In this document: one piece after another, positions 1 to 64,000 of the stretch
How the letters are laid out: each line of letters opens with the position of its first letter
How positions within the stretch are numbered: the stretch's first letter is position 1
Assembly (NCBI GenBank): GCA_965214095.1
Contig: OZ243938.1
Span: 3,200,001 to 3,264,000, forward strand
Direction: 5' to 3'
Origin: Candidatus Poribacteria bacterium
GTDB lineage: Bacteria > Poribacteria > WGA-4E > WGA-3G
Length of the DNA: 64,000 bases
The notes under the pieces: generated by a model
What the model was told of the DNA's origin: nothing
What the model saw: only the letters and a program-made list of their open reading frames with translations
The model's database searches: none
Program-made: the position numbers and the translations under genes

Positions 1-705
1 TGCTGGCACATCCTCCAAGTTTATGCGGTCAAGTAATGCACTTGCACCACGGATTTCAGGGAGTTTTACCGATTCCATAAAGTATCCTTTAATCTTCGTC
101 GCGCCCCCGAACACAAGCCCGATCTGTTGTTCTTCATCTTTTAGGGGATGATTGCTAAATTCAACCTTATCAGAACAGATCCGCTCAGACGCTGCCGTCT
201 TTGCCAAGAACACGATGTGTTCATGTTTATTTCCGTCTGGGTTGGGTTCAATAGGCGTGTCATCACCCCAAAGCGCATTGAAAACTTCTTCAAGACCGTC
301 ATCTTTCCACGTTGCTGTGAGTGCGGACAGGCGGAGTTTATCTAAGGTTTCTTTGTCGCTTCGGTGTTCAGTGTCGTAAGCCAAGCAGTACGCAATTGCG
401 GATGCGGTGAGGGAGTGGTCTGTTACTGTGGCACCAGATAGTGAGCGACACGGCAACCAACGGAAAGGAATTGGATGGTCTTTTTCTTGCCACAGGTCTT
501 TAAGTGGTGGGAGGAGTAGATCCACCATCTGTGTGACACGTTCAGTTATCGTTTGATCTTTCCAATTTTGTATGTGTGTTACGGTTTGCTGGATGACATA
601 TTGCCAATCTTCTGGTTTGATGGTGTATTGGTCTTCAAGAATTGTGTCTTTCCAAGGATGGTCTGTATATTCGGTTGTATCGTTTGTTTTCCAATCTCGC
701 GTCAT
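1..705 (-). CDS. cas10: Type III CRISPR Cas10/Cmr2 subunit, N-terminal 235 aa (runs off the window start)
   Basis: Manual translation from ATG at 705 is open to base 1: MTRDWKTND...VTDHSLTASAIAYCLA...IGLVFGGATKIKGYFMESVKLPEIRGASALLDRINLEDVPA. 'GGATKIK..E..KLPEIRGASALLD' matches the palm-1 start of cyanobacterial-type Cmr2 (III-B/III-C). Not in the ORF track because no stop lies in the window. Confidence 0.75.
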   Translation of the reverse strand, partial: MTRDWKTNDTTEYTDHPWKDTILEDQYTIKPEDWQYVIQQTVTHIQNWKDQTITERVTQMVDLLLPPLKDLWQEKDHPIPFRWLPCRSLSGATVTDHSLTASAIAYCLAYDTEHRSDKETLDKLRLSALTATWKDDGLEEVFNALWGDDTPIEPNPDGNKHEHIVFLAKTAASERICSDKVEFSNHPLKDEEQQIGLVFGGATKIKGYFMESVKLPEIRGASALLDRINLEDVPA

Positions 706-821
706 AAGGTGATTCCATTTTGGCAAAAATTGATTTTGTAAGATATTTTAGCAAAATAATCATATTCAGTCAATATATTTTTTATTTTTATTAGTGTGTT
801 TTATGTTGTCTTTAGGTGTGT

Positions 822-1006
822 TTGAACCAGGATAGGTAGGATGGGTAGGATTTTCAAATCAACGGTATGAATGCGCGTATGACATTCACTGGGATAAGAG
901 TCTGAAACATCAAAGTGCCATCCAGAGAATAAACGTCAAACTAGGAATAGGAACTTTGGAGAGCCAAACTCATAATCCTGAAAATCTACTAATCCTGCTA
1001 AATCGG
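822..1006. repeat. Inverted pair of ~9-bp-period (C)AGGATT repeats; related copy at 38716-38759
   Basis: TGAACCAGGATAGGTAGGATGGGTAGGATT at 822 and AATCCTGAAAATCTACTAATCCTG at ~974. About 30 bp (968-997) is the exact reverse complement of CAGGATTAGTAGATTTTCAGGATTATGAGT near 38730. Confidence 0.55.
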
Positions 1007-1072
1007 ACTTAAATCGGATTCGTCCGTTGAAGCGTGATTTATAGTAAAAACCATAATTATTTACACACGACG

Positions 1073-1142
1073 GTAGGTTCGGTTTCCTAACCGAACCGGT
1101 GTTTGTTCAGTCTCATAGATGCGGTTAGGAAACCGCATCAAC
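1073..1142. repeat. REP doublet, family 1 (GTAG foot + GTTCGGTT-TCCT-AACCGAAC hairpin)
   Basis: GTAGGTTCGGTTTCCTAACCGAACC followed by inverted GATGCGGTTAGGAAACCGCATC; same unit recurs across the window. Confidence 0.8.
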
Positions 1143-1180
1143 CGGGGAGTGTGCACGTGTTTTTACATTTCACTATAACT

Positions 1181-3124
1181 CTAAGGCCAAAAGTTATACA
1201 TCGGTTGCTGTGTCACCACACTAATCAAACTCCAAATCCCACCCACAGTAAAATCCCCCAACATCAAACCCACAGCAAACATCACCAATTGCCGAGAGGC
1301 ACTGGGTCCACCGATTTTCAACACAGACCACTTCACAATCGAACTGACCAACATACAACTCCACAAATACCGCATACCCCAATCGCTTGAAACGACAAAG
1401 CCAATCGGATGAAAGGGCCACCAGAAAAACCGCGCACGCATGAACATCAACCCCGTCGAAAAAAGTAGACCGAAAACTATCCCACCCGTTGCATAGAAAT
1501 TCGGTTCAGTAGGATAGTATAACCATCGTTGGAGTCCACTGAAGATGCGTTCTCCGAATCCTATATTCCAACTACTACTCCCACTCATATTCAATGCACC
1601 ATTGGTATAATAGATATACAGAATTGTCCCAAAGACCATAATAGAAGCAAACGCGGAAACCCCAAGAAGTGCTAAGAACAACCGCTGCGGTGCAATTTTA
1701 GATCGTTCCGAGAGTTTAAATCCTTCTAACTGATGTGGCATCGGGTTACTCGTATAACTCCGATTGAACCAACGATATAATGACATAGCAACAAGGTTGT
1801 TTGTTCCCAACATGCGTGTGCCGAAGCTATCAATCAGGATATGGTGATTCGGCATGTTTTCCATCGCATGCACAGGAAACCCTTGTTCAGCACGCATCCG
1901 AGTTAACACCAAAACAATGATAAAATAGATAGCAAAAAACAAGGGTATCAACCACAACGACATGCCAATACGGTTAGAAAAGATAAAGAGTATTGCAAGT
2001 CCACCAACAATACCCCACAACGCAAATCTATATGAAATAGGTTCTGTAGAATCTTCACCTGTACGATGCCGTGCGATGTGGAATACACCTCGAAAATGAC
2101 GCAAGTTCAACACTAACACGGAGATGAATATCCCAATGGCAGCACCAAAACATTGCCTGTCAATATACGGAAATCCGGGCACACTGGAGAGTCCAACTGC
2201 ACTTGAGAACACCAATTGCGCTTTATAAAAAAAGAAGAAAAACCAACTTGAAAATGACAAATCAAGTGGCATTAACAGTCCCAATCCAATGACGAATGGA
2301 TAATAAGACATACTGATACCACCGATAGCATTCCAAGGTTTCTCAGTGAATAGATGTCCAAACCCACGCCATCCACCGACCCGCTTTATCGGCAAGTATG
2401 GAATTGTAGGATACAGAAAACTGAACCCGTTGAGGATTGCAATAGACGCTGCTAATCCGAAACCGATCCACATGATACGGTGTGAAAACAGAGATTTCGT
2501 GTTATGCGTAACCTGAAAAGCAATTTGTGTTATCGGATAAGCGAGTCGTTCTCGTTCCACCCATTGCTTTCGTAGGATAACGTTGATACACAACATCACC
2601 AGCACAAGTGCAGTGACGAAAAGAGTCCAAGAAAGTATTGGAACGAACCATACACCAATTATTTCAAATGTTGTGAGATTGGTTTCACCTTTATAGTATC
2701 CTGTAAGTGCCTTTGAATCGTCTACAAGCAGCCATCTCGGTAGGTAATCCCAAAAGAGTTGTTTCCATTCGTTTTCGGGAGTGGCGAACCAGAAGGCATG
2801 ACCGACGGTCGTGACGAGGATTGTCATCAAAGTTATGGAAGGAAAAGCACATGCAGTGCTGAGTAGAATGTAGATGGTGAGAAGTTCAGCATCGGAAAGT
2901 AGACGGATACGGGTGGTATGACGAACAATCAGGTTGAATAGTGTGAATAATAAAACGACAAAAACGACATTGTAAAACGGGACAGCGTAAGTATTCAGGG
3001 CATAACCGACGAGTCCTACTTCACCAGCGATAATCCAGTAGAAATTGAACGGAATCAACACAAGTGTTATGAGAATAGACTTCCATGTGACCCCGTACGA
3101 TTTCAACTGTCCATCTTCTTTCAT
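1181..3124 (-). CDS. Polytopic membrane protein, DUF6785/DUF6784-like putative transporter
   Basis: 647 aa, many TM segments; motifs 'RKQWVERERLAYP', 'RMRAEQG', 'WWPFHPIG', 'GLMLGD'. Confidence 0.7.
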   Translation of the reverse strand: MKEDGQLKSYGVTWKSILITLVLIPFNFYWIIAGEVGLVGYALNTYAVPFYNVVFVVLLFTLFNLIVRHTTRIRLLSDAELLTIYILLSTACAFPSITLMTILVTTVGHAFWFATPENEWKQLFWDYLPRWLLVDDSKALTGYYKGETNLTTFEIIGVWFVPILSWTLFVTALVLVMLCINVILRKQWVERERLAYPITQIAFQVTHNTKSLFSHRIMWIGFGLAASIAILNGFSFLYPTIPYLPIKRVGGWRGFGHLFTEKPWNAIGGISMSYYPFVIGLGLLMPLDLSFSSWFFFFFYKAQLVFSSAVGLSSVPGFPYIDRQCFGAAIGIFISVLVLNLRHFRGVFHIARHRTGEDSTEPISYRFALWGIVGGLAILFIFSNRIGMSLWLIPLFFAIYFIIVLVLTRMRAEQGFPVHAMENMPNHHILIDSFGTRMLGTNNLVAMSLYRWFNRSYTSNPMPHQLEGFKLSERSKIAPQRLFLALLGVSAFASIMVFGTILYIYYTNGALNMSGSSSWNIGFGERIFSGLQRWLYYPTEPNFYATGGIVFGLLFSTGLMFMRARFFWWPFHPIGFVVSSDWGMRYLWSCMLVSSIVKWSVLKIGGPSASRQLVMFAVGLMLGDFTVGGIWSLISVVTQQPMYNFWP

Positions 3125-3287
3125 GTCGCCTTATGTCTCTCACGCAAAAAAGTGGTGAATGCATCCAGTTCCTTAGATACATTGTCAAATAGTTTACTAA
3201 CTTGTTTTGCATGTTATTCTGAGTTAGCGTAAATTAATTTATATCCTGTGTTCAATGTTTATTCACTAAAATATGCATGTAATATTC

Positions 3288-4271
3288 TCACGGTTGTATA
3301 GACCCCGCATAAACATCTTCAAGAGCATCTTCTGGAAGTGGATCCGGACTGTTTTTGGCGAATTCCAATGCTTCCTCAAGCTCATCTGCGAGTTCTGTTG
3401 CAAGTGCATCCAGTTCTTCTTGTGTAACTTCTTCCTCATCAATAAGAACCTGAGCAAGTCTTCGGATAGGATCACGTTGTCGTTCCTGTTCTTGCACCTC
3501 TTCACGATCGCGATAAGATGTCCCCGGATCCCCGATGTGATGTCCACGAAAACGATAGGTGTCACAATTGAGTAACGTAGGTCCTCCACCCTCACGAGCA
3601 CGCGTGACAGCATCTCCTGCAGCAGCATATACCTTGAGAACATCGTTACCATCAACAGTAACCCCGGGAATATCATAAGCAGGCGCACGAACAGCGATAT
3701 CCTCTACTCGCTGATGCTCATGTTGCGGTGTTCCCATACCGAATCGGTTATTTTCACAGACAAAGACAACAGGCAATTCCCATACTGCCGCGAGGTTTAG
3801 AGTTTCATGGAATACACCTTGATTCGTTGCGCCATCCCCGAAGAAAGAAACAGCGATCTGTTGTGTGCCACGGTATTTTGAAGAGAGAGCAGCACCCGCT
3901 GCAAGCGGAATCCCCGCGCCAACAACACCATTTGCACCGAGAATACCTGTCTCTTTATCTGCGATGTGCATGGATCCACCTTTACCCTTGCAGTAACCGG
4001 TCGTTCGTGCAAATAGTTCTGCCATCATTCGGTCGCGCTTGCCACCCTTCGCGATGAGATGTCCATGTCCACGATGTGTACTGGTAATATAATCATCATC
4101 TTCCAAATGTGCACAAACACCCACCGCAGTCGCTTCTTCACCTATATATAGGTGCAAAAAACCGGGTAGTTGTCCACTTTGATAGAGTGTCCCCGCAGCT
4201 TCCTCAAATTGACGTATTTCTACCATCTTACGATACATAAAGAGCATCTGATCTTTGGTCGGTTTTGACAT
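3288..4271 (-). CDS. TPP-dependent dehydrogenase E1 alpha subunit (AcoA/PdhA-like)
   Basis: 'GFLHLYIGEEA', 'STHRGHGH', 'GKGGSMH', TPP motif 'GDGA...ENN', 'TYRFRGH'. Confidence 0.92.
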   Translation of the reverse strand: MSKPTKDQMLFMYRKMVEIRQFEEAAGTLYQSGQLPGFLHLYIGEEATAVGVCAHLEDDDYITSTHRGHGHLIAKGGKRDRMMAELFARTTGYCKGKGGSMHIADKETGILGANGVVGAGIPLAAGAALSSKYRGTQQIAVSFFGDGATNQGVFHETLNLAAVWELPVVFVCENNRFGMGTPQHEHQRVEDIAVRAPAYDIPGVTVDGNDVLKVYAAAGDAVTRAREGGGPTLLNCDTYRFRGHHIGDPGTSYRDREEVQEQERQRDPIRRLAQVLIDEEEVTQEELDALATELADELEEALEFAKNSPDPLPEDALEDVYAGSIQP

Positions 4272-4312
4272 AATCCCTTCCTACTATAGTTGTTATATGA
4301 ATATTAAACGAA

Positions 4313-5041
4313 TTAGAATAAACTTTGTTCAATTTTCTGGTTATCTGTGTCCATCTCCGAGACACGTTGGATACATTCTGGAGAATCATTTGCAGGACGA
4401 TTAACAAAACGTGACACAGGATACGCCTCTATTTCATCACCTGGATAAGGTTTCAACAGAGGTTGTAACGCCTCGGATGATTGTTCGCCTGTTGCAAGCC
4501 ATTCTGCATAAGCATCTTCAGGTAAAATCACAGGCATCCTGTGGTGATATTGCTCCAAGAACGAATTCGGTGAACAGGTAATGATAGTACAGGAACGGAG
4601 GGGTTTCTCCATATAATTTGCCTTCCATTCCTCCCATAATCCAGCAAAAGCAAATGGGTTTTGTGATTTGAGACGAACGTAAATCGGTTGTTTGGATTTC
4701 TCACCAGGTACTGTTTGCCATTCATAGTATCCGTCAGCCAAAATGAGGCACCGTCTGCGTTTGTATGCACTTCGAAATGAGGGTTTTTCCGTAAGCGTTT
4801 CTGAACGTGCATTTATCATCCGACTTCCAATTTTCGGGTCTTTTGCCCAAGACGGAATAAGTCCCCAATGATATAATTCAACCTGATGTCCTTCGCCAAC
4901 TTCGCTCGTGTTAGCAATAACTGCCACATCTTGTGTGGGTGTGATATTATATCGCGGTGAAAACTCCAACTTCAGTTGTAAGTCGTCAAAGTGTTCATTC
5001 CATTTCTCAAATTCGGTTGCGAGTGTAAATCTTCCACACAT
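4313..5041 (-). CDS. SRAP-domain protein (YedK/HMCES family, abasic-site protection)
   Basis: N-terminal MCGRF, 'RYNITPTQ', 'INARSET', 'GYYEW', 'HHRMPVIL'. Confidence 0.93.
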   Translation of the reverse strand: MCGRFTLATEFEKWNEHFDDLQLKLEFSPRYNITPTQDVAVIANTSEVGEGHQVELYHWGLIPSWAKDPKIGSRMINARSETLTEKPSFRSAYKRRRCLILADGYYEWQTVPGEKSKQPIYVRLKSQNPFAFAGLWEEWKANYMEKPLRSCTIITCSPNSFLEQYHHRMPVILPEDAYAEWLATGEQSSEALQPLLKPYPGDEIEAYPVSRFVNRPANDSPECIQRVSEMDTDNQKIEQSLF

Positions 5042-5177
5042 TATTCTGCTCCTTTTTATGTTTCATAGGTTCAGGTTCTTCGCCTATAATTCTATCAAGG
5101 AAACCAACTCGTACGGAGACCTATCTCTACAGTTTGTAAATATAGTATCTAAAACACATTAATGCAATTGTTGAAAC

Positions 5178-6008
5178 CTATTTCGACTGTGGCACAAGAA
5201 TATCATCTCTCCAACGAAGACGGAAAGAAGGACGCACAAGTGCCTCTGGTGACTGTAGTGTCAACCCGCCATCTGCAGTCAACACAATTCCGGTCACAAA
5301 ATCCGCTTCATCAGATGCTAAGAACAGTGCCACATTTGCAATATCTTCCGGTTTTCCGTATCTACCAATCGGGTAACAATCGCGGCACGCTTGATCTTCG
5401 AGAGCATCCGCAGCGAGAGATGCTTCACCCCGTTCCCCAACAATCTGACCGGGAGCAATAGCATTTGCGCGAATGCCTTCGCTACCGTAGTCAAGTGCGA
5501 TACTTCGTGTTAACGCGTTTAATCCACCTTTTCCCGCACCATAAAGTCCAAAACCAGGATTTGTGATCGTCGCATTGACTGTTGAGATAAAGACAAGGTG
5601 TCCCCCGCCGTTTTTAATCATTTCTGGGATACAATACTTCGCACCAAGCCACGGTCCACCGAGTGTAACCCCAAGACTTTCATTCCATTCTTCTGGGGTG
5701 AATTCAATCGCTTTTTTCGTATAAGAATGTGCAGCATTATGAACAAGTGTAGTTATTTTACCGTAGTTTGTTAATGCTGTTTCCACGAGTGTTTCCCATG
5801 TTTTTTCATCTGCAACATCACCCATCACAGCGACTGCTTCACCGCCTGCATCTTTAATACGATTTACGGTTTCGGTCAGTTTCTCTTCTCTGCGGCGTGT
5901 GTTAACAACTACTTTCGCGCCTTCACTTGCAAATTTGTATGCTGTTGCCGCACCGATACCACCCCATGCTGCACCCGCAACTATCGCAACTTTTCCTTCC
6001 AATCTCAT
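5178..6008 (-). CDS. SDR family oxidoreductase
   Basis: 'AGAAWGGIG' Rossmann motif, YxxxK (YGAGK), 'IRANAIAPG', 'DGG'. Confidence 0.9.
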   Translation of the reverse strand: MRLEGKVAIVAGAAWGGIGAATAYKFASEGAKVVVNTRRREEKLTETVNRIKDAGGEAVAVMGDVADEKTWETLVETALTNYGKITTLVHNAAHSYTKKAIEFTPEEWNESLGVTLGGPWLGAKYCIPEMIKNGGGHLVFISTVNATITNPGFGLYGAGKGGLNALTRSIALDYGSEGIRANAIAPGQIVGERGEASLAADALEDQACRDCYPIGRYGKPEDIANVALFLASDEADFVTGIVLTADGGLTLQSPEALVRPSFRLRWRDDILVPQSK

Positions 6009-6238
6009 AAAAAATCCTTTCTGTGAAAAATAATAAGTACAACAACTGACAACTTATACCATTTCTAATAGAAAACGCCGCATTTTTGTAGCATAAACTG
6101 CCAGTTTGTGCAGTCCTTCAAGACATTCTTAACAAATGGTAATGGGATAAACATTTATAGAAATGGTATTACTATGAATTCAGAAAAACTTGTTAGTGTT
6201 TGACTATCAACACTAATATATTTTTGATCCATGAAACG

Positions 6239-7537
6239 TTATAACTTAATCAGATTCAATGGATTATACATAGATTGCTCAATATCAATTTCTTCTTTTT
6301 CTATCAATTCAATCAATTGCATGGATTTTTCCAAATCTAACATCGCTTCCTTAATCCTGCCGAGATCAGCATTGGCAAGTGCTCTATGTGAGTAAGCCAT
6401 TATATGATTTGGTTCTAACTGTATAACTTTGTCATAGTCTGGAATCGACTCCTTAATCAATCCAAGCTGGTATTTTCCATGACCTCGGTTGAAATATGCA
6501 AAAGAATTATCAGGTTGTAATCGTATTGCTTCCTCAAAATCTTCCATTCCCTCTTCATGGAATTCCAGCTCCATCTTTGCTAACCCTCTCATATTGTAGG
6601 CATCAACATTATCTGGTTGCAGACTAATGGCTATATCAAGATAATCCACTGCATCCTGGTATTCTGACAATTGATACTTTACAAACCCAAGCGTTAGATA
6701 TGCCTCAATGTTATCAGGATCTTGCTTTAATGAGTTCTCGGCAACTTCTATAACATTTTCGTATTCCTCAATCTCTTCCTCGGACAATTCTTCAGATAAA
6801 TCTGGCAATATAGGTAAAACGAGTTCTGAATGCTCCGACGACATCTCATCTCTTATAGCATTAGGTAAAATAATTGTTCCTTCCAATTCAAACGGGTCTT
6901 CTTCTTCTTGATTTAACATCGCTATACATACTTGACGGAATTCACGTGCTTGCTTATTTGTAGGGTCTAACGACAATGCTTTATCGTAGTCGGCGATTGC
7001 CTCTTCATATTCCTCATATTCTTCTTTTAAGCCTCCTCTTAAATAGTATGCATCAGCACATTCAGGCTCTAAACTTATTGCCTTGTTATATTCTGCCAGT
7101 GCTCCGTCATAATCATCATAATCCTCGAAACACCAAGCACGGGTCAAATAGGCTTTAACACATTTTGGATTAAACTGCAATGCCGTGTTACAATCTATCA
7201 TACCATCTTCCACATCCCCAAGTAGGAGATTTGATTCAGCTCGTTTTATATATGCATCGATGTGTTCAGGATTTAATTCAATGACTTTATCAAAATCTTC
7301 TAAAGCATCTAATGCTTCACCTAAAGCCATCTTTGATATGCCGCGAGAATAATATGCCTCAAGATAATCGGGTTTCAGCTGAATGGCACTGGTGAAATCT
7401 TTGATTGCACCACGGTCATTATCACGTTTTGATTTGGCCATTCCTTGTTCGTAATAGTACTCGGGATTTTTGCTTTTAGTAGACGTTTTTTGGATGTTGC
7501 CACTTCTTTTCCGCCTATTCGCTGGTTTTTTCGCCAT
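6239..7537 (-). CDS. Tetratricopeptide-repeat protein
   Basis: Two blocks of TPR units (AYxxRG...AxxDYxKAIxLxP) separated by an acidic linker. Confidence 0.9.
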   Translation of the reverse strand: MAKKPANRRKRSGNIQKTSTKSKNPEYYYEQGMAKSKRDNDRGAIKDFTSAIQLKPDYLEAYYSRGISKMALGEALDALEDFDKVIELNPEHIDAYIKRAESNLLLGDVEDGMIDCNTALQFNPKCVKAYLTRAWCFEDYDDYDGALAEYNKAISLEPECADAYYLRGGLKEEYEEYEEAIADYDKALSLDPTNKQAREFRQVCIAMLNQEEEDPFELEGTIILPNAIRDEMSSEHSELVLPILPDLSEELSEEEIEEYENVIEVAENSLKQDPDNIEAYLTLGFVKYQLSEYQDAVDYLDIAISLQPDNVDAYNMRGLAKMELEFHEEGMEDFEEAIRLQPDNSFAYFNRGHGKYQLGLIKESIPDYDKVIQLEPNHIMAYSHRALANADLGRIKEAMLDLEKSMQLIELIEKEEIDIEQSMYNPLNLIKL

Positions 7538-7718
7538 AATGCATGTTTCCTTAATTTTGTTATATACATGAATGTATCAGGATGTTATTTCCTTAACTAT
7601 AATACCACATTTTTCGTTTTAATGCTATAATGTTGAAACTCAATTGAAGAGTTGAGTAACAGTATCTAAATATCTATATTTTTCTTGATATTTTTATGGA
7701 TTTATGGTATACTATTAT

Positions 7719-8306
7719 ATGGCTTATGTATCAGCACGTAAAGCAAGTGAACTGCTGGATTATACCCCCGACCATTTAAGGAAGTTGGCAAATGAAGGAA
7801 AGATTGAATATATCCGCACAGGAGGCGGACACAGACGCTATGATGTTGAAGGATACATCAAAAGCAAATCCCAATCAATTGCAACTGTTTGCTACTGCAG
7901 AGTATCCAGCACGAAGCAAAGAGATGATCTTGAACGACAAGTTGAATATATGCGAAGCATCTACCCCTCAGCAGAAGTTATCAGAGACATCGGGAGTGGT
8001 ATCAACTTCAAAAGGAAAGGGCTTAGAACCTTATTGGAACGGCTTATGCAAGGTGATAAGCTCCAAGTTGTTATTGCCCATCGGGATAGGCTCGCCCGAT
8101 TCGGTATCGACCTTATACAATACCTCATTGAACAAAACGGTGGCGAACTCGTGGTTCTCGATCAAACAGAACACAGTCCGCAAGAAGAACTCACGGCGGA
8201 TCTTCTCGCAATCCTGCACGTCTTCAGTAGCCGGATGCGCGGGCTCCGAAGTTACCGTGACAAAATCAAAGAAGATAAGAGTTTATCCGACAACAGAACA
8301 ACGTGA
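7719..8306 (+). CDS. tnpA: IS607 serine recombinase/transposase
   Basis: N-terminal MerR-like HTH 'RTGGGHRRY', catalytic 'YCRVSS', 'DIGSGINFKRKGL', 'HRDRLARFG'. ATG 7719 lies 5 nt after TTGATA-N17-TATACT. Confidence 0.92.
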   Translation: MAYVSARKASELLDYTPDHLRKLANEGKIEYIRTGGGHRRYDVEGYIKSKSQSIATVCYCRVSSTKQRDDLERQVEYMRSIYPSAEVIRDIGSGINFKRKGLRTLLERLMQGDKLQVVIAHRDRLARFGIDLIQYLIEQNGGELVVLDQTEHSPQEELTADLLAILHVFSSRMRGLRSYRDKIKEDKSLSDNRTT

Positions 8307-9375
8307 AACACTTCGGCAGTGGTTTGGCACAGCACGTTTCACTTATAATAAAACCGTTGCTTTGTTGGAGGAAACAGACACTAAAGCGAATTGGAAAGCG
8401 ATAAAAACAGGCATTCTTCACGATCTACCTGATTGGAGCAAAGAAACGCCGTATCAGATAAAGTCTATTGCTATCCGAGATGCTTGTATTGCTGTTAGAG
8501 CAGCAAAGCAAAAATGTCAAAAAACAGGTAAGTATCAATCTGTATCTTTCAAATCTAAACGGCATCCCTCAGATAGTATTTTCATGCCAAAATCTGCTAT
8601 AAAACCACGCGGTGTCTATCACACCTTACTTGGTGATCTAAAGATGTCAGAAATGTTGCCTGATAATATCTCTGACTCCCGACTTGTGAAAAAGAATGAC
8701 AAATACTATTTATGTGTATCTTATACTGTGACAACTCCGAAGCGAAAGCCAAACGGAAGTGTTGTTGCTTTAGACCCTGGCGTGAGAACATTCCTCACAT
8801 ATTTTCATGAGCGTGGTTTCGGATGGCTTGGACACCATGCTATTAATCGGATTCAAAGACTTTGTTCATATCTCGATGACCTATTATCTCGTGCAGCTAA
8901 AGCAAATAGACAATCACGCAAGAATATGAGACGTGCTGCAAATAGAATACGCACACGCATAAAAAATCTTGTAGATGAATTGCATCATAAAGTCGCGCGA
9001 TACCTTGTGGATACCTTTGATATTATCTTACTCCCTACATTTGAAACTTCAGATATGGTAATGCGTGGAAAACGCAAACTACGAAAGAGGTCTGCCCGAC
9101 AAATGTTGACGCTCTCTCACTACAGATTCAAACAGTTCCTAAAACATAAAGCGAAAGAAACTGGATCTATCATCGTTGATGTCTGTGAAGCATACACATC
9201 AAAAACAGTTTCTTGGAATGGCGAGATGAGAAAATCACTCGGTGGACGCAAGATAATCAAAGATAGCACAGGACGCAAGATGAACAGAGACTTGAATGGC
9301 GCACGTGGGATATTCCTGCGTGCTTTGGTAGATGAACCCTGGTTACTCTCTATGAGTAACTTGCAAACCGTATAA
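7792..9375 (+). CDS. tnpB: IS607 TnpB RNA-guided nuclease, pro-Fanzor-like (alternative start GTG 8257)
   Basis: 'KKIRVYPT...WFG..RFTYN', RuvC-I 'ALDPG', 'ILLPTFET', 'VCEAYTSKT', RuvC-III 'NRDLNGARGI'. Confidence 0.88.
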   Translation: MKERLNISAQEADTDAMMLKDTSKANPNQLQLFATAEYPARSKEMILNDKLNICEASTPQQKLSETSGVVSTSKGKGLEPYWNGLCKVISSKLLLPIGIGSPDSVSTLYNTSLNKTVANSWFSIKQNTVRKKNSRRIFSQSCTSSVAGCAGSEVTVTKSKKIRVYPTTEQRETLRQWFGTARFTYNKTVALLEETDTKANWKAIKTGILHDLPDWSKETPYQIKSIAIRDACIAVRAAKQKCQKTGKYQSVSFKSKRHPSDSIFMPKSAIKPRGVYHTLLGDLKMSEMLPDNISDSRLVKKNDKYYLCVSYTVTTPKRKPNGSVVALDPGVRTFLTYFHERGFGWLGHHAINRIQRLCSYLDDLLSRAAKANRQSRKNMRRAANRIRTRIKNLVDELHHKVARYLVDTFDIILLPTFETSDMVMRGKRKLRKRSARQMLTLSHYRFKQFLKHKAKETGSIIVDVCEAYTSKTVSWNGEMRKSLGGRKIIKDSTGRKMNRDLNGARGIFLRALVDEPWLLSMSNLQTV

Positions 9376-9445
9376 GATGTGAAATACATAGTATTGCACG
9401 GATATATACAGGTTAATATCATCGGAGACCTTTGTGTGAAATCAA
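9280..9445 (+). ncRNA. Putative TnpB omegaRNA/reRNA (tnpB 3' end + right end + flanking guide)
   Basis: Position inferred only from the known architecture of TnpB elements; boundaries not determined. Confidence 0.3.
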
Positions 9446-9795
9446 CTCTAAATGAATGGCTCAATAACTGCATCAATAAACTTAACACAGGTGAATTAAC
9501 TGAAGTCGACCTTAACGGTGTTATTGATGTCCTAAATACTGAGAAACAAATTATTCTCTACCTCTATTCCAAATCAACCAACTTGCGTTCACCGCTCGGT
9601 GCCTGGGCACTGTACGACCCAACAGCACCAGATGACCCAGTTTTACCTTCACAAGATCCACCCTATGGCTCCGTACTTGATGCAGTTCGCGATGGATGGA
9701 AAATAGTACAATTTCCACGACCAGAACTGTACAGTTTTTCAGATGTTGAAAACGCTTATCTCAATTTTGAATACATCTTAGAAAAAATAATCTGA
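9436..9795 (+). CDS. Hypothetical protein (~119 aa)
   Basis: GGAG at 9424 then GTG 9436 in frame with the track ORF; 'PYGSVLDAVRDGWKIVQFP'; 11 bp upstream of the PhyH gene. Confidence 0.65.
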   Translation: MKSTLNEWLNNCINKLNTGELTEVDLNGVIDVLNTEKQIILYLYSKSTNLRSPLGAWALYDPTAPDDPVLPSQDPPYGSVLDAVRDGWKIVQFPRPELYSFSDVENAYLNFEYILEKII

Positions 9796-9806
9796 GGAAT
9801 ACATAT

Positions 9807-10598
9807 ATGTTTAACGTAGAACCAACACTCAATGATGACCAAGTCATGCAGTTTATACATAACGGATATATCACATTGGAAAACATCATTGATGAAGATT
9901 TTAATAAGGAATGTGATGCTATTCAGGGCGGGGGACTCGGTGGATTTGTCCAAACAGATGAATTTCGCAGAAACGTCCTGCTCCATCCAGAAGTTGCAGG
10001 AGTTGTGCGTTCGCTGTTAGGTGAGAACTTTCTTGTGCCAACAAATGCACACCATCACCTCTTTGAAGCACCACACCGTGGACAGACATGGCATTCAGAC
10101 GGTCTCACTGAATATGGATACGGTATTACGCACCTTCAATGCTATTATTATCCGAAAGAGGTAAATATTGAAGATGGTCCCACGATGATCTTGCCGGGTT
10201 CACATTTTCGTCTTGTAGATAGAGAAGCGATTGCACACTATGGAGATATACTCGGACAACTCTCACTTACTGTTCCCGCAGGCACCGTCGCTATGACACG
10301 ATACGGAATTTGGCACAAGGCAGGTCCAAAACTCAACGCAGACAGACGCGGGATGATTAAGTTTTCCTATTTCCGATCAGCAATGCCTAAACGGGATTGG
10401 AAACGTGAGTCCGATGAAATTCCCCATTATCGACATAAAGGGAGGCATCCGTATGTAACTGAGGTGGAATCATATAGAGATGGACAACGAGGTCAATATA
10501 CGTGGAATTGGTTATGCGGGTTGACAGAAGTGGAGGAGGAACTCCCACCCAAGAAAATGTTCAATAGAGGCATCCCGTTATCAGAAATCAGTCTATAG
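9807..10598 (+). CDS. PhyH-family Fe(II)/2-oxoglutarate dioxygenase
   Basis: 'QTWHSDG' (HxD), 'GPTMILPGSH', distal 'IWH'; SD GAGG. Confidence 0.85.
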   Translation: MFNVEPTLNDDQVMQFIHNGYITLENIIDEDFNKECDAIQGGGLGGFVQTDEFRRNVLLHPEVAGVVRSLLGENFLVPTNAHHHLFEAPHRGQTWHSDGLTEYGYGITHLQCYYYPKEVNIEDGPTMILPGSHFRLVDREAIAHYGDILGQLSLTVPAGTVAMTRYGIWHKAGPKLNADRRGMIKFSYFRSAMPKRDWKRESDEIPHYRHKGRHPYVTEVESYRDGQRGQYTWNWLCGLTEVEEELPPKKMFNRGIPLSEISL

Positions 10599-10616
10599 AT
10601 ACCATAGTGATAATTC

Positions 10617-11222
10617 TCAAGGATTTGACTGATTTTCTTCTATGTCGGTATCTTCATTCTCCAATCTATATGGTGTCTCAAGTACACCAACGATTGACAG
10701 AATAAAACCAATGGCAGTCAAGAACGCACCGTATTTAATAAGAGGATTTAAAGTGTTTGCGATTTCCAGATCTAAATTCAAACTAAATACCACAATCAGA
10801 AAGCAGAAAAGACCTGTCCCAGCATTTATGAGCACTAACGTTCTTGCAAAGGAATGCCAATGACCGGGTCTGTTTAACAAAAGACTAACACCAATCATAA
10901 TTAACGACATGAAAAAAGCAATTGTTATGAAACTGCTGCCATGATCAACATCATTTACCAACTCAATGAACACACTCAACAGTAGAAAAAAGAAGAAAAG
11001 TCCAACAGTTATAATAATAATTCCTAATGCTCTGGAAATAGATCGTATACAGAATATTCCGAAACCAATCAATCCAATGAGTATAATTAAAAGAACTAAG
11101 ATAGAATGGAAACCCCTGATAACAAGGCCTACTCCTTTATAAACCCCAACCCACGGTAAAGCGAAACTGAAAAATGCTAACAACCCACCTGTAAGTGTGA
11201 TAAACCTTGAATACTGTTTCAT
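10617..11222 (-). CDS. Membrane protein (paralogue 3 of a tandem trio)
   Basis: Hydrophobic; N-terminal 'FALPW', C-terminal 'KYGAFLTAIGF'. Confidence 0.7.
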   Translation of the reverse strand: MKQYSRFITLTGGLLAFFSFALPWVGVYKGVGLVIRGFHSILVLLIILIGLIGFGIFCIRSISRALGIIIITVGLFFFFLLLSVFIELVNDVDHGSSFITIAFFMSLIMIGVSLLLNRPGHWHSFARTLVLINAGTGLFCFLIVVFSLNLDLEIANTLNPLIKYGAFLTAIGFILSIVGVLETPYRLENEDTDIEENQSNP

Positions 11223-11278
11223 GCTTCCTTCCTTTCACAAACTATTCTTGCGTATACTTCTTCGTTTGATTTAAGGCT

Positions 11279-11617
11279 TCACTCTGGTTTAGGGAAAAAC
11301 GTTACACCCGCTATCGTCAGAAAAAAACCGACTATTGTAAGTGTCAAACCGTATTGAATAAAAAGGAGATTACTAAACAACAATATCATAAGGAGAATAA
11401 TACCGATCAAACTACTGAAATAAATAATGATCTTTGATTGCCAAATAAGTAGGCATCCAATTATCATTAGAGTAACCATCAAAGCTAAAGGAATGATGAT
11501 AACACCCTCACCAACAATGAGTTGAAATCCGGATTCGTCATCAACCCACGGAAGACAGAAACAAAAAAATGTGAATAGACTACTACCAAGTAGAAAAAAC
11601 TTTTGAGACATTTTCAT
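11279..11617 (-). CDS. Membrane protein (paralogue 2)
   Basis: 'FCLPW'...'QYGLTLTIVGF'. Confidence 0.7.
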   Translation of the reverse strand: MKMSQKFFLLGSSLFTFFCFCLPWVDDESGFQLIVGEGVIIIPLALMVTLMIIGCLLIWQSKIIIYFSSLIGIILLMILLFSNLLFIQYGLTLTIVGFFLTIAGVTFFPKPE

Positions 11618-11665
11618 TTCCCAGGTCCCTATATAAATCTATTCAACATTAACGCATTTTATATT

Positions 11666-12166
11666 CTATTCGTTTACCACATTAGGAAGGCTGCCTGCAG
11701 GAATGTTCAATGCTCCGATAAATGCAAGTACATACCCGATAATTACACCAAACACGCCAAATTGAAGACTTAATATTTTTCCTATATCCACATCAGGTGC
11801 AAATTCAAGCAATGCCGATCCCATACGAAGATCTGCAATGGTGAACAAAATAAATCCTATAGAAATGTATAAAAATCCAAAACCACTACCAATTAACACC
11901 GTAATTTTGGATTTCCAAGGTGTTTCCTGTTTCAACATGTAAATGCAGACCCCAAGAATCGTCAGTGTTGCGAGGAAGGTTAGCACCTCAAAAGTTGCGC
12001 CATTCCTTACATACCGAAAACCTGAAAATGTAATACTATCTTGCCAATTAATCCCGGGGAAATCTGCACCCAGAGCGGACATATCCACTTTAAACCACGG
12101 AAGAAAGAAGCAAATCAAGGAGAGACTACCACCGACTATAGGTAACGTAAGTGGATTCTGTTTCAT
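11666..12166 (-). CDS. Membrane protein (paralogue 1)
   Basis: 'FFLPW'...'QFGVFGVIIGY'. Confidence 0.7.
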   Translation of the reverse strand: MKQNPLTLPIVGGSLSLICFFLPWFKVDMSALGADFPGINWQDSITFSGFRYVRNGATFEVLTFLATLTILGVCIYMLKQETPWKSKITVLIGSGFGFLYISIGFILFTIADLRMGSALLEFAPDVDIGKILSLQFGVFGVIIGYVLAFIGALNIPAGSLPNVVNE

Positions 12167-12204
12167 ATTGATTTCCTTATATTCTTCCCATTAGATGGTA
12201 TCAA

Positions 12205-12233
12205 GAGTAGGTAGGTTGTACACCCACCTACTC
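12205..12233 (-). terminator. Hairpin after the epimerase gene, possible terminator
   Basis: GAGTAGGTAGGT-TGTAC-ACCCACCTACTC; U-tract is weak. Confidence 0.4.
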
Positions 12234-12243
12234 GTTTTCAAAA

Positions 12244-13041
12244 TTAACGCGCACCACACGCCTGCAGACACGCTTGCATGTGTCCTCTCGACTCTGCAGC
12301 TATTGTGCAGCACTGCTCTAAACTATATTCTTTTGCACCAATGACTTCAAGGTTGAGCGGTCCCGTATATCCATTTTCATGTAGCACACGGATATATCCA
12401 ACAAGGTCTATGTCTCCACGTCCGTTCGCTTGCAATTCAGGAGTACCGGGTCCACGTTGTGTTCCCTTGCAGTCTCGGATATGGACGTGTTTAACTCTTG
12501 ACACAACAGCAGCAATCGCCTCCACAGGATTTTCATCTGCACGGTGTATATGTGATGGATCCATGTCAATACCAAAGGCTGGTGAATCAATCTCTTCCAT
12601 CGCACGCAGTGTTGTCGGTGTGTTGTAGATGCTTGCACCAACATGTGCTTTAACGCATAAAGTAACACCATAATGCTCTGCCCGATCAGATAGGCTTCCC
12701 AAAGAATCAATCACCTCTGGCCACGCATCTTCATTGTCAGATGATCCGCCAGGACCACAGTTAACAATCGGTATACCAATTTCAACAGCAGCTTGAAATG
12801 CCAACTCCATTCTCTCTGCGTCGCGGGACGGTTGCTCCATTGCTAACAACTCAAGCTCATATTCCTTTGACAGACGTTTGATGTCATCTGCAAGTTCTTG
12901 CCAGTTTGCCAGAACAAGATGTTGACTCATACCATCAATAGCTGAAAGTTCAATGCCATCATATCCAGCCATTGCAATGTGCTTAAAGGCGGTTTCCATA
13001 TCGTATCCGCCAAATAGCACGGAATTTGCACCTAATTTCAA
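12244..13041 (-). CDS. Sugar phosphate isomerase/epimerase (xylose-isomerase-like TIM barrel)
   Basis: 'GYDGIEL', 'DPSH', 'HVHIRD', 'GYTGPLNLE'; SD AAGGAG before TTG. Confidence 0.88.
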   Translation of the reverse strand: MKLGANSVLFGGYDMETAFKHIAMAGYDGIELSAIDGMSQHLVLANWQELADDIKRLSKEYELELLAMEQPSRDAERMELAFQAAVEIGIPIVNCGPGGSSDNEDAWPEVIDSLGSLSDRAEHYGVTLCVKAHVGASIYNTPTTLRAMEEIDSPAFGIDMDPSHIHRADENPVEAIAAVVSRVKHVHIRDCKGTQRGPGTPELQANGRGDIDLVGYIRVLHENGYTGPLNLEVIGAKEYSLEQCCTIAAESRGHMQACLQACGAR

Positions 13042-13098
13042 ATTTAGTATCTCCTTCTATAGAAATCCGTGATTGGATGTCTCTTTCAAAATATATCC

Positions 13099-14178
13099 TT
13101 ACAATCCACTCAATGTTGGTAGTGGATGAGGACGCACCAAAATCCCACCTTGTTCATAAGATTCCATCGCTGCCCATGTATATTCAAGAGCAGCAAGTGC
13201 ATCTCTACCAGAGGCGCGTATCTTCTCTTTCGGAACACCGTTTGTGATGTCTTCTAAGAAGGCATGTATCCGTAAGGGAAATGTCTGTCCGAAGTCAGTA
13301 ATACCCGAATCGGTTACCACTGCATCTCCACCTTCAGGAGCACCGGGTGATGGCCAGAATGTCACTTTCTCAATACAGTTTTCAATGCAGAATGTGCCGC
13401 GTGTACCGGCAAGTTCAACACTCCACCATCCACCGAGACCGAAGGTTGCATCCCCACGTTGACTAAGTAGATAACCGATACACCCATTCTCAAAACGTAG
13501 GTGAATGCTGTTGATAGATACCATCAGATCCCCTTCACGACGACGAAAATGCGGACGTTCCATAAAGGCTTGCACATGCGTCACATCGCCACAGAAATGA
13601 CGCATCACACTGAACGGATGTGAGAGAAATGCCTTTACATGAAAATAGGGAAATCCATCAGAACGCGGGGCTTTGGCGTAATTATAGTTGAATTCTCCAC
13701 CAGCAAACCCCATTTTGTGCATGATGTAGACCATCTCACCGATCTGTCCATTGTCAATATATTTTTGTGCTTGCTCAGCAGGAGGAGTGAAATAATGGTT
13801 GAGATTACATGCAAGGTAAAGGTCCTCTTCTGTCGCTTTTGCAACCATTTCACGTGCCTCTCCGATATCGTTAGAGATCGGTTTTTCAACAAGAACGTGC
13901 TTTCCTTTATCCAATGCTTCCATCGTCGGTTCATAGTGCCAACTACCGTTCTCATTTCCACCCGTAGTGACATCAACGATGTCCAAATCGGGTTCTCCAT
14001 CAATCATATCTGCTAACTGATAGTATGCTTTCACACCGAGCCGTTCTGCTGCACTGTCTGCACGCTCTTTCACTATATCGCACACTGCAACGAGGTCTGC
14101 TAAATCATCATTTGCGTGGCAATTCGCATGATTATTTCCAATGCCACTCATGCCAACTACGCCAACTTTTAAAGCCAT
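13099..14178 (-). CDS. Gfo/Idh/MocA family oxidoreductase
   Basis: 'KVGVVGMSGIG', 'GKHVLVEKP'; start moved to ATG 14178. Confidence 0.9.
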   Translation of the reverse strand: MALKVGVVGMSGIGNNHANCHANDDLADLVAVCDIVKERADSAAERLGVKAYYQLADMIDGEPDLDIVDVTTGGNENGSWHYEPTMEALDKGKHVLVEKPISNDIGEAREMVAKATEEDLYLACNLNHYFTPPAEQAQKYIDNGQIGEMVYIMHKMGFAGGEFNYNYAKAPRSDGFPYFHVKAFLSHPFSVMRHFCGDVTHVQAFMERPHFRRREGDLMVSINSIHLRFENGCIGYLLSQRGDATFGLGGWWSVELAGTRGTFCIENCIEKVTFWPSPGAPEGGDAVVTDSGITDFGQTFPLRIHAFLEDITNGVPKEKIRASGRDALAALEYTWAAMESYEQGGILVRPHPLPTLSGL

Positions 14179-14360
14179 TATTTTATTCCTTCCAATAGGT
14201 AAATATAGAGTTTTATTCTTCAATTCTATATGGTAAGTTGCCGTTTGTCAACTAATATCTTATTGTTGAGAGGCATTGTGTGATGTCTATTGTGAAAACC
14301 ACTCTAACAAGCTTCATTTAGCATTCATGCCAAAAACCTTACACACCTTTATTTTTAGTT

Positions 14361-14606
14361 CAGGGCTATTTAGTTTTAAGTATTTTCCAGAATAGAGATT
14401 TATTGAAAGTTAATCCTCAAGACGGTAGGTGCGGTTTCCCAACCAATGCAGAATACCACACGCGTATTCTGGCGGAACCTACAAGAATACTGACTATGAA
14501 AGGTTTTAGCACAAATTCGGTGCAGTTAGGAAACCGCACCTACCGTCATGGGAATTTAGCGTATGTGAAAGAAAATACAAGAAAAACCGAAAACTAAATA
14601 ACCCTG
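14361..14606. mobile_element. MITE with 17-bp TIRs and 9-bp target duplication, carrying a REP doublet
   Basis: TIRs CAGGGCTATTTAGTTTT / AAAACTAAATAACCCTG; TTTTTAGTT duplicated at 14352-14360 and 14607-14615; REPs at 14425 and ending 14543. Confidence 0.85.
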
Positions 14607-14732
14607 TTTTTAGTTTGACATTAAAGTAATTTCAAGTTATATTATAATGTTAAGACATATAATATAATATAATATAATAATATAATCTGTCTTAATATTA
14701 CTACTGTGTCCACTCTTATTTGGCAGGTAAAT

Positions 14733-14801
14733 ATCGCGATTCGAAGATCGCTCCTACTGAATATAGCTCTGTCATTGTAGGAGGTAACTCCGATTCCCGA
14801 T
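14733..14801. repeat. REP pair, family 2 (GTAGGAGCGATCTCCGAATCGCGAT-like)
   Basis: Reverse copy 14733-14757 and forward copy 14777-14801; related pair at 19874-19937. Confidence 0.65.
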
Positions 14802-14805
14802 TTAT

Positions 14806-15030
14806 TTGTCGATCCGCAATTTTAGTGTAGACAGAACACTAGTTGAATTAACGCAGCTAACAACATTAGACCTTTTCGGTAATGATATTACCGACATTAG
14901 TCCGATCAGTGCCTTGGTAAACCTTGGATACTTATTTCTTGGGGAGAATCCTATTACCAACAATGCACCAATTCAGAGTCTACTTGAAGAAAATTCGAAT
15001 GTGCAAATTGATATTGATGTCAGCAATTGA
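14806..15030 (+). pseudogene. C-terminal fragment of an internalin-like leucine-rich-repeat protein
   Basis: 'LTQLTTLDLFGNDITDISPISALVNLGYLFLGENPI' = two LRRs; no credible start; begins next to a REP. Confidence 0.7.
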
Positions 15031-15077
15031 CCGTGATACCAACAGAGGTAGCAAAGATAACAATAGGAAACACTTTA

Positions 15078-17795
15078 ATGATATTCTCTAAATGGAACGT
15101 GATTTTATTCATGTTAATGCTTGTCCTTTCTTTTTCTGTAGAATCGACATCTCAGCAGGAACCACCTGTTCAAGGGAAAAGGATCCATCGATCTATTCCT
15201 CCACAGGGTGCCGAGACCCATGTAGTTGTTCCGGCAGAAAGGTTCCGTGCTGGCTGGTTCAAACGCTGGTTCTACGGCAGTGACTACCGCGATCTATGGA
15301 CTACCCCAATTGAAGTTGCAGTCCTTGATCTTGACACTGTGGGAGGCGGTTTAACACCGCTTCGCACTGGTGGATTTGGTCAGTCCGTATCCCTTCATTT
15401 TACTGGAGAGGATGGTCGCAGGTATACGGTTCGTTCTCTGGACAAGGATCCCACTAAACGGAGGTGGGAAGAACTCAAGGATACAATTGCCGATGATGTC
15501 CTTCAAGACCTGATCAGTGCTTTTCTACCAACAGGAGGACTCGTTGTTGATCCACTGATGGAGGCTACGGGTATCCTCCATTCAAAGCATACGCTCGTTG
15601 TTATTCCAGATGATCCCAGACTGAAGGAGTATCGGGAAGATTTTGCGGGTCTTATAGGCATGCTGCAGGAACATCCTTCCGAAGGAGCAGACGGTACACC
15701 CGGTTTTGCTGGTTCCCAACAGATCAGTGGAACGGAGAAGTTGTGGGAACATTTGGAAGAAACACCCAGCAATCGCGTCGATTCACGCGCCTATCTAAAG
15801 GCGAGATTGATGGATTTTCTCGTCAACGACCGAGACCGTCATCACGGTCAGTGGAGATGGGCGCGGTTCCCTGATGGCGAAGGTTATACTTGGGTACCAA
15901 TACCTGAGGATCGAGACCTTGCTTTTATTGACCTTGATGGGTTCGCTATGGGAATAGCACGTAGAGGACTCCCCAAGTTTCTTATCAAATTCGGAGATAA
16001 GTATCCGAACTTGTCAGGTTTGACGGTTTCTGGTTGGGAACTTGATCGGGAGTTGCTTGTTGAACTCGATAAAACTACTTGGGACTCTGTGGTAACAGCA
16101 TTTTGCAAGGATCTACCGGACACGGTCATTGAGGATGCAGTGCGAAAACTGCCAGAGCCGTATTACAAAATGCTCGGAGCGACTCTTACGGATGCCCTGA
16201 AATCGAGACGAGATGCATTGCCTGAATTTGCCAGCAGATACTATAAGTTCATTACCCGCAAGCCAGAAATACAGGCTACCGATCAGAACGAGTACCTCCA
16301 CTGTGAGCATCTACCAAATGGTGATTTGGTCGTCCGCATCGGTCTGATAGCAGATCCTGATGGAGAAAGGATGAAACCCTATTTTCAACGGACATTTCAT
16401 CCCGATGAGTCCCGAGAAGTCCGAATATACCTCCGAGGTGGAGACGACAGTGCGGAAATATCAGGGACAAAAGGTGCTATGACCGTCCGTATAGATGGTG
16501 GTGGTGGGGACGACACGTTTACAAACGCATCCGAAGCCAATGCCTCAAAGACTCGGTTCTACGATTATCGTGGAAAAAATCGATTTGTCAAAGGCAATGG
16601 AGCGAAAATCGACGAAAGTCCATACAAACGTCGACCGCCACAGATTCTCCTCCCAGATCAAACAAGATATGCCATGGACTGGAGCAAGGAAACATTTACT
16701 TACCCGATGATTACGGTGAATCCTGACCTAGGTGTGTTCTTGAAGGGCAACAGTAGTTTACAATATTTCGGATTTCGAAAATATCCGTATTTTTCGCAGC
16801 ATTCTTTTGGCATCGGTCTTGCGTCTAATGGTCTTAATCCTTTTGTTTCTTATACTGGCAACTATCGACACGTCCTGCACGTTCTTGACGTGAGAGTTCA
16901 TCTCGAATACTCCGGAATCCAGATGATCCGGTTCAACGGATTTGGTAATGACACTCAGATTGAAGGTTCTTCATCCTTCTATAAAGTAGAACAGAATCAT
17001 TTCCTTTTCGCGCCATCTCTGAACTATCAACCGAATAAACCTGAAGATGATGAGCACAGTGATTCTAAGGTACCGAGTCGCTCAGAACTCACCGTCCGAT
17101 TGGGACCGATCATCAAGTATTCAAACACGTCCCCAGAGGCTAACAAAGATAGATTCATCGGTTTGTTGGATGAGCCGGTCTACGGCACAGGTTCCTTCGG
17201 TCAACTTGGTGCATTAGGTAAACTCGTGTACGACACGCGTAACAACCCGGCATTTACCACGCACGGATTTTTTGTTAATGCAACTGCAGCCATCTACCCA
17301 GGTGTCTGGGATGTAGAGTCTGTATTTGGCAGCTTAGATGGCGTAGTAAGCACTTATGTAATGGCTCCTATTCCGACGAAACCGACACTTGCTCTGAGGG
17401 GTGGTGGTAAGAAAGTGTGGGGCACCTTTCCCTTCCATGAGAGTGCATTTCTGGGCGGTCCTGGTTTTGTAGGTATCGGTTCATCCGATAGCCATTTACG
17501 CGGTTTCCGTAAAAACCGGTATGCTGGAGATACCTCACTATATGGGAACGTTGAGCTTCGGTTGAGTCTGGTACCAATCAAGATCATAGTGCCTGGAGAG
17601 TTAGGTCTGTTCATTGCAGCTGATGCTGGACGTGTGTTTTTTGCCGAAGATTCTAACGATGCTGACAAATGGCATAGCAGCATCGGAGGCGGTTTATGGA
17701 TCTCTTTCCTCCGTCACCAGCAAACATTGAGCGTAGCAATCGTAAATGGCGATGACTTGACCGGACTGTATCTGCGCGCTGGTTTCATGTTTTAA
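15078..17795 (+). CDS. Outer-membrane protein: N-terminal kinase-like domain + C-terminal Omp85/BamA-like barrel
   Basis: Signal peptide; 'GGFGQSVSL', 'NDRDRHHGQWRW', 'PEDRD'; barrel motif 'LRGFRKNRYAG'; terminal Phe. Confidence 0.75.
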   Translation: MIFSKWNVILFMLMLVLSFSVESTSQQEPPVQGKRIHRSIPPQGAETHVVVPAERFRAGWFKRWFYGSDYRDLWTTPIEVAVLDLDTVGGGLTPLRTGGFGQSVSLHFTGEDGRRYTVRSLDKDPTKRRWEELKDTIADDVLQDLISAFLPTGGLVVDPLMEATGILHSKHTLVVIPDDPRLKEYREDFAGLIGMLQEHPSEGADGTPGFAGSQQISGTEKLWEHLEETPSNRVDSRAYLKARLMDFLVNDRDRHHGQWRWARFPDGEGYTWVPIPEDRDLAFIDLDGFAMGIARRGLPKFLIKFGDKYPNLSGLTVSGWELDRELLVELDKTTWDSVVTAFCKDLPDTVIEDAVRKLPEPYYKMLGATLTDALKSRRDALPEFASRYYKFITRKPEIQATDQNEYLHCEHLPNGDLVVRIGLIADPDGERMKPYFQRTFHPDESREVRIYLRGGDDSAEISGTKGAMTVRIDGGGGDDTFTNASEANASKTRFYDYRGKNRFVKGNGAKIDESPYKRRPPQILLPDQTRYAMDWSKETFTYPMITVNPDLGVFLKGNSSLQYFGFRKYPYFSQHSFGIGLASNGLNPFVSYTGNYRHVLHVLDVRVHLEYSGIQMIRFNGFGNDTQIEGSSSFYKVEQNHFLFAPSLNYQPNKPEDDEHSDSKVPSRSELTVRLGPIIKYSNTSPEANKDRFIGLLDEPVYGTGSFGQLGALGKLVYDTRNNPAFTTHGFFVNATAAIYPGVWDVESVFGSLDGVVSTYVMAPIPTKPTLALRGGGKKVWGTFPFHESAFLGGPGFVGIGSSDSHLRGFRKNRYAGDTSLYGNVELRLSLVPIKIIVPGELGLFIAADAGRVFFAEDSNDADKWHSSIGGGLWISFLRHQQTLSVAIVNGDDLTGLYLRAGFMF

Positions 17796-17815
17796 CCAAA
17801 CAAGAGGTATTTCGT

Positions 17816-18751
17816 ATGCTCAACAACATAATTGTTCGTCTCATTGCTTACTATGCTGCATGGCTTTTGGCACTTAGTGGGATTTTTCGTCTCTTTCCCC
17901 AAATTCTTCATTACGTTGCTAAAGAACGTGAACGTATTTTCGTAGGACAAGGATTAGAGGATGGAGCAAACGCAGCCGTTCCAATGGGTGACATCCAAGA
18001 AGGAGTGGCGAGACTTGTCGATCCAGCACACACCGTTCCAGTATTGGTTGCTATGATACTGGCATTTGGGGTTACGCTACCGATTACTTGGTTATATCGG
18101 TGGACACAACCGCGGAAGAAATACAGTCAATCCTTTGTACACACTTTGCTGGTAATACCTATCACCATAGCCCTGATTGTATTTTTAGTCAAGGGAAGCC
18201 TCGCCCTTGCGTTCAGTTTGGCAGGAATCGTAGCCGCTATCCGTTTCCGCACCTCGCTTGAAGAACCTATTGATTGTGTATACATGCTTATGGCAATCGG
18301 AATAGGACTTGCAGCTGGCACGCAACTTACCACAGTAGCCTACCTTGCATCGTTGGTTTTTACCATCCTAATTCTTGGAGTTTGGAAAAGCAATTATGCA
18401 GCACTGCCGACAGAAATAACTGGCTGGAAAATTGATAGTTTTGAAAAATTGGGCAAAGCCCCTGATGGTGAGGACATTCCTACTAAAGAAGCATATAATG
18501 CCCAAATTGAAGTGCACACGACGAAGGTCAATGCAGCAAAAAAAGCAACGGCTCTAATTCTTGTCCCTAATACCAAGCGGTGGCAGATAGCTGATGTCGT
18601 TAAGAATACGGATGGAACAGCAATCGTCGTGTTTGATATCTGGTTAAAGAACAGCGTTACCTTGACTACTTTCATCCAGGATATTGAAGAAAGCGGTAAA
18701 GGGTATATCAACAACGTAAAACTGACGAAACAAGAAGCTGGTAAGGTGTAA
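17816..18751 (+). CDS. DUF4956-family membrane protein
   Basis: 'SLALAFSLAGIVAAIRFRT', 'IGIGLAAG'. Confidence 0.8.
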   Translation: MLNNIIVRLIAYYAAWLLALSGIFRLFPQILHYVAKERERIFVGQGLEDGANAAVPMGDIQEGVARLVDPAHTVPVLVAMILAFGVTLPITWLYRWTQPRKKYSQSFVHTLLVIPITIALIVFLVKGSLALAFSLAGIVAAIRFRTSLEEPIDCVYMLMAIGIGLAAGTQLTTVAYLASLVFTILILGVWKSNYAALPTEITGWKIDSFEKLGKAPDGEDIPTKEAYNAQIEVHTTKVNAAKKATALILVPNTKRWQIADVVKNTDGTAIVVFDIWLKNSVTLTTFIQDIEESGKGYINNVKLTKQEAGKV

Positions 18752-18756
18752 GCACA

Positions 18757-19770
18757 ATGAAGAATCGTGGAAATAAACTCTTAATTGGATTTCTTGGTTT
18801 CAGTCTTTTCGTTTTCTTGTTGGCAATGGTCTTAAGCCAAAAGTATTCAGCAGACTTGAGTAATGAGGAGATACAGAGTGAGAATTATTCAGCAGACTTG
18901 AGTGAAAATGTGTTAATAACGGATACAGATACTATTATTGACGGCTTGCCAATCGAGAATCAGATCGCATCACAAAGAAACATATCTCTCGTAAACTACG
19001 ACCTGAAAAAAGAGGACACGACTCAATGGAAACTTCCTGGACGGCTTGAGGAGATTTCTGGTTTAACGATGACTGCGGACGACCGTCTCTTGGCTCATAA
19101 CGATGAAAAAGGAGTTATTTATGAGATCGATTATCGAAATGGTGAGATCGTCAAAGCATTCCAAATAGCAGATATGAAGGATCCGGTTACCGATGATTTC
19201 GAAGGCATTGCGACAGTTAAAGACAAGATATATCTGGTTACAAGTTCGGGCAGATTATACGAGTTCAGTGAGGGTGTTGATGGTGAGTCAGTTTTATATA
19301 ATATCTATACGACTGGTGTTGGCAGAGATTATGAAATAGAAGGACTCGCGTATAACGAGAAAAAGCGTGCACTGTTACTCATGTGCAAAGAATCTCGTAG
19401 AGAAGAACTGAAAGAACAGTTGGTCATTTATTATTGGTCAACAAATGAGAAACAACTTATTGAAGGTGCACATATAGTAATACCTGTCATTGAATTCTCT
19501 CGTCATATTGAAGAAAAGAATTTTCAGCCTTCTGGTATTGAACGGCACCCAGTTTCAGGAAACTACTTCGTCGTTGCTGCGCGCCAGAAGGCTATTGCTG
19601 AGATTACGCCAGAGGGTCAGGTTGTTGCAGCTAAGCAGTTTTCTGCTTATGAACATCGTCAGACTGAGGGTATTACGTTCACCTCGGAAGGAATACTTAT
19701 AATTGCTGATGAGGGTGCGGGCAAGAAAGCACGACTAACCCTTTATCCAGTTGCCGAAAGGCAGCAATAG
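18757..19770 (+). CDS. SdiA-regulated/YjiK-like beta-propeller, membrane anchored
   Basis: 'EISGL', 'HNDE', 'DFEGI', 'IEGL', 'PSGI', 'QTEGITF', 'ADEG' blade motifs. Confidence 0.75.
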   Translation: MKNRGNKLLIGFLGFSLFVFLLAMVLSQKYSADLSNEEIQSENYSADLSENVLITDTDTIIDGLPIENQIASQRNISLVNYDLKKEDTTQWKLPGRLEEISGLTMTADDRLLAHNDEKGVIYEIDYRNGEIVKAFQIADMKDPVTDDFEGIATVKDKIYLVTSSGRLYEFSEGVDGESVLYNIYTTGVGRDYEIEGLAYNEKKRALLLMCKESRREELKEQLVIYYWSTNEKQLIEGAHIVIPVIEFSRHIEEKNFQPSGIERHPVSGNYFVVAARQKAIAEITPEGQVVAAKQFSAYEHRQTEGITFTSEGILIIADEGAGKKARLTLYPVAERQQ

Positions 19771-19873
19771 CAGTTAATATGCTATTCAGGACTGGTACAG
19801 GAAGTTCCTGCAGACTTGAGAGCGGTCAGTTTCCTTATATAGTAAATTATTGAAATAATCAGACATTTCATCT

Positions 19874-19937
19874 ATAGAAGCGATCTCCGAATCGCGATGG
19901 ACCTTAGGTACAATCGTGAATCGGAGTTCACTCCTAC
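19874..19937. repeat. REP pair, family 2, between convergent genes
   Basis: ATAGAAGCGATCTCCGAATCGCGAT ... ATCGTGAATCGGAGTTCACTCCTAC. Confidence 0.65.
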
Positions 19938-20000
19938 ATATCAAATCTGTCCAAGTAATTCTAAAATCTACTATACTGGTCCTTTCTCTTGTTGACTTTA

Positions 20001-21635
20001 TCATGAAATATCAGCATCTCTGGCAAAATCGCTTAGCACAGAAGGTGTCGCCGTATCAAAACCAATAAAATCTAACATACCAGCATCATTCGGGTCAGCA
20101 ATAGAGAATTTATTTGCTACCATCGCAACAACAGCACATTTCGCGGGTCTTCCCATTTCTTGCCGATACATATCCAACGCGGTTTTCGGATGAATGTCAC
20201 CAAACCACGTTTGGTTGTCTGTATAGATAATGAATGTATCCACCTCAAGTTTATTTTCTAATGCATATAGCATTGGTAATGCGCAATCCGTTGCCCCCAT
20301 CGGTATGCCTGAAACTGCCTCAACAGCACTTGTCAACTTATCTGATGCTGATATTGGCAGCGGAACAAAATCATCAGAAAAACCAAAGATGTGGTAATGC
20401 GGTTCTGTCCGAGCAGTCACCAATGCCATCGCAGCAGAAGCATTACGCGGGGTTAGTCCCTTACATCCAGCAACTGTTCCAAACCCCATTGAACCAGAAA
20501 CATCAAGTGCCAAAAGTGTATTCTTCTCACTCGGTTCAACGTTATCAAATGCCATGTAAAAAGCAGCGTCCAAGGCATCAACAATCTGCGGAACAGGTTC
20601 CCACGTCAAACTCCCTCTGACTCCCGCACCAGACCTGTATGTAATTAATGCCATTAGAATCTGGATAGGATGTACGAGCGAACGTTTGATTGCATCCGAT
20701 GTAAGTCTTTCCAACACTGTTTCTACCGATGGTGCAAAAGGTTTAAGCAATCCCACTTGTGTCATCTTACCGAGATTTCGCACAGTTGCCATCACAGGCA
20801 TGTTGGCTAACAAAGCAGCCCAGACATCAATCTCATCCTTCCATTCATTCGGGACCATCTCGTGTGTTAATTGATGCTTTTCAATCAGTCTGATTATATC
20901 TACGCGTTTCTGCGTCCGTTTCAGTTCCTCATACCCAGTAAGCAATTCTGGCAAAGCATCCGTTGCATCGTAAGTTGTAGATATCTGCGTGCCATCATCT
21001 CTTGTCCGATGCACAGTCCGATCATCAGTATCAAGTCCTTTAATCCAACGATAGATACCTCGGTTTTCACCGTAGTGGCATTTTGCGAGAACATCGGCAT
21101 GCCGCCAACTGTTCCGAAACTGATACTTTAATACCTGATATGCCAATGCATCATCATTTTTCGTCCGATACCATTCACCAACTAACCGTCGTAATGCCCG
21201 ACCCCATCCACGCATGCCGTCTACAAAAGCAACGAAATTGAATAGGTGTGTTCCGATACGCGCAACATCACAGAATACCTCTTGCACCTTGCGCTTTGTG
21301 TCAGCGTTTCCGTGGGTAAAAGCAAGTGCCAATGCATATAATGCAGGATCGTTTTTCGGGGCGCGACCGGTAACAGAAATCTCCCGAATCCGTTCTACAA
21401 CCTGGACACCGTCTTCTGCAATACATTTCTTAACAGAATCGACATTTTCCTTAGTCAAATCCTGTTCCTTCGCGTAATAAGATCCACCTTCAGTTCCCAA
21501 AATGAGAAATCTATCAAGATTTGTCCAAATAGAAACAGGATAAACGTACCCACCAGCAGAATTCTCAACCTGCTTTTCGTCTAAAGGTTGTCGTTGATGT
21601 GGATGTAGAGGTGAATATTTATTTAGATAACTCAT
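20001..21635 (-). CDS. rsr: Ro60/Rsr TROVE + vWA domain RNA-binding protein (544 aa)
   Basis: 'NSAGGYV', 'RFLILGTEGGSYY', 'GWGRALRR', 'KYQFRNSWRHAD', MIDAS 'DVSGSM', 'TDCALPM', 'GFD'. Start is ATG 21635; the track extension runs through a Y RNA. Confidence 0.95.
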   Translation of the reverse strand: MSYLNKYSPLHPHQRQPLDEKQVENSAGGYVYPVSIWTNLDRFLILGTEGGSYYAKEQDLTKENVDSVKKCIAEDGVQVVERIREISVTGRAPKNDPALYALALAFTHGNADTKRKVQEVFCDVARIGTHLFNFVAFVDGMRGWGRALRRLVGEWYRTKNDDALAYQVLKYQFRNSWRHADVLAKCHYGENRGIYRWIKGLDTDDRTVHRTRDDGTQISTTYDATDALPELLTGYEELKRTQKRVDIIRLIEKHQLTHEMVPNEWKDEIDVWAALLANMPVMATVRNLGKMTQVGLLKPFAPSVETVLERLTSDAIKRSLVHPIQILMALITYRSGAGVRGSLTWEPVPQIVDALDAAFYMAFDNVEPSEKNTLLALDVSGSMGFGTVAGCKGLTPRNASAAMALVTARTEPHYHIFGFSDDFVPLPISASDKLTSAVEAVSGIPMGATDCALPMLYALENKLEVDTFIIYTDNQTWFGDIHPKTALDMYRQEMGRPAKCAVVAMVANKFSIADPNDAGMLDFIGFDTATPSVLSDFARDADIS

Positions 21636-21650
21636 GATTTTTATGATATG

Positions 21651-21705
21651 GCGGGCAAGGAGTGTATTGCGGTAGTTTTCAAGATAACGCAATACTTCGG
21701 CCCGC
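21651..21705 (-). ncRNA. Minimal Y RNA (55 nt)
   Basis: 5'-GCGGGCCGAAGUAUUGCGUUAUC...CGCAAUACACUCCUUGCCCGC-3': paired ends, bulged Ro-binding helix (GGCCGA/CUUGCC), second helix GUAUUGCG/CGCAAUAC; adjacent to rsr. Confidence 0.8.
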
Positions 21706-21714
21706 ACAAAGAAT

Positions 21715-21852
21715 GCTCCGGATAAGGATCAGAGTCCGTTTGATATGCTCTACCATCTGAGCTATAGTTAGCCTATGCGTAACACAAACTTACTAACAGG
21801 ACTCGAACCTGTGACCACATCATTACAATAACAAACTCACTCGACCCGGAGC
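21715..21852 (-). ncRNA. yrlA: YrlA-type Y RNA with permuted tRNA-like domain
   Basis: Ends GCUCCGGGUCGAG...CUUAUCCGGAGC pair. T-arm ACAGG-UUCGAGU-CCUGU comes first, then a closed acceptor-like stem, then D-arm UAGCUCAGAUGGUAGAGC. Confidence 0.88.
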
Positions 21853-21882
21853 CGCGTAAGATTATATCTATTTTCACAAAGC

Positions 21883-21961
21883 AGCGGACAAGGTGTGTAT
21901 TACTATAGGCGCATTTTACTGCGACGCTAACGTATAGGGTAAAGTAATACTTCAGTCCGCT
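21883..21961 (-). ncRNA. Short Y RNA (79 nt)
   Basis: 5'-AGCGGACUGAAGUAUUACU...AGUAAUACACACCUUGUCCGCU-3'; same scaffold as 21651-21705 with compensatory changes. Confidence 0.8.
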
Positions 21962-21968
21962 AAAGACA

Positions 21969-22092
21969 ACTCTGGATAAAAATCAGAATACTATGCTCTA
22001 CCGCTGAGCTACAGTAAGTTTCACATTACATTCCACCTACCGGCAGGAGTCGAACCTGCGACATAGGATAACGCATCCACTCGACCCAGAGC
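21969..22092 (-). ncRNA. yrlA: Second YrlA-type Y RNA
   Basis: Ends GCUCUGGGUCGAG...UUUAUCCAGAGU; T-arm GCAGG-UUCGACU-CCUGC; stem CGGUAGGU/ACUUACUG; D-arm UAGCUCAGCGGUAGAGC. Confidence 0.88.
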
Positions 22093-22161
22093 AAGATGTT
22101 TACGACTACAGATATCTGCTGAAACGACTCAAGCAAGATATCTATTTCGTGTGTGGAAGAT

Positions 22162-22191
22162 ATTATATCATCTTCCTTGCATATATTGCAA
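22162..22191 (-). promoter_or_regulatory. Sigma70-type promoter for the Y RNA-rsr operon
   Basis: Minus strand TTGCAA-N18-TATAAT with extended TG; palindrome GGAAGAT-N8-ATCTTCC (22155-22176) overlaps the -10. Confidence 0.6.
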
Positions 22192-22222
22192 ATTGAAATT
22201 AATGTGCAACCAAAACCCATAC

Positions 22223-22251
22223 TTGCCAAAATCTTCTTTTTCAACTACAAT
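22223..22251 (+). promoter_or_regulatory. Sigma70-type promoter, probably leaderless transcript
   Basis: TTGCCA-N17-TACAAT, 6 nt before GTG 22258. Confidence 0.6.
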
Positions 22252-22257
22252 ATAACC

Positions 22258-23280
22258 GTGTATACATTAGTACCCCTCACACCTCAAAATCTCGACGATT
22301 GGGATTCCATCACCCAGCAATGTGCAAACGCCACCGTCTTCCATAGCATTGAATGGTGTGACGCACTTGCAGACTCCTTCAAGCAGTTGGATCCCGTCTA
22401 TCTGCTAATCAAACAAGATGAGAAGGTAATTGGTGGATTACCTGCTTTCGTCTTTCAACCGATACCGGGAATTTGCATGTGGAACTCAATGCCGTGGAAT
22501 CTGTTTGGAGGACCGCAAATCATAGATTCAGAACAAGTCAATCCAAAAGATATAATCTCAACTATTGAGACCTACCTTGAAACGGCATCAAAAGAGCAAG
22601 GGTGGTGCGAACTTAACTGGACACTTTCACCCACAGATAGCATAAAGTCCGGTGATTGTCTAACAGAATACAAGTATGAACGAACTGAAAGGTTCACGCA
22701 TATCTTGAAAACCAACGCAGATATTGATACTCTTTGGAATGCATACAATAAAAGGGTGCGAGGTGCAGTCCGTAAGGCACAAAAATCGGGTGTAGAAGTG
22801 ATAAATTCAGATACGGACGAAGATTTATCCACATTCTATGACATGTATCTCATGACTGTCAAACGTTTAGGTGGAACTCCGAAACCACGTAGACTTATGA
22901 AGATTCTTCTGCAACAAGATATTGCCAAACTTGCTATTGCCAAGTATAACAACACTACCATCGCTGGATTGCTTTATCTATATTACAACCGCACCGTTAC
23001 TTTATGGTGTGAGGCATCATTACCAGAATACTTACAATACCGTCCGAATAATGCTATTTTTCACCACATCATAACTTGGGCCTGTGAACATGGATATGAA
23101 TGGGTAGACTTCGGCGCATCTCCTCCAGAAAACGAGGGTTTGATTGCACACAAGGAACAGTATCGTGCCAAACGCACTGATTTCTGTAGTTATACAAAAA
23201 CAGTCTCACGATTCAAAAAATCGTTGTGGACACGTAGTGAGAATACGCTTCGGAAAATCTATACATACCTACAAAAATGA
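22258..23280 (+). CDS. FemAB-like GNAT family protein
   Basis: 'ATVFHS..W', 'RGAVRKAQKSGV', 'RPNNAIF', 'WVDFGAS', 'GLIAHKEQY'. Confidence 0.8.
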   Translation: MYTLVPLTPQNLDDWDSITQQCANATVFHSIEWCDALADSFKQLDPVYLLIKQDEKVIGGLPAFVFQPIPGICMWNSMPWNLFGGPQIIDSEQVNPKDIISTIETYLETASKEQGWCELNWTLSPTDSIKSGDCLTEYKYERTERFTHILKTNADIDTLWNAYNKRVRGAVRKAQKSGVEVINSDTDEDLSTFYDMYLMTVKRLGGTPKPRRLMKILLQQDIAKLAIAKYNNTTIAGLLYLYYNRTVTLWCEASLPEYLQYRPNNAIFHHIITWACEHGYEWVDFGASPPENEGLIAHKEQYRAKRTDFCSYTKTVSRFKKSLWTRSENTLRKIYTYLQK

Positions 23281-23295
23281 AAAACAGGAGAAACA

Positions 23296-24648
23296 ATGGA
23301 ACGAAAACCAAATCTAATATTCATTTTCGGTGACCAACACCGTCAATGTGATGTCGGATGTGCAGGTAACCCGCAAGTAAAAACGCCATACATGGATAAA
23401 CTTGCCGAAGAAGGTATGTTCTTTCCAAACACCTTCACCAACGTCCCGATATGTGTTCCCGCGCGCGGATGCCTGCTGACAGGCAAGCACCCGTTAAGCC
23501 ACAAAGCCGTATCCAACGATTTACCACTTCCGTTGACCGAAACAGGCATCGCGCAAGTCTTCAAAGACGATGGATATGAAACAGGATATATCGGCAAGTG
23601 GCACCTCGGTGGCCAGCCGAGAGATAAGTTCATTACACCGGAAATGCGGTTCGGATTCGATCACTGGATCGGGTGGAATTGTCATCATAACTATTTCAAT
23701 GCACCCTATCACGACTCCAATGGTAACAAATTCCAGATTGATGGATACGAACCAGATTTTCAAACTGATCAGTCAATTCAATACTGCCGCGACCATGCAG
23801 ATGAACCTTTCTGTCTCTATGTTAGTTGGGGACCTCCACACAACCCTTATGAACACGTGCCAGATAAGTATAAAGAGATGTATCCACCAGATGAGATACA
23901 ACTCCGTCCAAATGCTGTGGACACACCCGCTTACCGTAAGGACATCTCTGGATACTACGCACACATCACTGCATTAGATGAAAACCTTGGACGTTTAATG
24001 GACGCACTTGACGAAATCGGAATTGCCGAAGACACCATTCTTGTCTACACATCCGACCATGGTGATATGCTCGGAAGCCACGGACACAACAGAAAAGAAC
24101 GTCCTTGGGATGAATCCAGTCGCATCCCTTTCATGATCCGGTATCCTCGCAAAATTCCTGCAGGAGTTACCCGTGATACCTTATTAAGCCTTGTTGATTT
24201 CATGCCATCCATGTTATCTCTGTGCGATTTGCCAATTCCAGATGGAGTTGAAGGCATTGATTTGTCTGACGCGATGCTCGGTAAGACTATTGACGAACCG
24301 CAATCTGTGCTACTTGAACTCCCATTGCACGGCGGTGAAGGATTCAATTTCGGTCTCACAGAATGGCGTGGTGTTCGAACACATCGTCATACTTATGCTC
24401 GTCACTACGATGGAACAGGTTGGCTCCTCTACGACAACGATAACGACCCGTACCAAATGAATAATCTGATTGACGATCCCAATTCACAAGAACTGCGGGA
24501 AGAATTAGAAACAGAACTTCAACAGTGGTTAACCCGAATTAACGACCCATGCATCGCTGGCTTAGACCACATCCGACAACTCGGTTTAACAGAATTGTGG
24601 AACATCAGTGAACAACGATTTGGTGGAAGAAATCCGCGTTGGGCATAA
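23296..24648 (+). CDS. Formylglycine-dependent sulfatase
   Basis: 'CVPARGCLLTG' (CxPxR), 'GKWHLG', 'SDHG'; SD AGGAG. Confidence 0.93.
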   Translation: MERKPNLIFIFGDQHRQCDVGCAGNPQVKTPYMDKLAEEGMFFPNTFTNVPICVPARGCLLTGKHPLSHKAVSNDLPLPLTETGIAQVFKDDGYETGYIGKWHLGGQPRDKFITPEMRFGFDHWIGWNCHHNYFNAPYHDSNGNKFQIDGYEPDFQTDQSIQYCRDHADEPFCLYVSWGPPHNPYEHVPDKYKEMYPPDEIQLRPNAVDTPAYRKDISGYYAHITALDENLGRLMDALDEIGIAEDTILVYTSDHGDMLGSHGHNRKERPWDESSRIPFMIRYPRKIPAGVTRDTLLSLVDFMPSMLSLCDLPIPDGVEGIDLSDAMLGKTIDEPQSVLLELPLHGGEGFNFGLTEWRGVRTHRHTYARHYDGTGWLLYDNDNDPYQMNNLIDDPNSQELREELETELQQWLTRINDPCIAGLDHIRQLGLTELWNISEQRFGGRNPRWA

Positions 24649-24658
24649 AGGACAAAAT

Positions 24659-26056
24659 ATGGCAAAACGGGTTATGATAATCGGATGGGATTGTGCCGCT
24701 CCCGAATTGGTCTTTGATGCATTCAAAGACGACATGCCCAACACGCACGGCTTGATGCAAGCCGGCATCTATGGACAATTGGAAAGCACAATACCGCCTA
24801 TCACTGTCCCCGCGTGGATGTGCATGATGACAAGCCGTGATCCGGGTGAACTCGGTATCTACGGCTTTCGCAACCGTTCAGATTATACTTATGATGCACT
24901 CTCCATTGCCAACGCACACACTATCAAAGTACCAACACTCTGGGAACTGCTTGGTCAAGCACAGAAACGTTCTGTCGTCTTAGGCGTGCCACTCACCTAT
25001 CCCGCTAAGCCGTTTTCAGGTTGGATGGTCACCAGTTTTCTCACACCAGTTAATCCCAATTCTCCTTTGACAGACAGAAACCTGCAGTGGACATTTCCAC
25101 CAAGATTAACTCGTGAAATTGAACAAGTATCACCTGACTACATGATTGATATTCCAGATTTTCGTACAGACAAACGTGCTGAATTGGAGAAGCAACTCCT
25201 TAAAATGACACGCGCCCGTTTCAAATTCGCTCGTTATCTTCTTGAGAAAAAACAGTGGGATTTCTTTATGATGGTTGAGATGGGTTCTGACAGGCTGCAT
25301 CACGCTTTCTGGAGATATTGGGATCAAACACATCGCAAGTATGAACCGAATTCACCTTTTGCGGACACAATACGAAACTACTATCGCACGCTTGATGACG
25401 AACTCGGAGAGTTGTTGTCACTTGTTGATGATAACACGACCATCATGATCGTATCCGACCACGGTGCTAAGAGGATGGACGGTGGTATCTGCATCAATGA
25501 ATGGTTGCAGAAACACGGTTATCTCACGCTTAAAACCGAACCACAAGGTATTACCCGTTTTACATCAGACATGGTAGATTGGCAACGAACAAAAGCATGG
25601 GGTGAAGGCGGGTACTATGGCCGCATCTTTATCAACGTCGTCGGTAGAGAACCGCACGGTATTGTTGAGCAACAGGATTACGAAAACGTCCGTGATGAAT
25701 TAAAGACGCAGCTTGAAGCAATCGTTGACGAATCTGGACAGAATATCAATACCCGCGTATTCAAACCAGAAGAGGTATATCACAAGTGCAATAACATCCC
25801 ACCTGACCTTATCGCCTACTTCGGGGATCTCTATTGGCGTTCAGTTGGTAGTGTTGGATACAACAGCATCTATACCTACGAAAACGACACCGGTCCTGAC
25901 GATTGCAACCATGCAGAGATGGGAATGTTTATCCTCAAGAACGGTATACATACCGATGGACATGTGTCAACAAAAAGCATATACGACATTGCCCCCACTG
26001 TGCTCAAAGAATTCGATCTTGACATCCCAGATGCAATGCAGGGTAAACCGATTTAG
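24659..26056 (+). CDS. Alkaline phosphatase superfamily nucleotide pyrophosphatase/phosphodiesterase
   Basis: 'IIGWDCA', 'STIPPITVPAW', 'DRLHH', 'SDHG', 'DDCNH'; SD AAGGA before ATG 24659. Confidence 0.85.
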   Translation: MAKRVMIIGWDCAAPELVFDAFKDDMPNTHGLMQAGIYGQLESTIPPITVPAWMCMMTSRDPGELGIYGFRNRSDYTYDALSIANAHTIKVPTLWELLGQAQKRSVVLGVPLTYPAKPFSGWMVTSFLTPVNPNSPLTDRNLQWTFPPRLTREIEQVSPDYMIDIPDFRTDKRAELEKQLLKMTRARFKFARYLLEKKQWDFFMMVEMGSDRLHHAFWRYWDQTHRKYEPNSPFADTIRNYYRTLDDELGELLSLVDDNTTIMIVSDHGAKRMDGGICINEWLQKHGYLTLKTEPQGITRFTSDMVDWQRTKAWGEGGYYGRIFINVVGREPHGIVEQQDYENVRDELKTQLEAIVDESGQNINTRVFKPEEVYHKCNNIPPDLIAYFGDLYWRSVGSVGYNSIYTYENDTGPDDCNHAEMGMFILKNGIHTDGHVSTKSIYDIAPTVLKEFDLDIPDAMQGKPI

Positions 26057-26200
26057 AGGAAGAACCATGTGATTGTAGCGTGAAGGAATTGTTGGAGGGT
26101 TTCCAACCCCGATTTCCGCGAATTTCTATTGTTGGAAAAGATTGATTTTATCAAAATCAAGTGATAAAATATGTAACAAGAAGTATAGGTAGGTAGTCGT

Positions 26201-27799
26201 ATGAAAACCTTTGAAACTCAAGGTCCTGTATCACCTGATCGAAACTATGTCGTTAGTCGTGGCAGCGAACTTTCTGAATTCGTCAACCGTGTCAAACAGG
26301 GAAGGTATATCGTTATCTTTGCCCCGCGACAAACTGGTAAAACTACTTTTTTTCGATGGGCACTTGATGCACTCAGAGACGAAGAAGATGTATATTTTCC
26401 AATTCAACTGGATTTTGAGGAATATAAAAACGTCGGTCTCTCTGACTTTTACAGTTACATTTACCAAGATATTCGTAAGGAAATTAAGAATGTCCTGCAA
26501 AAACGTGATATAGTCTCTTCTGATCCTCTATTTCAATTTCTGGAGAACACAAATGTTACTAATCACGTTTCATTGAGACATTTTTTTGAAAAATTCGCAG
26601 ACTTATTAGACGATCAACGCATTATTATCATCATTGATGAGTTTGATGGAATCCCACAAGAGGCAGTGTCTGATTTTCTTCACTCATTACGTCGTATCTA
26701 CCTATCTGATCCTGAAAAACGGTCTCCTTATAGTCTTGGAATTGTTGGAGTGAAAAGTATTACACAACTCAACTATGATCGCTCCATCTCGCCTTTCAAC
26801 ATACAAGACGAATTTGCCTTGCCAAACTTCACACTTGAACAAGTACGTGAACTCTTCAAACAATACACAGATGAAGTCGGACAAGCTATCATGCCTGAAG
26901 TTATTGAGACACTTCACAAACAAACTGCAGGTCAACCGTTTCTTGTCAACAGATTGGCACAAATCCTGACTGATGAACTAAATATCTCAAAATCCGAAAT
27001 ACTTAGAATGGAGCACTTCACACAAGCACACACACGACTGCTGCGGGAACGGAATACTAACATAGACCATCTTATTACCAATATCCGAAGGAACCCACGT
27101 TTTAAAGACATCCTGATGAGAATTGCTTCTTATGAGAAAGGGGTTGGCTTCAACCTGGACAATGTACTAATAGATGAACTCACTACTTTTGGAATTATCG
27201 CAGAAGGTTCAGATGGAATATGTGAGATTGTAAACCCCATATACCATCACCGAATTATGCAAGCGTTTCAACCCCCAATAAATGGATTAGAAAATGAATA
27301 TTTTTCCGATGATACCTCCGCTAATTTTCTAGATTACCTGACACCTGATGGGAACATTCAGATGCAACCGCTTCTGGAGAATTTTCAGAATTTTATTTCT
27401 CGCGCTGGATATCGCATCCTGCAAGTGCCGCAGACTCCACAAGAATTCGTTGGTCAACATCTTCTCTTTGCATATCTCGATCAGTTTGTCCGATTGGTAC
27501 GCGGCACTATGTATCTTGAAGTCCAAACAGGACGCGGACGAATAGACCTACTCATTCTTCTCAATCAGCGAAAATATATTGTTGAAACTAAAATTTGGGA
27601 AGGAGATAGCCTCTATCAATCGGGGAAAAAGCAACTCGCAAAGTATCTAAAATCGGAGGAGGTAGCAGAAGGTTATTATATCGTGTTTGACCACCGTAAA
27701 GAACCAGTTAGGCTGGTAGAGACAGAAACTCATGAAGGTTATACAATTCACAGTTATGTCATTCCTGTTATACAAGAAATACCTTCTCAGACACAATAA
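26201..27799 (+). CDS. AAA-like ATPase with C-terminal PD-(D/E)XK nuclease-like domain
   Basis: Walker A 'APRQTGKT', Walker B 'IIIIDEFD', 'SPFNI', 'TAGQPFL', C-terminal 'EVQTGRGRIDL...VETK'. Confidence 0.8.
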   Translation: MKTFETQGPVSPDRNYVVSRGSELSEFVNRVKQGRYIVIFAPRQTGKTTFFRWALDALRDEEDVYFPIQLDFEEYKNVGLSDFYSYIYQDIRKEIKNVLQKRDIVSSDPLFQFLENTNVTNHVSLRHFFEKFADLLDDQRIIIIIDEFDGIPQEAVSDFLHSLRRIYLSDPEKRSPYSLGIVGVKSITQLNYDRSISPFNIQDEFALPNFTLEQVRELFKQYTDEVGQAIMPEVIETLHKQTAGQPFLVNRLAQILTDELNISKSEILRMEHFTQAHTRLLRERNTNIDHLITNIRRNPRFKDILMRIASYEKGVGFNLDNVLIDELTTFGIIAEGSDGICEIVNPIYHHRIMQAFQPPINGLENEYFSDDTSANFLDYLTPDGNIQMQPLLENFQNFISRAGYRILQVPQTPQEFVGQHLLFAYLDQFVRLVRGTMYLEVQTGRGRIDLLILLNQRKYIVETKIWEGDSLYQSGKKQLAKYLKSEEVAEGYYIVFDHRKEPVRLVETETHEGYTIHSYVIPVIQEIPSQTQ

Positions 27800-27812
27800 A
27801 TCTTCTTGTAAT

Positions 27813-28742
27813 TCAAACATCCGACTCAGAAAAGACAGTTACAGCTTTAACAATAGACTCGGCAACTACATCCGCAGCAAGAATACCGATACTATTCACA
27901 CTACTGTCTGCATGTGCACCCGTAGCAAGCGTAAACAACGTATCTCCATCAAACATCGTATGTGATGGACGTATTGCACGTGCCATGCCATCGTGTGCCG
28001 TCTCCGAAACCCGTGTCGCTTCCGCAACAGAAAGCACAGCATTTGTAGCGACAACACCAATAGTTGTGTTTGTACCGGGAACGATATTCGCATCCAAAAG
28101 ACGTTCCGCGATATCAACGAAACTACCGTCTGTTTTTCCACCAGCAACAATTTCACCTGTAGCAGGATCAACAACGTTACCAAGCGCATTCACAACCGTA
28201 ATAGCTGCAACAATCAACCCGTTTTCCAGATGTCTACACGCAGAACCGACACCTCCAGCAGAAGGCGTAACACTTGGTGCTTTGCCGACAGTCGCACCTG
28301 TTCCCGCACCGATAGTACCCATCGCAACAGGAGCATCGGAGGAATCAACACATGCATCATATCCCATTTGTCTGTCGGGACGCACCTGAGCGTCACCAAC
28401 ATGCAAGTCAAAAATGACTGCAGCAGGAACAATCGGCACACGAACTGAACCAGCGGGGAAACCAACGCCCTTCTCTTCAAGGTATTGCACAACACCCCCT
28501 GCAGCGTCTAACCCGAAAGCACTACCACCTGTTAGGAGAATAGCGTGTGCTTTTTGAATTAAGCGTCCGGGACGTATTGATTCTGTCTCGCGTGTCCCAG
28601 GGGCAGCACCACGCACATCAACGCCAGCTGTTGCACCTTCTGGACAGATGACAACGGTACAACCTGTCCGAGCATCTGTATCAGTGGCATGTCCGACCTG
28701 TATTCCATCAATCGCTGTAAGTGTCTGATTTGTCATTGTCAT
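27813..28742 (-). CDS. P1/DmpA-family peptidase
   Basis: 'GVDVRGAAPGTRET', 'GGSAFGL', 'VPIVPAAVIFD', 'NTTIGVVATNA', 'HTMFDGD'. Confidence 0.88.
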   Translation of the reverse strand: MTMTNQTLTAIDGIQVGHATDTDARTGCTVVICPEGATAGVDVRGAAPGTRETESIRPGRLIQKAHAILLTGGSAFGLDAAGGVVQYLEEKGVGFPAGSVRVPIVPAAVIFDLHVGDAQVRPDRQMGYDACVDSSDAPVAMGTIGAGTGATVGKAPSVTPSAGGVGSACRHLENGLIVAAITVVNALGNVVDPATGEIVAGGKTDGSFVDIAERLLDANIVPGTNTTIGVVATNAVLSVAEATRVSETAHDGMARAIRPSHTMFDGDTLFTLATGAHADSSVNSIGILAADVVAESIVKAVTVFSESDV

Positions 28743-28794
28743 ACATCAACTATAACGGATTCATAGATTATCTGCAAGTGATATTGTATTCAGC

Positions 28795-28917
28795 CAGGAT
28801 CATTTATGGTGAAGCATAAAATTATATCTACACTTTACATCAACGGTAGGCGAGGTTTCCTAACCTCGCATCAGCAATGTGTAGAATTAATTTAATAATT
28901 TACTATAAATAATCCTG
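28795..28917. mobile_element. Degenerate MITE (CAGG...-type TIRs) containing one family-1 REP
   Basis: CAGGATCATTTATGGTGAA ... TTTACTATAAATAATCCTG; internal GTAG-GCGAGGTT-TCCT-AACCTCGC with compensatory changes; no TSD seen. Confidence 0.55.
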
Positions 28918-28966
28918 TGCAAATTGGATTTTATTTGCACCGAATTGGAAATTTATTGTAAAATCA

Positions 28967-28994
28967 TGCACCCGTTTTGCCGTTCCACGCGTCA
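28967..28994 (+). promoter_or_regulatory. ECF-type promoter of array gene 1 (TGCACCC-N16-CGTCA)
   Basis: Motif recurs before all nine intact sigma genes. Confidence 0.7.
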
Positions 28995-29045
28995 CTAATG
29001 GTTGAGAAGAAAAATCCGATAGATTCTTTTTTATGGAGGAATCCA

Positions 29046-32000
29046 ATGAAAAACGAAGATGCAGAACTGATTCAACGCACGGTTGCTGGTGATGATACTG
29101 CCTTCTCAGAATTGGTGAAGAAATATCAGAGACAAGTTCATGCACTTGCATGGCGGAAAACAGGGGATTTTCACACAGCTGAAGATATTACACAAGACAC
29201 ATTCCTCAAGGCATATCAGAGACTCCACACACTCAAGCAACCCCACAGATTCGCAGGATGGCTTTATGTCATTGCAAATCGTCAATGTCTTGCATGGTTT
29301 CGGCAAAAACGTCTGAACAAGCAAACATTAGAGAACATAGACACACCCGATGCTAATAGTGATGCATACTCAAGACATATCGTAGAGGAACAAGCAAAAA
29401 CTGCTGAACAGGAACAGCAGGAAGTCGTCAAGAAGTTGCTTGAGACGTTGAAAGAGAGTGATCGTACCGTCATCACCTTACACTATTTTGCTGAAATGAC
29501 GTGTGAACAGATGAGCGAGTTTTTGGGTGTATCCGCAAACACAATAAAGAGCAGACTACGCCGCGCACGGAATAGATTAAAACAGGAGGAACCGATGATC
29601 CGAGAAGCAATTACAAACTTCAAAATATCTCCAACACTTACTGAAAATATAATGCAAGATGTTTCACGGATCAGTCCTACTACCCCATCAGCAAGCAAAC
29701 CTTTGATCCCGTGGATGATAGGTGCTACGGGTGCAGTATTGATTGTGCTGATGTTTGGGATTGGTGGTCAGTTCTTAGCACAATTCCAAAAACCGTATAG
29801 TTTAGATGCTCAAGCTGAAAGGACGGTTGAACTTATTGACGCGCCAATTGTTCAAAACCTTCAGATAGAATCAGATAACCGAAACCAAACAGGGAATAGA
29901 ATTGCTTTAGAAGGTAGTAATGATGGCAATGAAGAGAATGCAAATCAGACTATAGGTGATGGTGACTACACTAAATTGAATCTACCAGAAGGAGCAAAAC
30001 GAAGGTTAGGCAAGGGAGTGCTGTCCGATATGAAGATCTCCCCTAATGGCACACACATTGCAATTGCAAGTTCCTCTGGTATTTGGCTATACAATGTCAA
30101 TGCAAAACAGGAAATGAAACAGTCAAAGATTGCGTTACTTACTGGACATGAAGGTGTCGTTAGGCAGTTGACTTTTTCACCTGATAGCAAAATGTTTGCC
30201 AGTATTGGTTTAGACAAGACACTCCGACTTTGGGAATCCACTACCGGAAAACTCCTATTCACGTTGACCACCCCTAAACCTACAGGTGAATTTCGTGCCG
30301 TGAAGTTCATAAGAGATGGTAAAATCCTCGCTGGACGTTGTTCGGATGACTATAAAGTCTATCTATGGGATGTTACAACAGGAAAATATTTGGAATCATT
30401 TCGTCCGAAACTTCCTATGATTAGATTAGGACAGAACAGAAATTGGCAGTTTGCTACAGACGCTTTTTTCGATCCTATCGGTAACATCATGTTTGCGGTT
30501 GGAAATAAAGACGGTACGATTAGTATTCAAGAGGGGCGTACCGGTCTTGAGAAAAATAGACTTGTTGGGTATACAGATGAATCTCAATTTTTCAAGGTGG
30601 ATAATGAACATGATCGTCTTAACCCAAGAAAACCTACAGTGAGAAGATCTTTAGTCCATCCGGGTGATAAACTCTCTGTTCCAAAACAACTAAAAGCTGA
30701 CGGAACTCCTTTTCCTATCCAATACCTGTTGTCTGATCAAAATCATTCCAGTCATAATTATGAAAAAATACCTACAAAATGGATAAATACCTTAGATTTT
30801 TCACCCGATGGTAATACTCTTGTCAGTAGAAGTAAATACATGGTCGGACAAGAATCAGGTGCTTTATTTGGCGGAGGTCCAACTGAAATCTGGGATGTTG
30901 AAACAGGTGAACAACTTTCGTCGCTCACTTTGTGTGTTACGGATGTAGAAATTTCAGGTGATGGAAAAACACTTGCTATCACCGGTGATGGTGGTGTTTC
31001 TGTATGGGATATTCCTACACGGCAGGAGATTGCGGTGTTTAACGATGCAGTAAAGGTTTTATTTTCTGGTAATGGAAAAACACTCATCATTATAGAACAT
31101 GAACGTTATATATTATGGGACATCACTACCAGACGCGATATTAGTTCTGTCAATCTTGTCGGCGAGTCGTTTACTCCTTTTTTAGATCATTTTGGTATAT
31201 CACATGATGACACGATGTTTGCTACCACAGATACAACTGGCAAAGTAAATGTGTGGGAAACAAGAACTAGCACGCAACTTCGAACGTTCACAACAGGTTA
31301 TACAGATTCTATCACGGGTTTAATGTTTACAGATGATGGAAAAACTCTCATTAGTGGGACTTCTGCTGGAAATATCGAATTCTGGGATACAAACACCGCC
31401 AATATAAGGTCAAGGATTAAAACAGATAAAAGAAGTATAGATGGGTTGATGCTTTCCACAGAGGATAACACTACATTAACTGTGATGAGTAATAGTGATC
31501 TAATGCGATGGGATGTATCCACAGGCCAATTGATTGATGCCTACACCATATTGAATGCAGGCAACTGGTTCGGCAGTGAATTGTTGGAGGATGGAACACA
31601 AATACGTATGAAAGCATTCAGTTTCACGCCAAACGGTGAAAGATTGACTACACCAAATTCTAAAACCAAAATGATTGATGTTTGGGATATTACTGAAGGT
31701 AAGAATCCGCGCCTTCTCACAACAATTGAGTATGAAAGGGGTCCCATATTGCTTTCTCCTGATGGAGCGATACTCGCGAGCACGAGTAAATCAAACAACG
31801 CTGCTGATTTATGGATTACTTACACTAGTGAAAAGTTTTCTAAAATCAGTTTTCCTGAAAATATGCTTGATAGACACAACCACATTTATTCCTTGGCATT
31901 TTCTCACGATGGAAAAACATTTGTTGGTGGCACGAAGAAAAGAGAAATACATTTGTGGAATTTTGCCAGGTCCGAACACATTGGAATACTCAAGGCACAT

Positions 32001-32252
32001 AAGCACGTAGTATGTGCATTAAAGTTTTCACCTGACAATACCATCCTTGCAAGCGGAGATACAGGTGGCGGAATTTGCTTGTGGAAAATCCCCGATAGAA
32101 CTCTTCTCTCTCAATATAAATCGTCTGGTGGATATGTAAGTGAGTTAGCATTCTCGCCTGATGGAAAAACCCTCGCAAGCACAAATGGCGCAAGCACAAT
32201 AGCTAAAAACCCTGGTGGAACGATATACTTATGGGATGTGCCAACAAAATAA
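29046..32252 (+). CDS. Array gene 1: ECF sigma + TM + WD40 propeller (1068 aa)
   Basis: sigma2 'AEDITQDTFLKAY...FAGWLY', sigma4 'LGVSANTIKSRLRRAR', TM 'PWMIGATGAVLIVLMFGIGG', WD40 'FSPDG...LWD'; SD GGAGG. Confidence 0.9.
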   Translation: MKNEDAELIQRTVAGDDTAFSELVKKYQRQVHALAWRKTGDFHTAEDITQDTFLKAYQRLHTLKQPHRFAGWLYVIANRQCLAWFRQKRLNKQTLENIDTPDANSDAYSRHIVEEQAKTAEQEQQEVVKKLLETLKESDRTVITLHYFAEMTCEQMSEFLGVSANTIKSRLRRARNRLKQEEPMIREAITNFKISPTLTENIMQDVSRISPTTPSASKPLIPWMIGATGAVLIVLMFGIGGQFLAQFQKPYSLDAQAERTVELIDAPIVQNLQIESDNRNQTGNRIALEGSNDGNEENANQTIGDGDYTKLNLPEGAKRRLGKGVLSDMKISPNGTHIAIASSSGIWLYNVNAKQEMKQSKIALLTGHEGVVRQLTFSPDSKMFASIGLDKTLRLWESTTGKLLFTLTTPKPTGEFRAVKFIRDGKILAGRCSDDYKVYLWDVTTGKYLESFRPKLPMIRLGQNRNWQFATDAFFDPIGNIMFAVGNKDGTISIQEGRTGLEKNRLVGYTDESQFFKVDNEHDRLNPRKPTVRRSLVHPGDKLSVPKQLKADGTPFPIQYLLSDQNHSSHNYEKIPTKWINTLDFSPDGNTLVSRSKYMVGQESGALFGGGPTEIWDVETGEQLSSLTLCVTDVEISGDGKTLAITGDGGVSVWDIPTRQEIAVFNDAVKVLFSGNGKTLIIIEHERYILWDITTRRDISSVNLVGESFTPFLDHFGISHDDTMFATTDTTGKVNVWETRTSTQLRTFTTGYTDSITGLMFTDDGKTLISGTSAGNIEFWDTNTANIRSRIKTDKRSIDGLMLSTEDNTTLTVMSNSDLMRWDVSTGQLIDAYTILNAGNWFGSELLEDGTQIRMKAFSFTPNGERLTTPNSKTKMIDVWDITEGKNPRLLTTIEYERGPILLSPDGAILASTSKSNNAADLWITYTSEKFSKISFPENMLDRHNHIYSLAFSHDGKTFVGGTKKREIHLWNFARSEHIGILKAHKHVVCALKFSPDNTILASGDTGGGICLWKIPDRTLLSQYKSSGGYVSELAFSPDGKTLASTNGASTIAKNPGGTIYLWDVPTK

Positions 32253-32376
32253 CCAAAATAATCCTATAGTCATAGAATTGGCATAAGTTATTTGAGGGGT
32301 GTGCATAAATATATTATGTGCCAACATTGGTAGCGTCTCTCATCTTAAGGAGAATTACGCGTTATTCCGCGTGACG

Positions 32377-32591
32377 GTAGGTTCGGTTTCCTAACCGAAC
32401 CGGATCTTCCGCGAAAACCGTCTATCAAAGATTTTGGCGCAAACCCGGTTCGGTTAGGAAACCGAACCTACCGGTCCTGGCAGGACACTAAATTGACGGC
32501 CATGGTGCGGATCGGAAACCGTACCAACCGTCTTGGGGCATTTAGCATTTGTGAAAAAGACACAAGAAAAACCGAAAAATAAATAAACCTG
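32377..32591. repeat. REP cluster (3 family-1 units) with MITE ends
   Basis: GTAG REP at 32377, inverted copy ending 32471, degenerate third copy; ends CTAAATTGACGGCCATGG and AAATAAATAAACCTG. Confidence 0.75.
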
Positions 32592-32609
32592 GTAGGTAAT
32601 CCTAACATA

Positions 32610-32637
32610 TTGACAAACTGCTTCAATCTGCTAAAAT
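32610..32637 (+). promoter_or_regulatory. Sigma70-type promoter of the sigma-less array gene 2
   Basis: TTGACA-N16-TAAAAT with extended TG; similar to 35064-35091. Confidence 0.6.
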
Positions 32638-32686
32638 ATGTCCAGAGCATATCTCATCCGGCAACTTCCAATTTTCACCGAACCTT

Positions 32687-35017
32687 ATGGAGATTATTAT
32701 GCAAGAAGTATCACGACTCACACCTACTGTCCTTCCAGGAAGCAAACCTATAATCCCTTGGGTGATATGTGCTGCAAGTGCGTTGTTGATTACATTGATG
32801 TTTAGTATTAGCAGTAGCAGTTTTGGCAATGAAGAGAATGCCGATCAGGTATTAGGTGACCAAGGTGATTATACCCGATGGAATTTACCGATAGGAGCAA
32901 AACGAAGACTCGGTAAAGGAATGTTTACCGATATGCAGCTTACACAGGATGGAAACAGATTGGCAATTGCAAGTTCTGCAGGAATCTGGCTTTATGATGT
33001 GAACACGGGACAAGAAACCGCGCTGCTTACAGAAAATGCTGATTTAATTGGGTTAGTTGCATTTTCTCCCGATGGTAAAACCCTCGCAAGTACTGGCGGG
33101 AACAACACTTGTCGAATCTGGGACGTTGAAAAACAGGAACTTCTATTAACATTTAAACTGCCAAATTATTGGATGCGTTCCATAAGATTTTTGGATGATG
33201 GGAAAACGCTTGTTGGTGAAGGATTTATTGACGACAAGTCACACACACTAACTGGAAAAAAACTAAGATGGGACATTCCGAAAGTCTGGATGTGGGACAG
33301 TAGTTCTGGCAGATTGTTAAATACTTTCACGACTAAATTGCCGAAATTTGATTTGCTAACAGATGCAAGAAGCAGTGTACCATTTGAAGGATTTTCTAAC
33401 GGTTCCCGTTCCCTATTCGCTTATGATAATAATGAGTATGAGACTATCGTAAAGGATGGAATCACAGATCAAGAGATATTCACAATCCCCCGCACTGGAC
33501 AAGAGATAAGAGAATTTGTTTTCTCCCAAGATGGCAAACAACTTGCAATTGCTTATGACAGGAGTGTACATCTCTGGGATATTGGTTTTGATTCAGGTAA
33601 TCAGAAAGCGATATTTCCAATTCACATTGCTAATTTCTCTAGAGATGCCTCTATACTCTCTTTTTCAAGGGATGGAAAGATACTTGCTGCTGCTATCGGC
33701 AAAGGTATTACTGTATGGAATGTTGAAACAAGCTCACACATTACTACATTTATGAATGCTAAAGGTGGCTTATGGGAATTTGTGTTATCTGCTGATGGGT
33801 CAACTGTTGTTACAATGGATTATCAAGGGACAGTAGATTTTTGGTCGGTTACAAATGACAGACATGAACGCACCTTGACGACTGGTTATTCAGGTGGATT
33901 CACCAGTTTGACGTTTGCTCATGATGGAAAAACTGTTGCGACCACTGCTCTTGGAAAAATCCATTTATGGAATGCTGACACTGGCACTGAAAAGTTGCAT
34001 CTACAAATACCAATGTATAGGGAAATTAAGAACAAATATTCCGAATGGCATACCCGTGGTGCCGTTGTACCTGCAGATATTAGAGGAGATATTATCAGCC
34101 TTGCTTTCTCGAAAAATAACAGCACGGTTTACACTCTCAATATATCAGGGAAAATTGGGGTTTTGGATGTTAACACTGGTAACTATCGTATTTCTAACAT
34201 TCTTGCAGACGTTGCTACCGTCAAATTTCTACCATATCATTCAAGTCCATTAACCAAAGGAGGAGCCAGAGTCCCTACACCTAGGACACCAAATATATAC
34301 CACCTCGTTGCAACATCCTACGACAGTATTTCAGTGTTTATCCGCGCAGCCGCTTTCTCGTCTAATGGAGAGTTATTAGCAACCAAAAATCAAGAAGGGT
34401 CAGTTGAGGTTTGGGATCTTACTATCCCAAGACGTATATACACACTTGCAGCGCAAAATCCAAATGTGAAAGATAATCCTGCGATTATAACTGAATTTAC
34501 AGAAGATGGAAAATTGCTTGCGATCCGTGATGGCATGGATATTCACTTGTCAGATGTCCATTCTGGTGAAACCTTAGTAAAATATAAGATACCTGAAAAG
34601 AAACCAAATATTATAGACAAATTTATGTCAATATTTGGTCCAAAAGAAGTCATTCAGAAAATTGACGCAGTAGCTTTGGCACAGGGAGGAAAAAACATCT
34701 TAGCTGCAAACGACAATAAGACAATCTATCTGTGGGATATTGTAACACATGAACGTATCTTAACAATTAGGGATCATAAACACGCAGTATGCAAGTTAGC
34801 ATTTACAAACGATGCAACAATACTTGCGAGTGGAGATGTAAGTGGGGTAATCCATCTATGGGTTATTCCAACGGGAGAGAAACTTGCTACATATAAACCG
34901 TATGCAAGTCCAATTACCCAATTAGTTTTTTCACCTGATGGAAAGACCCTTGCAACTGAGAATTTGTATTCTCACCTTTCAGGAACTATACTGCTATGGG
35001 ATGTCCCCTCCAAATAG
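32687..35017 (+). CDS. Array gene 2: sigma-less paralogue (anti-sigma-like helix + TM + WD40)
   Basis: Starts within the 'NFQFSPNL-MEIIMQEVSR' motif; keeps TM 'PWVICAASALLITLMF'; sigma2/sigma4 and most of the linker absent; frame open for 776 aa. Confidence 0.7.
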   Translation: MEIIMQEVSRLTPTVLPGSKPIIPWVICAASALLITLMFSISSSSFGNEENADQVLGDQGDYTRWNLPIGAKRRLGKGMFTDMQLTQDGNRLAIASSAGIWLYDVNTGQETALLTENADLIGLVAFSPDGKTLASTGGNNTCRIWDVEKQELLLTFKLPNYWMRSIRFLDDGKTLVGEGFIDDKSHTLTGKKLRWDIPKVWMWDSSSGRLLNTFTTKLPKFDLLTDARSSVPFEGFSNGSRSLFAYDNNEYETIVKDGITDQEIFTIPRTGQEIREFVFSQDGKQLAIAYDRSVHLWDIGFDSGNQKAIFPIHIANFSRDASILSFSRDGKILAAAIGKGITVWNVETSSHITTFMNAKGGLWEFVLSADGSTVVTMDYQGTVDFWSVTNDRHERTLTTGYSGGFTSLTFAHDGKTVATTALGKIHLWNADTGTEKLHLQIPMYREIKNKYSEWHTRGAVVPADIRGDIISLAFSKNNSTVYTLNISGKIGVLDVNTGNYRISNILADVATVKFLPYHSSPLTKGGARVPTPRTPNIYHLVATSYDSISVFIRAAAFSSNGELLATKNQEGSVEVWDLTIPRRIYTLAAQNPNVKDNPAIITEFTEDGKLLAIRDGMDIHLSDVHSGETLVKYKIPEKKPNIIDKFMSIFGPKEVIQKIDAVALAQGGKNILAANDNKTIYLWDIVTHERILTIRDHKHAVCKLAFTNDATILASGDVSGVIHLWVIPTGEKLATYKPYASPITQLVFSPDGKTLATENLYSHLSGTILLWDVPSK

Positions 35018-35063
35018 GTATAGTTCTATTTCTTCTTGTAATTTCTCAAGTAATCCTTCCACA

Positions 35064-35091
35064 TTGACATTCCGTTCCAATCTGATAAAAT
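35064..35091 (+). promoter_or_regulatory. Sigma70-type promoter of gene 3
   Basis: TTGACA-N16-TAAAAT with extended TG. Confidence 0.6.
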
Positions 35092-35137
35092 AGTAACCCA
35101 TTCTATCGGATCATCCTGTTAGCTTTTTTCGGCAGTA

Positions 35138-35166
35138 TGCACCCGATTTGTACCTAACCCGCGTCA
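35138..35166 (+). promoter_or_regulatory. ECF-type promoter of gene 3 (TGCACCC-N17-CGTCA)
   Basis: Recurrent motif. Confidence 0.7.
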
Positions 35167-35226
35167 TTATAAGTACAGACATAAGATTTGGATACATACT
35201 TTTTCGCACACTTTGAAAGGTGACTT

Positions 35227-38200
35227 ATGAAAGACAATGACGTTGAATTAATCCACCGCATCCTTGAAGGTGATGATTCTGCTTTCTCCACCTTAGTTGA
35301 GAAATATCAGAAGCAGGTTCACGCACTTGCATGGCGTAAAATCGGTGATTTCCATATTGCCGAAGATATAACACAGGACACCTTCCTGAAAGCATATCAG
35401 AAACTCACGACACTTAAGAACCCGCAACGATTCGCAGGATGGCTCTATGTGATTGCAACACGTTGCTGCCAAGCATGGCTACGCAAAAAACAGATACAGA
35501 CCGAATCGTTAGAAGAAATTGATAGTGATGCGTTAGAACCTGAGGCATATTCACGATATGTTTCTGAGGAGGAGACGAAAGTAACCGTTGCAGCACAACG
35601 TCAAGTCGTCAAGAAACTCCTTGCAACATTGCCTGAGAGTGAACGCACGGTGATAACATTACACTACTTTGGTGAGATGACGTGTGAAAAGATGAGCGAG
35701 TTTTTAGGTGTATCCGCGAACACAATAAAGAGCAGATTACGCCGCGCACGGAACCGTTTGAAACAAGAGGAACCGATGATCCGAGAAGCAATTACGAACT
35801 TCAAAATATCTCCAACACTTACTGAAAATATAATGCAAGAAGTATCACAGATCAAACCTACTCCCCCTTCAGCAAGCAAACCTTTAATTCCGTGGATGAT
35901 GGGTGCCGCAGGGGCAGTATTGATTGCACTGATGTTTGGTATAGGTGGCCAGTTCTTAGCACGTTTCCAAAAACCGTATAGTTTAGATGCTCAATCTGAA
36001 AGGACGGTTGAACTTGTAGATGCACAGGTTGTTCAAAACCTTCAGATAGAATCTGACAACAGAAATCAAACAGGGATGCGATCCGATTTAGGTGGTAGAA
36101 GTAATGGCGATGGAGAGAATGCGGAACAGGCTTTAGGGGACCAAATCGATTACACACGATGGAATTTGCCGATGGGGGCAAAACGGAGATTCGGAAAAGG
36201 AATATTGAACGACATGGAGCTTTCACCTGATGGCAGAACAATTGCAAGCAAAGGGTATCGTAGAACAATTTGGCTATGGGATGCGGAAACGGGTGAACAC
36301 TTGCGTACAATCAAGGTGCCAAATGCTCCAGCCACAGGTTATCAATTTTTTAAAAATGGCACTATGGAAACAACAGTTATTCCTCTTAGTCAATACAATC
36401 CTGACGATGACAGAGCTTCAATTATAGGTTTTAGCGGTTTTAATAATAAAAAAACCAAAGCTGCATACATTGTTTCCTCCGGTCCACTCAGATCAATTGA
36501 ATTCTTAGCAGACAGTAAAACTCTTATGACTCAGAATTTGGATGGTACTGTCTGGTTATGGGATATCACTTCAGGAGAACAGAAAGCATTATTTCGTCCA
36601 GAACTACCTGGATTGAAACTTGATAGTTACATAAGTTGGGTTAATCTTTATCCTGATCAATGGCGGCTGGCGGCTGATGTCTATTTTGCTCCTTCAGGTG
36701 AAGTTATTTATGCTCTCGCTGCGGGAGATAGAATTGGTACAATTTACATACAAGATGGACACACTGGTAAACTATTACGCACACTGGAGGGACAAAGTAA
36801 AATTATAAGCAAAAAAAATACCATAGGTCGAATAGGTTATGGACAAAAAACACCTATTCAAAGTCGCTTGCAAATTCCGGGAATAAAAGATGTCTTTTCA
36901 GGTAAGGAACCTCGGCGAGGCGTGGAATGGATAACAGAATTATATTTTGCGCCAGATGGCAAAACACTTGTGAGTAAAAGCCGATTCAGAAACAGTAATA
37001 GGAGTAGTTATAGTGGTGCCGTTGAACTTTGGGATGTTAAAACAGGTGAACTGCTAACAAGACATGGATTGGGCACAGATTTAAAGTTCTCAGGAGATGG
37101 AAAAGCACTCGCATTTATGAATGGGGTGGGAAGAGGGTACAAGGGATGTGTGATATGGGATCTTGCAGATCGTCGTAAAATTGCTGAATTTGCGGGTAAG
37201 GTTGACCTAAAGTTTTCAAGAGATGGGAAAACATTCACTATTATACGGAATGACAGTTTAGAGATGTGGGATATCGCGACGCGTCGCAAAATCACATCAA
37301 TGAGTACACCTCCAGAACTGTTGACAGTTCTTCCAGACCGGCATGCATTTTCAGGAGATGGTACAATCTTTGCTGCTGTAAATAGATACGGCACAGTCAA
37401 TTTATGGGAAACACAAACTGACACACAACTACGCACCCTCACTACAAACTATTCAACACCAATTACTACGATGGCATTCACACACGATGGCAAATCGCTT
37501 GTAAGTGGGAACGCTTCCGGCAACATTCAACTCTGGAATTTAAACACTGGTAAAGTAAGCAGCACACTAACATCACCTGAAAACAAGTCTATTTATGGAT
37601 TAGTTTTTGCAGAGGACAATGCCACACTCGTCAGTGGAGGCATAAGAAACTTTGATAAATGGAATATTACCACTGGAAAAAGAGTTAACACTTACACTCT
37701 ACAATGGGCAGTGGCACAAGTTTTTAGCAGTACCTCTCATTATGGTATTGGGAGTTCAGGCGATACCGTCTTTACATGGCCCACTACGATTATAGCATTG
37801 ACCCCAAAAGGCGGAAAAATCGCCAAAACTATTTGGTCTTCACATGAAAGAAAAACTGAGGAAGATGGAAGTGAGATTAAGGTATGGGATATTCCGACTA
37901 GCGAACACCTATGTACCGTAACAAATGAATCTTTTGGTCAAACGTTAGCATTCACATCCGATGGAAATATGTTCGCTACTTTGGATGAGGATATATCATA
38001 CACTGTAGATGAACATACTGGTAAGAAAGTTGGAGATTTTAATAAATGTATAGTGTACTTATGGGACACATATACTGGCAAAAAATTAGCAGCATTTGAC
38101 GTGCCGAAGGATCCAGAAAATAACTTCAATCGACCTGATATTTATGCTGGAGTTTTTACACGCGACAGCAAAACGTTTGCTGCTGCTGGGAGTTTTGGAG

Positions 38201-38526
38201 ACAATTCAATCTTTTTATGGGATATTAAAACAAAGACGCATTTCGCAACGCTCAGAGGACATGGACACGTTGTTTGCAGATTGACAGTTTCACCGGATGA
38301 TACTATTCTTGCCAGTGGGGATTCAAATGGTGAAATTCGTTTGTGGAAAATACCTTCAGGTGAACATCTCGTTACATTCCAATCGCCTGGTGGACACATT
38401 AGCAATATTACATTTGCACCTGATAGTAAGAGTTTCGCAAGCACAAATGGTCGTTCAGATGGCGTATCTTCTAATTCCAGAGAAGGTGGAACCATATTCC
38501 TATGGGATGTGCCAAATGTAAAGTAA
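35227..38526 (+). CDS. Array gene 3: ECF sigma + TM + WD40 propeller
   Basis: Same architecture as gene 1; sigma4 'LGVSANTIKSRLRRAR'. Confidence 0.9.
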   Translation: MKDNDVELIHRILEGDDSAFSTLVEKYQKQVHALAWRKIGDFHIAEDITQDTFLKAYQKLTTLKNPQRFAGWLYVIATRCCQAWLRKKQIQTESLEEIDSDALEPEAYSRYVSEEETKVTVAAQRQVVKKLLATLPESERTVITLHYFGEMTCEKMSEFLGVSANTIKSRLRRARNRLKQEEPMIREAITNFKISPTLTENIMQEVSQIKPTPPSASKPLIPWMMGAAGAVLIALMFGIGGQFLARFQKPYSLDAQSERTVELVDAQVVQNLQIESDNRNQTGMRSDLGGRSNGDGENAEQALGDQIDYTRWNLPMGAKRRFGKGILNDMELSPDGRTIASKGYRRTIWLWDAETGEHLRTIKVPNAPATGYQFFKNGTMETTVIPLSQYNPDDDRASIIGFSGFNNKKTKAAYIVSSGPLRSIEFLADSKTLMTQNLDGTVWLWDITSGEQKALFRPELPGLKLDSYISWVNLYPDQWRLAADVYFAPSGEVIYALAAGDRIGTIYIQDGHTGKLLRTLEGQSKIISKKNTIGRIGYGQKTPIQSRLQIPGIKDVFSGKEPRRGVEWITELYFAPDGKTLVSKSRFRNSNRSSYSGAVELWDVKTGELLTRHGLGTDLKFSGDGKALAFMNGVGRGYKGCVIWDLADRRKIAEFAGKVDLKFSRDGKTFTIIRNDSLEMWDIATRRKITSMSTPPELLTVLPDRHAFSGDGTIFAAVNRYGTVNLWETQTDTQLRTLTTNYSTPITTMAFTHDGKSLVSGNASGNIQLWNLNTGKVSSTLTSPENKSIYGLVFAEDNATLVSGGIRNFDKWNITTGKRVNTYTLQWAVAQVFSSTSHYGIGSSGDTVFTWPTTIIALTPKGGKIAKTIWSSHERKTEEDGSEIKVWDIPTSEHLCTVTNESFGQTLAFTSDGNMFATLDEDISYTVDEHTGKKVGDFNKCIVYLWDTYTGKKLAAFDVPKDPENNFNRPDIYAGVFTRDSKTFAAAGSFGDNSIFLWDIKTKTHFATLRGHGHVVCRLTVSPDDTILASGDSNGEIRLWKIPSGEHLVTFQSPGGHISNITFAPDSKSFASTNGRSDGVSSNSREGGTIFLWDVPNVK

Positions 38527-38789
38527 AACAATCCACAAATGATTTGCATCACAATTCTTTTCTTGATGCACACTTCCAACCAATATTTCATTGAACACAA
38601 TCGCAGGAAATCAGGGTTATTTAGGTTTAAGGTTTCGCAATTATTGAGGTTAACGGACTGTTAATTCCCTTCAACGGTCTTATCACTGAATTTATTGGAT
38701 ATATTGATTCTTATCTGAACCAGGATTTTCAGGATTAGTAGATTTTCAGGATTATGAGTGTGGCACTGTATAAAAAACTTGCAGAATTA

Positions 38790-38818
38790 TGCAACCGTTT
38801 TCCTCCTTAGTCGCGTCA
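38790..38818 (+). promoter_or_regulatory. ECF-type promoter of gene 4 (TGCAACC-N17-CGTCA)
   Basis: Recurrent motif. Confidence 0.7.
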
Positions 38819-38981
38819 CAAGGTTTCAAATAATACCATTTCTAAAAAAGAACATACCATTAAAGAGATAGATCGTTCGTAGTCGCGCAATTCATTGTGC
38901 CTCGGACATTCCAACTAAATGGGAATATCATTTATAGATTTGGTATAATAAAGTTGAACCTACACTTTCTGGAGGCACCCG

Positions 38982-41912
38982 ATGAAAAATGATGATGTTG
39001 AACTAATTCAAAGTGTTCTTTCTGGCGATGAAGATGCTTTCGCTGAACTTGTGAATAAGCATAAAAAGGCTGTTCACGCACTTGCATGGCGGGTAATTGG
39101 AGACTTCCACATCGCTGAAGACATCACACAGGACACCTTCCTGATAGTGTATCAGAGACTTCACACCTTGAAAGATCCAACCCAGTTTCTTGGATGGCTC
39201 TATGTGATTGCAAGACGCCGATGCTACGCCTGGCTCCGTAAGAAACGGATACGCACACAACCGTTGGAGGACGCAGAAACAACTATGATACAAGAAGATG
39301 TATATTCACGGCATGTAATAGAAGAACGTGCTAACACTGCTGTTGATGCACAACGCGAAGTTGTCAAGAGACTTCTCGCGAAGCTAAAAGAGAGCGAACG
39401 CACGGTGATGACGCTCTACTACCTCGGTGAAATGACAGTCGAAGAGATTAGCAAGTTCTTAGGTGTTTCTGTCGGAACGATAAAAAGTCGGTTACAGCGG
39501 GCACGGAACCGTCTACAGAAGGAGGAAACACTGATTAGAGAAGCACTCGAACATTTCCAACTCTCACCGAACTTAACTGAAAACATCATGCAAGAAGTTT
39601 CACGTCTCAAACCTACGCCTACCGCCAGCAAACCCATAGTGCCGTGGGCAATTGCTGCAACAAGTGCGGTCTTAATTGTGTTGTTACTTGGTATAGGCAG
39701 TCAACACTTAGTCCGTTTTCAGCAACCTTATTCATTAGATGCACAAGCAGAGATGACGGTTGAACTCGTTGATGCTCCTATTATGTTAAATGTTGATAAG
39801 AAACCAGATGTACGACGTGAAATTGGGAATTCAAACGCACTTAATAAAAACGATAGCAACGGTCAGAAACCTGATAACGTTTTGTTAGCCGCCGCGCAGG
39901 TGGAAGGAGAAGACATGTCTAATCAAAAACAACAGTGGATTCATACAAAACCAGTTAGTGGAACTGGAGCCCTGAACCTATGCCCTACCCCTGATGGGGA
40001 TATCTATGTAATAATGAATTATCCTGCTGTCTACAAATTAGCAACAGGTAGAAACACTTGGCAACGTATCCGCATTAACATTAATACCTGGACTGGTAGA
40101 GCCTATATGTCCAAGTGGAACAATACGTTGTACTTTTTGAATAATAATGAACTCTTCACTTCAAAAGATGACGGTGAAAATTGGGATTTACTCTATTCTT
40201 GGAAAGGAGAGAAGTACAAGTTATTAAGTGAAAAATTAGTACTAACGCAACAAGCGTTTTACGTCGCTTTTGAGAATGGTGTTCTCCAGTCTCAGGACAA
40301 AGGCAAAACATGGAAAAACATAAGCGATGGGTGGATGGGAAGAATGAGAACATTAGTTGAGATCCAGAATACGATTTTCGCGGGAACTGACAATGGTTGT
40401 TCTCGTTACAGTGGTGGCGAATGGAAACGCTTGAAATTCCCAGTCACGATTGGCAGGATTATTTCAACTGCAGCAACCAACAGGAAACTCTATATTGCTG
40501 CATGGTTGGATAAGAAAGTTTCTCAAGAATTGAAACGTACTTGGGGAATATTTCGATCAACGGATCTCGGAGATTCATGGCAAGATATTACGCCTACAAA
40601 TGCTTGGAATTTAAACGCAATTCCGCCTGGTATCAGACTCATTGCTTTAGGAGAAACAGTCATAGCAATGGAACGTGGTTTGATCCGTTCAATTGACGGT
40701 GGAGATACCTGGCTGAGTCCACAAGCACATAACACATCACCTACAATGGAAAGTGGTTTGGCAGTTGCGATAGTGAAAAACGATACTATTTATATCAGTA
40801 GTGAAAACGGACTCCATTATTCCACTGATCTTGGTGAATCATGGCACAAGATGAATATCAAGCAAAAGGGAGGAAATATATATGATCTAATCGCTTTTAA
40901 AAAGGTTGATAAAAATCATAGCACACCTGCTGTTCTCTATGCAAGAATAGAATTAGCACTAGGACACGGAGATGAGATTCAAAAAACCGATGACGGCGGC
41001 AATTCTTGGAAACCCGTTCAAATAGCAATACCAATGACAGAACCTAACAGAGAAACCCCACCGCATATCACCCAAATTATTAAAGACGGTGATGTTCTTT
41101 ATGCAAAGGGTAAGGAAAATATATTTCCCAGTTATTATACACGTATTTACCGCGTATCCAGTGATGGTAGGACGCTTGTGCAGATTCAGGGTATGCCAGT
41201 TCTTAATTCGTATGAGTTAGATGAACAAGTATCCGAAGGAAGTGCTCTTGGTGCAACTCAGTTTCTTAAACTGTTTACACAACCAAAAAGTAAACTTAGA
41301 AGTGACCTTACAGAAAGAGGGTTACACGGAGCGTTTGCTGTTACGGAAGACACGTTCTACGTTGAATATAACTATAAGCTCTTCCGGTGGAAGTTTGGTG
41401 ATACAGAATTCTATGACACTGAACAGGAAGAAACCATAGAATTGACTGAGGACATAATAAAGAAAGATCTTAAACTGGCTGTTTCAGGGAATACTGTCTA
41501 TGTTGGAAAACGGGATGGCAATCTCGTTGTATCGCTTAATAGAGGTAACAATTGGGTTGATCTCACCCCTACTCTACCTTTCACAGTTAGAGCTTTCAAT
41601 GACATCGTGGTTGTCGGTAACACAGTATATGTAGCAACAGATGCAGGCGTCGCTGCATCAGATCAAGGTAATAATTGGGGTGTTGTTACTGATTTAGAGA
41701 CTACTAATCTCGTCATGGAACATTTGACTGTTGATGGCACAAAACTCTATGGCGTTACCAAAGATACTGGCATCTATCGATTGGAAAATGACACATGGAA
41801 TCAGATTGTGTCAGAGATACCAGAGAGAATAACATCTCTCGCTGTTGATGGAAATACCTTATATGTGGGAACAGATGGTCAAGGTATGCTTCACCTAAAT
41901 CTAAATAAATAA
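38982..41912 (+). CDS. Array gene 4: ECF sigma + TM + Asp-box/BNR propeller
   Basis: sigma4 'LGVSVGTIKSRLQRAR'; TM 'PWAIAATSAVLIVLLLGIG'; repeated SxDxGxxW. Confidence 0.9.
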   Translation: MKNDDVELIQSVLSGDEDAFAELVNKHKKAVHALAWRVIGDFHIAEDITQDTFLIVYQRLHTLKDPTQFLGWLYVIARRRCYAWLRKKRIRTQPLEDAETTMIQEDVYSRHVIEERANTAVDAQREVVKRLLAKLKESERTVMTLYYLGEMTVEEISKFLGVSVGTIKSRLQRARNRLQKEETLIREALEHFQLSPNLTENIMQEVSRLKPTPTASKPIVPWAIAATSAVLIVLLLGIGSQHLVRFQQPYSLDAQAEMTVELVDAPIMLNVDKKPDVRREIGNSNALNKNDSNGQKPDNVLLAAAQVEGEDMSNQKQQWIHTKPVSGTGALNLCPTPDGDIYVIMNYPAVYKLATGRNTWQRIRININTWTGRAYMSKWNNTLYFLNNNELFTSKDDGENWDLLYSWKGEKYKLLSEKLVLTQQAFYVAFENGVLQSQDKGKTWKNISDGWMGRMRTLVEIQNTIFAGTDNGCSRYSGGEWKRLKFPVTIGRIISTAATNRKLYIAAWLDKKVSQELKRTWGIFRSTDLGDSWQDITPTNAWNLNAIPPGIRLIALGETVIAMERGLIRSIDGGDTWLSPQAHNTSPTMESGLAVAIVKNDTIYISSENGLHYSTDLGESWHKMNIKQKGGNIYDLIAFKKVDKNHSTPAVLYARIELALGHGDEIQKTDDGGNSWKPVQIAIPMTEPNRETPPHITQIIKDGDVLYAKGKENIFPSYYTRIYRVSSDGRTLVQIQGMPVLNSYELDEQVSEGSALGATQFLKLFTQPKSKLRSDLTERGLHGAFAVTEDTFYVEYNYKLFRWKFGDTEFYDTEQEETIELTEDIIKKDLKLAVSGNTVYVGKRDGNLVVSLNRGNNWVDLTPTLPFTVRAFNDIVVVGNTVYVATDAGVAASDQGNNWGVVTDLETTNLVMEHLTVDGTKLYGVTKDTGIYRLENDTWNQIVSEIPERITSLAVDGNTLYVGTDGQGMLHLNLNK

Positions 41913-41999
41913 GTAGATTTGCAATAAACGAATACATGCTCTTGTCGAAGTGCTTTGTAAGTGCACCATAAGCGTCAATTTAGCGTCCTTTCAGGAACG

Positions 42000-42094
42000 G
42001 TAGGTTCGGTTTCCTAACCGAACCGGATCCTATGCGAAAACTTTATATCAACGGGATCGGCACAAATCTGGTGCGGTTAGGAAACCGCACCTAC
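42000..42094. repeat. REP doublet, family 1
   Basis: GTAGGTTCGGTTTCCTAACCGAACC ... GGTGCGGTTAGGAAACCGCACCTAC. Confidence 0.85.
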
Positions 42095-42175
42095 CGTCTT
42101 GGGAAATTCAGCATTTGCAAAAGAAAGGACAAGAAAAACCGAAAACTAAATAGTCCTGCTACGACTAACTCATCC

Positions 42176-42203
42176 TTGACAAACCCACCTGATTTGGTAG
42201 AAT
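42176..42203 (+). promoter_or_regulatory. Sigma70-type promoter (identical copies at 45578, 48954, 52539)
   Basis: TTGACA-N16-TAGAAT with extended TG. Confidence 0.65.
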
Positions 42204-42250
42204 AGTATCTCACTGTTTCCGACCAACCCATCTGCAAACCTGCAGAATTT

Positions 42251-42279
42251 GGCAACCTTTTTACATATATCCTGCGTCA
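42251..42279 (+). promoter_or_regulatory. ECF-type promoter of gene 5 (GGCAACC-N17-CGTCA)
   Basis: Recurrent motif. Confidence 0.7.
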
Positions 42280-42327
42280 CTATAGTATGATGTGTGATGA
42301 ATCAACTTTCACTAATGGAGTCACCAG

Positions 42328-45315
42328 ATGATAAACGAAGATGTTGCCATTATTCAACGCATTCTCGCTGATGATGAAACTGCTTTCGCAGAGCTTGTAA
42401 AAAAATATCAGAAGGCAGTGCATACGCTTGCTTGGCGAAAGATTGGGGATTTTCACATTGCAGAGGACATCACCCAAGATGCCTTCCTGAAAGTGTATCA
42501 GAAGCTCCACACCCTGCAAGACCCAAACCAGTTTGCTGGGTGGTTATATGTAATCACAACAAATCTATGCTCCACATGGCTTCGCAAGAAACGGATACAA
42601 ACCAAACGTTTGGAGGACGCAGAGACAATGATGGCACAGAGAGATGCATATTCTGAACATGTTACAGGAGATAGCACCAAAACTGCTGTTGAAACACAAC
42701 GGGAAGTGGTCAAGAAATTGCTTGCGAAGTTGAAAGAGAGTGAGCGGACGGTGATGTCACTTCATTATCTTGGTGAGATGAAGATTGAAGAGATAAGCAG
42801 ATTTCTGGGGGTATCCACAAGCACAATCAAAAGCCGTCTTAGGCGTGCACGGAACCGTTTACAAAAGGAGGAAACAATGATAAAAGAAGCACTCGAACAT
42901 TTCCAACTCTCACCAAACTTAACTGAAAACATCATGCAAGAAGTTTCACGTCTCAAACCTACGCCTACTGCTAGCAAACCACTTGTACCGTGGGCAATTG
43001 CTGCAACAAGTGCAGTCTTAATTGTGTTGTTACTTGGCATAGGGAGTCAACAATTATTCCGTTTTCAGCAACCTTTTTCATTAGATGCACAAGCAGAGAT
43101 GACGGTTGAACTCGTTGACACACCTATTGTGCTAAATTTAGATGCGAAACCGGATGTCCGAAATCAACTGGGCAGTATAAATCCTGCTGGTGATAGTGAG
43201 AATGAAGGTCAGAAACCAGATGAAGTCTTGTTGGCTGCCGCAGAAACAGATGAAGATGACAAGGTGTCTAATCCTAAACAGCAGTGGATTCAGGCAAAAC
43301 CTACTACGGGAACTATGGTAGAAGGTTTGCTTGCAACCTCTGAGGATGTTCTTTACACGCTCGCTCAAGGACACATATACAAATTACAAGACGATAGCAC
43401 GGGGTGGCAACATGTTAGTGATGTTAGCTCAATAACTGATGTGCCGCTTATTGAAATTCCTATGGCAGAACGGAACAATACCTTCTATATGGTTCCCTCC
43501 AATAAACTCTATGCTTCAATAGATGACTGCAGGACATGGGATTTAGTTCATCAATTTCCTGATGAATATTATTCTCCAACTCAATTACTTCTCACTGAAA
43601 AAACTATTTACATCATTTTTGAACATCCAAACGGTGCATTCCGTTCTGAGGATAAAGGAAAAACATGGAAGGATATGAGTGGTGAATTTCCCAATGAACC
43701 CGATGCTATTGTAACGGTCCAAGACACGGTATTTGCTTTAGCAGGTAATATCTATCGCTGGAACTCTGGTGGTTGGCAACGTTTAGCAGAATTCCCAGTA
43801 CCTCAAGCAAAGTCATGTTATTCCATTACAGTAACTAAAGATAAGTTGTATGCCTTCACAATCAATGCCCATTTTGATCCTGATAATGCAGCAAAGGGGC
43901 AACGAGGCTGGTGGATATTTCGCTCAACTGACTTAGGGAATTCGTGGGAAAACATAACTCCAACACAGGTGTGGAAATCAAGAGAAGGATGGAGAATCAA
44001 TATAAGACTTGTTGCTGCTGGTGAAACACTTCTTGCACTGGAACAAGGATTGCTACGTTCTACTGATGGTGGAGATACATGGATGCCTCTAGAAAAAATT
44101 GGTAAATCTCTTGAAATGTTTTCTAATTCTCCAATTGCGGTGTTGAATGAAAGCATTTTCTATTTTGGCAGCCCGTATTCCGGACTCCAACGTTCTATTG
44201 ATGAAGGTAAATCATGGGAAGTGGTCAATGTTACTTCAAATACAAGGGGTATTGGCAACCTAATTGTAGATAGAGTAAATGAAAAAGGACAAAATACACT
44301 TCCAATTATTTATGGGAACGTTGGAGATATGGTAAAAACTATTGACAAGGGTAAGTCTTGGAAAACTATTCCAATCGATCTGTCAATGGATCCACCGAAT
44401 GATGAAGATTTCTTGGACATTACACAGATAATTGAATCGAAAGGTATTATCTATGCTAAAGGTACAAATTTTCTTATTGGTGCTTATGACCAAGGAGTAA
44501 CACATATATTTCACATGTCTACAGAAAGCAATATGTTAGTACCGATTCAAGATCTACCAATCATTGACCCGTGGTTAGGGAGCCAGCTATCTCAAAGAAA
44601 ACATGACTTGTCAGATAAGGCGTTTGTTGAACAGTTGCAAGAAAGATTTGCGGGAGCAACACAGTTCTTTATACAATTGGTTCAAATGGCACCTATACAA
44701 CAAGAAAACCTTCGACGAATTGGTTTGCGTGGCGCGTTTGCGGTCAGTGATGACACAGTTTATATGGAATACAACTTTAAACTATTCCGTTGGAAACAAG
44801 GTGAAAAAGAATGGTATGACACTGGACTGGAAGAGACCGTGGAATTAAAGATAGATGTAGCAAGAATACCTCTGAAACTCGCTACTTCAGGTGATACTGT
44901 TTATGTAGGAAAACGCGATGGACACCTCGCCGTTTCGTTTGATAGTGGAAATAATTGGATTGATCTTACTCCAGCGTTACCTTTTGTAGTTAAAGTATTC
45001 AAAGATATTGTGGTTGCTGGGTCTACCGTTTATGTAGCAACAAACGCAGGTATCATTACATCAGATGATGGAAGGAATTGGCGTACTATCACCGATGCAG
45101 AAGGAACGAATCTCAGTATGGACATACTCACTGCTGATGGCACGATGCTTTATGGTGTTATCAAGGATACTGGCATCTATCGCTTAGAAAATGGCACATG
45201 GAATCAGATTGTCTCAGAAATGCCAGAAAACATAATATCTCTTGCTGTTGACGGAAATACTTTATATGTGGGAACACAAGATCAAGGTATGCTTCACTTT
45301 AATCTTAGTAAATAA
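42328..45315 (+). CDS. Array gene 5: ECF sigma + TM + Asp-box propeller
   Basis: sigma4 'LGVSTSTIKSRLRRAR'; Asp-boxes; SD GGAG. Confidence 0.9.
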   Translation: MINEDVAIIQRILADDETAFAELVKKYQKAVHTLAWRKIGDFHIAEDITQDAFLKVYQKLHTLQDPNQFAGWLYVITTNLCSTWLRKKRIQTKRLEDAETMMAQRDAYSEHVTGDSTKTAVETQREVVKKLLAKLKESERTVMSLHYLGEMKIEEISRFLGVSTSTIKSRLRRARNRLQKEETMIKEALEHFQLSPNLTENIMQEVSRLKPTPTASKPLVPWAIAATSAVLIVLLLGIGSQQLFRFQQPFSLDAQAEMTVELVDTPIVLNLDAKPDVRNQLGSINPAGDSENEGQKPDEVLLAAAETDEDDKVSNPKQQWIQAKPTTGTMVEGLLATSEDVLYTLAQGHIYKLQDDSTGWQHVSDVSSITDVPLIEIPMAERNNTFYMVPSNKLYASIDDCRTWDLVHQFPDEYYSPTQLLLTEKTIYIIFEHPNGAFRSEDKGKTWKDMSGEFPNEPDAIVTVQDTVFALAGNIYRWNSGGWQRLAEFPVPQAKSCYSITVTKDKLYAFTINAHFDPDNAAKGQRGWWIFRSTDLGNSWENITPTQVWKSREGWRINIRLVAAGETLLALEQGLLRSTDGGDTWMPLEKIGKSLEMFSNSPIAVLNESIFYFGSPYSGLQRSIDEGKSWEVVNVTSNTRGIGNLIVDRVNEKGQNTLPIIYGNVGDMVKTIDKGKSWKTIPIDLSMDPPNDEDFLDITQIIESKGIIYAKGTNFLIGAYDQGVTHIFHMSTESNMLVPIQDLPIIDPWLGSQLSQRKHDLSDKAFVEQLQERFAGATQFFIQLVQMAPIQQENLRRIGLRGAFAVSDDTVYMEYNFKLFRWKQGEKEWYDTGLEETVELKIDVARIPLKLATSGDTVYVGKRDGHLAVSFDSGNNWIDLTPALPFVVKVFKDIVVAGSTVYVATNAGIITSDDGRNWRTITDAEGTNLSMDILTADGTMLYGVIKDTGIYRLENGTWNQIVSEMPENIISLAVDGNTLYVGTQDQGMLHFNLSK

Positions 45316-45403
45316 GTAGATTTGACAATAAACTAATACATGGTCTTGTCGGAGTGCTTTGTAAGTGCACCATAAGCGTCAATTTAGCGTCCTTTCAGGA
45401 ACG

Positions 45404-45498
45404 GTAGGTGCGGTTTCCTAACCGCACCGAATTTGTGCTAAAACCTTTCACAGTCAGTATTCTTGTAGGTTCCAGTGCGGTTAGGAAACCGCACCTAC
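45404..45498. repeat. REP doublet, family 1; spacer and right flank are an inverted homologue of the 14361 MITE
   Basis: CCGAATTTGTGCTAAAACCTTTCA.AGTCAGTATTCTTGTAGGTTCC and CTCTATTCTGGAAAATACTTAAAACTAAATA match the 14361-14520 region in reverse. Confidence 0.8.
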
Positions 45499-45652
45499 CG
45501 TCTTGGGGTTAACTTTCAGTAATCTCTATTCTGGAAAATACTTAAAACTAAATAACCCTACTACGACTAACTCATCCTTGACAAACCCACCTGATTTGGT
45601 AGAATAGTATCTCACTGTTTCCGACCAACCAATCTGTAAACCTGAAAAATTA

Positions 45653-45681
45653 TGCAACCGTTCTCCTCCTAACTTGCGTCA
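45653..45681 (+). promoter_or_regulatory. ECF-type promoter of gene 6 (TGCAACC-N17-CGTCA)
   Basis: Recurrent motif. Confidence 0.7.
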
Positions 45682-45730
45682 TTTAGTTTGATACGTGATT
45701 AATCAGACTATTGATTTCTGGAGACACCTT

Positions 45731-48694
45731 ATGAACAACGACGATGTTGCACTCATCAGACAAATTCTTGATGGTGACGAAATCGCTTTCGCTGAACTTG
45801 TGAAAAAGTATCAAAAACAGGTTCACGTGTTAGCATGGCGAAAGATTGGTGACTTTCATATCGCTGAGGACATTACCCAAGACACCTTCCTGAAAGTGTA
45901 TCAGAGACTACATACCTTGAAAGATCCAAACCTATTTTCTGGGTGGCTCTATGTAATTACGACACGCTTATGTGCTACATGGCTACGGAGAAATAGAATT
46001 CAAACGCAACCTTTGGAGGATGTAGAGGAAACCATGATACAGAGAGATGCATATTCACAACATGTCGCTGATGAACGCGCTAAAACAACCTCTCAGACAC
46101 AACGGGAAGTAGTCAAGAGACTTCTCGCGAAATTGAAAGAGAGTGAACGCACGGTAATGACGCTCTACTACCTCGGTGAAATGACAGTTGAAGAGATTAG
46201 CAAGTTCTTAGGTGTTTCTGCAGGAACGATAAAAAGCCGACTACAACGTGCACGGAATCGTCTACAAAAGGAGGAAACAATGATAAAAGAAGCACTCGAA
46301 CATTTCCAACTCTCACCAAACTTAACTGAAAACATCATGCAAGAAGTTTCACGTCTTAAACCTACGCCTACTGGTAGCAAACCACTTGTACCGTGGGCAA
46401 TTGCTGCTACAAGTGCAGTCTTAATTGTGTTGTTACTTGGCATAGGCAGTCAACAGTTACTCCGTTTTCAGCAACCTTATTCATTAGATGCACAAGCAGA
46501 GATGACGGTTGAACTTGTTGACACACCAATTGTGCTAAATCTTGATACAGAACCAGATGTTAGAAATCGATTGGGCAATTCAAATGCTTTGGGTATCAGT
46601 GAGAACGAAGGTCAGAAACCAGATGAAGTATTATTCACCGCTGCAGAAACCGAAGATGAGGACAAGGTATCCGTTCCTAAACAGCAGTGGATTCAATCTG
46701 AACCTGTCAAAGGAAGTCGGACATATACTTTGCATGTTACCTCTCAAGGAGAACTATATGCTCTTGGTGGAAAAAACCCAAGTATTTTCAAACTATCAGA
46801 CGATGAAACGGGTTGGAAACACATCTTTGACATTATTTTACTTAAGTCCGCTTGGAGTGGAGATTCTCCTATCACAAAGTGGAATGATACCCTCTATTTT
46901 ATACCATCCCATGAACTATTTGCATCAAAGGATGACGGCAAAACTTGGGCTTTAGTCTACTCATGGGAAAGGGAATATGATGCAATCCAATTTATATTTA
47001 CAGATAAAGTATTTTATCTTGCTTTTGACAAAGGTATTTTTCGCTCGTATGATCTTGGCACTACTTGGGAGGAAATAAACGAAGGCTTAATGGGAGATAT
47101 TAGTTCTGTTGTCAAAGTCCAAAACACATTGTTTGCAGGAACCGATAATGGATTCTATCGTCTGGAGGGAGACACTTGGAAACGATTGAAATTCCCTGTT
47201 GAAGTTGGTAGGATACGTTCTCTTACATCTACGGAAGGAAAACTCTATGTTGCAGCAGAATTGAGAGATGATTTATTAGATCCTCACAGAGTATCTCGTG
47301 GACTGCAACGTTCATGGTGGATATTCCGTTCAACCGACTTGGGTAATTCCTGGGATGATATAACCCCAACACATGCCTGGAACATAAAAGGATGGCCTCC
47401 CTTTGTAAAGCTGATTGCCTCTGGTAATACACTGTTAGCCATGGAAAAAGGGATGGTGTGTTCTAATGATAGTGGGGATACATGGCAACCCACGCAATTA
47501 TCAGAGTCAACCCCAACAATAAACGCTGATCTAGACAGGTCAGTAGTGGTAAACGGGAATGTATTTTATGTTACCAGTGCTGAGGATGGACTCCATCGAT
47601 CTCTTGATAAGGGTAAATCATGGGATAAGGTCAATTTTGAAAGGGAAAGTAGAGTTGATGACTTAGTCTTGTTTAAGGGAAAAATTAACGGACAGATAAC
47701 TCCCTCAGTGCTCTACGCGAAATCCGGAGACAGAATCATAAATACCATTGATCAAGGTGAATCTTGGAACGTCGCTCAACTGAAAATACCGATGGCAGTT
47801 CCTGATAAAGAAGAAACTCCAAGTATTACGCATATACTTAAATACGGTGGTGTCATTTATGCCAAAGGTGGAGACCATCTTGGAAGAGGCGAAACCCGTA
47901 TATATCGTATTTCGACTGTAGACGGTATTTCAATAACACCGATTCAAGGTTTGCCAATCTTTGACTCAATGGAACTAAGTAACTTGTTGGATCAAGGTTT
48001 TTCAGCCAAACAGTTGCGAGAGAGTGCATCTGGTGCAACCGAATTCTTTGAACAGTTGGCTAAATGGGATCCTCAACAACTAAATATCTATATGCAATTA
48101 GGGTTCCGGACTGGTGCGTTCGCTATTAGTGCCGATACGTTCTATATGGAATACAACTACAAACTCTTTAGATCGAAAATGGGTGATACAGAATGGCATG
48201 ATACCGGATTGGAAGAATACGAATTACCATTAAAAAGAGCAATGAGAAACCTAAAACTTGCAGTTTCAAATGATACTGTATATGTTGGAAAACGGGATGG
48301 TAATCTCGTTGTATCGCTTGATAGAGGCAATAATTGGGTTGATCTTACCCCCGCACTACCATTTCAAGTAAAAGCATTCAATGAAATCGTGATTGTCGGA
48401 AACACAGTATATGTAGCAACAGATGCAGGTGTCGTTGCATCAGGTCGTGGAAATAATTGGGGTGCTATCACTGATGCAGAAGGAACGAATCTCAGTATGG
48501 ACATACTCACTGCTGATAGCAAGACACTTTATGGTGTTACCAAAGATACTGGCATCTATCGCTTAGAAAATGGCACATGGAATCAGATTGTTTCAGAGAT
48601 GCCAGAAAACATAACATCTCTTGCTGTTGACGGAAATACTTTATATGTGGGAACACAAGATCAAGGTATGCTTCACTTTAATCTCAATAAATAA
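45731..48694 (+). CDS. Array gene 6: ECF sigma + TM + Asp-box propeller (987 aa)
   Basis: sigma4 'LGVSAGTIKSRLQRAR'; SD GGAG before ATG 45731. Confidence 0.9.
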   Translation: MNNDDVALIRQILDGDEIAFAELVKKYQKQVHVLAWRKIGDFHIAEDITQDTFLKVYQRLHTLKDPNLFSGWLYVITTRLCATWLRRNRIQTQPLEDVEETMIQRDAYSQHVADERAKTTSQTQREVVKRLLAKLKESERTVMTLYYLGEMTVEEISKFLGVSAGTIKSRLQRARNRLQKEETMIKEALEHFQLSPNLTENIMQEVSRLKPTPTGSKPLVPWAIAATSAVLIVLLLGIGSQQLLRFQQPYSLDAQAEMTVELVDTPIVLNLDTEPDVRNRLGNSNALGISENEGQKPDEVLFTAAETEDEDKVSVPKQQWIQSEPVKGSRTYTLHVTSQGELYALGGKNPSIFKLSDDETGWKHIFDIILLKSAWSGDSPITKWNDTLYFIPSHELFASKDDGKTWALVYSWEREYDAIQFIFTDKVFYLAFDKGIFRSYDLGTTWEEINEGLMGDISSVVKVQNTLFAGTDNGFYRLEGDTWKRLKFPVEVGRIRSLTSTEGKLYVAAELRDDLLDPHRVSRGLQRSWWIFRSTDLGNSWDDITPTHAWNIKGWPPFVKLIASGNTLLAMEKGMVCSNDSGDTWQPTQLSESTPTINADLDRSVVVNGNVFYVTSAEDGLHRSLDKGKSWDKVNFERESRVDDLVLFKGKINGQITPSVLYAKSGDRIINTIDQGESWNVAQLKIPMAVPDKEETPSITHILKYGGVIYAKGGDHLGRGETRIYRISTVDGISITPIQGLPIFDSMELSNLLDQGFSAKQLRESASGATEFFEQLAKWDPQQLNIYMQLGFRTGAFAISADTFYMEYNYKLFRSKMGDTEWHDTGLEEYELPLKRAMRNLKLAVSNDTVYVGKRDGNLVVSLDRGNNWVDLTPALPFQVKAFNEIVIVGNTVYVATDAGVVASGRGNNWGAITDAEGTNLSMDILTADSKTLYGVTKDTGIYRLENGTWNQIVSEMPENITSLAVDGNTLYVGTQDQGMLHFNLNK

Positions 48695-48777
48695 GTATGC
48701 AATAAACTGATACATGCTCTTGTCGAAGTGCTTTGTAAGTGCACCATAAGCGTCAATTTAGCGTCCTTTCAGGAACG

Positions 48778-48872
48778 GTAGGTTCGGTTTCCTAACCGAA
48801 CCGGATCCTATGCGAAAACTTTATATCAACGGGATCGGCACAAATCTGGTGCGGTTAGGAAACCGCACCTAC
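48778..48872. repeat. REP doublet, family 1
   Basis: Same as 42000-42094. Confidence 0.85.
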
Positions 48873-49028
48873 CGTCTTGGGAAATTCAGCATTTGCAAAA
48901 GAAAGGACAAGAAAAACCGAAAACTAAATAGTCCTGCTACGACTAACTCATCCTTGACAAACCCACCTGATTTGGTAGAATAGTATCTCACTGTTTCCGA
49001 CCAACCCATTTGCAAACCTGCAGAATTT

Positions 49029-49057
49029 GGTAACCTTTTTGCATATATCTTGCGTCA
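49029..49057 (+). promoter_or_regulatory. ECF-type promoter of gene 7 (GGTAACC-N17-CGTCA)
   Basis: Recurrent motif. Confidence 0.7.
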
Positions 49058-49105
49058 CTATAGTATGATGTGTGATGAATCAACTTTCACTAATGGAGTC
49101 ACCAG

Positions 49106-52100
49106 ATGAAAAACGAAGATGTTGCTATTATTCAACGCATTCTCGCTGATGATGAAACTGCTTTTGCTGAACTTGTGAAAAAGTATCAGAAGGCAGTGCA
49201 TACGCTTGCTTGGCGAAAGATTGGGGATTTTCACATTGCAGAGGACATCACCCAAGATGCCTTCCTGAAAGTATATCAGAAGCTCCACACCCTGCAAGAC
49301 CCAAACCAGTTTGCTGGGTGGTTATATGTAATCACAACAAATCTATGCTCCACATGGCTTCGCAAGAAACGGATACAAACCAAACGTTTGGAGGACGCAG
49401 AGACAATGATGGCACAGAGAGATGCGTATTCTGAACATGTTACAGGAGATACCACAAAAACTGCTGTTGAAACACAACGGGAAGTGGTTAAGAAATTGCT
49501 TACGAAGTTGAAAGAGAGTGAACGTACGGTGATGTCACTTCATTATCTTGGTGAGATGAAGATTGAAGAGATAAGCAGATTTCTGGGGGTATCCACAAGC
49601 ACAATCAAAAGCCGTCTTAGGCGTGCACGGAACCGTTTACAAAAGGAGGAAACACTGATTAGAGAAGCACTCGAACATTTCCAACTCTCACCAAACTTAA
49701 CTGAAAACATCATGCAAGAAGTTTCACGTCTCAAACCTACGCCTACTGGTAGCAAACCACTTGTACCGTGGGCAATTGCTGCAACAAGTGCCGTCTTAAT
49801 TGTGTTGTTACTTGGCATAGGCAGTCAGAATTTAGTTCGTTTTCAGAAACCTTTTTCATTAGATGCACAAGCAGAGATGACGGTTGAACTTGTTGATACA
49901 CCTATTGTGTTAAATTTAGATGCGAAACCGGATGTTAGAAATCAACTGGGCAGTATAAATCCTGCTGGTGATAGTGAGAATGAAGGCCAGAAACCAGATG
50001 AAGTCCTGTTGGCTGCCGCAGAAACCGAGGAGGAGGACAAGGTATCTAATCCTAAACAGCAGTGGATTCAGGAAAACGGACCTATAGGACATGGGTATCT
50101 GCTGACGTACTTCCCTACACCTGAGGGACAGATCTACATTGTATACAATGAAGGCAGAGACTATAAGCTATATAAACTGCCAGAACGTGAAACTGAATTT
50201 CAACACATTAGTGATATTACGTCAAATTCAGTTACTTATTTTGACAGTATCTTTATGGTGAAGTTGAACAATACCCTCTATTTTGTTGGATCTAACGAAC
50301 TAAACGAACTTTTCGCATCAACCGATGGTGGTGTGACTTGGCATTCTGTGGGTAAGTGTCCAGACGGATGGATTTATGGATTTGAAGTAATTGATGATAG
50401 GTTTTACCTTGTCATTGAACATAAAATCTTCGTTTCTGAGGACACCGGAAAGACATGGTCTATTCTTGACAAGGGATTGCCGTGGGAAGTAAACACTCTG
50501 GAAGTAATTCAAAACACACTATATGCTGCAACAAACAAAGGTCTTTATCACCTTCACGGTGGTAGTTGGCAACCTTTACAATTTCCCATAACTGAAGCCA
50601 AAGCAATTGTATCGTTTGCTGGAACTGAAAAATACCTATATGTCCTGACAGTATGGGATTGGAAAAATGTTGGACCGCAAGGACGGACATGGTGGCTCTT
50701 CCGATCTACCGATAAAGGACAGTCATGGACAGATATAACACCAACAAACGCACTGCCCATTATGGGATCTGAACCCTTTGAAGAATTACCTGAGGCTACA
50801 CTTGTCGCAGTCAAAAACACAGTATTATTAATCGGGTTGAGTGGTGCTGCAGTGTTTCGTTCAATTGACAACGGTGATACATGGACTCTTAAAAATACTA
50901 ACGATATTTCGGTGATGTCAAACAGTGTTCGCAATGCAGTAGCGGTAGATGAAAACACGTTCTATTTACAGGGATATTCTGGTTTTTATCGCTCAATTGA
51001 TGGAGGACTATCGTGGAAAAGGTTTAATCCTGGGATGAAAGGAGCAATCGTTGACTTGATTAATGTCAAAAAAAATAGAGTGCAGAATTCATCCAACTCC
51101 CTATATGCGATGTTTACTGGTGGACTTCAAAATCAGTGGGTATTTGAATCCAGTGATAAGGGAAAATCTTGGCATGTGGTGAATCCAGAAATTCAAACTC
51201 AAGAACAAATACCTTCTTTTACTTGGATAGCAGAGTCTGGCGGGGCACTTTATGCTAAAGGTCAAGGACCTACCAGTTGGGCAATCATTGGTCTGTATAG
51301 GATTTCTGAGGATCGCAATATGTTAGTCCCGATTAAAGGAATACCCGTCATCAGTTCATCAACTTTATTACACCTATTGAATACAACAAAAAGAGGACCC
51401 AATTTTGATCTATCTTATGATGCGTTTGTTGAACAGTTACAGGAAAGTTCTGTTGGGGCAGCACAGTTCTTTAAACAGTTGGCTCAAACGAATCCCAGAA
51501 ATGCAGATGGTTCCTTTAGAAGGTCAGGTTTACGCGGAACATTTGCTGTCAGTGGCGATACGTTCTACATGGAACACAACTATAAACTCTTCCGATGGGA
51601 ACCTAGTGATACTGAATGGTACGACACCGGACAAGAAGAAACCGTTAGATTGACTTGGGATGTAATAAGAAGAGATCTTAAACTTGCTGTTTCAGATGAC
51701 ACTGTTTACGTAGGAAAAAGGGACGGTCATCTTGTCGTTTCGCTGGATAAGGGGAATAATTGGATTGATCTCACCTCAGCACTACCATTTTCCGTAAAAA
51801 CTTTCAATGATATCGTGTTTGTCGGCAATACAGTGTATGTAGCAACAGATGCGGGTATCGCAGCATCAGGTCGTGGAAATAATTGGGGTGCTATCACTGA
51901 TGCAGAAGGAACAAATCTCATAATGGAGATACTCACTGTTGATGGCACAATACTATACGGTGTTACCAAAGATACTGGCATCTATCGCTTAGAAAATGGC
52001 ACATGGAATCAGATTGTCTCAGAGATTCCAGAAAACATAACATCACTCGCTGTTGACGGAAATACTTTATATGTGGGAACACAAGATCAAGGTATGCTTC

Positions 52101-52126
52101 ACTATAATCTTGATAATAATAAGTAG
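49106..52126 (+). CDS. Array gene 7: ECF sigma + TM + Asp-box propeller
   Basis: Sigma domain nearly identical to gene 5; different propeller. Confidence 0.9.
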   Translation: MKNEDVAIIQRILADDETAFAELVKKYQKAVHTLAWRKIGDFHIAEDITQDAFLKVYQKLHTLQDPNQFAGWLYVITTNLCSTWLRKKRIQTKRLEDAETMMAQRDAYSEHVTGDTTKTAVETQREVVKKLLTKLKESERTVMSLHYLGEMKIEEISRFLGVSTSTIKSRLRRARNRLQKEETLIREALEHFQLSPNLTENIMQEVSRLKPTPTGSKPLVPWAIAATSAVLIVLLLGIGSQNLVRFQKPFSLDAQAEMTVELVDTPIVLNLDAKPDVRNQLGSINPAGDSENEGQKPDEVLLAAAETEEEDKVSNPKQQWIQENGPIGHGYLLTYFPTPEGQIYIVYNEGRDYKLYKLPERETEFQHISDITSNSVTYFDSIFMVKLNNTLYFVGSNELNELFASTDGGVTWHSVGKCPDGWIYGFEVIDDRFYLVIEHKIFVSEDTGKTWSILDKGLPWEVNTLEVIQNTLYAATNKGLYHLHGGSWQPLQFPITEAKAIVSFAGTEKYLYVLTVWDWKNVGPQGRTWWLFRSTDKGQSWTDITPTNALPIMGSEPFEELPEATLVAVKNTVLLIGLSGAAVFRSIDNGDTWTLKNTNDISVMSNSVRNAVAVDENTFYLQGYSGFYRSIDGGLSWKRFNPGMKGAIVDLINVKKNRVQNSSNSLYAMFTGGLQNQWVFESSDKGKSWHVVNPEIQTQEQIPSFTWIAESGGALYAKGQGPTSWAIIGLYRISEDRNMLVPIKGIPVISSSTLLHLLNTTKRGPNFDLSYDAFVEQLQESSVGAAQFFKQLAQTNPRNADGSFRRSGLRGTFAVSGDTFYMEHNYKLFRWEPSDTEWYDTGQEETVRLTWDVIRRDLKLAVSDDTVYVGKRDGHLVVSLDKGNNWIDLTSALPFSVKTFNDIVFVGNTVYVATDAGIAASGRGNNWGAITDAEGTNLIMEILTVDGTILYGVTKDTGIYRLENGTWNQIVSEIPENITSLAVDGNTLYVGTQDQGMLHYNLDNNK

Positions 52127-52176
52127 ATTTTGCAATAAACTAATACATGATCTTGCCGGAGTGCTTTGTAAGTGCA

Positions 52177-52348
52177 CCATAAGCGTCAATTTAGCGTCCT
52201 TTCAGGAACGGTAGGTTCGGTTTCCTAACCGAACCGGTTTTGTGCCAAATACCTTCATAGAGGTTCTCGCACAGGTTCCGTGCGGTTAGGAAACCGCACC
52301 TACCGGCCTGGGGAAAACGCCTAATTTACACTAAATTGACGCCTATGG
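52177..52348. mobile_element. Second MITE type (TIR CCATAAGCGTCAATTTAG) carrying a REP doublet
   Basis: Left CCATAAGCGTCAATTTAGCGT and right ACACTAAATTGACGCCTATGG match at 19/21; a second REP doublet follows to 52438. Confidence 0.65.
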
Positions 52349-52613
52349 TTCGGTTTCCTAACCGAACCGGTTCCTACGCGAAAACTTTATATCAACGGGA
52401 TCGGCACAAATCTGGTGCGGTTAGGAAACCGAACCTACCGTCTTGGGAAATTCAGCATTTGCAAAAGAATTCAGCATTTGCAAAAGAAAGGACAAGAAAA
52501 ACCGAAAACTAAATAGTCCTGCTACGACTAACTCATCCTTGACAAACCCACCTGATTTGGTAGAATAGTATTTCACTGTTTCCGACCAACCAATCTGTCC
52601 ATCTGCAGAATTA

Positions 52614-52642
52614 TGCACCAGTTTTATCCGTAAGTCGCGTCA
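52614..52642 (+). promoter_or_regulatory. ECF-type promoter of gene 8 (TGCACCA-N17-CGTCA)
   Basis: Recurrent motif. Confidence 0.7.
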
Positions 52643-52666
52643 CTATATGCTGAACGGAGGTAATGC

Positions 52667-55600
52667 ATGCAAAAAAACGACGTAGAACTCATTCATCAAA
52701 TACTTGATGGTGATGATACTGCTTTCACCGAACTTGTGACAAAATATCAGAAGTCTGTTCATGCACTGGTATGGAAAAAAATTGGTGATTTCCACATCGC
52801 TGAAGAGATAACACAAGATACATTTCTGAAAGCGTATCAGAAATTAAGCTCACTCAAGAGTCCGCAACGTTTCGCCAGTTGGCTCTATGTGATTGCCTCA
52901 CGACGTTGTCTTGCATGGCAACGAAGAAAACGTATATTGACAAAGTCTTTGGAAGAAACAAACAGCGCACAGATTGAAAAAGCAACATATTCACAATATG
53001 TTGTTAATGAAAATATGCGCATAACTGCAGAAACACAACGCGATGTCGTTAAGAAGTTGCTTGCCAAATTACCTGAAAGTGAACGCACGATAATCACATT
53101 ACATTACTTCAGTGAGATGTCCAGTTCAGAAATTGGGGCATTTTTAGGTGTATCGGCAAACACGATTCGGAGTCGTCTACGTCGGGCACAGCAACGTCTA
53201 CAGAAGGAGGAAACAATGATTAGAGAAGCACTCGACCATTTCAAACTCTCACCGAACTTCACCGAAAATATCATGCAAGAAATATCACGTCTCAAACCTA
53301 CACCTTCCGCCAGCAAACCCTTAGTGCCGTGGACAGTTGCTGCTGCAAGTGCGGTCTTAATAGTGTTGATGCTTGGTATAGGCAGTCAGAACTTAGTCCG
53401 TTTTCAGCAACCTTACACATTAGATGCGCAAGCTGAAACGACAGTGGAACTTGTTGACACCCCTATTGTGCTAAATCTTGATACGAAACCAGATGTCCGA
53501 AATCAATTGGGGAACTCAAATGCGTTGGGTATAAGTGAGAACGACGGTCAGAAACCAAATGAAGTTTTGTTAGCTGCCGCAGAAACTGAAGATGAGGACA
53601 AGGTATCTACTTCTAAACAGCAGTGGATTCAATCTGAACCTATCATTGGAAGTGCTGTGGAAAATTTATTTGCTAGTGATAAAGGAGAACTCTACACTGT
53701 TCTTGATGCACACATATACAAATGGCAAGACAATAATACAGGATGGCAACAGTTGAGTGGTGACATCAGAGATTATCATGATAGACTGAATGAAACTACA
53801 ATTATAACGGATGTCCCTATAGCAAAGTGGGACAATATCCTTTACATTGCTTTAGAAAATTTACTATTGGCGTCAAGAGATGATGGCAAGACATGGAAAA
53901 CAGTTCATGAATGGCAACCTGATTATAGACACCCACGTGAATTGGTCCTGACTGAACAAGCGTTTTGGGTGAGTCATAACAGGGGTGTTTTCCGTTCTGA
54001 GGACAAAGGAAATACATGGCAAGAGGTAGACGTTGAGTTAATTCAGGGTCCCATTTTCTTAATAGCTATACAAAACACAGTATTTGCTGGATCATACACT
54101 GGGTTGTATCGTTGGAACACCAGCAGCTGGGAACGGGTAGAATTACCGGTAGCTGAGGCATTATTAGTCTACAAAGCCGCTGCCGCTAAAGAGCGTTTGT
54201 ATGTATTAGCATTTTTAGGTTATGATTTCTATGACGATAAAGCAATCCGAGAGGGACGACAACGGACATGGTGGATATTCCGATCAGATGATTTAGGAAA
54301 CTCGTGGAAAGATATTACACCGACAAATGCTTGGCCCCTAAAAGCCGAGGCTCCAGAGATCCAACTTGTTGCTGCTGGCGAAACAATTATGTTGATGGGA
54401 AAGGGTATTGTGCGTTCTATTGATGGAGGAGATACGTGGTTACCCTTTCAAAGACCTAACACTCTCCCTACAAATATAAAGTATTACTGGCCTTCTGTGG
54501 CATTAAATGAACATGTATTTTACGCTATAGGGAGAGGTCTGCACCGTACCACTGATGGTGGCAAAACATGGAGTAAGGTAAATATCACTCCGAATAGGAG
54601 ATGGCATGGAATACAGAACTTACTCGTGCATAAGCCGAAAGAAAGAATAGAAAACAGCCAGCCGACTCTTTATGGGACAGCAGGAATTGGCATAGTAAAA
54701 ACTACTGACGAAGGTAAGTCTTGGAAGCAGATTCAGGTAGAAATACCTTTGGACACTTCTGTAAGAGAAGACCAACCATCCATTATTCAGATGGTCAAAT
54801 CCGATGGTGTTCTCTATGCAAAAGGTAGCAGTGATTACCCAATCGGGGAATTGCGTTTCTATCGCGTCTCTGAAGATGATAACACATTAGTTTCTATTCA
54901 AGGCATACCGACATTCGACTCAAGAGAATTAAAGGAGTATTTACGCCAGTCTCAAAATCCCTCTTTAGAAGAGCTTCAAAAAAGGTTTTCGGGAGCAACC
55001 CAATTCTTTAAATGGTTGCTCCAAAGTACTCCGCATCAACAGGATATGCTCATCCGAGATGGATTTCGAGGGCAGTTTACAGTCAGTTCTAACACGTACT
55101 ATTCGGAATACAATTATAAACTTTTCCGATGGGAACCTGGAGATACAGAATGGAAGGACATCGGACAAGAAGAGACTTCTTCCAAGACATGGGGACATCT
55201 CAAATTGGCTGTTTCAGGAGACACAGTCTATGTCGGAAAACGGGATGGTCATCTTCATGTATCGTATGATAAGGGAGACAATTGGATTGACCTCACCCCA
55301 GCACTCCCATTTCCTGTTAGATTCTTCAAAAAGATTATGACTGCTGGATCTACTGTTTATGTAGCAACGGACGCAGGTATCCTTACATCAGATGATGGGA
55401 GAAATTGGCGAGTCGTAGCGGATACAGAAGGAAGAAACCTCATCATGGAAGAATTAGCAGTTGACGGCACAACTCTCTATGGAATTACTCAAGATACAGG
55501 AATCTATCGTTTAAAGAGTGATAGTGATACTTGGAAACAGATTATAGCAGAGATACCGGAAAGTGCAAAAGTCAATTTAACGTCAAATGGAACTTCTCTT

Positions 55601-55672
55601 GCTGTTGATGGAAGGACTTTATATCTTGGTACACAATTTGAAGGTATGCTTCGTTTTACGCTTGAAGAATAA
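52667..55672 (+). CDS. Array gene 8: ECF sigma + TM + Asp-box propeller
   Basis: sigma4 'LGVSANTIRSRLRRAQ'; SD GGAGGT. Confidence 0.9.
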   Translation: MQKNDVELIHQILDGDDTAFTELVTKYQKSVHALVWKKIGDFHIAEEITQDTFLKAYQKLSSLKSPQRFASWLYVIASRRCLAWQRRKRILTKSLEETNSAQIEKATYSQYVVNENMRITAETQRDVVKKLLAKLPESERTIITLHYFSEMSSSEIGAFLGVSANTIRSRLRRAQQRLQKEETMIREALDHFKLSPNFTENIMQEISRLKPTPSASKPLVPWTVAAASAVLIVLMLGIGSQNLVRFQQPYTLDAQAETTVELVDTPIVLNLDTKPDVRNQLGNSNALGISENDGQKPNEVLLAAAETEDEDKVSTSKQQWIQSEPIIGSAVENLFASDKGELYTVLDAHIYKWQDNNTGWQQLSGDIRDYHDRLNETTIITDVPIAKWDNILYIALENLLLASRDDGKTWKTVHEWQPDYRHPRELVLTEQAFWVSHNRGVFRSEDKGNTWQEVDVELIQGPIFLIAIQNTVFAGSYTGLYRWNTSSWERVELPVAEALLVYKAAAAKERLYVLAFLGYDFYDDKAIREGRQRTWWIFRSDDLGNSWKDITPTNAWPLKAEAPEIQLVAAGETIMLMGKGIVRSIDGGDTWLPFQRPNTLPTNIKYYWPSVALNEHVFYAIGRGLHRTTDGGKTWSKVNITPNRRWHGIQNLLVHKPKERIENSQPTLYGTAGIGIVKTTDEGKSWKQIQVEIPLDTSVREDQPSIIQMVKSDGVLYAKGSSDYPIGELRFYRVSEDDNTLVSIQGIPTFDSRELKEYLRQSQNPSLEELQKRFSGATQFFKWLLQSTPHQQDMLIRDGFRGQFTVSSNTYYSEYNYKLFRWEPGDTEWKDIGQEETSSKTWGHLKLAVSGDTVYVGKRDGHLHVSYDKGDNWIDLTPALPFPVRFFKKIMTAGSTVYVATDAGILTSDDGRNWRVVADTEGRNLIMEELAVDGTTLYGITQDTGIYRLKSDSDTWKQIIAEIPESAKVNLTSNGTSLAVDGRTLYLGTQFEGMLRFTLEE

Positions 55673-55736
55673 TCCAACTACCGTAGTGGCACCGAATGGA
55701 TCTCATCGTTCCTCTTTCCTCTTTTTTGAAAAAACT

Positions 55737-55764
55737 TGAGACTATTTCACCTCATACCGAGTCA
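55737..55764 (+). promoter_or_regulatory. Variant ECF-type promoter of gene 9 (TGAGACT-N16-AGTCA)
   Basis: Same position and spacing as the other motifs; repeated before gene 10. Confidence 0.6.
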
Positions 55765-55812
55765 TTAATATAGTGATGTCAATTGATGAATTTCCCTTAC
55801 CAGAGGTCTTCG

Positions 55813-58800
55813 ATGAAAAATGCTGATGTCGAACTCATCCAACGTGTCCTTGATGGCGATGATACTGCGTTCTCAGAACTAGTTAACAAATATCGCAAGT
55901 CTGTACACGCGCTTGCATGGCGGAAGGTTCAAGACTTCCATATCGCTGAAGATATCACACAGGAAACATTCCTAAAGGCATACAAAGGAATACCAACGTT
56001 GAAGGAACCGCAATCTTTTGCAGGTTGGCTATATGTTATTGCAACAAATCACTGTAATACTTACCTTGGTAAGAAACGTTTGCCGACTCAGTCTTTGGAA
56101 GATACCGATAATGAAGAGTTGGAAAAAGCAACCTATTCCAGCTATGTCAGTGCGGAAAACGAGCGGGTATCAGTAGAAACGCAGCGTGAAGTCGTCAAGA
56201 AGTTGCTTGCTAAGTTGCAGGAGAGTGACCGAACGGTCATCACACTCTATTACCTCGGGGGAATGACGTATGAAGAGATAAGCAAGTTTTTAGGTGTATC
56301 GGTAAGTGCAATCAAGAATCGACTCTACCGAGCGCGCCAGTTTCTAAAGAAGGAGGAACCTATGATAAGAGAAGCTTTAGAGAATTACCAAATCACTCCA
56401 AATCTCACTGAAAACATCATGCAAGAAATATCTCGTCTCAGACCTACACCTTCCACCAGCAAACCCTTAGTGCCGTGGGCAGTTGCTGCTGCAAGTGCAA
56501 TCTTAATAGTGTTGATGCTTGGCATAGGTAGTCAGAACTTAGTTCGTTTTCAGCAACCTTATTCATTAGATGCACAAGCAGAGATGACGGTGGAACTCGT
56601 TGACACACCTATTGTGCTAAATATAGATACGAAACCAGATGTCCGAAATCAATTGGGCAATACAAATGCATTGGGTATAAGTGAGAGTGAAGGTCAGAAA
56701 CCAGATGAAGTCCTGTTGGCTGCCGCAGAAACCGATGAAGAAGACAAGGTATCCGTCCCTAAACAGCAGTGGATTCAGTCTGAACCTATCAAAGGAAGTG
56801 CTGTGAAAAATTTATTTTCTACCGATGCAGGAGAACTCTACACTGTTCTTGATGCACACATATACAAATGGCAAGACAATAAAACGGGATGGCAACAGTT
56901 GAGTGGTGACATCAGAGATTATCATGAAAAGTTGGATGAAACTATACTCATAACGAATGTTCCTATAGCAAAATGGGACAATACCCTTTATATTGCTTTG
57001 AGTAATTTATTTTTGGCTTCAAAAGATGATGGTAAAACATGGGATATAGTTCATTCATGGTCACCTGACAATTTTGGACCGCGTAACTTGGTGTTGACTG
57101 AACAAGCGTTTTGGGTGAGTCTTAACAGCGGTGTTTTCCGTTCTGAAGATAAAGGGAATACATGGCAGGAGGTAGATGTAGAATTATTTAGGGGTTCCAT
57201 CTTCTTTAAAGCCATACAAAACACAGTATTTGCTGGATCATACACAGGGTTGTATCGTTGGAACACCGGCAGCTGGGAACGTGTAAAATTACCGGTAGCT
57301 GAGGCATTAATAGTCCACGAAGTCGCAACCACTAAAGATCGATTGTATGTAATGGCATCATTAGGTCATGAATTTTATGATGATAAAGCAGTCCGGGAGG
57401 GACGACAACGGACTTGGTGGATATTCCGCTCAGATGATTTGGGAGATTCGTGGAAAGATATTACACCGACAAATGCTTGGCCCCTAAAAGCCAAGTCACC
57501 TGATATCCTACTTGCTGCTGCGGGTGCAACCATTATGTTGATGGGAAGGGGTATTGTGCGTTCTATCGATGGAGGAGATACTTGGTTGCCCTTACAAACA
57601 CCACCCACGCTATCTACAGTCAGGTTTTCTAAGCCTTCTGTGGCATTAAATGAACGCGTGTTCTATGCCATAGGAAGGGGACTACACCGTACTACTGATG
57701 GAGGCAAATCATGGAGCAAGATAAATATCACGCCGAATAGGAGACGGAGTGGCATACGCAACTTACTCGTGGATAAGCAGAATGAAAAAACGCAAAACAG
57801 CCAGCCGACTCTTTATGGGACAGCAGGAATTGGCATAGTAAAAACTACTGATGAGGGTAAATCTTGGAAGCATATTCAGGTAGAAATACCTATTGATATT
57901 CCTGTAAGAGAGGACCAACCCTGGATAACGCAGATAGCCAGTTCTGACGGTGTTATCTATGCCAAAAGTAGTAGTCATTACCCATTCGGAGAATTGCGAT
58001 ATTATCGCGTATCTGAGGATGGGAACAAGTTAGTTCCTATTCAAGACATGCCTACATTCGACTCAAGAGAATTAAAAGAGTATTTACGCAAATCTCAAAA
58101 TCCCTCTTTAGAAGAGCTACAAAAGAGGTTTCTGGGAGCAACACTATTCTTTAAATCGTTGATCCAAACAGATCCAGTCCAGTTACCTCAACGAACAAAG
58201 GATGCACTGATCCAAGGAGGGAATAATGGAACGTTTGCTGTTAGTGGTAATACGTTCTATATGGAATACAACCTAAAACTATTCCGATGGGAACCTGGTG
58301 ATACAGAATGGCAAGACATCGGACAAGAAGATACTTATCCAAGGACAGCGGAATATCTCCAACTGGCAGTGTCTGGGGACACCGTCTATGTAGGAAGAAG
58401 GAATGGACATCTTGTCGTGTCGTTCAATAAAGGAAATAACTGGATTGATCTTACACCGGGACTGCCGTTTCAGGTAAAATCTTATAAAGATATAGTTGTT
58501 GACGGAACCACGGCATGTGTAGCAACTAACGCAGGCACCCTTATATCGGACGATGGGAAAAATTGGCGAGTCGTCACAGATGCAGATGGAACTCATCTCA
58601 TTATGGAAGAATTGGCTGTTGATGACACAACGTTTTATGGAATCACTAAAGACACAGGTATCTATCGTTTAAAGAGTGATAGTGACACTTGGGAACAGAT
58701 TATCACAGAAATACCTGAAAGTGCAAAAGTGAATATAGCCGATAACGGAGCTTCTCTGGCTGTTAAGGGCAGCACCTTATACTTAGGTACACGAAGAAAC

Positions 58801-58830
58801 GGCATGTTTCATTTTACTCTTGAAGAATAA
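55813..58830 (+). CDS. Array gene 9: ECF sigma + TM + Asp-box propeller (1005 aa)
   Basis: sigma4 'LGVSVSAIKNRLYRAR'; propeller very similar to gene 8; SD GAGGT. Confidence 0.9.
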   Translation: MKNADVELIQRVLDGDDTAFSELVNKYRKSVHALAWRKVQDFHIAEDITQETFLKAYKGIPTLKEPQSFAGWLYVIATNHCNTYLGKKRLPTQSLEDTDNEELEKATYSSYVSAENERVSVETQREVVKKLLAKLQESDRTVITLYYLGGMTYEEISKFLGVSVSAIKNRLYRARQFLKKEEPMIREALENYQITPNLTENIMQEISRLRPTPSTSKPLVPWAVAAASAILIVLMLGIGSQNLVRFQQPYSLDAQAEMTVELVDTPIVLNIDTKPDVRNQLGNTNALGISESEGQKPDEVLLAAAETDEEDKVSVPKQQWIQSEPIKGSAVKNLFSTDAGELYTVLDAHIYKWQDNKTGWQQLSGDIRDYHEKLDETILITNVPIAKWDNTLYIALSNLFLASKDDGKTWDIVHSWSPDNFGPRNLVLTEQAFWVSLNSGVFRSEDKGNTWQEVDVELFRGSIFFKAIQNTVFAGSYTGLYRWNTGSWERVKLPVAEALIVHEVATTKDRLYVMASLGHEFYDDKAVREGRQRTWWIFRSDDLGDSWKDITPTNAWPLKAKSPDILLAAAGATIMLMGRGIVRSIDGGDTWLPLQTPPTLSTVRFSKPSVALNERVFYAIGRGLHRTTDGGKSWSKINITPNRRRSGIRNLLVDKQNEKTQNSQPTLYGTAGIGIVKTTDEGKSWKHIQVEIPIDIPVREDQPWITQIASSDGVIYAKSSSHYPFGELRYYRVSEDGNKLVPIQDMPTFDSRELKEYLRKSQNPSLEELQKRFLGATLFFKSLIQTDPVQLPQRTKDALIQGGNNGTFAVSGNTFYMEYNLKLFRWEPGDTEWQDIGQEDTYPRTAEYLQLAVSGDTVYVGRRNGHLVVSFNKGNNWIDLTPGLPFQVKSYKDIVVDGTTACVATNAGTLISDDGKNWRVVTDADGTHLIMEELAVDDTTFYGITKDTGIYRLKSDSDTWEQIITEIPESAKVNIADNGASLAVKGSTLYLGTRRNGMFHFTLEE

Positions 58831-59115
58831 TTTGACTTATATGGTAGCACCGAATGCAACCAATCTCTTCCTATATTCTTCAACACTCCAACCTAATGTT
58901 GTAATCTTTAACAACATAGTATTTGTATAAATTTGAAAAAAGAGAGGATAATGGTATAATAACCTAAGTTGCTACTTAATCCGATAATCGCTTTATACCA
59001 TTTGGGACGATAAATAATCGTTCCAAATGGTATAACTACTACAATGTTTAAGTCCATAAGGATTTATAAGTAACTTCATGCATCCCAACCTGAGTGATTT
59101 TCTAGGAGGCACAAA

Positions 59116-60105
59116 ATGAAACGCACCTATATGTTGTTGGAAATGACACTCCTGTTCAGTTTGTTTCTGCTTACCGTAAATGCTTGGGGAGCTCAGTATA
59201 TTTCTTTCAGTTCTAACCGTACAGGGCAAAGCGATATCTACATCATTGATACAAACGGCAAGAATCTACGCAACCTAACAAACCATCCCGCAGAGGACAC
59301 TGGTGCTACGTGGGCACCGGATGGGCGTTCTTTTGCTTTTGCGTCGAACCGTGATGGAAATTATGAAATCTATATTAAGAAATTCAATGAAGCTCAGGCG
59401 CGTCGGTTGACACACCGTCCGGAAAACGATTTTGATCCTGTCTGGTCAGCTTTTTCTCCTGCCTGGTCACCTGATGGAGATTGGATTGCTTTTGTAGCCA
59501 AGAGAACAGGGGCATCTCATATCTACAAAATAGATATCAACGGTGAGAATCTACAGAGACTGACTAACCAAGGAGGTAGCCCAAACTGGTCTCCAGATGG
59601 AAAATCAATTGCTTTCGATGTTTTTGGGAGCGGTATCTATGTGATGGACGCAGATGGAAAAAATCCTAGACAGATTAAAATCCAGGTAAATATAATCGCT
59701 TTTATTTTCGATCCTGCTTGGTCGCCTGATGGAAAACAGATTGCTTGTGTTCTCGTTAATGAGGGGCAGGATATCTACATCATGGATACAGATGGACAAA
59801 ACGCCCGACGCATTTCACCTCTTGGGACTTGGAGCGTCAGGCCTGCGTGGTCTCCTGATGGTAAGTGGATTGCCTACCAGGCCGACGATGCAGAAAATGC
59901 GAATCCTCAGGGAAACCCGAATGCGGAGCGACACATTTTTATCGTTTCTGTTGAGGGGGATGAGCCACGGCAAATCACACAAGATCCTGTGCGAAATTCT
60001 TCTCCCGCCTGGATCCCCGGAAGTTTTTTCTCCGTTTCTCCGACTGTGAACACCCAGACAACCCTCTGGGGTCGGTTGAAACAAGCTGAACGTATGACGC
60101 AATAA
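59116..60105 (+). CDS. Secreted TolB-like (PD40) beta-propeller
   Basis: Signal peptide, repeated 'PAWSPDG', C-terminal 'SVSP...TTLWGRLKQ'; SD AGGAGG. Confidence 0.85.
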   Translation: MKRTYMLLEMTLLFSLFLLTVNAWGAQYISFSSNRTGQSDIYIIDTNGKNLRNLTNHPAEDTGATWAPDGRSFAFASNRDGNYEIYIKKFNEAQARRLTHRPENDFDPVWSAFSPAWSPDGDWIAFVAKRTGASHIYKIDINGENLQRLTNQGGSPNWSPDGKSIAFDVFGSGIYVMDADGKNPRQIKIQVNIIAFIFDPAWSPDGKQIACVLVNEGQDIYIMDTDGQNARRISPLGTWSVRPAWSPDGKWIAYQADDAENANPQGNPNAERHIFIVSVEGDEPRQITQDPVRNSSPAWIPGSFFSVSPTVNTQTTLWGRLKQAERMTQ

Positions 60106-60227
60106 AGATAATCACGGTTCACCATGAGGAGTATACCTAACAATGAGCAAAACCGGTTCATTCAGAAAATGGAACATCACTGTTCTTAGTATAAGTCTTC
60201 TGCTCTTTCCTCTTTTTTGAAAAAACT

Positions 60228-60255
60228 TGAGACTATTTCGCCTCATACCGAGTCA
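60228..60255 (+). promoter_or_regulatory. Variant ECF-type promoter of gene 10 (TGAGACT-N16-AGTCA)
   Basis: Near-identical to the gene 9 motif. Confidence 0.6.
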
Positions 60256-60301
60256 CTATATGCTGATGTGAAATGATGAACTCCCTTTCCAGAGGTTTTC
60301 A

Positions 60302-63300
60302 ATGAAAAATGCTGATGTTGAACTCATCCAACGTGTCCTTGATGGTGATGATACTGCGTTTACCGAACTGGTTAAGAAATACCAGAAATCTGTTCACGCG
60401 CTTGCATGGCGGAAGGTTCAAGACTTCCACATTGCAGAGGATATCACACAAGAAACATTCCTAAAGGTATATCGGAATCTGTCAACACTGAAGGAACCGC
60501 AATCTTTTGCAAGTTGGTTGTATGTCATAGCAACAAACCACTGCAAGACGTGGCTTAGTAAGAAGCAAGTGTGGACACAATCGTTGGATAACTTCAATAG
60601 CGCAGAATTGGAAAAAGCAACCTATTCCAACTATGTCAGTGCGGAAAACGAACGGGTATCAGTAGAAGCACAGCGAGAAGTCGTCAAGAAGTTGCTTGCA
60701 AAACTACAGGAGAGTGATCGCACGGTCATCACACTCTACTACCTCGGGGGAATGACGTATGAAGAAATCAGCAGATTCTTAGGTGTATCGGTCAGTGCGA
60801 TCAAGAATCGACTCTACCGAGCGCGCCAGTTTCTAAAGAAGGAGGAACCTATGATAAGAGAAGCTTTAGAGAATTACCAAATCACTCCAAATCTCACTGA
60901 AAACATCATGCAAGAAATATCTCGTCTCAGACCTACGCCTACTGCCAGCAAACCGCTTGTACCGTGGGCAGTTGCTGCTGCAAGTGCTATTTTAATAGTG
61001 TTGATGCTTGGATTAAGCAGCCAACAATTACTCCGTTTTCAGAAACCTTTTTCATTAGACGCACAAGCAGAGATGACCGTTGAACTTGTTGACACACCAA
61101 TTGTGCTAAATATAGACACGGTCCCAGATGTGAGAAATTTACTGGGTAATACAAATGCGTTGGGTATAAGTGAAAATGAAGGTCAGAAACCAGATGAAGT
61201 CCTGTTGGCTGCTGCAGAAACCGAAGATGAGGACAAGGTATCCACTCTCAAACAGCAGTGGATTCAGTCTGAACCCATTAAAGGTAGTCCTGTTGATAGT
61301 CTAAGAGTTACCACTGAAGGAGATCTGTATGTTCTCCTACGTAGTCTAGGAAACCCTAAGATCCTGAAGTTAACTTCGGATGGAAACACTTGGCAATCTT
61401 TTGAAGGTAATCCACCAGAAACTGCCTGGAGCTTTAACGGACCTATACTAAAGTGGAATGACACGTTTTACACTATACTGTATAATGAACTCCTTGCAAC
61501 AAAAGATGAAGGTAAAACATGGGATTTACTATATTCGTGGCAAGATGCAAATGGTGCGACCGAATTTGTACAGATAGAACAAGCACTTTACATCGCATTT
61601 AGAAATGGAATCTTTAAATCAGAAGATTCTGGCAAGACATGGAAATCAATACACGATGAGAAAATAAAGCATATTGAATCATTGTTCAAAATCCAAGACA
61701 CACTATTTGTCCGAACTTACAGAGAACTCTATCGTTTGGAAGATGATAAATGGAAACGCATTGAATTTCCTGCCCCAGTCAGGCGGATCATTTCAATTGC
61801 CGGTTCTGAAGATAAACTTTATGTTGTGATATTTTTCAATTGGGAAGAAGCAAATGTAGACAGAGAAAAAATGGAACAGGGACTGGTGCGTGGATGGTGG
61901 ATATACCGTTCAACTGACCTTGGCAATTCATGGACAGATATAACACCGACAAACGCTTGGAACATAAATGGATGGCCCCCCAATCCAAAGATGATTGCAA
62001 CTGGTGATACACTTCTCGTAATGGAACGAGGTATGGTACGTTCCACCGATGGTGGGGATACATGGATGCCGCCACAACAACCAGACACATCACCGTTAAT
62101 GAGCAGTGAAAACCATGCTGTTGCGTTAGATGAAAACACCTTTTATATCAGTAACAGAGACGGACTCCATCGTTCCATTGATGGCGGTAAATCTTGGGAA
62201 ATGGTAAAAATTCCTCAGGATAAGACGAGGAGAGTAGTTTGGAACCTAATCAAAGATATTGGGACTAGAAAAAGGCAGAACGAGCAGCATACTCTATACG
62301 GAATAGTTTCAGTTGGCAAAATAGCAAAAACTACGGATAATGGTAAGTCTTGGAATGACGTTCAAGTTGATTTTCCAATGTCAAAACAACTGACTGAACC
62401 CTTACCAACATTTATACAGATTAATCAATCTGAAAATGGAGTCTATGCAAAGGGTGGTTCAATTGGTGGAGGAAAAATAAGACACTACAAAGTATCAAAA
62501 AATGGATACACATTAGAACCTATACAAGACTTGCCTACCTTCGATTCGTTTGAATTAAGAATGCATTTGTATCAAACACAAGATCTTTCTATTGAAGTGT
62601 TAAAAGAAGATTTTACTGGGGCGACTCAATTCTTCAAACAGATGCTCCAGTTAACCCCACAAGAAAGGGGTAAACTTGAAGGACTTGGATTACTTGGACC
62701 GTTTGCTGTCAGTGGTGACACATTCTATTCGGAATATAACTTTAAACTCTTGAGATGGGAACCCGGCTATACTGAATGGTACGACACTGGACAAGAGGAA
62801 ACCGCAGAAGTATCTCTGAAGACGGGCATTTATAGAGCCAACGCTATCATTCCTGAACTTGCTGCTTTAGGTGACACTGTCTATTACGGAAAACGGGATG
62901 GACATCTCGTTGTATCGTTTGATAGAGGTAATAATTGGGTAGATATCACTCCGGGTTTGCCGTTTAAAGTTAGAACTTTCTATGATATAGTATTTGCTGG
63001 ATCTACAGTGTATGTGGCAACAGACGCAGGTATCATTACATCAGATGATGGGAGGACTTGGCAGGTCGTCAATGATTCGGATGGAACAAATCTTATCATG
63101 GAGCACTTGGCTACCGATGGAACAACACTCTACGGAATTACCAAAATGACACGTGTATTTCAAAAAAATGCTGTATTTCGTTTGGAAAACGGCACTTGGA
63201 ATCAAATTGTTACCAGTATACCTGCTACATTTGAAATGACTGATATCATAACATCTCTCGCTGTTGATGGTAATACACTATATATAAGTACTGGAAAAAA

Positions 63301-63331
63301 CGGAATGCTTTACTATAGCCTTGAAGAGTAA
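60302..63331 (+). CDS. Array gene 10: ECF sigma + TM + Asp-box propeller
   Basis: Sigma class of gene 9; propeller unlike gene 9. Confidence 0.9.
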   Translation: MKNADVELIQRVLDGDDTAFTELVKKYQKSVHALAWRKVQDFHIAEDITQETFLKVYRNLSTLKEPQSFASWLYVIATNHCKTWLSKKQVWTQSLDNFNSAELEKATYSNYVSAENERVSVEAQREVVKKLLAKLQESDRTVITLYYLGGMTYEEISRFLGVSVSAIKNRLYRARQFLKKEEPMIREALENYQITPNLTENIMQEISRLRPTPTASKPLVPWAVAAASAILIVLMLGLSSQQLLRFQKPFSLDAQAEMTVELVDTPIVLNIDTVPDVRNLLGNTNALGISENEGQKPDEVLLAAAETEDEDKVSTLKQQWIQSEPIKGSPVDSLRVTTEGDLYVLLRSLGNPKILKLTSDGNTWQSFEGNPPETAWSFNGPILKWNDTFYTILYNELLATKDEGKTWDLLYSWQDANGATEFVQIEQALYIAFRNGIFKSEDSGKTWKSIHDEKIKHIESLFKIQDTLFVRTYRELYRLEDDKWKRIEFPAPVRRIISIAGSEDKLYVVIFFNWEEANVDREKMEQGLVRGWWIYRSTDLGNSWTDITPTNAWNINGWPPNPKMIATGDTLLVMERGMVRSTDGGDTWMPPQQPDTSPLMSSENHAVALDENTFYISNRDGLHRSIDGGKSWEMVKIPQDKTRRVVWNLIKDIGTRKRQNEQHTLYGIVSVGKIAKTTDNGKSWNDVQVDFPMSKQLTEPLPTFIQINQSENGVYAKGGSIGGGKIRHYKVSKNGYTLEPIQDLPTFDSFELRMHLYQTQDLSIEVLKEDFTGATQFFKQMLQLTPQERGKLEGLGLLGPFAVSGDTFYSEYNFKLLRWEPGYTEWYDTGQEETAEVSLKTGIYRANAIIPELAALGDTVYYGKRDGHLVVSFDRGNNWVDITPGLPFKVRTFYDIVFAGSTVYVATDAGIITSDDGRTWQVVNDSDGTNLIMEHLATDGTTLYGITKMTRVFQKNAVFRLENGTWNQIVTSIPATFEMTDIITSLAVDGNTLYISTGKNGMLYYSLEE

Positions 63332-63553
63332 GGTCAATTAACAGAATCTGACCAACTGCCAGTAATTCCAAGGTTTTACATATATGTGAAGGCTGATTTG
63401 CAAATATCAAACGGCTTAGAGAATACAACGCAGATAGAACCATTGATGAAGTCATAAACATGTATCATAAACTCTAATGTTTACTATAAATAACCCTAGA
63501 CAAATTCAGAAACCCAAACACAAAAATCATCAATGATGAACCGAGGACAACCC

Positions 63554-64000
63554 ATGAAAACAACCATATCCGCCATACTAACATTATTAATACTCATGTT
63601 CCTACCTTATGCAAACGCAGAAACACGCACACAAATCAACCTACCCGAAGGAGCCAAAGCACGCCTTGGTAAAGGCATAACAAAATCCATCACCTTTTCA
63701 CCCGACAACACCCAACTCGCCGTACATACCACAATAGGAATCTGGTTATACGATACAGACACAGCCGAACTACTCAACCTCTTCAGAGTGGATACGCATT
63801 TTTTTCCAGAATCCATAACGTTCAGTCCAGACGGTGACATAATCGCATCAAGCAACCGATTTAATCAAGTCCGACTATGGCACGTCGCCACAGGAGAAAT
63901 CCTACACACCTTTAGAATGCAAGGCGGAGGTTGGGTAACTGATGTTCAGTTCACAACAGACGGCAAAAAAGTCGCAAGCTTCACTAATAGGGAACCTTCT
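63554..64000 (+). CDS. Secreted WD40 protein, 5' part (runs off the window end)
   Basis: Manual translation: MKTTISAILTLLILMFLPYANA-ETRTQINLPEGAKARLGKGITKSITFSPDNTQLAV...; SD GAGG. Confidence 0.85.
   Translation, partial: MKTTISAILTLLILMFLPYANAETRTQINLPEGAKARLGKGITKSITFSPDNTQLAVHTTIGIWLYDTDTAELLNLFRVDTHFFPESITFSPDGDIIASSNRFNQVRLWHVATGEILHTFRMQGGGWVTDVQFTTDGKKVASFTNREPS

Follow-up and report, generated by a model that had tools for sequence, protein, structure and literature searches.

Results

The rsr locus

Immediately 5' of an intact rsr gene, the minus strand of the window (the whole 64-kb stretch of DNA that was analysed) carries four small RNA elements, designated RNA1 to RNA4, in the order YrlA-like, short, YrlA-like, short (Table 1). 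Re-reading of the sequence showed that a preliminary description of this array was correct in strand and, within one base, in coordinates, and that all four RNAs lie, as it had claimed, on the same strand as rsr. The rsr product includes the Pfam domains TROVE (2.3e-33) and vWA_Ro60 (1e-63), and is related among PDB sequences to D. radiodurans Rsr (2nvo, 1.5e-124), human RO60 (9nen, 1e-123) and Xenopus Ro60 (1yvp, 6.2e-123). Its closest homologues show 72-95% identity, and those with names belong to Candidatus Poribacteria.

The 3' end of RNA4 is separated from the rsr ATG by 15 nt. In some database records, RNA4 is swallowed by an over-long rsr ORF. The possibility that RNA4 codes for the N-terminus of Rsr (a 568-aa ORF with a GTG at 21707) was rejected, since the GTG-ATG distance was a multiple of three in just two of the 10 related loci checked. 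A 72-aa ORF 3' of rsr (19786-20004) was likewise discarded as a conserved partner gene, because it gave no Pfam match and its sole match was a repeat element inside one related locus (L001). The absence of rtcB, rtcA and rtcR, pointed out previously for the window, was verified by the lack of RtcB, RtcA and RtcR domains among 35 scanned window ORFs, and none of these genes was detected among 92 flanking ORFs of 23 related loci. Conserved neighbour genes hinting at partners were not found around the related loci.

Table 1. Features of the rsr locus, listed in the direction of transcription (bp, base pairs)
Feature	Position	Strand	Description
Candidate sigma-70-like promoter	22162-22191	minus	TTGCAA, 18-nt spacer, TATAAT, TG before -10; about 70 nt 5' of RNA1
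RNA1	22091-21970	minus	YrlA-like, type a, 122 nt; closing helix 8 bp, bulged C, then G.U
RNA1 T-arm	22059-22043	minus	
RNA1 acceptor-like stem-loop	22042-22012	minus	7-8 bp
RNA1 D-arm	22009-21995	minus	
RNA2	21960-21884	minus	Short Y-like hairpin, type b, 77 nt (79 with one extra A-U pair); closing helix 6 bp, bulged U, G.U and A-U, second helix 7 bp, inner hairpin
TATAAT-like element	21861-21866	minus	10 nt 5' of RNA3; read from sequence
RNA3	21851-21716	minus	YrlA-like, type c, 136 nt
RNA3 T-arm	21812-21796	minus	
RNA3 acceptor-like stem-loop	21795-21765	minus	
RNA3 D-arm	21762-21747	minus	
RNA4	21705-21651	minus	Short Y-like hairpin, type d, 55 nt; closing helix 6 bp, bulged C, G.U and A-U, second helix 7-8 bp, loop of about 16 nt
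rsr	20001-21635	minus	Ro60 orthologue, 544 aa from ATG at 21635

Searches of the whole window

A search of the whole 64-kb window with all 4227 Rfam families at E<=1 gave a total of two matches, both to YrlA (RF02553) on the minus strand, at 21820-21741 (E 0.016) and 22083-21970 (E 0.018). Both matches agree in place and strand with RNA1 and RNA3, but the scores of about 30 bits remained under the gathering score of 69, and at gathering thresholds no Rfam family matched within the window. By ARAGORN, no tRNA was detected in the whole window, and ordinary tRNA genes were therefore rejected as the identity of the RNAs.

The folding z-scores of RNA1 to RNA4 were -1.5, -2.3, -4.6 and -4.5 on the minus strand, and -2.2, -1.9, -3.0 and -4.5 on the plus strand. 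Because the values are similar on both strands, thermodynamic folding was discarded as evidence for strand or shape. The minimum-free-energy folds missed the acceptor-like stem and did not reproduce the full tRNA-like layout. Single-sequence folding is thus moderately informative at most, and the decisive support for the array is comparative.

YrlA-like RNAs

Two of the RNAs had been proposed to contain a permuted tRNA mimic, consisting of a T-arm, a closed acceptor-like stem and a D-arm, and this was borne out for RNA1 and RNA3; the arrangement is that of published YrlA, which is described as a circularly permuted tRNA (bioRxiv 10.1101/312249). RNA3 follows the plan of RNA1, with a small additional hairpin 5' of the T-arm and a longer inner stem. 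The Rfam YrlA model aligned with RNA1 over its full length (model positions 1-114, 30.1 bits) and with RNA3 over positions 23-87 (30.2 bits), both below the gathering threshold of 69 bits, and the Rfam alignment spans both arms in the order T then D. By the criterion of Chen et al. (2014, PMC4201824), a YrlA RNA lies on the strand of a Ro60 orthologue and no more than about 4 kb from it; the 3' ends of RNA3 and RNA1 are 80 nt and 334 nt 5' of the rsr ATG, both on the rsr strand.

YrlA RNAs are marked by T- and D-arm-like stem-loops that hardly vary and by an acceptor-like stem-loop of variable sequence between the two (Chen et al. 2014, PMC4201824). Among 34 homologues, the T-stem was paired in 100% and the D-stem in 99.2%, with both loops almost invariant, and the acceptor-like stem of seven pairs was paired in 97.8%, six of these pairs showing compensatory changes. 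At the place of the GNCGAAN0-1G motif, which in YrlA is located near the 5' end, RNA1 and RNA3 carry GUCGAGUG, in which GNCGA fits and G stands instead of A (GUCGAG vs GNCGAA); GUCGUG, GUCGAU or GUCGAA is present at this place in YrlA-like relatives. A covariance model of the YrlA-like RNAs (R2) gave 128.2 bits for RNA1 and 109.4 bits for RNA3, values that are circular because both sequences were in the training set. The curated YrlA model at its gathering threshold matched none of eight related and distant loci tested, though these are linked by model R2, and looks too narrow for these lineages.

Short hairpin RNAs

RNA4 consists of two helices and a loop, as in the hairpin-type Y RNAs YrlB and Yrn2, and RNA2 follows the same plan with an inner hairpin in addition, which is conserved almost base for base among the type-b copies. 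The compensatory changes claimed previously for the two short hairpins were recovered at alignment columns 5/75 and 16/60, which are G-C in RNA4 and A-U in RNA2. The sequence GCCGAAG of RNA4 is an exact fit to the published GNCGAAN0-1G, of which the core is invariant or nearly so in 36 short homologues. The corresponding ACUGAAG of RNA2 differs from the motif in two places, one of them being U for the bulged C, and in addition A-U replaces G-C beside the bulge; in 34 of the 36 short homologues the base at the bulge is C.

The resemblance of the 55-nt RNA4 to the stem of vertebrate Y RNAs, which had also been proposed, holds for the motif and the bulged helix, but not for family membership, since three scans with the Rfam Y_RNA model (RF00019) at E<=10 were all negative. 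Membership in the metazoan Y RNA family was therefore rejected. A match to the nematode sRNA family ceN72-3_ceN74-2 (20.6 bits, E 0.25), which we take to consist of Y RNA homologues, was absent in a narrower scan and was given no weight. The GGGCCGA of the short RNAs is one base off GGUCCGA, the sequence contacted by Xenopus Ro60 (Chen et al. 2014, PMC4201824). With a covariance model of the short RNAs (R1), RNA2 scored 62.3 bits, and RNA4 scored 72.8 bits in sense against 20.2 bits in antisense, both RNAs being training sequences.

A closing helix common to the four RNAs

The closing helix of each of the four RNAs bears a single bulged base, which is U in RNA2 and C in the other three and which precedes G.U and A-U. 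As in metazoan Y RNAs, the 5' and 3' ends pair with each other, a C is bulged and conserved bases are present on both strands. In the alignments, the bulged C is followed by an invariant G.U and then by A-U (in 33 of 34 distinct short RNAs), and conservation extends to the 3' strand. Since G.U and A-U beside the bulge never vary, covariation speaks neither for nor against these pairs. A bulged closing helix of this kind is the Ro60 site according to Chen et al. (2014, PMC4201824) among other sources, and the helix shared by the four RNAs is, as judged from its sequence, a match to this published binding motif.

Conservation and covariation among related loci

A scan of genome contigs yielded a total of 28 loci, 23 close (78-95% Rsr identity) and five distant. 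Of the 23 close loci, 21 are titled Candidatus Poribacteria and two 'uncultured bacterium'. Pattern matching in the 900 nt 5' of rsr in these 23 loci and the window identified 36 short and 35 YrlA-like elements; one YrlA-like element with a double module (locus L014) was left out of the structure set, which thus includes 34 sequences. For the short RNAs (36 sequences, 15 pairs), 99.2% of 510 cells were paired and 4 of the 15 pairs showed two-sided changes, and for the YrlA-like RNAs, 98.1% of 1021 cells were paired and 12 of 31 pairs, including six of the seven in the acceptor stem, showed compensatory changes, these counts being of sequences rather than of events and reflecting in part few events (type a vs c, type b vs d). 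None of 500 shuffles reached the values of the short RNAs in percent paired, pairs changed, cells changed or covariation score, and none was as good as the YrlA-like set; controls with slid helices were paired at 30-54% and 33-49%, respectively. The number of further pair types was no better than in shuffles (257 of 500 for the short and 91 of 500 for the YrlA-like RNAs). RNAalifold recovered 13 of the 15 pairs of the short RNAs unaided and, for the YrlA-like RNAs, a closing helix of 8 bp, an inner stem of 7 bp, a T-arm of 5 bp, an acceptor-like stem of 7 bp and a D-arm of 4 bp. These observations altogether show that the elements exist and that their helices are conserved with compensatory changes.

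A new covariance model for the short RNAs had also been suggested as a check: in 508,708 nt, model R1 recovered the 36 training copies with 55-79 bits and, besides these, a single degenerate copy in L014 (27.5 bits) as well as seven antisense echoes (17-20 bits). It identified nothing further in the window and gave no match in the five distant loci. Model R2 identified four further elements beside rsr and on its strand in three of the five distant loci, Anaerolineae L023 (57.7 and 38.5 bits), Bifidobacteriaceae L026 (48.5 bits) and Nitrosotalea L024 (44.1 bits). Throughout the window and the 17-kb loci searched with both models, the elements adjoin rsr only and are on its strand.

For the comparison of conservation, five of the six other loci with the order of types a-b-c-d were used, L001 being left out for an insertion. 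In these five loci the RNAs were 82-100% identical to the window (RNA1 83-93%, RNA2 86-94%, RNA3 88-97% and RNA4 82-100%), the third codon positions of rsr 58-86%, and the first and second positions 91-97%. Similarity between genomes begins at or just 5' of the first RNA (window 22091-22206) and stops at the rsr stop, at about 20000; flanking genes are in common with L004 and L009 only. The RNAs and rsr move between genomes as one block. A family of palindromic repeats is present around the related loci.

Duplication of a two-RNA cassette

A duplicated and diverged two-RNA cassette had been assumed from the window, and alignment of the two halves of the array agreed with it, since 132 of 186 aligned columns were identical (71%) in a collinear order; 30 shuffles averaged 49% and did not exceed 55.7%. 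The second cassette arose as a copy of the first and has diverged from it. Among 24 loci including the window, four intact RNAs were found in 11 and two in 10, and the related loci also include arrays of three RNAs, swapped orders and the double-module YrlA of L014. The Rsr tree places loci with four RNAs on several separate branches. Because 10 of the 24 loci have two RNAs, the second cassette appears to be dispensable in some lineages. In L014, rsr begins with ATA and is frameshifted, which leaves an ORF of 236 aa, and the short RNA lacks its 3' strand; this single case suggests that rsr and its Y RNA decay jointly there.

Promoters and transcription

The candidate promoter 5' of the array has 10 of 12 matches, but is weak evidence, as three such sites were found in the 1 kb scanned against 2.3 expected in shuffles; in relatives, -10-like elements are also located 5' of the first RNA. 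The TATAAT-like element 5' of RNA3 was unreported by the promoter scan, its spacer being outside 16-18 nt: the sole -35-like hexamer, TTGTCC (21891-21886), is 19 nt off and lies inside the 3' strand of RNA2. A/T-rich -10-like elements precede the second YrlA also in L002-L004 and L008, and the TATAAT-like element is a possible internal promoter of the second cassette. No terminator-like sites were detected between 21400 and 22400, and the gap between RNA4 and the ATG is too small for a promoter.

Discussion

Comparison with known Ro60-Y RNA systems

A close parallel is M. smegmatis, in which, as here, YrlA, a shorter RNA and rsr follow one another on one strand, both RNAs being 5' of rsr there, and YrlA has the order T-arm, acceptor-like stem and D-arm with an acceptor-like stem of seven base pairs (Chen et al. 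2014, PMC4201824). It differs, as described there, in having two RNAs instead of four, in a possible T-arm of YrlB, which the short RNAs here lack, and in a binding helix of which just the 5' strand is recognisable, whereas both strands are clear here. YrlA and YrlB of M. smegmatis are derived from a single precursor (Chen et al. 2014, PMC4201824). Several small RNAs are also located 5' of rsr in D. radiodurans, where they are part of a polycistronic precursor; according to the same study, both strands of a metazoan-like binding helix are kept and Yrn2 is a long hairpin, but the T- and D-like arms of Yrn1 are not in the order of YrlA, which the RNAs here follow, and the precursor contains a true tRNA gene, for which ARAGORN found no counterpart here.

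The rsr-yrlBA-rtcBA locus of Salmonella Typhimurium resembles the present locus in its pair of one tRNA-like and one hairpin Y RNA, but its RNAs are located 3' of rsr and beside rtcB and rtcA, whereas here they are 5' of rsr in a window without rtc genes. Salmonella YrlA and YrlB both contain a GNCGAA-type motif and both are bound by Rsr, as far as they are described. Modification by tRNA enzymes, among them TruB and DusA, is a further property of YrlA. In vertebrates, two to four Y RNAs per species are paralogues for one Ro60 and, by the descriptions available, have in common the closing helix with a bulged C and differ in their loop ends, but they are without the tRNA-like module of RNA1 and RNA3. 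Vertebrate Y RNAs are separate polymerase III genes. Salmonella YrlA is a close tRNA mimic without a free CCA end (bioRxiv 10.1101/312249), and Salmonella YrlB finds relatives within Salmonella only (Chen et al. 2014, PMC4201824). Since the latter study already lists many species with two YrlA matches beside one Ro gene (its Table S1) and describes a second Y RNA, a hairpin, for each of its three species, the array is to be taken as a doubled form of the known bacterial system and not as a new kind.

Interpretation of the array

Four Y RNA genes, two of the YrlA type and two short hairpins similar to YrlB and Yrn2, in all probability form one unit with rsr. The YrlA type would combine the Ro60-binding helix with a circularly permuted tRNA-like module, and the short type would consist of the same helix and little else. 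By analogy with Salmonella, M. smegmatis and D. radiodurans, the array and rsr may be co-transcribed from one or more upstream promoters and then cut into separate RNAs, each of which would be bound by Rsr via the bulged helix, while the tRNA-like or loop end may recruit a partner such as PNPase. The result would be several kinds of Rsr particle from one protein, the RNAs serving, as we infer, as several adaptors for one Ro60.

A rather unlikely alternative, although compatible with the unit of Y RNA genes and possibly coexisting with it, is that the structures serve chiefly in cis, forming the 5' leader of rsr mRNA, so that Rsr would bind RNA4 beside its own start codon and control its own translation or message stability, free Y RNAs being a by-product or absent. 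Among the 23 loci with an intact last hairpin (including the window and excluding L014), 17 indeed have a gap of 15-26 nt from the last short RNA to the ATG, and neither a terminator-like site nor an obvious promoter separates the array from rsr. In six loci (L010, L013, L018, L020, L027 and others), however, the gap is 62-215 nt, in part by inserted repeats, with the RNAs intact; moreover, a leader leaves the compensatory conservation of the tRNA-like modules unexplained, and M. smegmatis with the same layout gives separate Rsr-bound RNAs (Chen et al. 2014, PMC4201824). It is also unlikely that only one cassette or some of the four RNAs are functional, with the duplicate drifting to loss and RNA2 perhaps binding Rsr poorly. 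RNA2 does carry U at the bulge and the adjoining A-U for G-C, against C at the bulge in 34 of 36 short RNAs, two RNAs suffice in 10 of 24 loci, the first YrlA is interrupted in L015, and the two-RNA locus L009 is the sister of the four-RNA locus L004, which suggests a recent loss. Against such a drift, RNA2 and RNA3 are as well conserved as RNA1 and RNA4, compensatory changes maintain the helices in both copies, four RNAs are carried by several separate branches of the Rsr tree, and the type-b inner hairpin is nearly unchanged base for base.

The elements might finally be functionless, either leftovers of tRNA genes or copies of a mobile repeat, and lie near rsr by chance, an origin to which the tRNA-like T- and D-arms of the modules, the true palindromic repeat family near these loci and the proposed origin of Y RNAs from tRNAs (Chen et al. 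2014, PMC4201824) would lend themselves. This is extremely improbable, because the window gave no tRNA with ARAGORN, the arms stand in a permuted order and are enclosed by a Ro-type helix, no copies occur elsewhere in the window or the 17-kb loci, and the RNAs are far more conserved than synonymous sites, with covarying helices.

Beyond the unit of four adaptor genes, the array might constitute a self-balancing Rsr module, a reading that, taken as a whole with its individual steps, we regard as doubtful. Rsr on the nascent leader of its own mRNA would both protect and release the Y RNAs and set rsr translation via RNA4; RNase P might open the acceptor-like stems of RNA1 and RNA3, which with 7-8 bp resemble that of M. 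smegmatis YrlA, and the addition of CCA would then give tRNA-like halves with different partners.

Implications

The binding helix is clearer on both strands here than described for Salmonella and M. smegmatis, and would lend itself to simple tests of binding and structure. Because such RNAs, here and in three other lineages tested, escape the Rfam YrlA model, they will be skipped by automatic annotation. A literature search gave nothing tying Candidatus Poribacteria to Ro60 or TROVE, and the phylum is absent from four of the five supplementary files of Chen et al. (2014, PMC4201824). The present locus extends bacterial Ro60-Y RNA systems to Candidatus Poribacteria, an uncultivated phylum of the sponge-symbiont type. 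The related loci, with two, three or four RNAs, swapped orders and a double-module YrlA, represent a natural series on the contribution of each Y RNA, and if the self-balancing module were true, a host-associated bacterium would form up to four distinct Rsr particles.

Four predicted Y RNAs precede rsr

Four elements, alternately YrlA-like and short (RNA1 to RNA4, of types a, b, c, and d in that order), were read from the sequence upstream of rsr, the gene for the Ro60 orthologue Rsr; the coordinates, strand, order, and lengths in the preliminary description were correct to within one base. Between the end of RNA4 and the rsr ATG lie 15 nt. The rsr product includes the Pfam TROVE (2.3e-33) and Ro60 vWA (1e-63) domains, matches solved Ro60 proteins (D. 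radiodurans, human, and Xenopus) at about 1e-123, and is 72-95% identical to the nearest Rsr proteins, those with names being of Candidatus Poribacteria. A GTG codon opens an ORF that adds 24 codons to rsr across RNA4, and several database Rsr homologues have 560-594 aa versus the usual 539-548; the last Y RNA seems to have been absorbed into the Rsr protein by gene callers.

Features of the window and of related rsr loci (17-kb stretches from other genomes, prefix L)
Feature	Location	Strand	Size or score
RNA1, YrlA-like	window 22091-21970	minus	122 nt
RNA2, short	window 21960-21884	minus	77 nt
RNA3, YrlA-like	window 21851-21716	minus	136 nt
RNA4, short	window 21705-21651	minus	55 nt
rsr	window 20001-21635	minus	544 aa
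GTG-initiated extension of rsr	window 21635-21707 (GTG at 21707)		24 codons
Rfam YrlA match	window 22083-21970	minus	E 0.018
Rfam YrlA match	window 21820-21741	minus	E 0.016
Promoter-like site	window 22191-22162		
TATAAT	window 21866-21861		
Palindromic repeat	window 19838-19938; L001:2456-2556; L010:7891-7986 and 3045-3138		~100 nt
ORF overlapping the repeat	window 19786-20004		72 aa
TnpB-type ORF	window 7792-9375		
Similar ORF	L003:3988-5097		
Run of large ORFs	window 28977-63331		776-1099 aa each
rsr with frameshift	L010:8001-9622		
rsr with ATA and frameshift	L014:8001-9628		
Double-module YrlA-like RNA	L014:7718-7913		196 nt
Third YrlA variant	L005:7786-7907; L012:7791-7912		
Split YrlA-like RNA	L015:7196-7223 and about 7647		
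YrlA-like elements	L023:7813-7943; 9839-9965		57.7; 38.5 bits
YrlA-like element	L024:5994-6115		44.1 bits
rsr homologue	L024:6229-7788		50% identity
tRNA gene	L024:7820-7892		
DEAD-box helicase	L002:3741-6191; L007:2892-5291; L010:3755-6148		

One scan of genome contigs gave a total of 28 rsr loci, 23 of them close (78-95% Rsr identity; 21 titled Candidatus Poribacteria and two 'uncultured bacterium') and five distant (Anaerolineae, Nitrosotalea, Planctomycetota, Bifidobacteriaceae, and Bryobacterales). A pattern search of the 900 nt preceding rsr in the window and the 23 close loci yielded 36 short elements and 35 YrlA-like ones.

Library scans and single-sequence folding

No Rfam family matched anywhere in the window at gathering thresholds, and at E<=1 only two matches were obtained among all 4227 families, both to YrlA, with alignments spanning the T-arm, acceptor-like stem, and D-arm. 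The check by Infernal with the YrlA model, as proposed earlier, thus gave two matches at the predicted places and strand, but their scores of about 30 bits are far below the 69 bits demanded by Rfam, placing RNA1 and RNA3 outside the curated YrlA family by Rfam's test. Since none of eight loci gave a YrlA match at gathering thresholds, the curated model seems too narrow for these lineages. ARAGORN identified no tRNA in the window. Folded singly, RNA1 to RNA4 gave z-scores of -1.5, -2.3, -4.6, and -4.5; folds of similar quality come from the opposite strand, and the minimum-free-energy folds lose part of the tRNA-like layout, so that single-sequence folding decides little.

Structure of the short RNAs

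In an alignment of the 36 short RNAs made blind to structure, the 15 proposed pairs form standard base pairs in 99.2% of 510 cells, with both-sided changes in four pairs. None of 500 shuffles reached the observed percent paired, changed pairs, changed cells, or covariation score, and pairing fell to 30-54% when the partner was slid by 1-3 columns; the measure of further pair types was not above shuffles (257/500). The G.U and A-U beside the bulge never vary and are therefore uninformative in covariation. RNAalifold, unaided, recovered both main helices (13 pairs), and the alternative pairing preferred by the energy model uses columns that vary without compensation. The two short RNAs of the window differ in their loops, type b having a nearly invariant inner hairpin.

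A new covariance model for the short RNAs, another check proposed at the outset, was applied to 508,708 nt, made up of the window and all 28 loci. It recovered its 36 training copies with scores of 55-79 bits, which are circular, together with one degenerate copy in L014 (27.5 bits) and seven antisense echoes (17-20 bits); there were no other matches, and none in the five distant loci.

Structure and wider occurrence of the YrlA-like RNAs

For 34 of the 35 YrlA-like sequences (L014, with a double module, was omitted), RNAalifold gave a closing helix of eight pairs, an inner stem of seven, a T-arm of five with a 7-nt loop, a loop-closed acceptor-like stem of seven, and a D-arm of four. A total of 98.1% of 1021 cells are paired, against 33-49% in slid controls, and compensatory changes occur in 12 of 31 pairs, including six of the seven in the acceptor-like stem; none of 500 shuffles reached the observed values. 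Part of these changes separates the two paralogue types and stands for few events. T-arm, closed acceptor-like stem, and D-arm lie within a helix running to the Ro-binding-type stem. The permuted tRNA mimic noticed earlier in two of the RNAs is borne out by this fold and the pair counts, the order of arms being that of the YrlA plan, described as like a circularly permuted tRNA in the part of the source drawn on here (bioRxiv 10.1101/312249). The two YrlA paralogues of the window are told apart by a small additional hairpin ahead of the T-arm, by inner-stem length, and by the acceptor loop.

The YrlA-like model found its 34 training copies and part of the L014 element. Among the five distant loci it found four more elements, all adjacent to rsr and on its strand, two in L023 and one each in L026 and L024; scores on training sequences are circular and the distant matches are not. 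In L023 (Anaerolineae) the elements lie on either side of rsr. In L024, an archaeon if the contig title Nitrosotalea is taken as given, the element is upstream of the rsr homologue and a tRNA gene directly downstream.

In L005 and L012, a third YrlA variant combines the type-a closing helix with the type-c extra hairpin and has a much shorter acceptor-like stem-loop, which suggests exchange between paralogues. One YrlA-like RNA in L014 holds two tandem tRNA-like modules within one closing helix. At their junction the D-arm of the first precedes the T-arm of the second, and the Rfam tRNA model, with a gathering score of 29, gives this junction 45.7 bits, an example from nature showing the module to be a permuted tRNA.

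Selection, linkage to rsr, and duplication

Six other loci have the a-b-c-d order, and conservation was examined in five of them (L001, with an insertion, was omitted). The four RNAs are 82-100% identical to those of the window, and rsr is 58-86% identical at third codon positions and 91-97% at the first and second. Similarity between genomes sets in at the first RNA or slightly upstream of it and extends to the rsr stop codon, and flanking genes are common to the window and only two loci, indicating that the RNAs and rsr move together as a unit. Joint decay is seen in a single case, L014, whose rsr carries a frameshift and reads ATA where the start codon should be, and whose degenerate short RNA lacks its 3' strand. 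In L010, a complete-chromosome assembly, rsr is frameshifted after about 101 codons and all four RNAs are intact; the frameshift is a sequencing error, or else this rsr has recently become a pseudogene. A palindromic repeat, similar in appearance to miniature mobile elements or those of REP type, is inserted within or beside the block in the window, L001, L010, and L013 (there between short RNA and rsr), leaving the RNAs unbroken; the 72-aa ORF overlapping it in the window is probably not a gene.

The proposed duplication and divergence of a two-RNA cassette agrees with the collinearity of the two cassettes (YrlA, a 9-10-nt spacer, short RNA) and with their identity in 132 of 186 aligned columns (71%), above all 30 shuffles (mean 49%, maximum 55.7%). 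Four intact RNAs are present in 11 of 24 loci including the window, in the window's order in seven, with YrlA types swapped in three, and with short types otherwise arranged in one. The other loci have two RNAs (10), three (one), or three plus an interrupted first YrlA (L015), L014 being aberrant. The two parts of the split RNA in L015, its 5' end and last bases, lie about 420 nt apart, as if by insertion, and the other three are intact. On the Rsr tree, the four-RNA form is spread over several branches, all eight loci of one well-supported clade have two RNAs, and L009 (two) is sister to L004 (four). An early gain in the group, with repeated loss or inter-repeat rearrangement thereafter, fits best; the deep branches are without resolution and so do not fix the sequence of events.

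Neighboring genes

As described at the outset, the window has no rtcB, rtcA, or rtcR: RtcB, RtcA, and sigma-54 activator domains are absent from the 35 ORFs scanned, which take in all non-overlapping ORFs of at least 120 aa, and likewise from 92 ORFs of at least 330 aa lying no more than 8 kb from rsr in the 23 related loci. A DEAD-box helicase with DSHCT domain lies on the opposite strand 2-4 kb upstream of the array in three of the 23 loci, and an RluA-type pseudouridine synthase nearby in L018 and L027, a pattern too irregular for a link to be called. The window also contains a run of about eleven large ORFs, a large tandem paralogue family; in ten of them, beta-propeller repeats (WD40 or BNR/sortilin-like) are joined to an N-terminus of the ECF-type sigma-70 kind. 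A further ORF encodes IS605 OrfB, Cas12f-like TNB, and HTH domains, as in TnpB-type transposon proteins, and is resembled by an ORF in L003.

Putative binding helix, expression, and meaning of the array

In all four RNAs, the closing helix is followed by one bulged nucleotide (C in three, U in RNA2) and then by G.U and A-U. In RNA4, GCCGAAG fits exactly the motif GNCGAAN0-1G found in YrlA and YrlB, and GGGCCGA is one base off the GGUCCGA contacted by Xenopus Ro60, both as given in the parts of Chen et al. (2014; PMC4201824) drawn on here. According to the same parts, the 5' strand alone is recognizable in Salmonella and M. smegmatis, different from the two clear strands in the window's RNAs, and both strands are kept in D. 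radiodurans, as in the window.

No terminator-like site was found in 21400-22400 and there is no promoter space before the ATG, suggesting that the array and rsr may form a single transcript. The promoter-like site upstream of RNA1 is of little weight, since three such sites were found versus 2.3 expected; transcription of the second cassette may begin from the TATAAT that lies 10 nt ahead of RNA3. By analogy with M. smegmatis, Salmonella, and D. radiodurans, the precursor would be cut into separate RNAs, which would be bound by Rsr, and the tRNA-like end would recruit PNPase or another partner.

On sequence grounds, the four predicted Y RNAs before rsr are confirmed as an observation. The consulted parts of Chen et al. 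(2014; PMC4201824) count 254 bacterial species and 22 phages with YrlA-like RNAs beside Ro60, and list many species with two YrlA matches next to one Ro gene (Table S1, part 1/5), and vertebrates, in the literature drawn on, have two to four Y RNAs; the array is thus an enlarged instance of a known system. Poribacteria do not occur in four supplementary files of that paper, and literature searches gave nothing joining them to Ro60 or TROVE, the matches to 'trove' being, by title and abstract, the everyday word. Within these sources, the phylum is new for Ro60-Y RNA systems, and so, against that part of the literature, is the interleaved doubled cassette. Also new are a putative binding helix that is clear on both strands and the failure of the curated YrlA model. 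The earlier interpretation, a duplicated cassette giving one Ro60 several adaptors, is supported in sequence and structure, its functional part standing by analogy. As the paralogue differences sit where the literature puts partner binding, we infer that the four RNAs may be different adaptors.

Follow-up and report, generated by a model that had tools for sequence, protein, structure and literature searches.

A DNA-specificity code for ECF sigma factors has been derived from autoregulatory promoters (Todor et al. 2020, PMC7776599), and the structure of sigmaE4 on its -35 element (Lane and Darst 2006, PMC1540707) identifies S172 and F175 of RpoE as contacts for -34 and -33; the S172/-34 pairing has also been tested by mutagenesis (PMC7776599). 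Sigma factors fused to regulatory domains have likewise been described. Sigma/anti-sigma hybrids activated by regulated proteolysis include IutY of Pseudomonas putida (ECF243) and members of ECF48, ECF52, and ECF53, such as SCO4117 (PMC8999054), and ECF57 proteins are extended at the C terminus by membrane helices and, in part of the group, by WD40-like propellers (Casas-Pastor 2021, PMC7826278).

Examining a 64,000-nucleotide stretch of a Candidatus Poribacteria genome (GCA_965214095.1 OZ243938.1:3200001-3264000; hereafter the window), we found ten paralogues of about 1000 aa each, arranged in tandem on the + strand at 29046-63331. Nine of the ten carry an ECF sigma domain at the N terminus (Pfam Sigma70_r2 and Sigma70_r4_2) in a sigma-membrane-propeller fusion, with Pfam matches to Sigma70_r2, r4_2, and Sigma70_ECF plus WD40 or Sortilin-Vps10/BNR. 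The propeller is of the WD40 type in gene 1 (29046..32252; 1068 aa from ATG 29046, comprising the ECF sigma domain, a short linker, one hydrophobic segment, and WD40 propellers) and gene 3 (35227..38526). It is BNR/Sortilin-like in gene 4 (38982..41912), gene 5 (42328..45315), gene 6 (45731..48694, start ATG 45731), gene 7 (49106..52126), gene 8 (52667..55672), gene 9 (55813..58830, start ATG 55813), and gene 10 (60302..63331). An alternative TTG start of gene 1 at 28977 would overlap the gene's own promoter. Gene 2 (32687..35017, + strand) is a sigma-less paralogue that starts downstream of where the sigma domain ends and consists of a linker remnant, the membrane segment, and WD40; motif and weight-matrix scans of the window detected no ECF promoter upstream of it. 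Sigma-less forms like gene 2 are present at further related loci, too.

The sigma domains occupy aa 7-182, where PF04542, PF08281/PF04545, and PF07638 match, and the complete Pfam match lists of genes 4-10 contain no Sigma70_r3. By this domain content they are ECF sigma factors (group 4), having sigma2 and sigma4 only and lacking regions 1 and 3. Among sigmas of solved structure, Bacillus subtilis SigW comes closest (E = 1e-24), and the best solved relatives are all ECF sigmas (SigW, SigE, and RpoE). Next comes a linker of about 40 residues with two short predicted helices (182-189 and 198-209, pLDDT 69-82), followed by a conserved hydrophobic stretch at aa 222-240, where AlphaFold2 places a low-confidence helix at 228-236, and then by the propeller domains. 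Pfam searches found no anti-sigma domain of the FecR-like, zinc-finger/ZAS, or RskA type in the linker (E <= 0.01) and no protease gene among the 20 ORFs of at least 150 aa at 1181-28742; an Rfam scan of the window returned no RNA family. Between genes 5 and 7 the sigma domain is 98% identical and the C-terminal part 49%; between genes 8 and 9 the corresponding values are 62% and 76%, and the sigma domains of genes 9 and 10 are 87% identical.

A bipartite motif had been claimed upstream of all nine intact genes by an earlier sequence-only reading of this DNA, and pattern and matrix scans bear this out. Each site has a -35 of the AAC type, with a T-run after it, and a CGTC-type -10; the spacer measures 15-16 nt. 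All nine lie on the + strand: gene 1, 28967..28994 (-35 TGCACCC, distance 22, -10 GCGTCA at 28989; matrix score 42.9); gene 3, 35138..35166 (TGCACCC, distance 23, GCGTCA at 35161); gene 4, 38790..38818 (TGCAACCG, distance 23, GCGTCA at 38813); gene 5, 42251..42279 (GGCAACCT, distance 23, GCGTCA at 42274); gene 6, 45653..45681 (TGCAACCG, distance 23, GCGTCA at 45676); gene 7, 49029..49057 (GGTAACCT, distance 23, GCGTCA at 49052); gene 8, 52614..52642 (TGCACCA, distance 23, GCGTCA at 52637); gene 9, 55737..55764 (TGAGACT, distance 22, GAGTCA at 55759); and gene 10, 60228..60255 (TGAGACT, distance 22, GAGTCA at 60250). The promoter-to-ATG distance is 169 nt for gene 4 and 30-66 nt for the eight other sigma-bearing genes. 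A degenerate pattern, composed after the sites were known, has nine matches in the window, exactly these sites, against 0.97 +/- 0.96 in shuffled sequence (0/100 shuffles reach nine), and a weight matrix, most of whose training sites came from other genomes, recovers the same nine as its sole matches on the two strands of the 64 kb. The hexamer AGAATT immediately upstream of the -35 is conserved.

Genes 5-8 do have common upstream DNA up to the -35, as had been noticed: identity is 90-100% from about -176 to -90 and 50-80% from the -35 onward. A sigma70-type promoter-like site (TTGACA-16-TAGAAT with TG) lies upstream of gene 5 at 42176..42203 (+ strand) and recurs unchanged ahead of genes 6, 7, and 8 (45578-45605, 48954-48981, and 52539-52566); in all four cases the ECF -35 follows after about 50 nt. 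Sigma70-type matches in the window total 54 against 44.3 +/- 6.3, no higher than chance, and among them just these four identical sites are noteworthy.

Mapping the family beyond the window, we compared 64 related loci (60 titled Poribacteria, 4 "uncultured bacterium") with 170 unique members, whose sigma domains are 52-98% identical; the genome collection holds at least 597 confirmed stretches of this family. The bipartite AAC-type -35/CGT-type -10 upstream of the member's own gene is present in 9/9 cases in the window and 154/170 in the family. In 14 promoters the -10 is GCATC[AT], and no promoter was detectable in 16/170 members. Across 1.2 Mb on both strands the matrix has 156 matches, 142 of which precede a family sigma domain by at most 350 nt. 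The 154 promoter-bearing members have 11 distinct -35 cores, which can be predicted from six sigma4 residues in 147 of these members. Among the matches listed in a search of the literature on Poribacteria sigma factors, no paper dealt, by title or abstract, with a sigma-membrane-propeller family.

The region 4.2 strings, like the "LKEPQSF" loop of genes 9 and 10, are exactly as first quoted, and the four helix/-35 pairings proposed from them stand: "SANTI(K/R)SRLRR" with TGCACC(C/A) in genes 1, 3, and 8, "SxGTIKSRLQR" with TGCAACCG in genes 4 and 6, "STSTIKSRLRR" with GGCAACCT or GGTAACCT in genes 5 and 7, and "SVSAIKNRLYR" with TGAGACT in genes 9 and 10. The borders between the classes are drawn otherwise by the family. 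Gene 8 (R, TGCACCA) falls into a class separate from genes 1 and 3 (TGCACCC), since column 168 splits the two, with K going with C[CT] in 110/110 and R with CA in 26/30. Conversely, the classes of genes 4/6 and 5/7 have a common core, GCAACC, the base 5' of the core being their sole consistent difference, and cross-talk may occur between classes that have this core in common. Exceptions in the family are VNTIKT, paired with AGAAACC, and four "SPNTVKS" members with N165 and a candidate TGCAACC. The suggested link between the GAGTCA -10 and the "LKEPQSF" loop fails, as the loop goes with GCGTCA in 12/14 proteins and with GAGTCA only in genes 9 and 10.

To place these pairings on known contacts, sigma4 sequences were aligned without gaps (HMMER) to the sigmaE4 chain of 2h27, so that a column equals the RpoE number minus 3, and promoters were aligned on AAC, with p3 as -34 and p4 as -33. 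A phylogeny-aware check on two trees showed that -35 changes share branches with changes of the S172- and F175-aligned residues, in keeping with the proposal that promoter and helix change together. Position p3 co-changes with column 169 (S172) on 7/10 branches (P = 2e-8) and, in the second tree, on 6/8 (7e-8), and p4 co-changes with column 172 (F175) on 7/8 branches (1e-9) in both trees. At the S172-equivalent position, S/N/T/L goes with C/A/T at -34, and at column 172, Y goes with G at -33 in 19/19 and R/Q/H with A in 116/116. Among close relatives, with sigma2 92-95% identical, a C-to-A difference at -34 is accompanied by an S-to-T difference in column 169. Two further links depend on the tree: column 165 with -32 (N165 with C in 62/63) ranks first on the FastTree tree and below third place on the IQ-TREE tree, and column 153 with -30 (S153 with A in 26/26, Y153 with T in 23/23) reaches just P = 2e-3 on the latter. 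Over the family, changes of the S172-, F175-, G168-, R171-, and Y156-aligned residues go with changes at -34, -33, -32, and -30.

Could this match simply reflect promoter and 5' end having been copied together, with shared ancestry and no recognition link behind it? The classes largely follow clades, and genes 5/7 and 9/10 are recent duplicates by their 98% and 87% identical sigma domains. Moreover, phylogenetic independent-pair tests on single traits found support in just 1-3 pairs (p >= 0.25), too few for statistical power, the second trait never being opposite among the pairs listed. However, members of a class have one and the same -35, although their spacers and flanks have drifted to 40-53% identity; the largest class, 34 members whose sigma domains are 73% identical, shows 100% identity in the -35 against 53% in the spacer and 40-46% in the flanks. 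The co-changes fall at published contact residues rather than at arbitrary clade-marking columns, and the sigma4.2 columns are better predictors of the promoter than those of sigma2, which lies physically closer to it. These three observations argue that the helix/-35 match is more than co-duplication. Gene 8 adds to this: its region 4.2 segment is 63-64% identical in nucleotides to those of genes 1 and 3, no higher than to other classes, yet it retains the GCACC box and the ANT helix in common with them. Pure co-duplication is thus very unlikely.

Promiscuous reading, in which all of the promoters, though real, answer to one or a few family sigmas and the variation in the -35 is tolerated noise instead of a mark of insulated channels, we regard as unlikely, if somewhat less remote. 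The common GCAACC core would fit it, as would genes 5 and 7, whose helix is identical yet whose -35 elements differ in one base (C or T at -34), and the -10 and the AGAATT/T-run flanks, which are alike in all -35 classes; the sigmaE structure as described also lacks base-specific contacts at -30 and -29 (PMC1540707). Against it, the -35 cores are class-specific and invariant over many genomes, and in other ECF sigmas single changes at the S172 and R171 equivalents are reported to shift specificity drastically (PMC7776599). That the motif is instead another regulator's binding site, or a recombination-linked sequence at a cassette boundary, is scarcely credible, even though the left edge of the divergent g5-g8 cassette coincides with the -35 and no explanation offers itself for the conserved AGAATT directly before it. 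In its spacer length and CGTC -10 the motif is typical of ECF promoters, the distance to the start codon is near-fixed at 50-57 nt in most members, and the covariation is with DNA-contact residues of the sigma. The motif also matches the described ECF promoter type in its AAC element and the T-rich stretch downstream of it (PMC1540707).

We consider it likely that the array encodes nine one-polypeptide sensor-membrane-sigma proteins, each with an ECF promoter of its own class, in which the -35 and the sigma4 helix have co-diversified. Such a protein consists of the N-terminal ECF sigma, the linker of about 40 residues, a single membrane segment, and a large extracytoplasmic beta-propeller as sensor. 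Each promoter would be read by the sigma domain of its own gene or of a same-class paralogue. With basal expression coming from an upstream sigma70-type promoter, the sigma would be kept inactive at the membrane until the propeller senses a signal and regulated proteolysis frees it; the freed sigma would then boost its own gene and same-class paralogues, a signal-gated positive feedback. The start sites, autoregulation, and membrane release in this scheme we infer from sequence. The number of specificity classes in the window may be four or five, with two or three genes of different sensors in most classes. More tentatively, Poribacteria may possess hundreds of such sensor-sigma switches, in which one to three changes of canonical contact residues sufficed to reach 11 or more -35 cores, with the promoter-sigma cassette and the propeller recombining as modules to give a natural combinatorial library of insulated transmembrane transcription channels with several sensors each.

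A readable sigma-promoter code had been proposed for this locus, and the match does track region 4.2; the code itself, however, is already in print for ECF sigmas generally (PMC7776599), and the array is a clean natural example of it. What is new is the Poribacteria sigma-membrane-propeller family, its specificity radiation, and its mosaic build. A code derived across very distant sigmas is legible here within a single young family, in which one residue change goes with one base change, so that the family offers a minimal natural sigma/promoter set for tests of paralogue insulation. This so far unstudied family of signalling proteins looks abundant among the genomes of sponge symbionts and could yield compact orthogonal parts for synthetic biology.

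SigmaI factors belong to a different sigma group from the ECF family here, and in sigmaI systems the anti-sigma sensor is a separate protein. As with the multiple sigmaI paralogues of cellulolytic clostridia (PMC10575876), which are linked to carbohydrate sensing, one genome has many paralogous alternative sigmas. As in the IutY/ECF52 hybrids described in PMC8999054, the sigma is joined via a membrane segment to an extracytoplasmic sensor and membrane release is proposed; unlike in those hybrids, Pfam found no FecR-like or zinc-finger anti-sigma domain, the cytoplasmic linker is just about 40 residues, and the sensor is a WD40 or BNR/Sortilin-type propeller. ECF57, as described in PMC7826278, likewise has several copies per genome and proposed membrane release. 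Membership in that group was considered and rejected on the same description: ECF57 is 100% Planctomycetes and pairs a Cys in sigma2 with another in sigma4, both completely conserved, whereas 60/64 loci here are titled Poribacteria, and the sigma2 Cys (column 81) is present in at least 90% of members and the sigma4 Cys (column 153) in 41/140. ECF57 also has about two membrane helices, against one hydrophobic segment in the Poribacteria family, and promoter motifs called "not conserved," against strongly conserved ones here. The array further bears on the question, raised by the ECF reclassification (PMC7826278), of whether many same-group copies per organism are redundant. Finally, as in the ECF code (PMC7776599, PMC1540707), the S172, F175, R171, and R176 equivalents pair with -34, -33, -31, and -35, and a sigma2 residue, probably the N84 equivalent (column 83), pairs with the upstream edge of the -10. 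Columns 165 and 153 (G168 and Y156 equivalents), which covary here, are not known to be among the pairs tested in PMC7776599. In contrast to that study, the present set is one close family with 11 -35 cores, including tandem paralogues of a single genome, from an uncultivated phylum.

The array at 29046-63331 on the plus strand holds ten paralogues of ~1000 aa, g1 to g10, interrupted by a gene for a PD40/TolB-like secreted protein (59116-60105; Pfam). An ECF sigma domain opens nine of the ten (Sigma70_r2 at aa 23-89, Sigma70_r4_2 at aa 127-178, plus Sigma70_ECF; Pfam), g2 having none, and is followed by a conserved linker of ~40 residues, a single hydrophobic segment at ~aa 222-240, and large C-terminal beta-propellers, which Pfam assigns to WD40 in g1-g3 and to a BNR/Sortilin-Vps10-like type in g4-g10. 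Pfam detected no anti-sigma domain in the family proteins of the window. Among solved sigmas, the nearest is B. subtilis SigW (E = 1e-24), with E. coli RpoE next (E = 9e-15), and AlphaFold2 (86 sequences) models sigma2 and sigma4 confidently, two linker helices at pLDDT 69-82, and the membrane part with low confidence. Elsewhere in the window are a Ro60/TROVE homologue with a vWA domain (20001-21707, minus strand) and an IS605 OrfB/TnpB-like gene with a Cas12f-like TNB domain (7792-9375, plus strand); Rfam found no Y RNA or other RNA family in the window.

A bipartite ECF-type promoter is found upstream of all nine sigma-bearing genes, as the sequence-only reading had proposed, and the region 4.2 strings and 'LKEPQSF' loop that it quoted are correct in the window proteins. 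The -35 element is TGCACCC in g1 and g3, TGCACCA in g8, TGCAACCG in g4 and g6, GGCAACCT in g5, and GGTAACCT in g7, all with a GCGTCA -10, while g9 and g10 carry TGAGACT with GAGTCA; the start of the -35 heptamer lies 22 or 23 nt from the -10 hexamer. A degenerate pattern, composed post hoc after the sites were known, has nine matches in the window, exactly the nine promoters (shuffles 0.97 +/- 0.96, with 0/100 reaching 9), and a weight matrix trained mostly on other genomes finds the same nine sites and none besides. The promoter positions imply shorter starts for g1, g6, and g9 (ATG at 29046, 45731, and 55813), in agreement with the paralogue alignment.

A one-genome-per-species scan gave at least 626 pattern matches, at least 597 of them confirmed, and we fetched 64 loci, 60 titled Poribacteria and 4 titled 'uncultured bacterium'. 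Together with the window, these hold 189 matches to the sigma-linker-membrane profile and 170 unique full sigma domains. A promoter scoring 19 or more precedes 140 members, the top score in coding DNA being -2, and a further 14 share this architecture but have GCATC[AT] as the -10, so that 154/170 have a promoter. Among the 16 with none detected, one is cut off where its locus ends, four are 'SPNTVKS' members whose candidate, TGCAACC-N16-CTGTCA, is weaker, three encode short proteins with 'SASTVKSRLRR', and two have next to no intergenic space. All classes conserve AGAATT just upstream of the -35 and TTT just behind it (118-130/140), and this T-run fits the ECF type.

The sequence-only reading held that each promoter tracks the sigma4.2 recognition helix of its own gene. 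Such a match could arise by co-duplication of the promoter with the 5' end of the gene, but four lines of evidence, namely the footprint of conservation, known contact residues, the direction of linkage, and close relatives, indicate that it exceeds what co-duplication explains. The largest class has 34 members with 73% identity in the sigma domain; identity among them is 100% in the -35 heptamer, against 53% in the spacer and 40-46% in the flanks. Between classes, identity is 64% at the -35 and 93% at the -10. The distance to the promoter is ~500 nt greater for region 4.2 than for sigma2, yet every variable -35 position has its highest mutual information with region 4.2 columns. Moreover, in pairs with sigma2 92-95% identical, C to A at -34 is accompanied by S to T at sigma-domain column 169.

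To place the contact residues, the family was aligned without gaps to the sigmaE4 chain in the sigmaE4/-35 DNA structure 2h27, where each column is the RpoE number minus 3, and aligning the AAC motif puts p2-p8 at -35 to -29. When the tree was made by FastTree with the helix-turn-helix columns left out (306 branches), -34 and column 169 (S172) change together on 7/10 branches (P = 2e-8), -33 and columns 172 (F175) and 169 on 7/8 (P = 1e-9), -32 and column 165 on 5/5 (7e-7), and -30 and column 153 (Y156) on 6/11 (4e-6), whereas control promoter positions reach ~2e-4 at best. The phylogenetic test bears out the -34 and -33 pairings on both trees (7e-8, 6e-10, and 1e-9 with IQ-TREE), but the other two are weaker on the IQ-TREE tree, where column 165 falls outside the top three for -32 and column 153 reaches only 2e-3. 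In the sigmaE4/-35 structure, S172 contacts -34, F175 contacts -33, R171 contacts -31/-32, R176 contacts -35, and Y156 contacts the downstream backbone (PMC1540707); the S172/-34 and R171/-31 pairs have been examined by saturation mutagenesis (PMC7776599). Weighing against this, single-trait independent-pair tests yield only 1-3 supported pairs, and the effective sequence number is ~18 at 80% identity.

The family as a whole has 11 -35 cores and 29 classes defined by six sigma4 residues, which predict the core in 147/154 members. The four classes proposed for the window need redrawing. Columns 168 (K versus R) and 153 (C versus S) jointly separate TGCACCC from TGCACCA, so that g8 falls outside the class of g1 and g3. 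The second (g4, g6) and third (g5, g7) share the core GCAACC, and the one consistent difference between them is the base 5' of this core (T in 16/16 versus A or G in 21/21); within the third, g5 and g7 have an identical helix but different bases at -34.

The proposed tie between the 'LKEPQSF' loop and GAGTCA fails, since the loop goes with GCGTCA in 12/14 members and GAGTCA occurs in 3/140 promoters. Column 83, which judging by the alignment end points rather than residue by residue probably corresponds to RpoE N84, is a better link to the -10. With A at this column, C stands just 5' of GCGTCA in 74/74; with T, that base is mostly T (33/53); with M, the element is GCATCA in 14/14, a pairing that reflects very few events, as GCATCA accounts for only two changes on the tree. 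Column 83 and the -10 change together on 8/18 branches (P = 5e-7). In members with Y or H at column 172, the -35 to -10 distance is always 22 rather than 23, and 14 of them have GCATC[AT] and Met at column 83.

Sigma and sensor parts differ in history. Among g5-g8, DNA from -176 to ~-90, including a TTGACA-16-TAGAAT site with TG, is 90-100% identical; identity drops to 50-80% from the -35 through the sigma4 end (nt 540), returns to 87-100% where the linker and membrane segment are encoded (nt 542-950), and is below 60% in the sensor part. Sigma-domain and C-terminal identities are 98% and 49% for g5/g7, 62% and 76% for g8/g9, and 87% and 47% for g9/g10. Thus, 'promoter plus sigma' behaves as a cassette, and most window classes are common to two or three genes whose sensors differ. 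A ~40-nt repeat lies ~55 nt past the stops of g4-g7 (41972, 45376, 48750, and 52183, plus strand), and GGTTCGGTTTCCTAACCGAACC-type inverted repeats occupy intergenic spaces (32253-32686 and 52214-52237); these look like a small dispersed repeat element.

Sigma-less paralogues with a linker remnant, membrane segment, and WD40 recur at several Poribacteria loci (L008 ~8465, L013/L055 ~8538, L063 ~7465, and L006 ~7146) besides the window (32687-35017), suggesting that g2 is probably a maintained form and not a fresh pseudogene. The L008 gene lies between g1-like and g3-like genes, as in the window, and that of L006 retains a TGCACCC-type ECF promoter.

In 1.2 Mb, both strands, 142 of the 156 matrix matches above 15 are upstream of a family sigma domain by no more than 350 nt. 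The other 14 comprise four before family genes, one of them sigma-less, seven before unrelated ORFs, each 176 aa or longer, which include those for a PD40 protein, a related pair of ~280-aa secreted proteins, and three larger proteins that are secreted or unassigned, and three with no convincing ORF within 300 nt. High-scoring family-type promoters stand before non-sigma genes at L004 ~5604, L025 ~4168, L061 ~2594, L018 ~13089, and L036 ~14585 (minus strand), encoding two related ~280-aa secreted, 269-aa, 801-aa secreted, and 2026-aa proteins; on sequence grounds, these are candidate targets beyond autoregulation. At L054 ~3473, a homologue of the window PD40/TolB-like protein has a weak ECF-like site upstream (score 19.7), making this protein a possible regulon member.

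While the architecture, promoter anatomy, and covariation of the family are established here, its mode of action can be proposed from analogous systems, the IutY and ECF52-type hybrids (PMC8999054) and the release proposal for ECF57 (PMC7826278). Basal expression would come from the sigma70-type TTGACA-16-TAGAAT site, and the tether would hold the sigma at the membrane until triggering of the propeller leads to proteolysis; the freed sigma may then turn on its own promoter as well as the promoters of paralogues in its class. Our literature search turned up no publication on this Poribacteria sigma-membrane-propeller family, and 'Poribacteria' is absent from the main text and the examined part of one supplement of PMC7826278. 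ECF autoregulation and a residue-base code have already been published (PMC7776599), and sigma-membrane fusions or WD40 extensions are already known from IutY, ECF52, and ECF57.

Follow-up and report, generated by a model that had tools for sequence, protein, structure and literature searches.

Origin and gene content of the array

How might a bacterium use a long row of neighbouring paralogues, most of which encode a complete sigma factor and a large putative sensor in the same polypeptide? We addressed this question for a 64,000-nt stretch of a Candidatus Poribacteria genome (hereafter, the window), in which ten co-oriented paralogues (g1–g10), all on the + strand, occupy 28.9–63.3 kb. An ECF sigma factor that carries a fused regulatory extension counts as a one-component system, but few such proteins have been studied. 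The genes are listed below; TM stands for the transmembrane segment, and the coordinates equal the ORF spans unless a longer frame is given.

29046..32252, + strand: g1, ECF sigma-helix-TM-linker-WD40 ectodomain, 1068 aa from the ATG; longest frame 28977-32252 (Pfam Sigma70_r2 and WD40; TM at ORF aa 244-262; alignment)
32687..35017, + strand: g2, TM-anchored WD40 protein without sigma part or linker, 776 aa; starts inside the conserved helix (Pfam, alignment)
35227..38526, + strand: g3, ECF sigma-TM-linker-WD40 ectodomain, 1099 aa (Pfam, hydropathy, alignment)
38982..41912, + strand: g4, ECF sigma-TM-linker-Asp-box/BNR double-propeller ectodomain, 976 aa (Pfam, hydropathy, alignment, motif count)
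42328..45315, + strand: g5, ECF sigma-TM-linker-Asp-box/BNR, 995 aa (as g4, plus AF2 model and Foldseek)
45731..48694, + strand: g6, ECF sigma-TM-linker-Asp-box/BNR, 987 aa from the ATG; longest frame 45695-48694 (as g4)
49106..52126, + strand: g7, ECF sigma-TM-linker-Asp-box/BNR, 1006 aa (Pfam, alignment, identity profiles)
52667..55672, + strand: g8, ECF sigma-TM-linker-Asp-box/BNR, 1001 aa (Pfam, alignment, identity profiles)
55813..58830, + strand: g9, ECF sigma-TM-linker-Asp-box/BNR, 1005 aa from the ATG; longest frame 55783-58830 (Pfam, alignment, identity profiles)
59116..60105, + strand: PD40/TolB-like beta-propeller protein with a signal-peptide-like N-terminus (Pfam PD40 1.8e-43; translation)
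60302..63331, + strand: g10, ECF sigma-TM-linker-Asp-box/BNR, 1009 aa (as g4)
63533..64000, + strand: g11, cut by the window end, signal peptide and WD40 module homologous to the g1–g3 ectodomains (translation, Pfam, alignment)

The reading frames of all ten array genes are intact. Nine of them (g1 and g3–g10) encode an ECF sigma factor (sigma2 and sigma4), a helix, one TM, a linker and an ectodomain of ~650–850 aa, so that open reading frames, Pfam and alignment agree with the sequence-only reading of this DNA, which had described nine co-oriented sigma-TM-propeller genes of ~1000 aa. The ATG starts of g1, g6 and g9 are likely the true ones, since the paralogues align from 'MKN' and the promoter motif (see below) overlaps the longer frames. 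At the DNA level, an N-terminal module of 300 nt is repeated nine times with a spacing of 3.1–6.2 kb. The array is interrupted between g9 and g10 by the PD40/TolB-like gene, and it is followed by g11, in which the signal-peptide-like N-terminus precedes 'NLPEGAKARLGKG' and which is 36% identical to g2 (E 2e-22).

No intergenic ORF within the array exceeds 65 aa, which leaves no anti-sigma candidate between the genes, as had been supposed earlier. Genes for RseP-, Prc- or DegS-type proteases were not found within the window. Its first part (1–28.7 kb) holds unrelated genes only, e.g., those for a sulfatase, Ro60, a TnpB-like protein and an S58 peptidase. Rfam at gathering thresholds gave 0 matches in the whole window; thus, neither the hairpins between the genes nor the surroundings of Ro60 correspond to a curated RNA family. 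The family set used for comparison comprised 167 sequences and 56 loci.

Sigma part and membrane topology

Pfam recognised Sigma70_r2 and Sigma70_r4_2 in nine of the ten array genes and no sigma domain in g2. Model TIGR02937 scored 97–107 bits (cut-off 42.9) in all three sigma-bearing proteins scanned, and in the NCBIfam scan all specific equivalogs stayed below cut-off. The best solved relative of the sigma part is SigW (E 2.8e-31), with RpoE and SigH also among the best PDB matches. The sigma parts belong to the ECF (group 4) sigma-70 family, having the sigma2 and sigma4 domains only and matching the superfamily model.

Sigma4 is separated from the TM by just ~40 residues, and the helix found here, '..TENIMQE.S', has its E, I, M, Q and S invariant in all ten genes. 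Behind the TM, all nine sigma-bearing copies share a conserved linker. All ten genes encode one strong hydrophobic segment at ~aa 220–244 (Kyte-Doolittle mean >=1.9; weaker peaks of 1.5–1.84 fall inside propeller strands), in which Pro P221 and Gly G237 are invariant. Alignment and hydropathy thereby reproduce the conserved helix, single TM and conserved linker reported before. FecR, RskA, zf-HC2 and ZAS anti-sigma domains had no Pfam match in the array proteins at E up to 0.01.

On which side of the membrane does the propeller lie? A single TM follows a necessarily cytoplasmic sigma part, K+R residues are in excess on the N-side flank of this TM (2.84 vs 1.47 on the C-side in 167 sequences), and the homologous g11 has a signal peptide. 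These observations argue strongly for a single-pass, N-in/C-out protein with an extracytoplasmic propeller, the topology that the sequence-only reading had thought probable. The AF2 model of the N-terminal 295 aa (133 sequences; pTM 0.34) was confident for sigma2, with pLDDT below 50–70 for sigma4, helix, TM and linker; residues 28–317 of the full-length g5 model were also of low confidence. Thus, the models lend no structural support to a defined cleavage module or to cis-inhibition.

Propeller ectodomains

According to Pfam, the ectodomains of g1–g3 are of the WD40 type, while Sortilin-Vps10 is above cut-off in all seven of g4–g10 and PSII_BNR in four of these seven. Asp-box motifs (S-x-D-x-G-x-x-W) number 6–8 per ectodomain in g4–g10 and 0 in g1–g3, which confirms the division into WD40 (genes 1–3) and Asp-box (genes 4–10) propellers. 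The ectodomains of g4–g10 are BNR/Asp-box repeat proteins (Pfam DUF6242/DUF6242_C, Sortilin-Vps10). In the Atlas, PF25852 bears the name DUF6242_C.

The AlphaFold check that had been proposed for the propellers was carried out on g5: its ectodomain (residues 320–995) was modelled confidently by AF2 (pLDDT ~85–95). The best Foldseek matches were GH74 double propellers, with E from 2e-19 to 1e-15 at TM-scores of 0.3–0.4 and rmsd ~11 A; glycan-sensor ectodomains of Bacteroides HTCS were found at E ~1e-15 and TM-scores of 0.21–0.31. Because the TM-scores of the GH74 match are low, any ligand class derived from it is a guess. GH74 and the g5 ectodomain share 12–14% identity, with weak sequence matches that cover the Asp-box blades only; this is too low to align, and we therefore abandoned an active-site comparison (catalytic Asp pair). 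The F510_1955 glycosylhydrolase family (NCBIfam) was matched below threshold, at 90–92 bits against a cut-off of 175.

Putative promoters

ECF promoters are marked by an AAC-containing -35 and a CGT-containing -10 element, and their presence in front of the sigma gene itself points to autoregulation. An ECF-type motif, which we consider a putative promoter, lies upstream of all nine sigma-bearing genes and is absent at the sigma-less g2. The predicted promoter consists of a -35 element TGCAAC, TGCACC or TGAGAC and a -10 element GCGTCA, often situated behind a sigma70-like promoter. The candidate sites are as follows.

28967..28994, + strand: g1 ECF-type promoter, TGCACC ... GCGTCA (motif scan)
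35138..35166, + strand: g3 ECF-type promoter, TGCACC class (motif scan)
38790..38818, + strand: g4 ECF-type promoter, TGCAAC class, 163 nt 5' of the ATG (motif scan)
42251..42279, + strand: g5 ECF-type promoter, GGCAAC variant (motif scan)
45653..45681, + strand: g6 ECF-type promoter, TGCAAC class (motif scan)
49029..49057, + strand: g7 ECF-type promoter, GGTAAC variant (motif scan)
52614..52642, + strand: g8 ECF-type promoter, TGCACC class, 24 nt 5' of the ATG (motif scan)
55737..55764, + strand: g9 ECF-type promoter, TGAGAC class, -10 GAGTCA (motif comparison)
60228..60255, + strand: g10 ECF-type promoter, TGAGAC class (motif comparison)
32610..32637, + strand: sigma70-like promoter TTGACA-16-TAAAAT upstream of g2 (read by eye)
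42176..42203, + strand: sigma70-like promoter, 11/12, TG-extended, upstream of g5 (scan)
35064-35091, 45578-45605, 48954-48981 and 52539-52566: sigma70-like equivalents for g3, g6, g7 and g8, respectively (scan)

The strict form of the ECF motif, a pattern derived from these same seven window sites, occurs seven times in the 64 kb, each time upstream of one of g1 and g3–g8 (0.075 in shuffles). Across the 56 loci and the window, 85 of 90 strict matches immediately precede a family gene; of the remaining five, three fall inside stop-to-stop frames of family ORFs, one is close to the end of locus L036 and another precedes a 178-aa ORF (locus L011). A motif class was assignable in 123 of the 167 genes; there are three conserved classes, whose distances from the ATG are fixed. 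The alignment columns most associated with the -35 class (153, 172 and 165) are all in sigma4, an association confounded by relatedness and by the fact that the promoter and the 5' part of the gene are physically linked. Sigma70-like sites are not in excess overall (55 vs 50.7 in shuffles), and only the five intergenic sites that are TG-extended and match at 11 of 12 positions are meaningful. We found no convincing non-family gene behind the motif in the window and the 56 flanks. The self-promoters could equally serve cross-activation among the siblings.

Mosaic history and distribution of the family

Comparison of the paralogues revealed discordant relationships along their length. Over the 5' 0.9 kb and the upstream region, g7 is 94–99% identical to g5, while their ectodomains are 46–62% identical; accordingly, dS rises from 0.14 in the N-terminal part to 1.47 in the ectodomain. 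The opposite holds for g8 and g9, with ectodomains 79–93% identical at the nucleotide level (dS 0.42) and sigma parts 61–73% identical (dS 0.95 in the N-terminal part), the sigma part and promoter of g9 being of the g10 type. Such discordance between the sigma and sensor halves indicates that modules have been shuffled. In all comparisons dN/dS was 0.12–0.43, and the sigma part, with values of 0.12–0.20 that show strong purifying selection, is the best-conserved protein region.

What, then, is g2? It had been regarded as a truncated copy; instead, it represents a conserved sigma-less gene type under purifying selection. Its orthologue L014:722-3106 is 78% identical, relatives in L036 and L040 are 47–50% identical, and dN/dS is 0.19; thus, g2 is not debris. 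Sigma-less versions exist, in conserved form, in the family as well.

Tandem arrangement is common among the relatives: 40 of the 56 loci examined carry 2–6 tandem copies, in a partly conserved order, and these loci come from many independent Poribacteria MAGs, chromosome-level records included. The sequence-only reading had suggested just such a check of copy number and synteny. Wherever a relative bears an organism name, this is Candidatus or uncultured Poribacteria, namely in 11 of the 120 protein matches listed and in 54 of the 56 loci, the remaining two loci being titled 'uncultured bacterium'.

These data bear on two alternative views of the array. It might result from misassembly, with paralogues collapsed or joined into chimeras, or consist of duplicates in decay, given that g5 and g7 share near-identical 1.3-kb segments, which can confuse assemblers. 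However, ten frames are intact, dN/dS is well below 1, tandem copies recur in independent MAGs, and the protein database puts the window's proteins on a 5.2-Mb contig. From the intact frames, low dN/dS and independent tandem copies, we rejected both co-assembly artefact and pseudogene graveyard as extremely improbable.

The ectodomains might also function chiefly in catalysis or adhesion, as glycosidases of the GH74 kind or as binding proteins, to which the sigma part is secondary or vestigial. The GH74 xyloglucanases as best fold matches, the sub-threshold F510_1955 match and the conserved sigma-less versions would fit such a role. Yet it is precisely the sigma part that is best conserved, and this part is coupled to conserved, cognate-looking promoters, while the GH74 catalytic residues are not alignable; we hold this explanation to be quite improbable.

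Comparison with known systems

The design principle itself has already been published for ECF57, ECF52 and IutY; herein, it is expanded and reshuffled to an unusual degree. ECF57 (formerly ECF01-Gob), to which the array had been likened, likewise has an ECF core with a long TM-bearing C-terminal extension, lacks an anti-sigma factor and has been proposed to be released from the membrane; some of its members carry WD40-like propellers, and genomes hold several copies, with a mean of 5.3. However, ECF57 is, by published accounts, 100% Planctomycetes, has ~2 TM helices, which would bring the C-terminus back into the cytoplasm, and shows a completely conserved Cys pair (sigma2 and sigma4) and no conserved promoter motif. 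The proteins described here have one TM, a conserved post-TM linker, tandem arrays, Asp-box double propellers as the commonest sensor, strongly conserved promoters and relatives named Poribacteria. Of the 167 sequences, 161 have the sigma2 Cys (position 81), 32 the sigma4 Cys and 32 both; in the window, g1 and g3 alone have both. Judged by the published descriptions of ECF57, its defining features that were tested do not characterise the array proteins, and 'ECF57-like' is not supported as a statement of membership. The Planctomycetota sigma+WD40 and sigma+PD40 clusters of the Atlas are more distant look-alikes, with scores of 0.80.

Conformational or partner-binding control has been proposed for ECF57 and ECF42-type extensions, and ECF57 is classed under 'protein interaction' in an ECF review. 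By analogy, the array proteins might respond through a change of conformation or an interaction with a partner, with no proteolysis involved, the propeller or linker binding an envelope protein (the secreted PD40/WD40 proteins or the sigma-less paralogues) and so altering sigma availability. WD40 and PD40 propellers are protein-binding folds, and among the genes of the array lie conserved propeller paralogues that are secreted or lack the sigma part. In this case, however, the signal would have to cross one TM to a sigma part ~40 residues from the membrane; besides, AF2 predicts no confident packing of the helix on sigma2/sigma4, and the ECF57-type Cys pair is confined to the 32 sequences mentioned above. 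We consider such control unlikely.

Related designs are IutY of Pseudomonas putida (ECF243) and the Actinobacterial ECF52/ECF53 (e.g., SCO4117), in which sigma is fused via a TM to an extracytoplasmic part; in SCO4117, the latter includes a carbohydrate-binding domain. Activation by regulated proteolysis was demonstrated for IutY, a sigma/anti-sigma fusion released by Prc and RseP, and inferred for SCO4117. Unlike the array proteins, IutY and ECF52/ECF53 carry a recognisable anti-sigma domain (FecR-like or ZAS). In IutY, the FecR-like domain is situated between sigma4 and the TM, where the array proteins have only the short gap noted above, and the signal comes from a TonB-dependent receptor, whereas the array sensor is a propeller.

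Could the sigma factor instead be active while tethered, engaging RNA polymerase at promoters that are drawn to the membrane in a ToxR/CadC-like manner, with direct modulation by the ectodomain? In form, the proteins are membrane one-component regulators, and the stretch from sigma4 to the TM is short and conserved. We know of no precedent for a membrane-anchored sigma factor working in the holoenzyme, though; the characterised fusion IutY requires release, and the invariant P221 and G237 would fit an intramembrane-protease substrate. This possibility appears rather unlikely to us.

As for the sensors, the ECF128s2 anti-sigma factors of Actinobacteria have extracytoplasmic BNR/Asp-box, sortilin or YCF48-like domains proposed as ECF sensors, but they reside on a distinct anti-sigma protein whose gene is at +1, while here the sensor is fused to sigma itself. 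The Bacteroides HTCS (BT4663, BT4673 and BT3049) also combine a periplasmic double beta-propeller of ~700 aa, an inner-membrane anchor and transcription output in one polypeptide. HTCS paralogues in Bacteroides are numerous, each sensing a glycan. Their output is, in contrast, a histidine kinase, response regulator and AraC domain rather than a sigma factor, and Reg_prop had no Pfam match in the array proteins. GH74 xyloglucanases, in which two seven-bladed propellers form a cleft, probably resemble the array ectodomains in their two tandem propellers with Asp-box repeats, but they are secreted and have no sigma or TM module.

In our literature searches, we found no description of an ECF sigma factor with a periplasmic Asp-box double propeller, or of one in long tandem arrays. 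What is new here is the association of such proteins with their own ECF-type promoters, the discordant sigma and sensor histories, the large Poribacteria family and the conserved g2.

A model for signalling by the array proteins

Overall, we believe that the array proteins are probably autoregulated one-component transmembrane sigma factors, freed by regulated proteolysis once the periplasmic propeller has bound its ligand; of this scheme, we infer the autoregulation, the release by proteolysis, the ligand type and the regulon. Each would be a single-pass inner-membrane protein in which a complete ECF sigma factor is tethered by the short conserved helix and one TM, with the conserved juxtamembrane linker and a large WD40 or GH74-like Asp-box double-propeller sensor on the periplasmic side. 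Every gene may form its own transcription unit, expressed basally from a sigma70-type promoter, while its ECF-type promoter would be read by its own or a sibling's sigma, resulting in positive autoregulation. Binding of the ligand, most plausibly a glycan or a surface/host protein, might trigger cleavage in the conserved linker and then intramembrane cleavage of the P/G/S-containing TM. The released sigma domain of ~23–25 kDa would bind RNA polymerase. Release of this kind is proposed by analogy with IutY and classical anti-sigma factors; membrane release has also been proposed for ECF57 and ECF52. Recombination in the helix-TM-linker DNA might re-pair sigma/promoter modules with sensors, yielding a repertoire of partly orthogonal channels. 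The idea of a receptor repertoire, put forward from the sequence alone, gains from the module shuffling and the self-promoters. As also put forward there, each protein may act as both sensor and transcription factor, a concept already published for other ECF groups.

It is tempting to go further and suppose a recombining 'receptor library'. The helix-TM-linker DNA would serve as a crossover hinge, at which varied ectodomains are re-paired with a few sigma/promoter classes, giving rise to many partly orthogonal channels of one protein each; the ectodomains include those of the WD40, Asp-box double-propeller, Kelch and transglutaminase-like types as well as two or more folds unknown to Pfam. The membrane-anchored sigma-less copies and the secreted copies of the propellers would tune these channels as decoys or co-receptors. 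We offer this extension tentatively, as a conceivable but doubtful one.

Significance

The abundant WD40 proteins of Poribacteria have so far been treated as eukaryote-like repeat proteins, with sigma factors unmentioned. The family described here would represent a phylum-wide, highly expanded signalling system of uncultivated sponge symbionts and a natural experiment in the modular rewiring of sensor, sigma and promoter. It would also offer a clean system for studying how a membrane sigma factor is freed without an anti-sigma domain. The sigma/-35 specificity classes are testable and possibly useful as orthogonal parts; should the 'receptor library' prove true, it would naturally supply orthogonal sigma-promoter pairs with the receptor built in. 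Finally, if the propellers read glycans or proteins of the sponge host or of particles, these proteins would, on the same supposition, be the principal means by which the phylum senses its environment and host.

Architecture of the array

Ten paralogous genes (g1 to g10), all on the + strand, occupy 28.9-63.3 kb of the window. Nine of the ten encode products of ~976-1099 aa with N-terminal Sigma70_r2 and Sigma70_r4_2 domains (Pfam). Three of the sigma-bearing proteins were scanned with NCBIfam: all passed the ECF superfamily model (97-107 bits, cut-off 42.9) and none reached a specific equivalog, the best being SigW (102-114 bits vs 209); the nearest solved sigma was B. subtilis SigW (E 2.8e-31). 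Sigma4 is followed by a short conserved helix, 'SPNLTENIMQEVSRL', in which all ten copies keep E, I, M, Q and S, and C-terminal to it by a single strongly hydrophobic segment at residues ~220-244. Then come ~45 conserved residues ('..RFQ.PYSLDAQAE.TVELVD.P...N'), an acidic low-complexity spacer and the ectodomain. The latter consists of WD40 repeats in g1 and g3, while g4-g10 carry 6-8 Asp-box motifs each, with Sortilin-Vps10 above cut-off in 7/7. Such an arrangement of sigma, helix, TM, linker and propeller in nine of the ten paralogues bears out what the sequence-only reading had described. Its claim that a separate anti-sigma gene is absent agrees with the intergenic DNA of the array, which holds no ORF >65 aa. 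For g1, g6 and g9 the longest frame begins too early; this start was rejected because the paralogues align from 'MKN' and a promoter motif overlaps the extensions.

Signal-peptide-bearing candidates within and beside the array:
59116-60105, between g9 and g10: PD40/TolB-like gene, signal-peptide-like N-terminus
from 63533, cut by the window end: g11, signal-peptide-like start, then 'NLPEGAKARLGKG'

The g11 product is 36% identical to g2 (E 2e-22), its hydrophobic segment being aligned on the g2 TM. The PD40/TolB-like gene is preceded by a palindrome (58993-59035; 19-nt arms, 95% complementary, 5-nt loop), a candidate operator or terminator; in a related locus, L004, no gene is found at the corresponding place.

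Ectodomain fold and topology

An AlphaFold2 model of g5, built on a 96-sequence alignment, places residues 320-995 at pLDDT ~85-95 in a nearly all-beta structure interrupted by a single helical stretch (~750-800), leaving residues 28-317 at low confidence. The top Foldseek matches in the PDB were GH74 xyloglucanases (E 2e-19 to 1e-15, TM-score 0.3-0.4, 12-14% identity), and the next were the Bacteroides hybrid two-component double-propeller sensors BT4673, BT3049 and BT4663 (E ~1e-15). Sequence-profile matches to GH74 and Ycf48 span the Asp-box blades only. Tandem Asp-box propellers are a well-supported prediction of fold class; an enzyme activity or a ligand of the ectodomain is not supported. 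The model of residues 1-295 (133 sequences) was confident in sigma2 only (pTM 0.34) and is uninformative on whether the conserved helix packs against the sigma domains.

The propellers should be periplasmic, since sigma has to reside in the cytoplasm and a single TM follows it. Over 167 sequences, mean K+R drops from 2.84 in the N-terminal flank of the TM to 1.47 in the C-terminal flank, in modest agreement with a periplasmic C-side, and WD40 modules homologous to the array ectodomains are also found behind a signal peptide. All three observations speak for the extracytoplasmic placement that had been proposed.

Sigma-less copies

The 776-aa g2 product begins within the conserved helix and is without the sigma part and linker, keeping the TM and a WD40 ectodomain. 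Related loci fetched from the genome collection (L-handles) hold relatives of ~790-800 aa.

g2 and its relatives:
window 32687-35017: g2
L014:722-3106: full-length orthologue, 78% identical
L036:14647-17022: relative, 47-50% identical
L040:7466-9856: relative, 47-50% identical

Upstream of the starts of these relatives lie in-frame remnants of the helix or of the sigma4 end. Asp-box sigma-less forms occur as well (related proteins P0121, 813 aa, and P0184, 812 aa). The earlier description of g2 as a truncated copy is misleading: with an orthologue in L014 and dN/dS of 0.19 between the two, which indicates purifying selection, g2 is a retained gene, as are the sigma-less copies that recur, in both WD40 and Asp-box form, in further Poribacteria genomes. 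They are probably membrane-anchored propellers without output; a role as decoy or co-receptor would be speculation.

Promoters

An ECF-promoter-like motif is present in the array intergenic regions. Its strict form, G[CT]A[AC]C[CA]-N15-16-GCGTCA, occurs seven times in the 64-kb window, always on the + strand and upstream of g1 and g3-g8, against 0.075 in shuffles, with a pattern derived from the same seven sites. In its place, g9 and g10 carry TGAGAC-N16-GAGTCA. No ECF-type motif was found upstream of g2, where there is only a sigma70-like TTGACA-16-TAAAAT. The total of sigma70-like sites was not above shuffles (55 vs 50.7). The five best TG-extended ones (11/12; 32.8-52.7 kb) lie upstream of g3, g5, g6, g7 and g8, preceding the ECF motif by 50-75 nt; one further 11/12 site, without TG, lies within g6.

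The promoter layout of the window is repeated in the 56 related loci. Sufficient upstream DNA was available for 167 family genes, of which 123 could be assigned a -35 class and 44 could not: TGCACC in 52, TGCAAC and variants in 32, and TGAGAC/TGTGAC/TGAAAC in 39. The distance from motif to ATG is fixed at ~24 or 46-52 nt. Across the window and the 56 loci, 85 of 90 strict matches stand directly upstream of a family gene; of the other five, three lie inside family stop-to-stop frames, one at a locus end and one before a 178-aa ORF, and no convincing non-family target was found. The alignment columns most tied to -35 class (153, 172 and 165) are all in sigma4, which holds six of the top 12 class-associated columns. 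This association, which is confounded by relatedness and by physical linkage of the promoter to the gene 5' end, fits a scheme in which each sigma would read its own promoter.

Mosaic evolution

One ~1.3-kb segment, 94-99% identical and comprising intergenic DNA, promoters and the first ~300 codons, is shared by g5 and g7:
41913-43230: copy at g5
48695-50010: copy at g7

Over codons 1-300 the two genes are 94-99% identical in DNA (dS 0.14), and their upstream regions are 98% identical over the 180 nt compared, whereas the ectodomains are mostly 46-62% identical (dS 1.47), returning to ~90% at the 3' end. Such a pattern is indicative of gene conversion, or exchange of a segment, in recent times. 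Between g8 and g9 the situation is reversed: the sigma part is 61-73% identical (dS 0.95), and the TM, linker and ectodomain 79-93% (dS 0.42). In turn, g9 and g10 have sigma part and promoter class in common but not the sensor. Taken together, these patterns imply that a single sensor type occurs with two sigma/promoter classes and, conversely, that two sensors go with the same sigma/promoter. The changeover lies within or adjoining the conserved helix-TM-linker DNA. All dN/dS values fall within 0.12-0.43, indicating purifying selection.

Distribution of the family

A word-seeded search, in which 8000 candidates were scored, yielded at least 5913 proteins at or below E 0.001; the 120 matches listed include 11 organism-named rows, all of them Candidatus Poribacteria. 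The protein database places the window's own proteins on a 5,206,209-bp contig. A one-genome-per-species scan gave at least 626 pattern matches, at least 597 of them confirmed, and the best 80 of the latter fell into 56 loci, 54 titled Poribacteria and two 'uncultured bacterium'. Within these loci (up to 21 kb) there are one (16 loci), two (8), three (13), four (12), five (6) or six (1) sigma-TM-linker genes, and copies are tandem and co-oriented in 40 of 56. Gene order is partly shared with the window: L014 reads g2-like, x, g4-like, g7-like, and L004 a g5-like gene (92%) followed by a g8-like one (82%).

Searching 1.84 billion 50%-identity clusters with the helix-TM-linker module returned 281 representatives at E up to 0.001 (223 at 1e-10, 92 at 1e-30), the module lying nearly always at residues 185-294; 30 of 50 representatives carry WD40. 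Among 182 module-bearing ORFs of the loci and window, 102 have Asp-box ectodomains, 50 WD40 and 19 others, 11 being too short. Pfam checks of 13 ORFs gave three long WD40 arrays, one CarboxypepD_reg and nine Pfam-less extensions. The only member with its own domain table displayed, P0195, has a transglutaminase core. The ESM Atlas holds a Poribacteria-dominated sigma+Kelch cluster and, at lower scores, Planctomycetota sigma+WD40 and sigma+PD40 clusters.

Family genes with Pfam-less ectodomains (threshold E 1e-5):
L005:3938-6886
L006:13157-16585
L006:17124-20591
L007:6910-9831
L008:6247-9270
L013:13275-16733
L015:9311-12676
L021:13576-17043
L030:11338-14265

These ectodomains, ~470-850 aa long, represent at least two more sensor folds.

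Other features of the window

REP-like hairpins with core GGTTCGGTTTCCTAACCGAACC, mostly inverted pairs ~80-180 nt past the stop of the preceding array gene:
1076-1097
28845-28869
32375-32473
41997-42097
45401-45501
48775-48875
52182-52435

Variants (GGTGCGG..CCGCACC, GGCGAGG..CCTCGC) show changes on both sides that preserve the stem. No Rfam family was matched by the hairpins; similar ones precede family genes of L021 and L022. The longest spacer of the array, before g8 (52127-52666), contains two REP pairs and a short tandem duplication (AATTCAGCATTTGCAAAAGA twice).

Genes outside the array:
7704-8306: 200-aa ORF in another frame, overlapping the 5' end of the next gene
7792-9375 (+): TnpB/IS605 OrfB-like protein with HTH_OrfB_IS605, OrfB_IS605 and Cas12f1-like TNB domains
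15027-17795 (+): 922-aa ORF without Pfam assignment (threshold E 1e-5); downstream, a DUF4956 protein, then an SdiA-regulated/phytase-like protein
20001-21707 (-): bacterial Ro60 orthologue (TROVE and Ro60 vWA domains)
23296-26056 (+): sulfatase and type I phosphodiesterase/sulfatase-like gene, overlapping by 41 nt and adjoining an AAA-like ATPase

At Rfam gathering thresholds the whole window yielded no Y RNA. Sulfatases fit life on sulfated polymers.

Proposed mechanism and relation to known systems

On balance, we lean towards an autoregulated membrane-tethered ECF sigma whose release or activity would be under the control of the periplasmic propeller, via regulated proteolysis. Tethering itself may be the simplest off-state, the propeller would govern the proteolysis that frees sigma, and the conserved post-TM linker could serve as a shared processing or docking site. 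Regulated proteolysis is favoured because the proteins lack an anti-sigma domain that could hold sigma, because tethering would be the simplest off-state, because the TM keeps an invariant Pro (P221) and an invariant Gly (G237), and because the linker stays conserved whichever class of sensor it precedes. Sigma4 and the TM are only ~40 residues apart, Pfam found no FecR, ZAS or RskA match in the array proteins, and no protease gene was seen within the window.

The design principle, a sigma with a membrane extension, is already known. Passages of the ECF literature rank C-terminal extensions as the second commonest ECF regulatory mode (PMC8999054, PMC7826278, PMC4937300), describe the release of IutY by Prc and RseP (PMC8999054), and propose membrane release for ECF57 and ECF52 (PMC8999054, PMC7826278). 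No other TM-fused sigma is known to have been characterised. Casas-Pastor et al. 2021 (PMC7826278) report that ECF57 extensions contain TM segments and that 21% of one subgroup carry WD40. Those features of ECF57 membership that are open to testing do not apply to the array family. In ECF128s2, the same source places BNR/sortilin/YCF48 domains on separate anti-sigma factors, whereas in the array the Asp-box sensor is fused to sigma.

Kamke et al. 2014 report WD40 as abundant in Poribacteria, among eukaryote-like repeats; the word 'sigma' is absent from their main text. Open full text gave no publication on a Poribacteria sigma factor with WD40. Poribacteria with ECF and sigma returned only unrelated publications, judged by titles and abstract openings, and in one publication examined among those matching Poribacteria with 'sigma factor', the single sigma-factor passage concerns an Acidobacterium-like antagonist. 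Since these full-text searches and Kamke et al. lack it, the family is not described in the open full text covered, and no description of its Asp-box sensors, arrays or promoter classes was found there. What makes the family notable is its scale, tandem organisation, sensor diversity and module shuffling, together with the putative cognate promoter of each gene.
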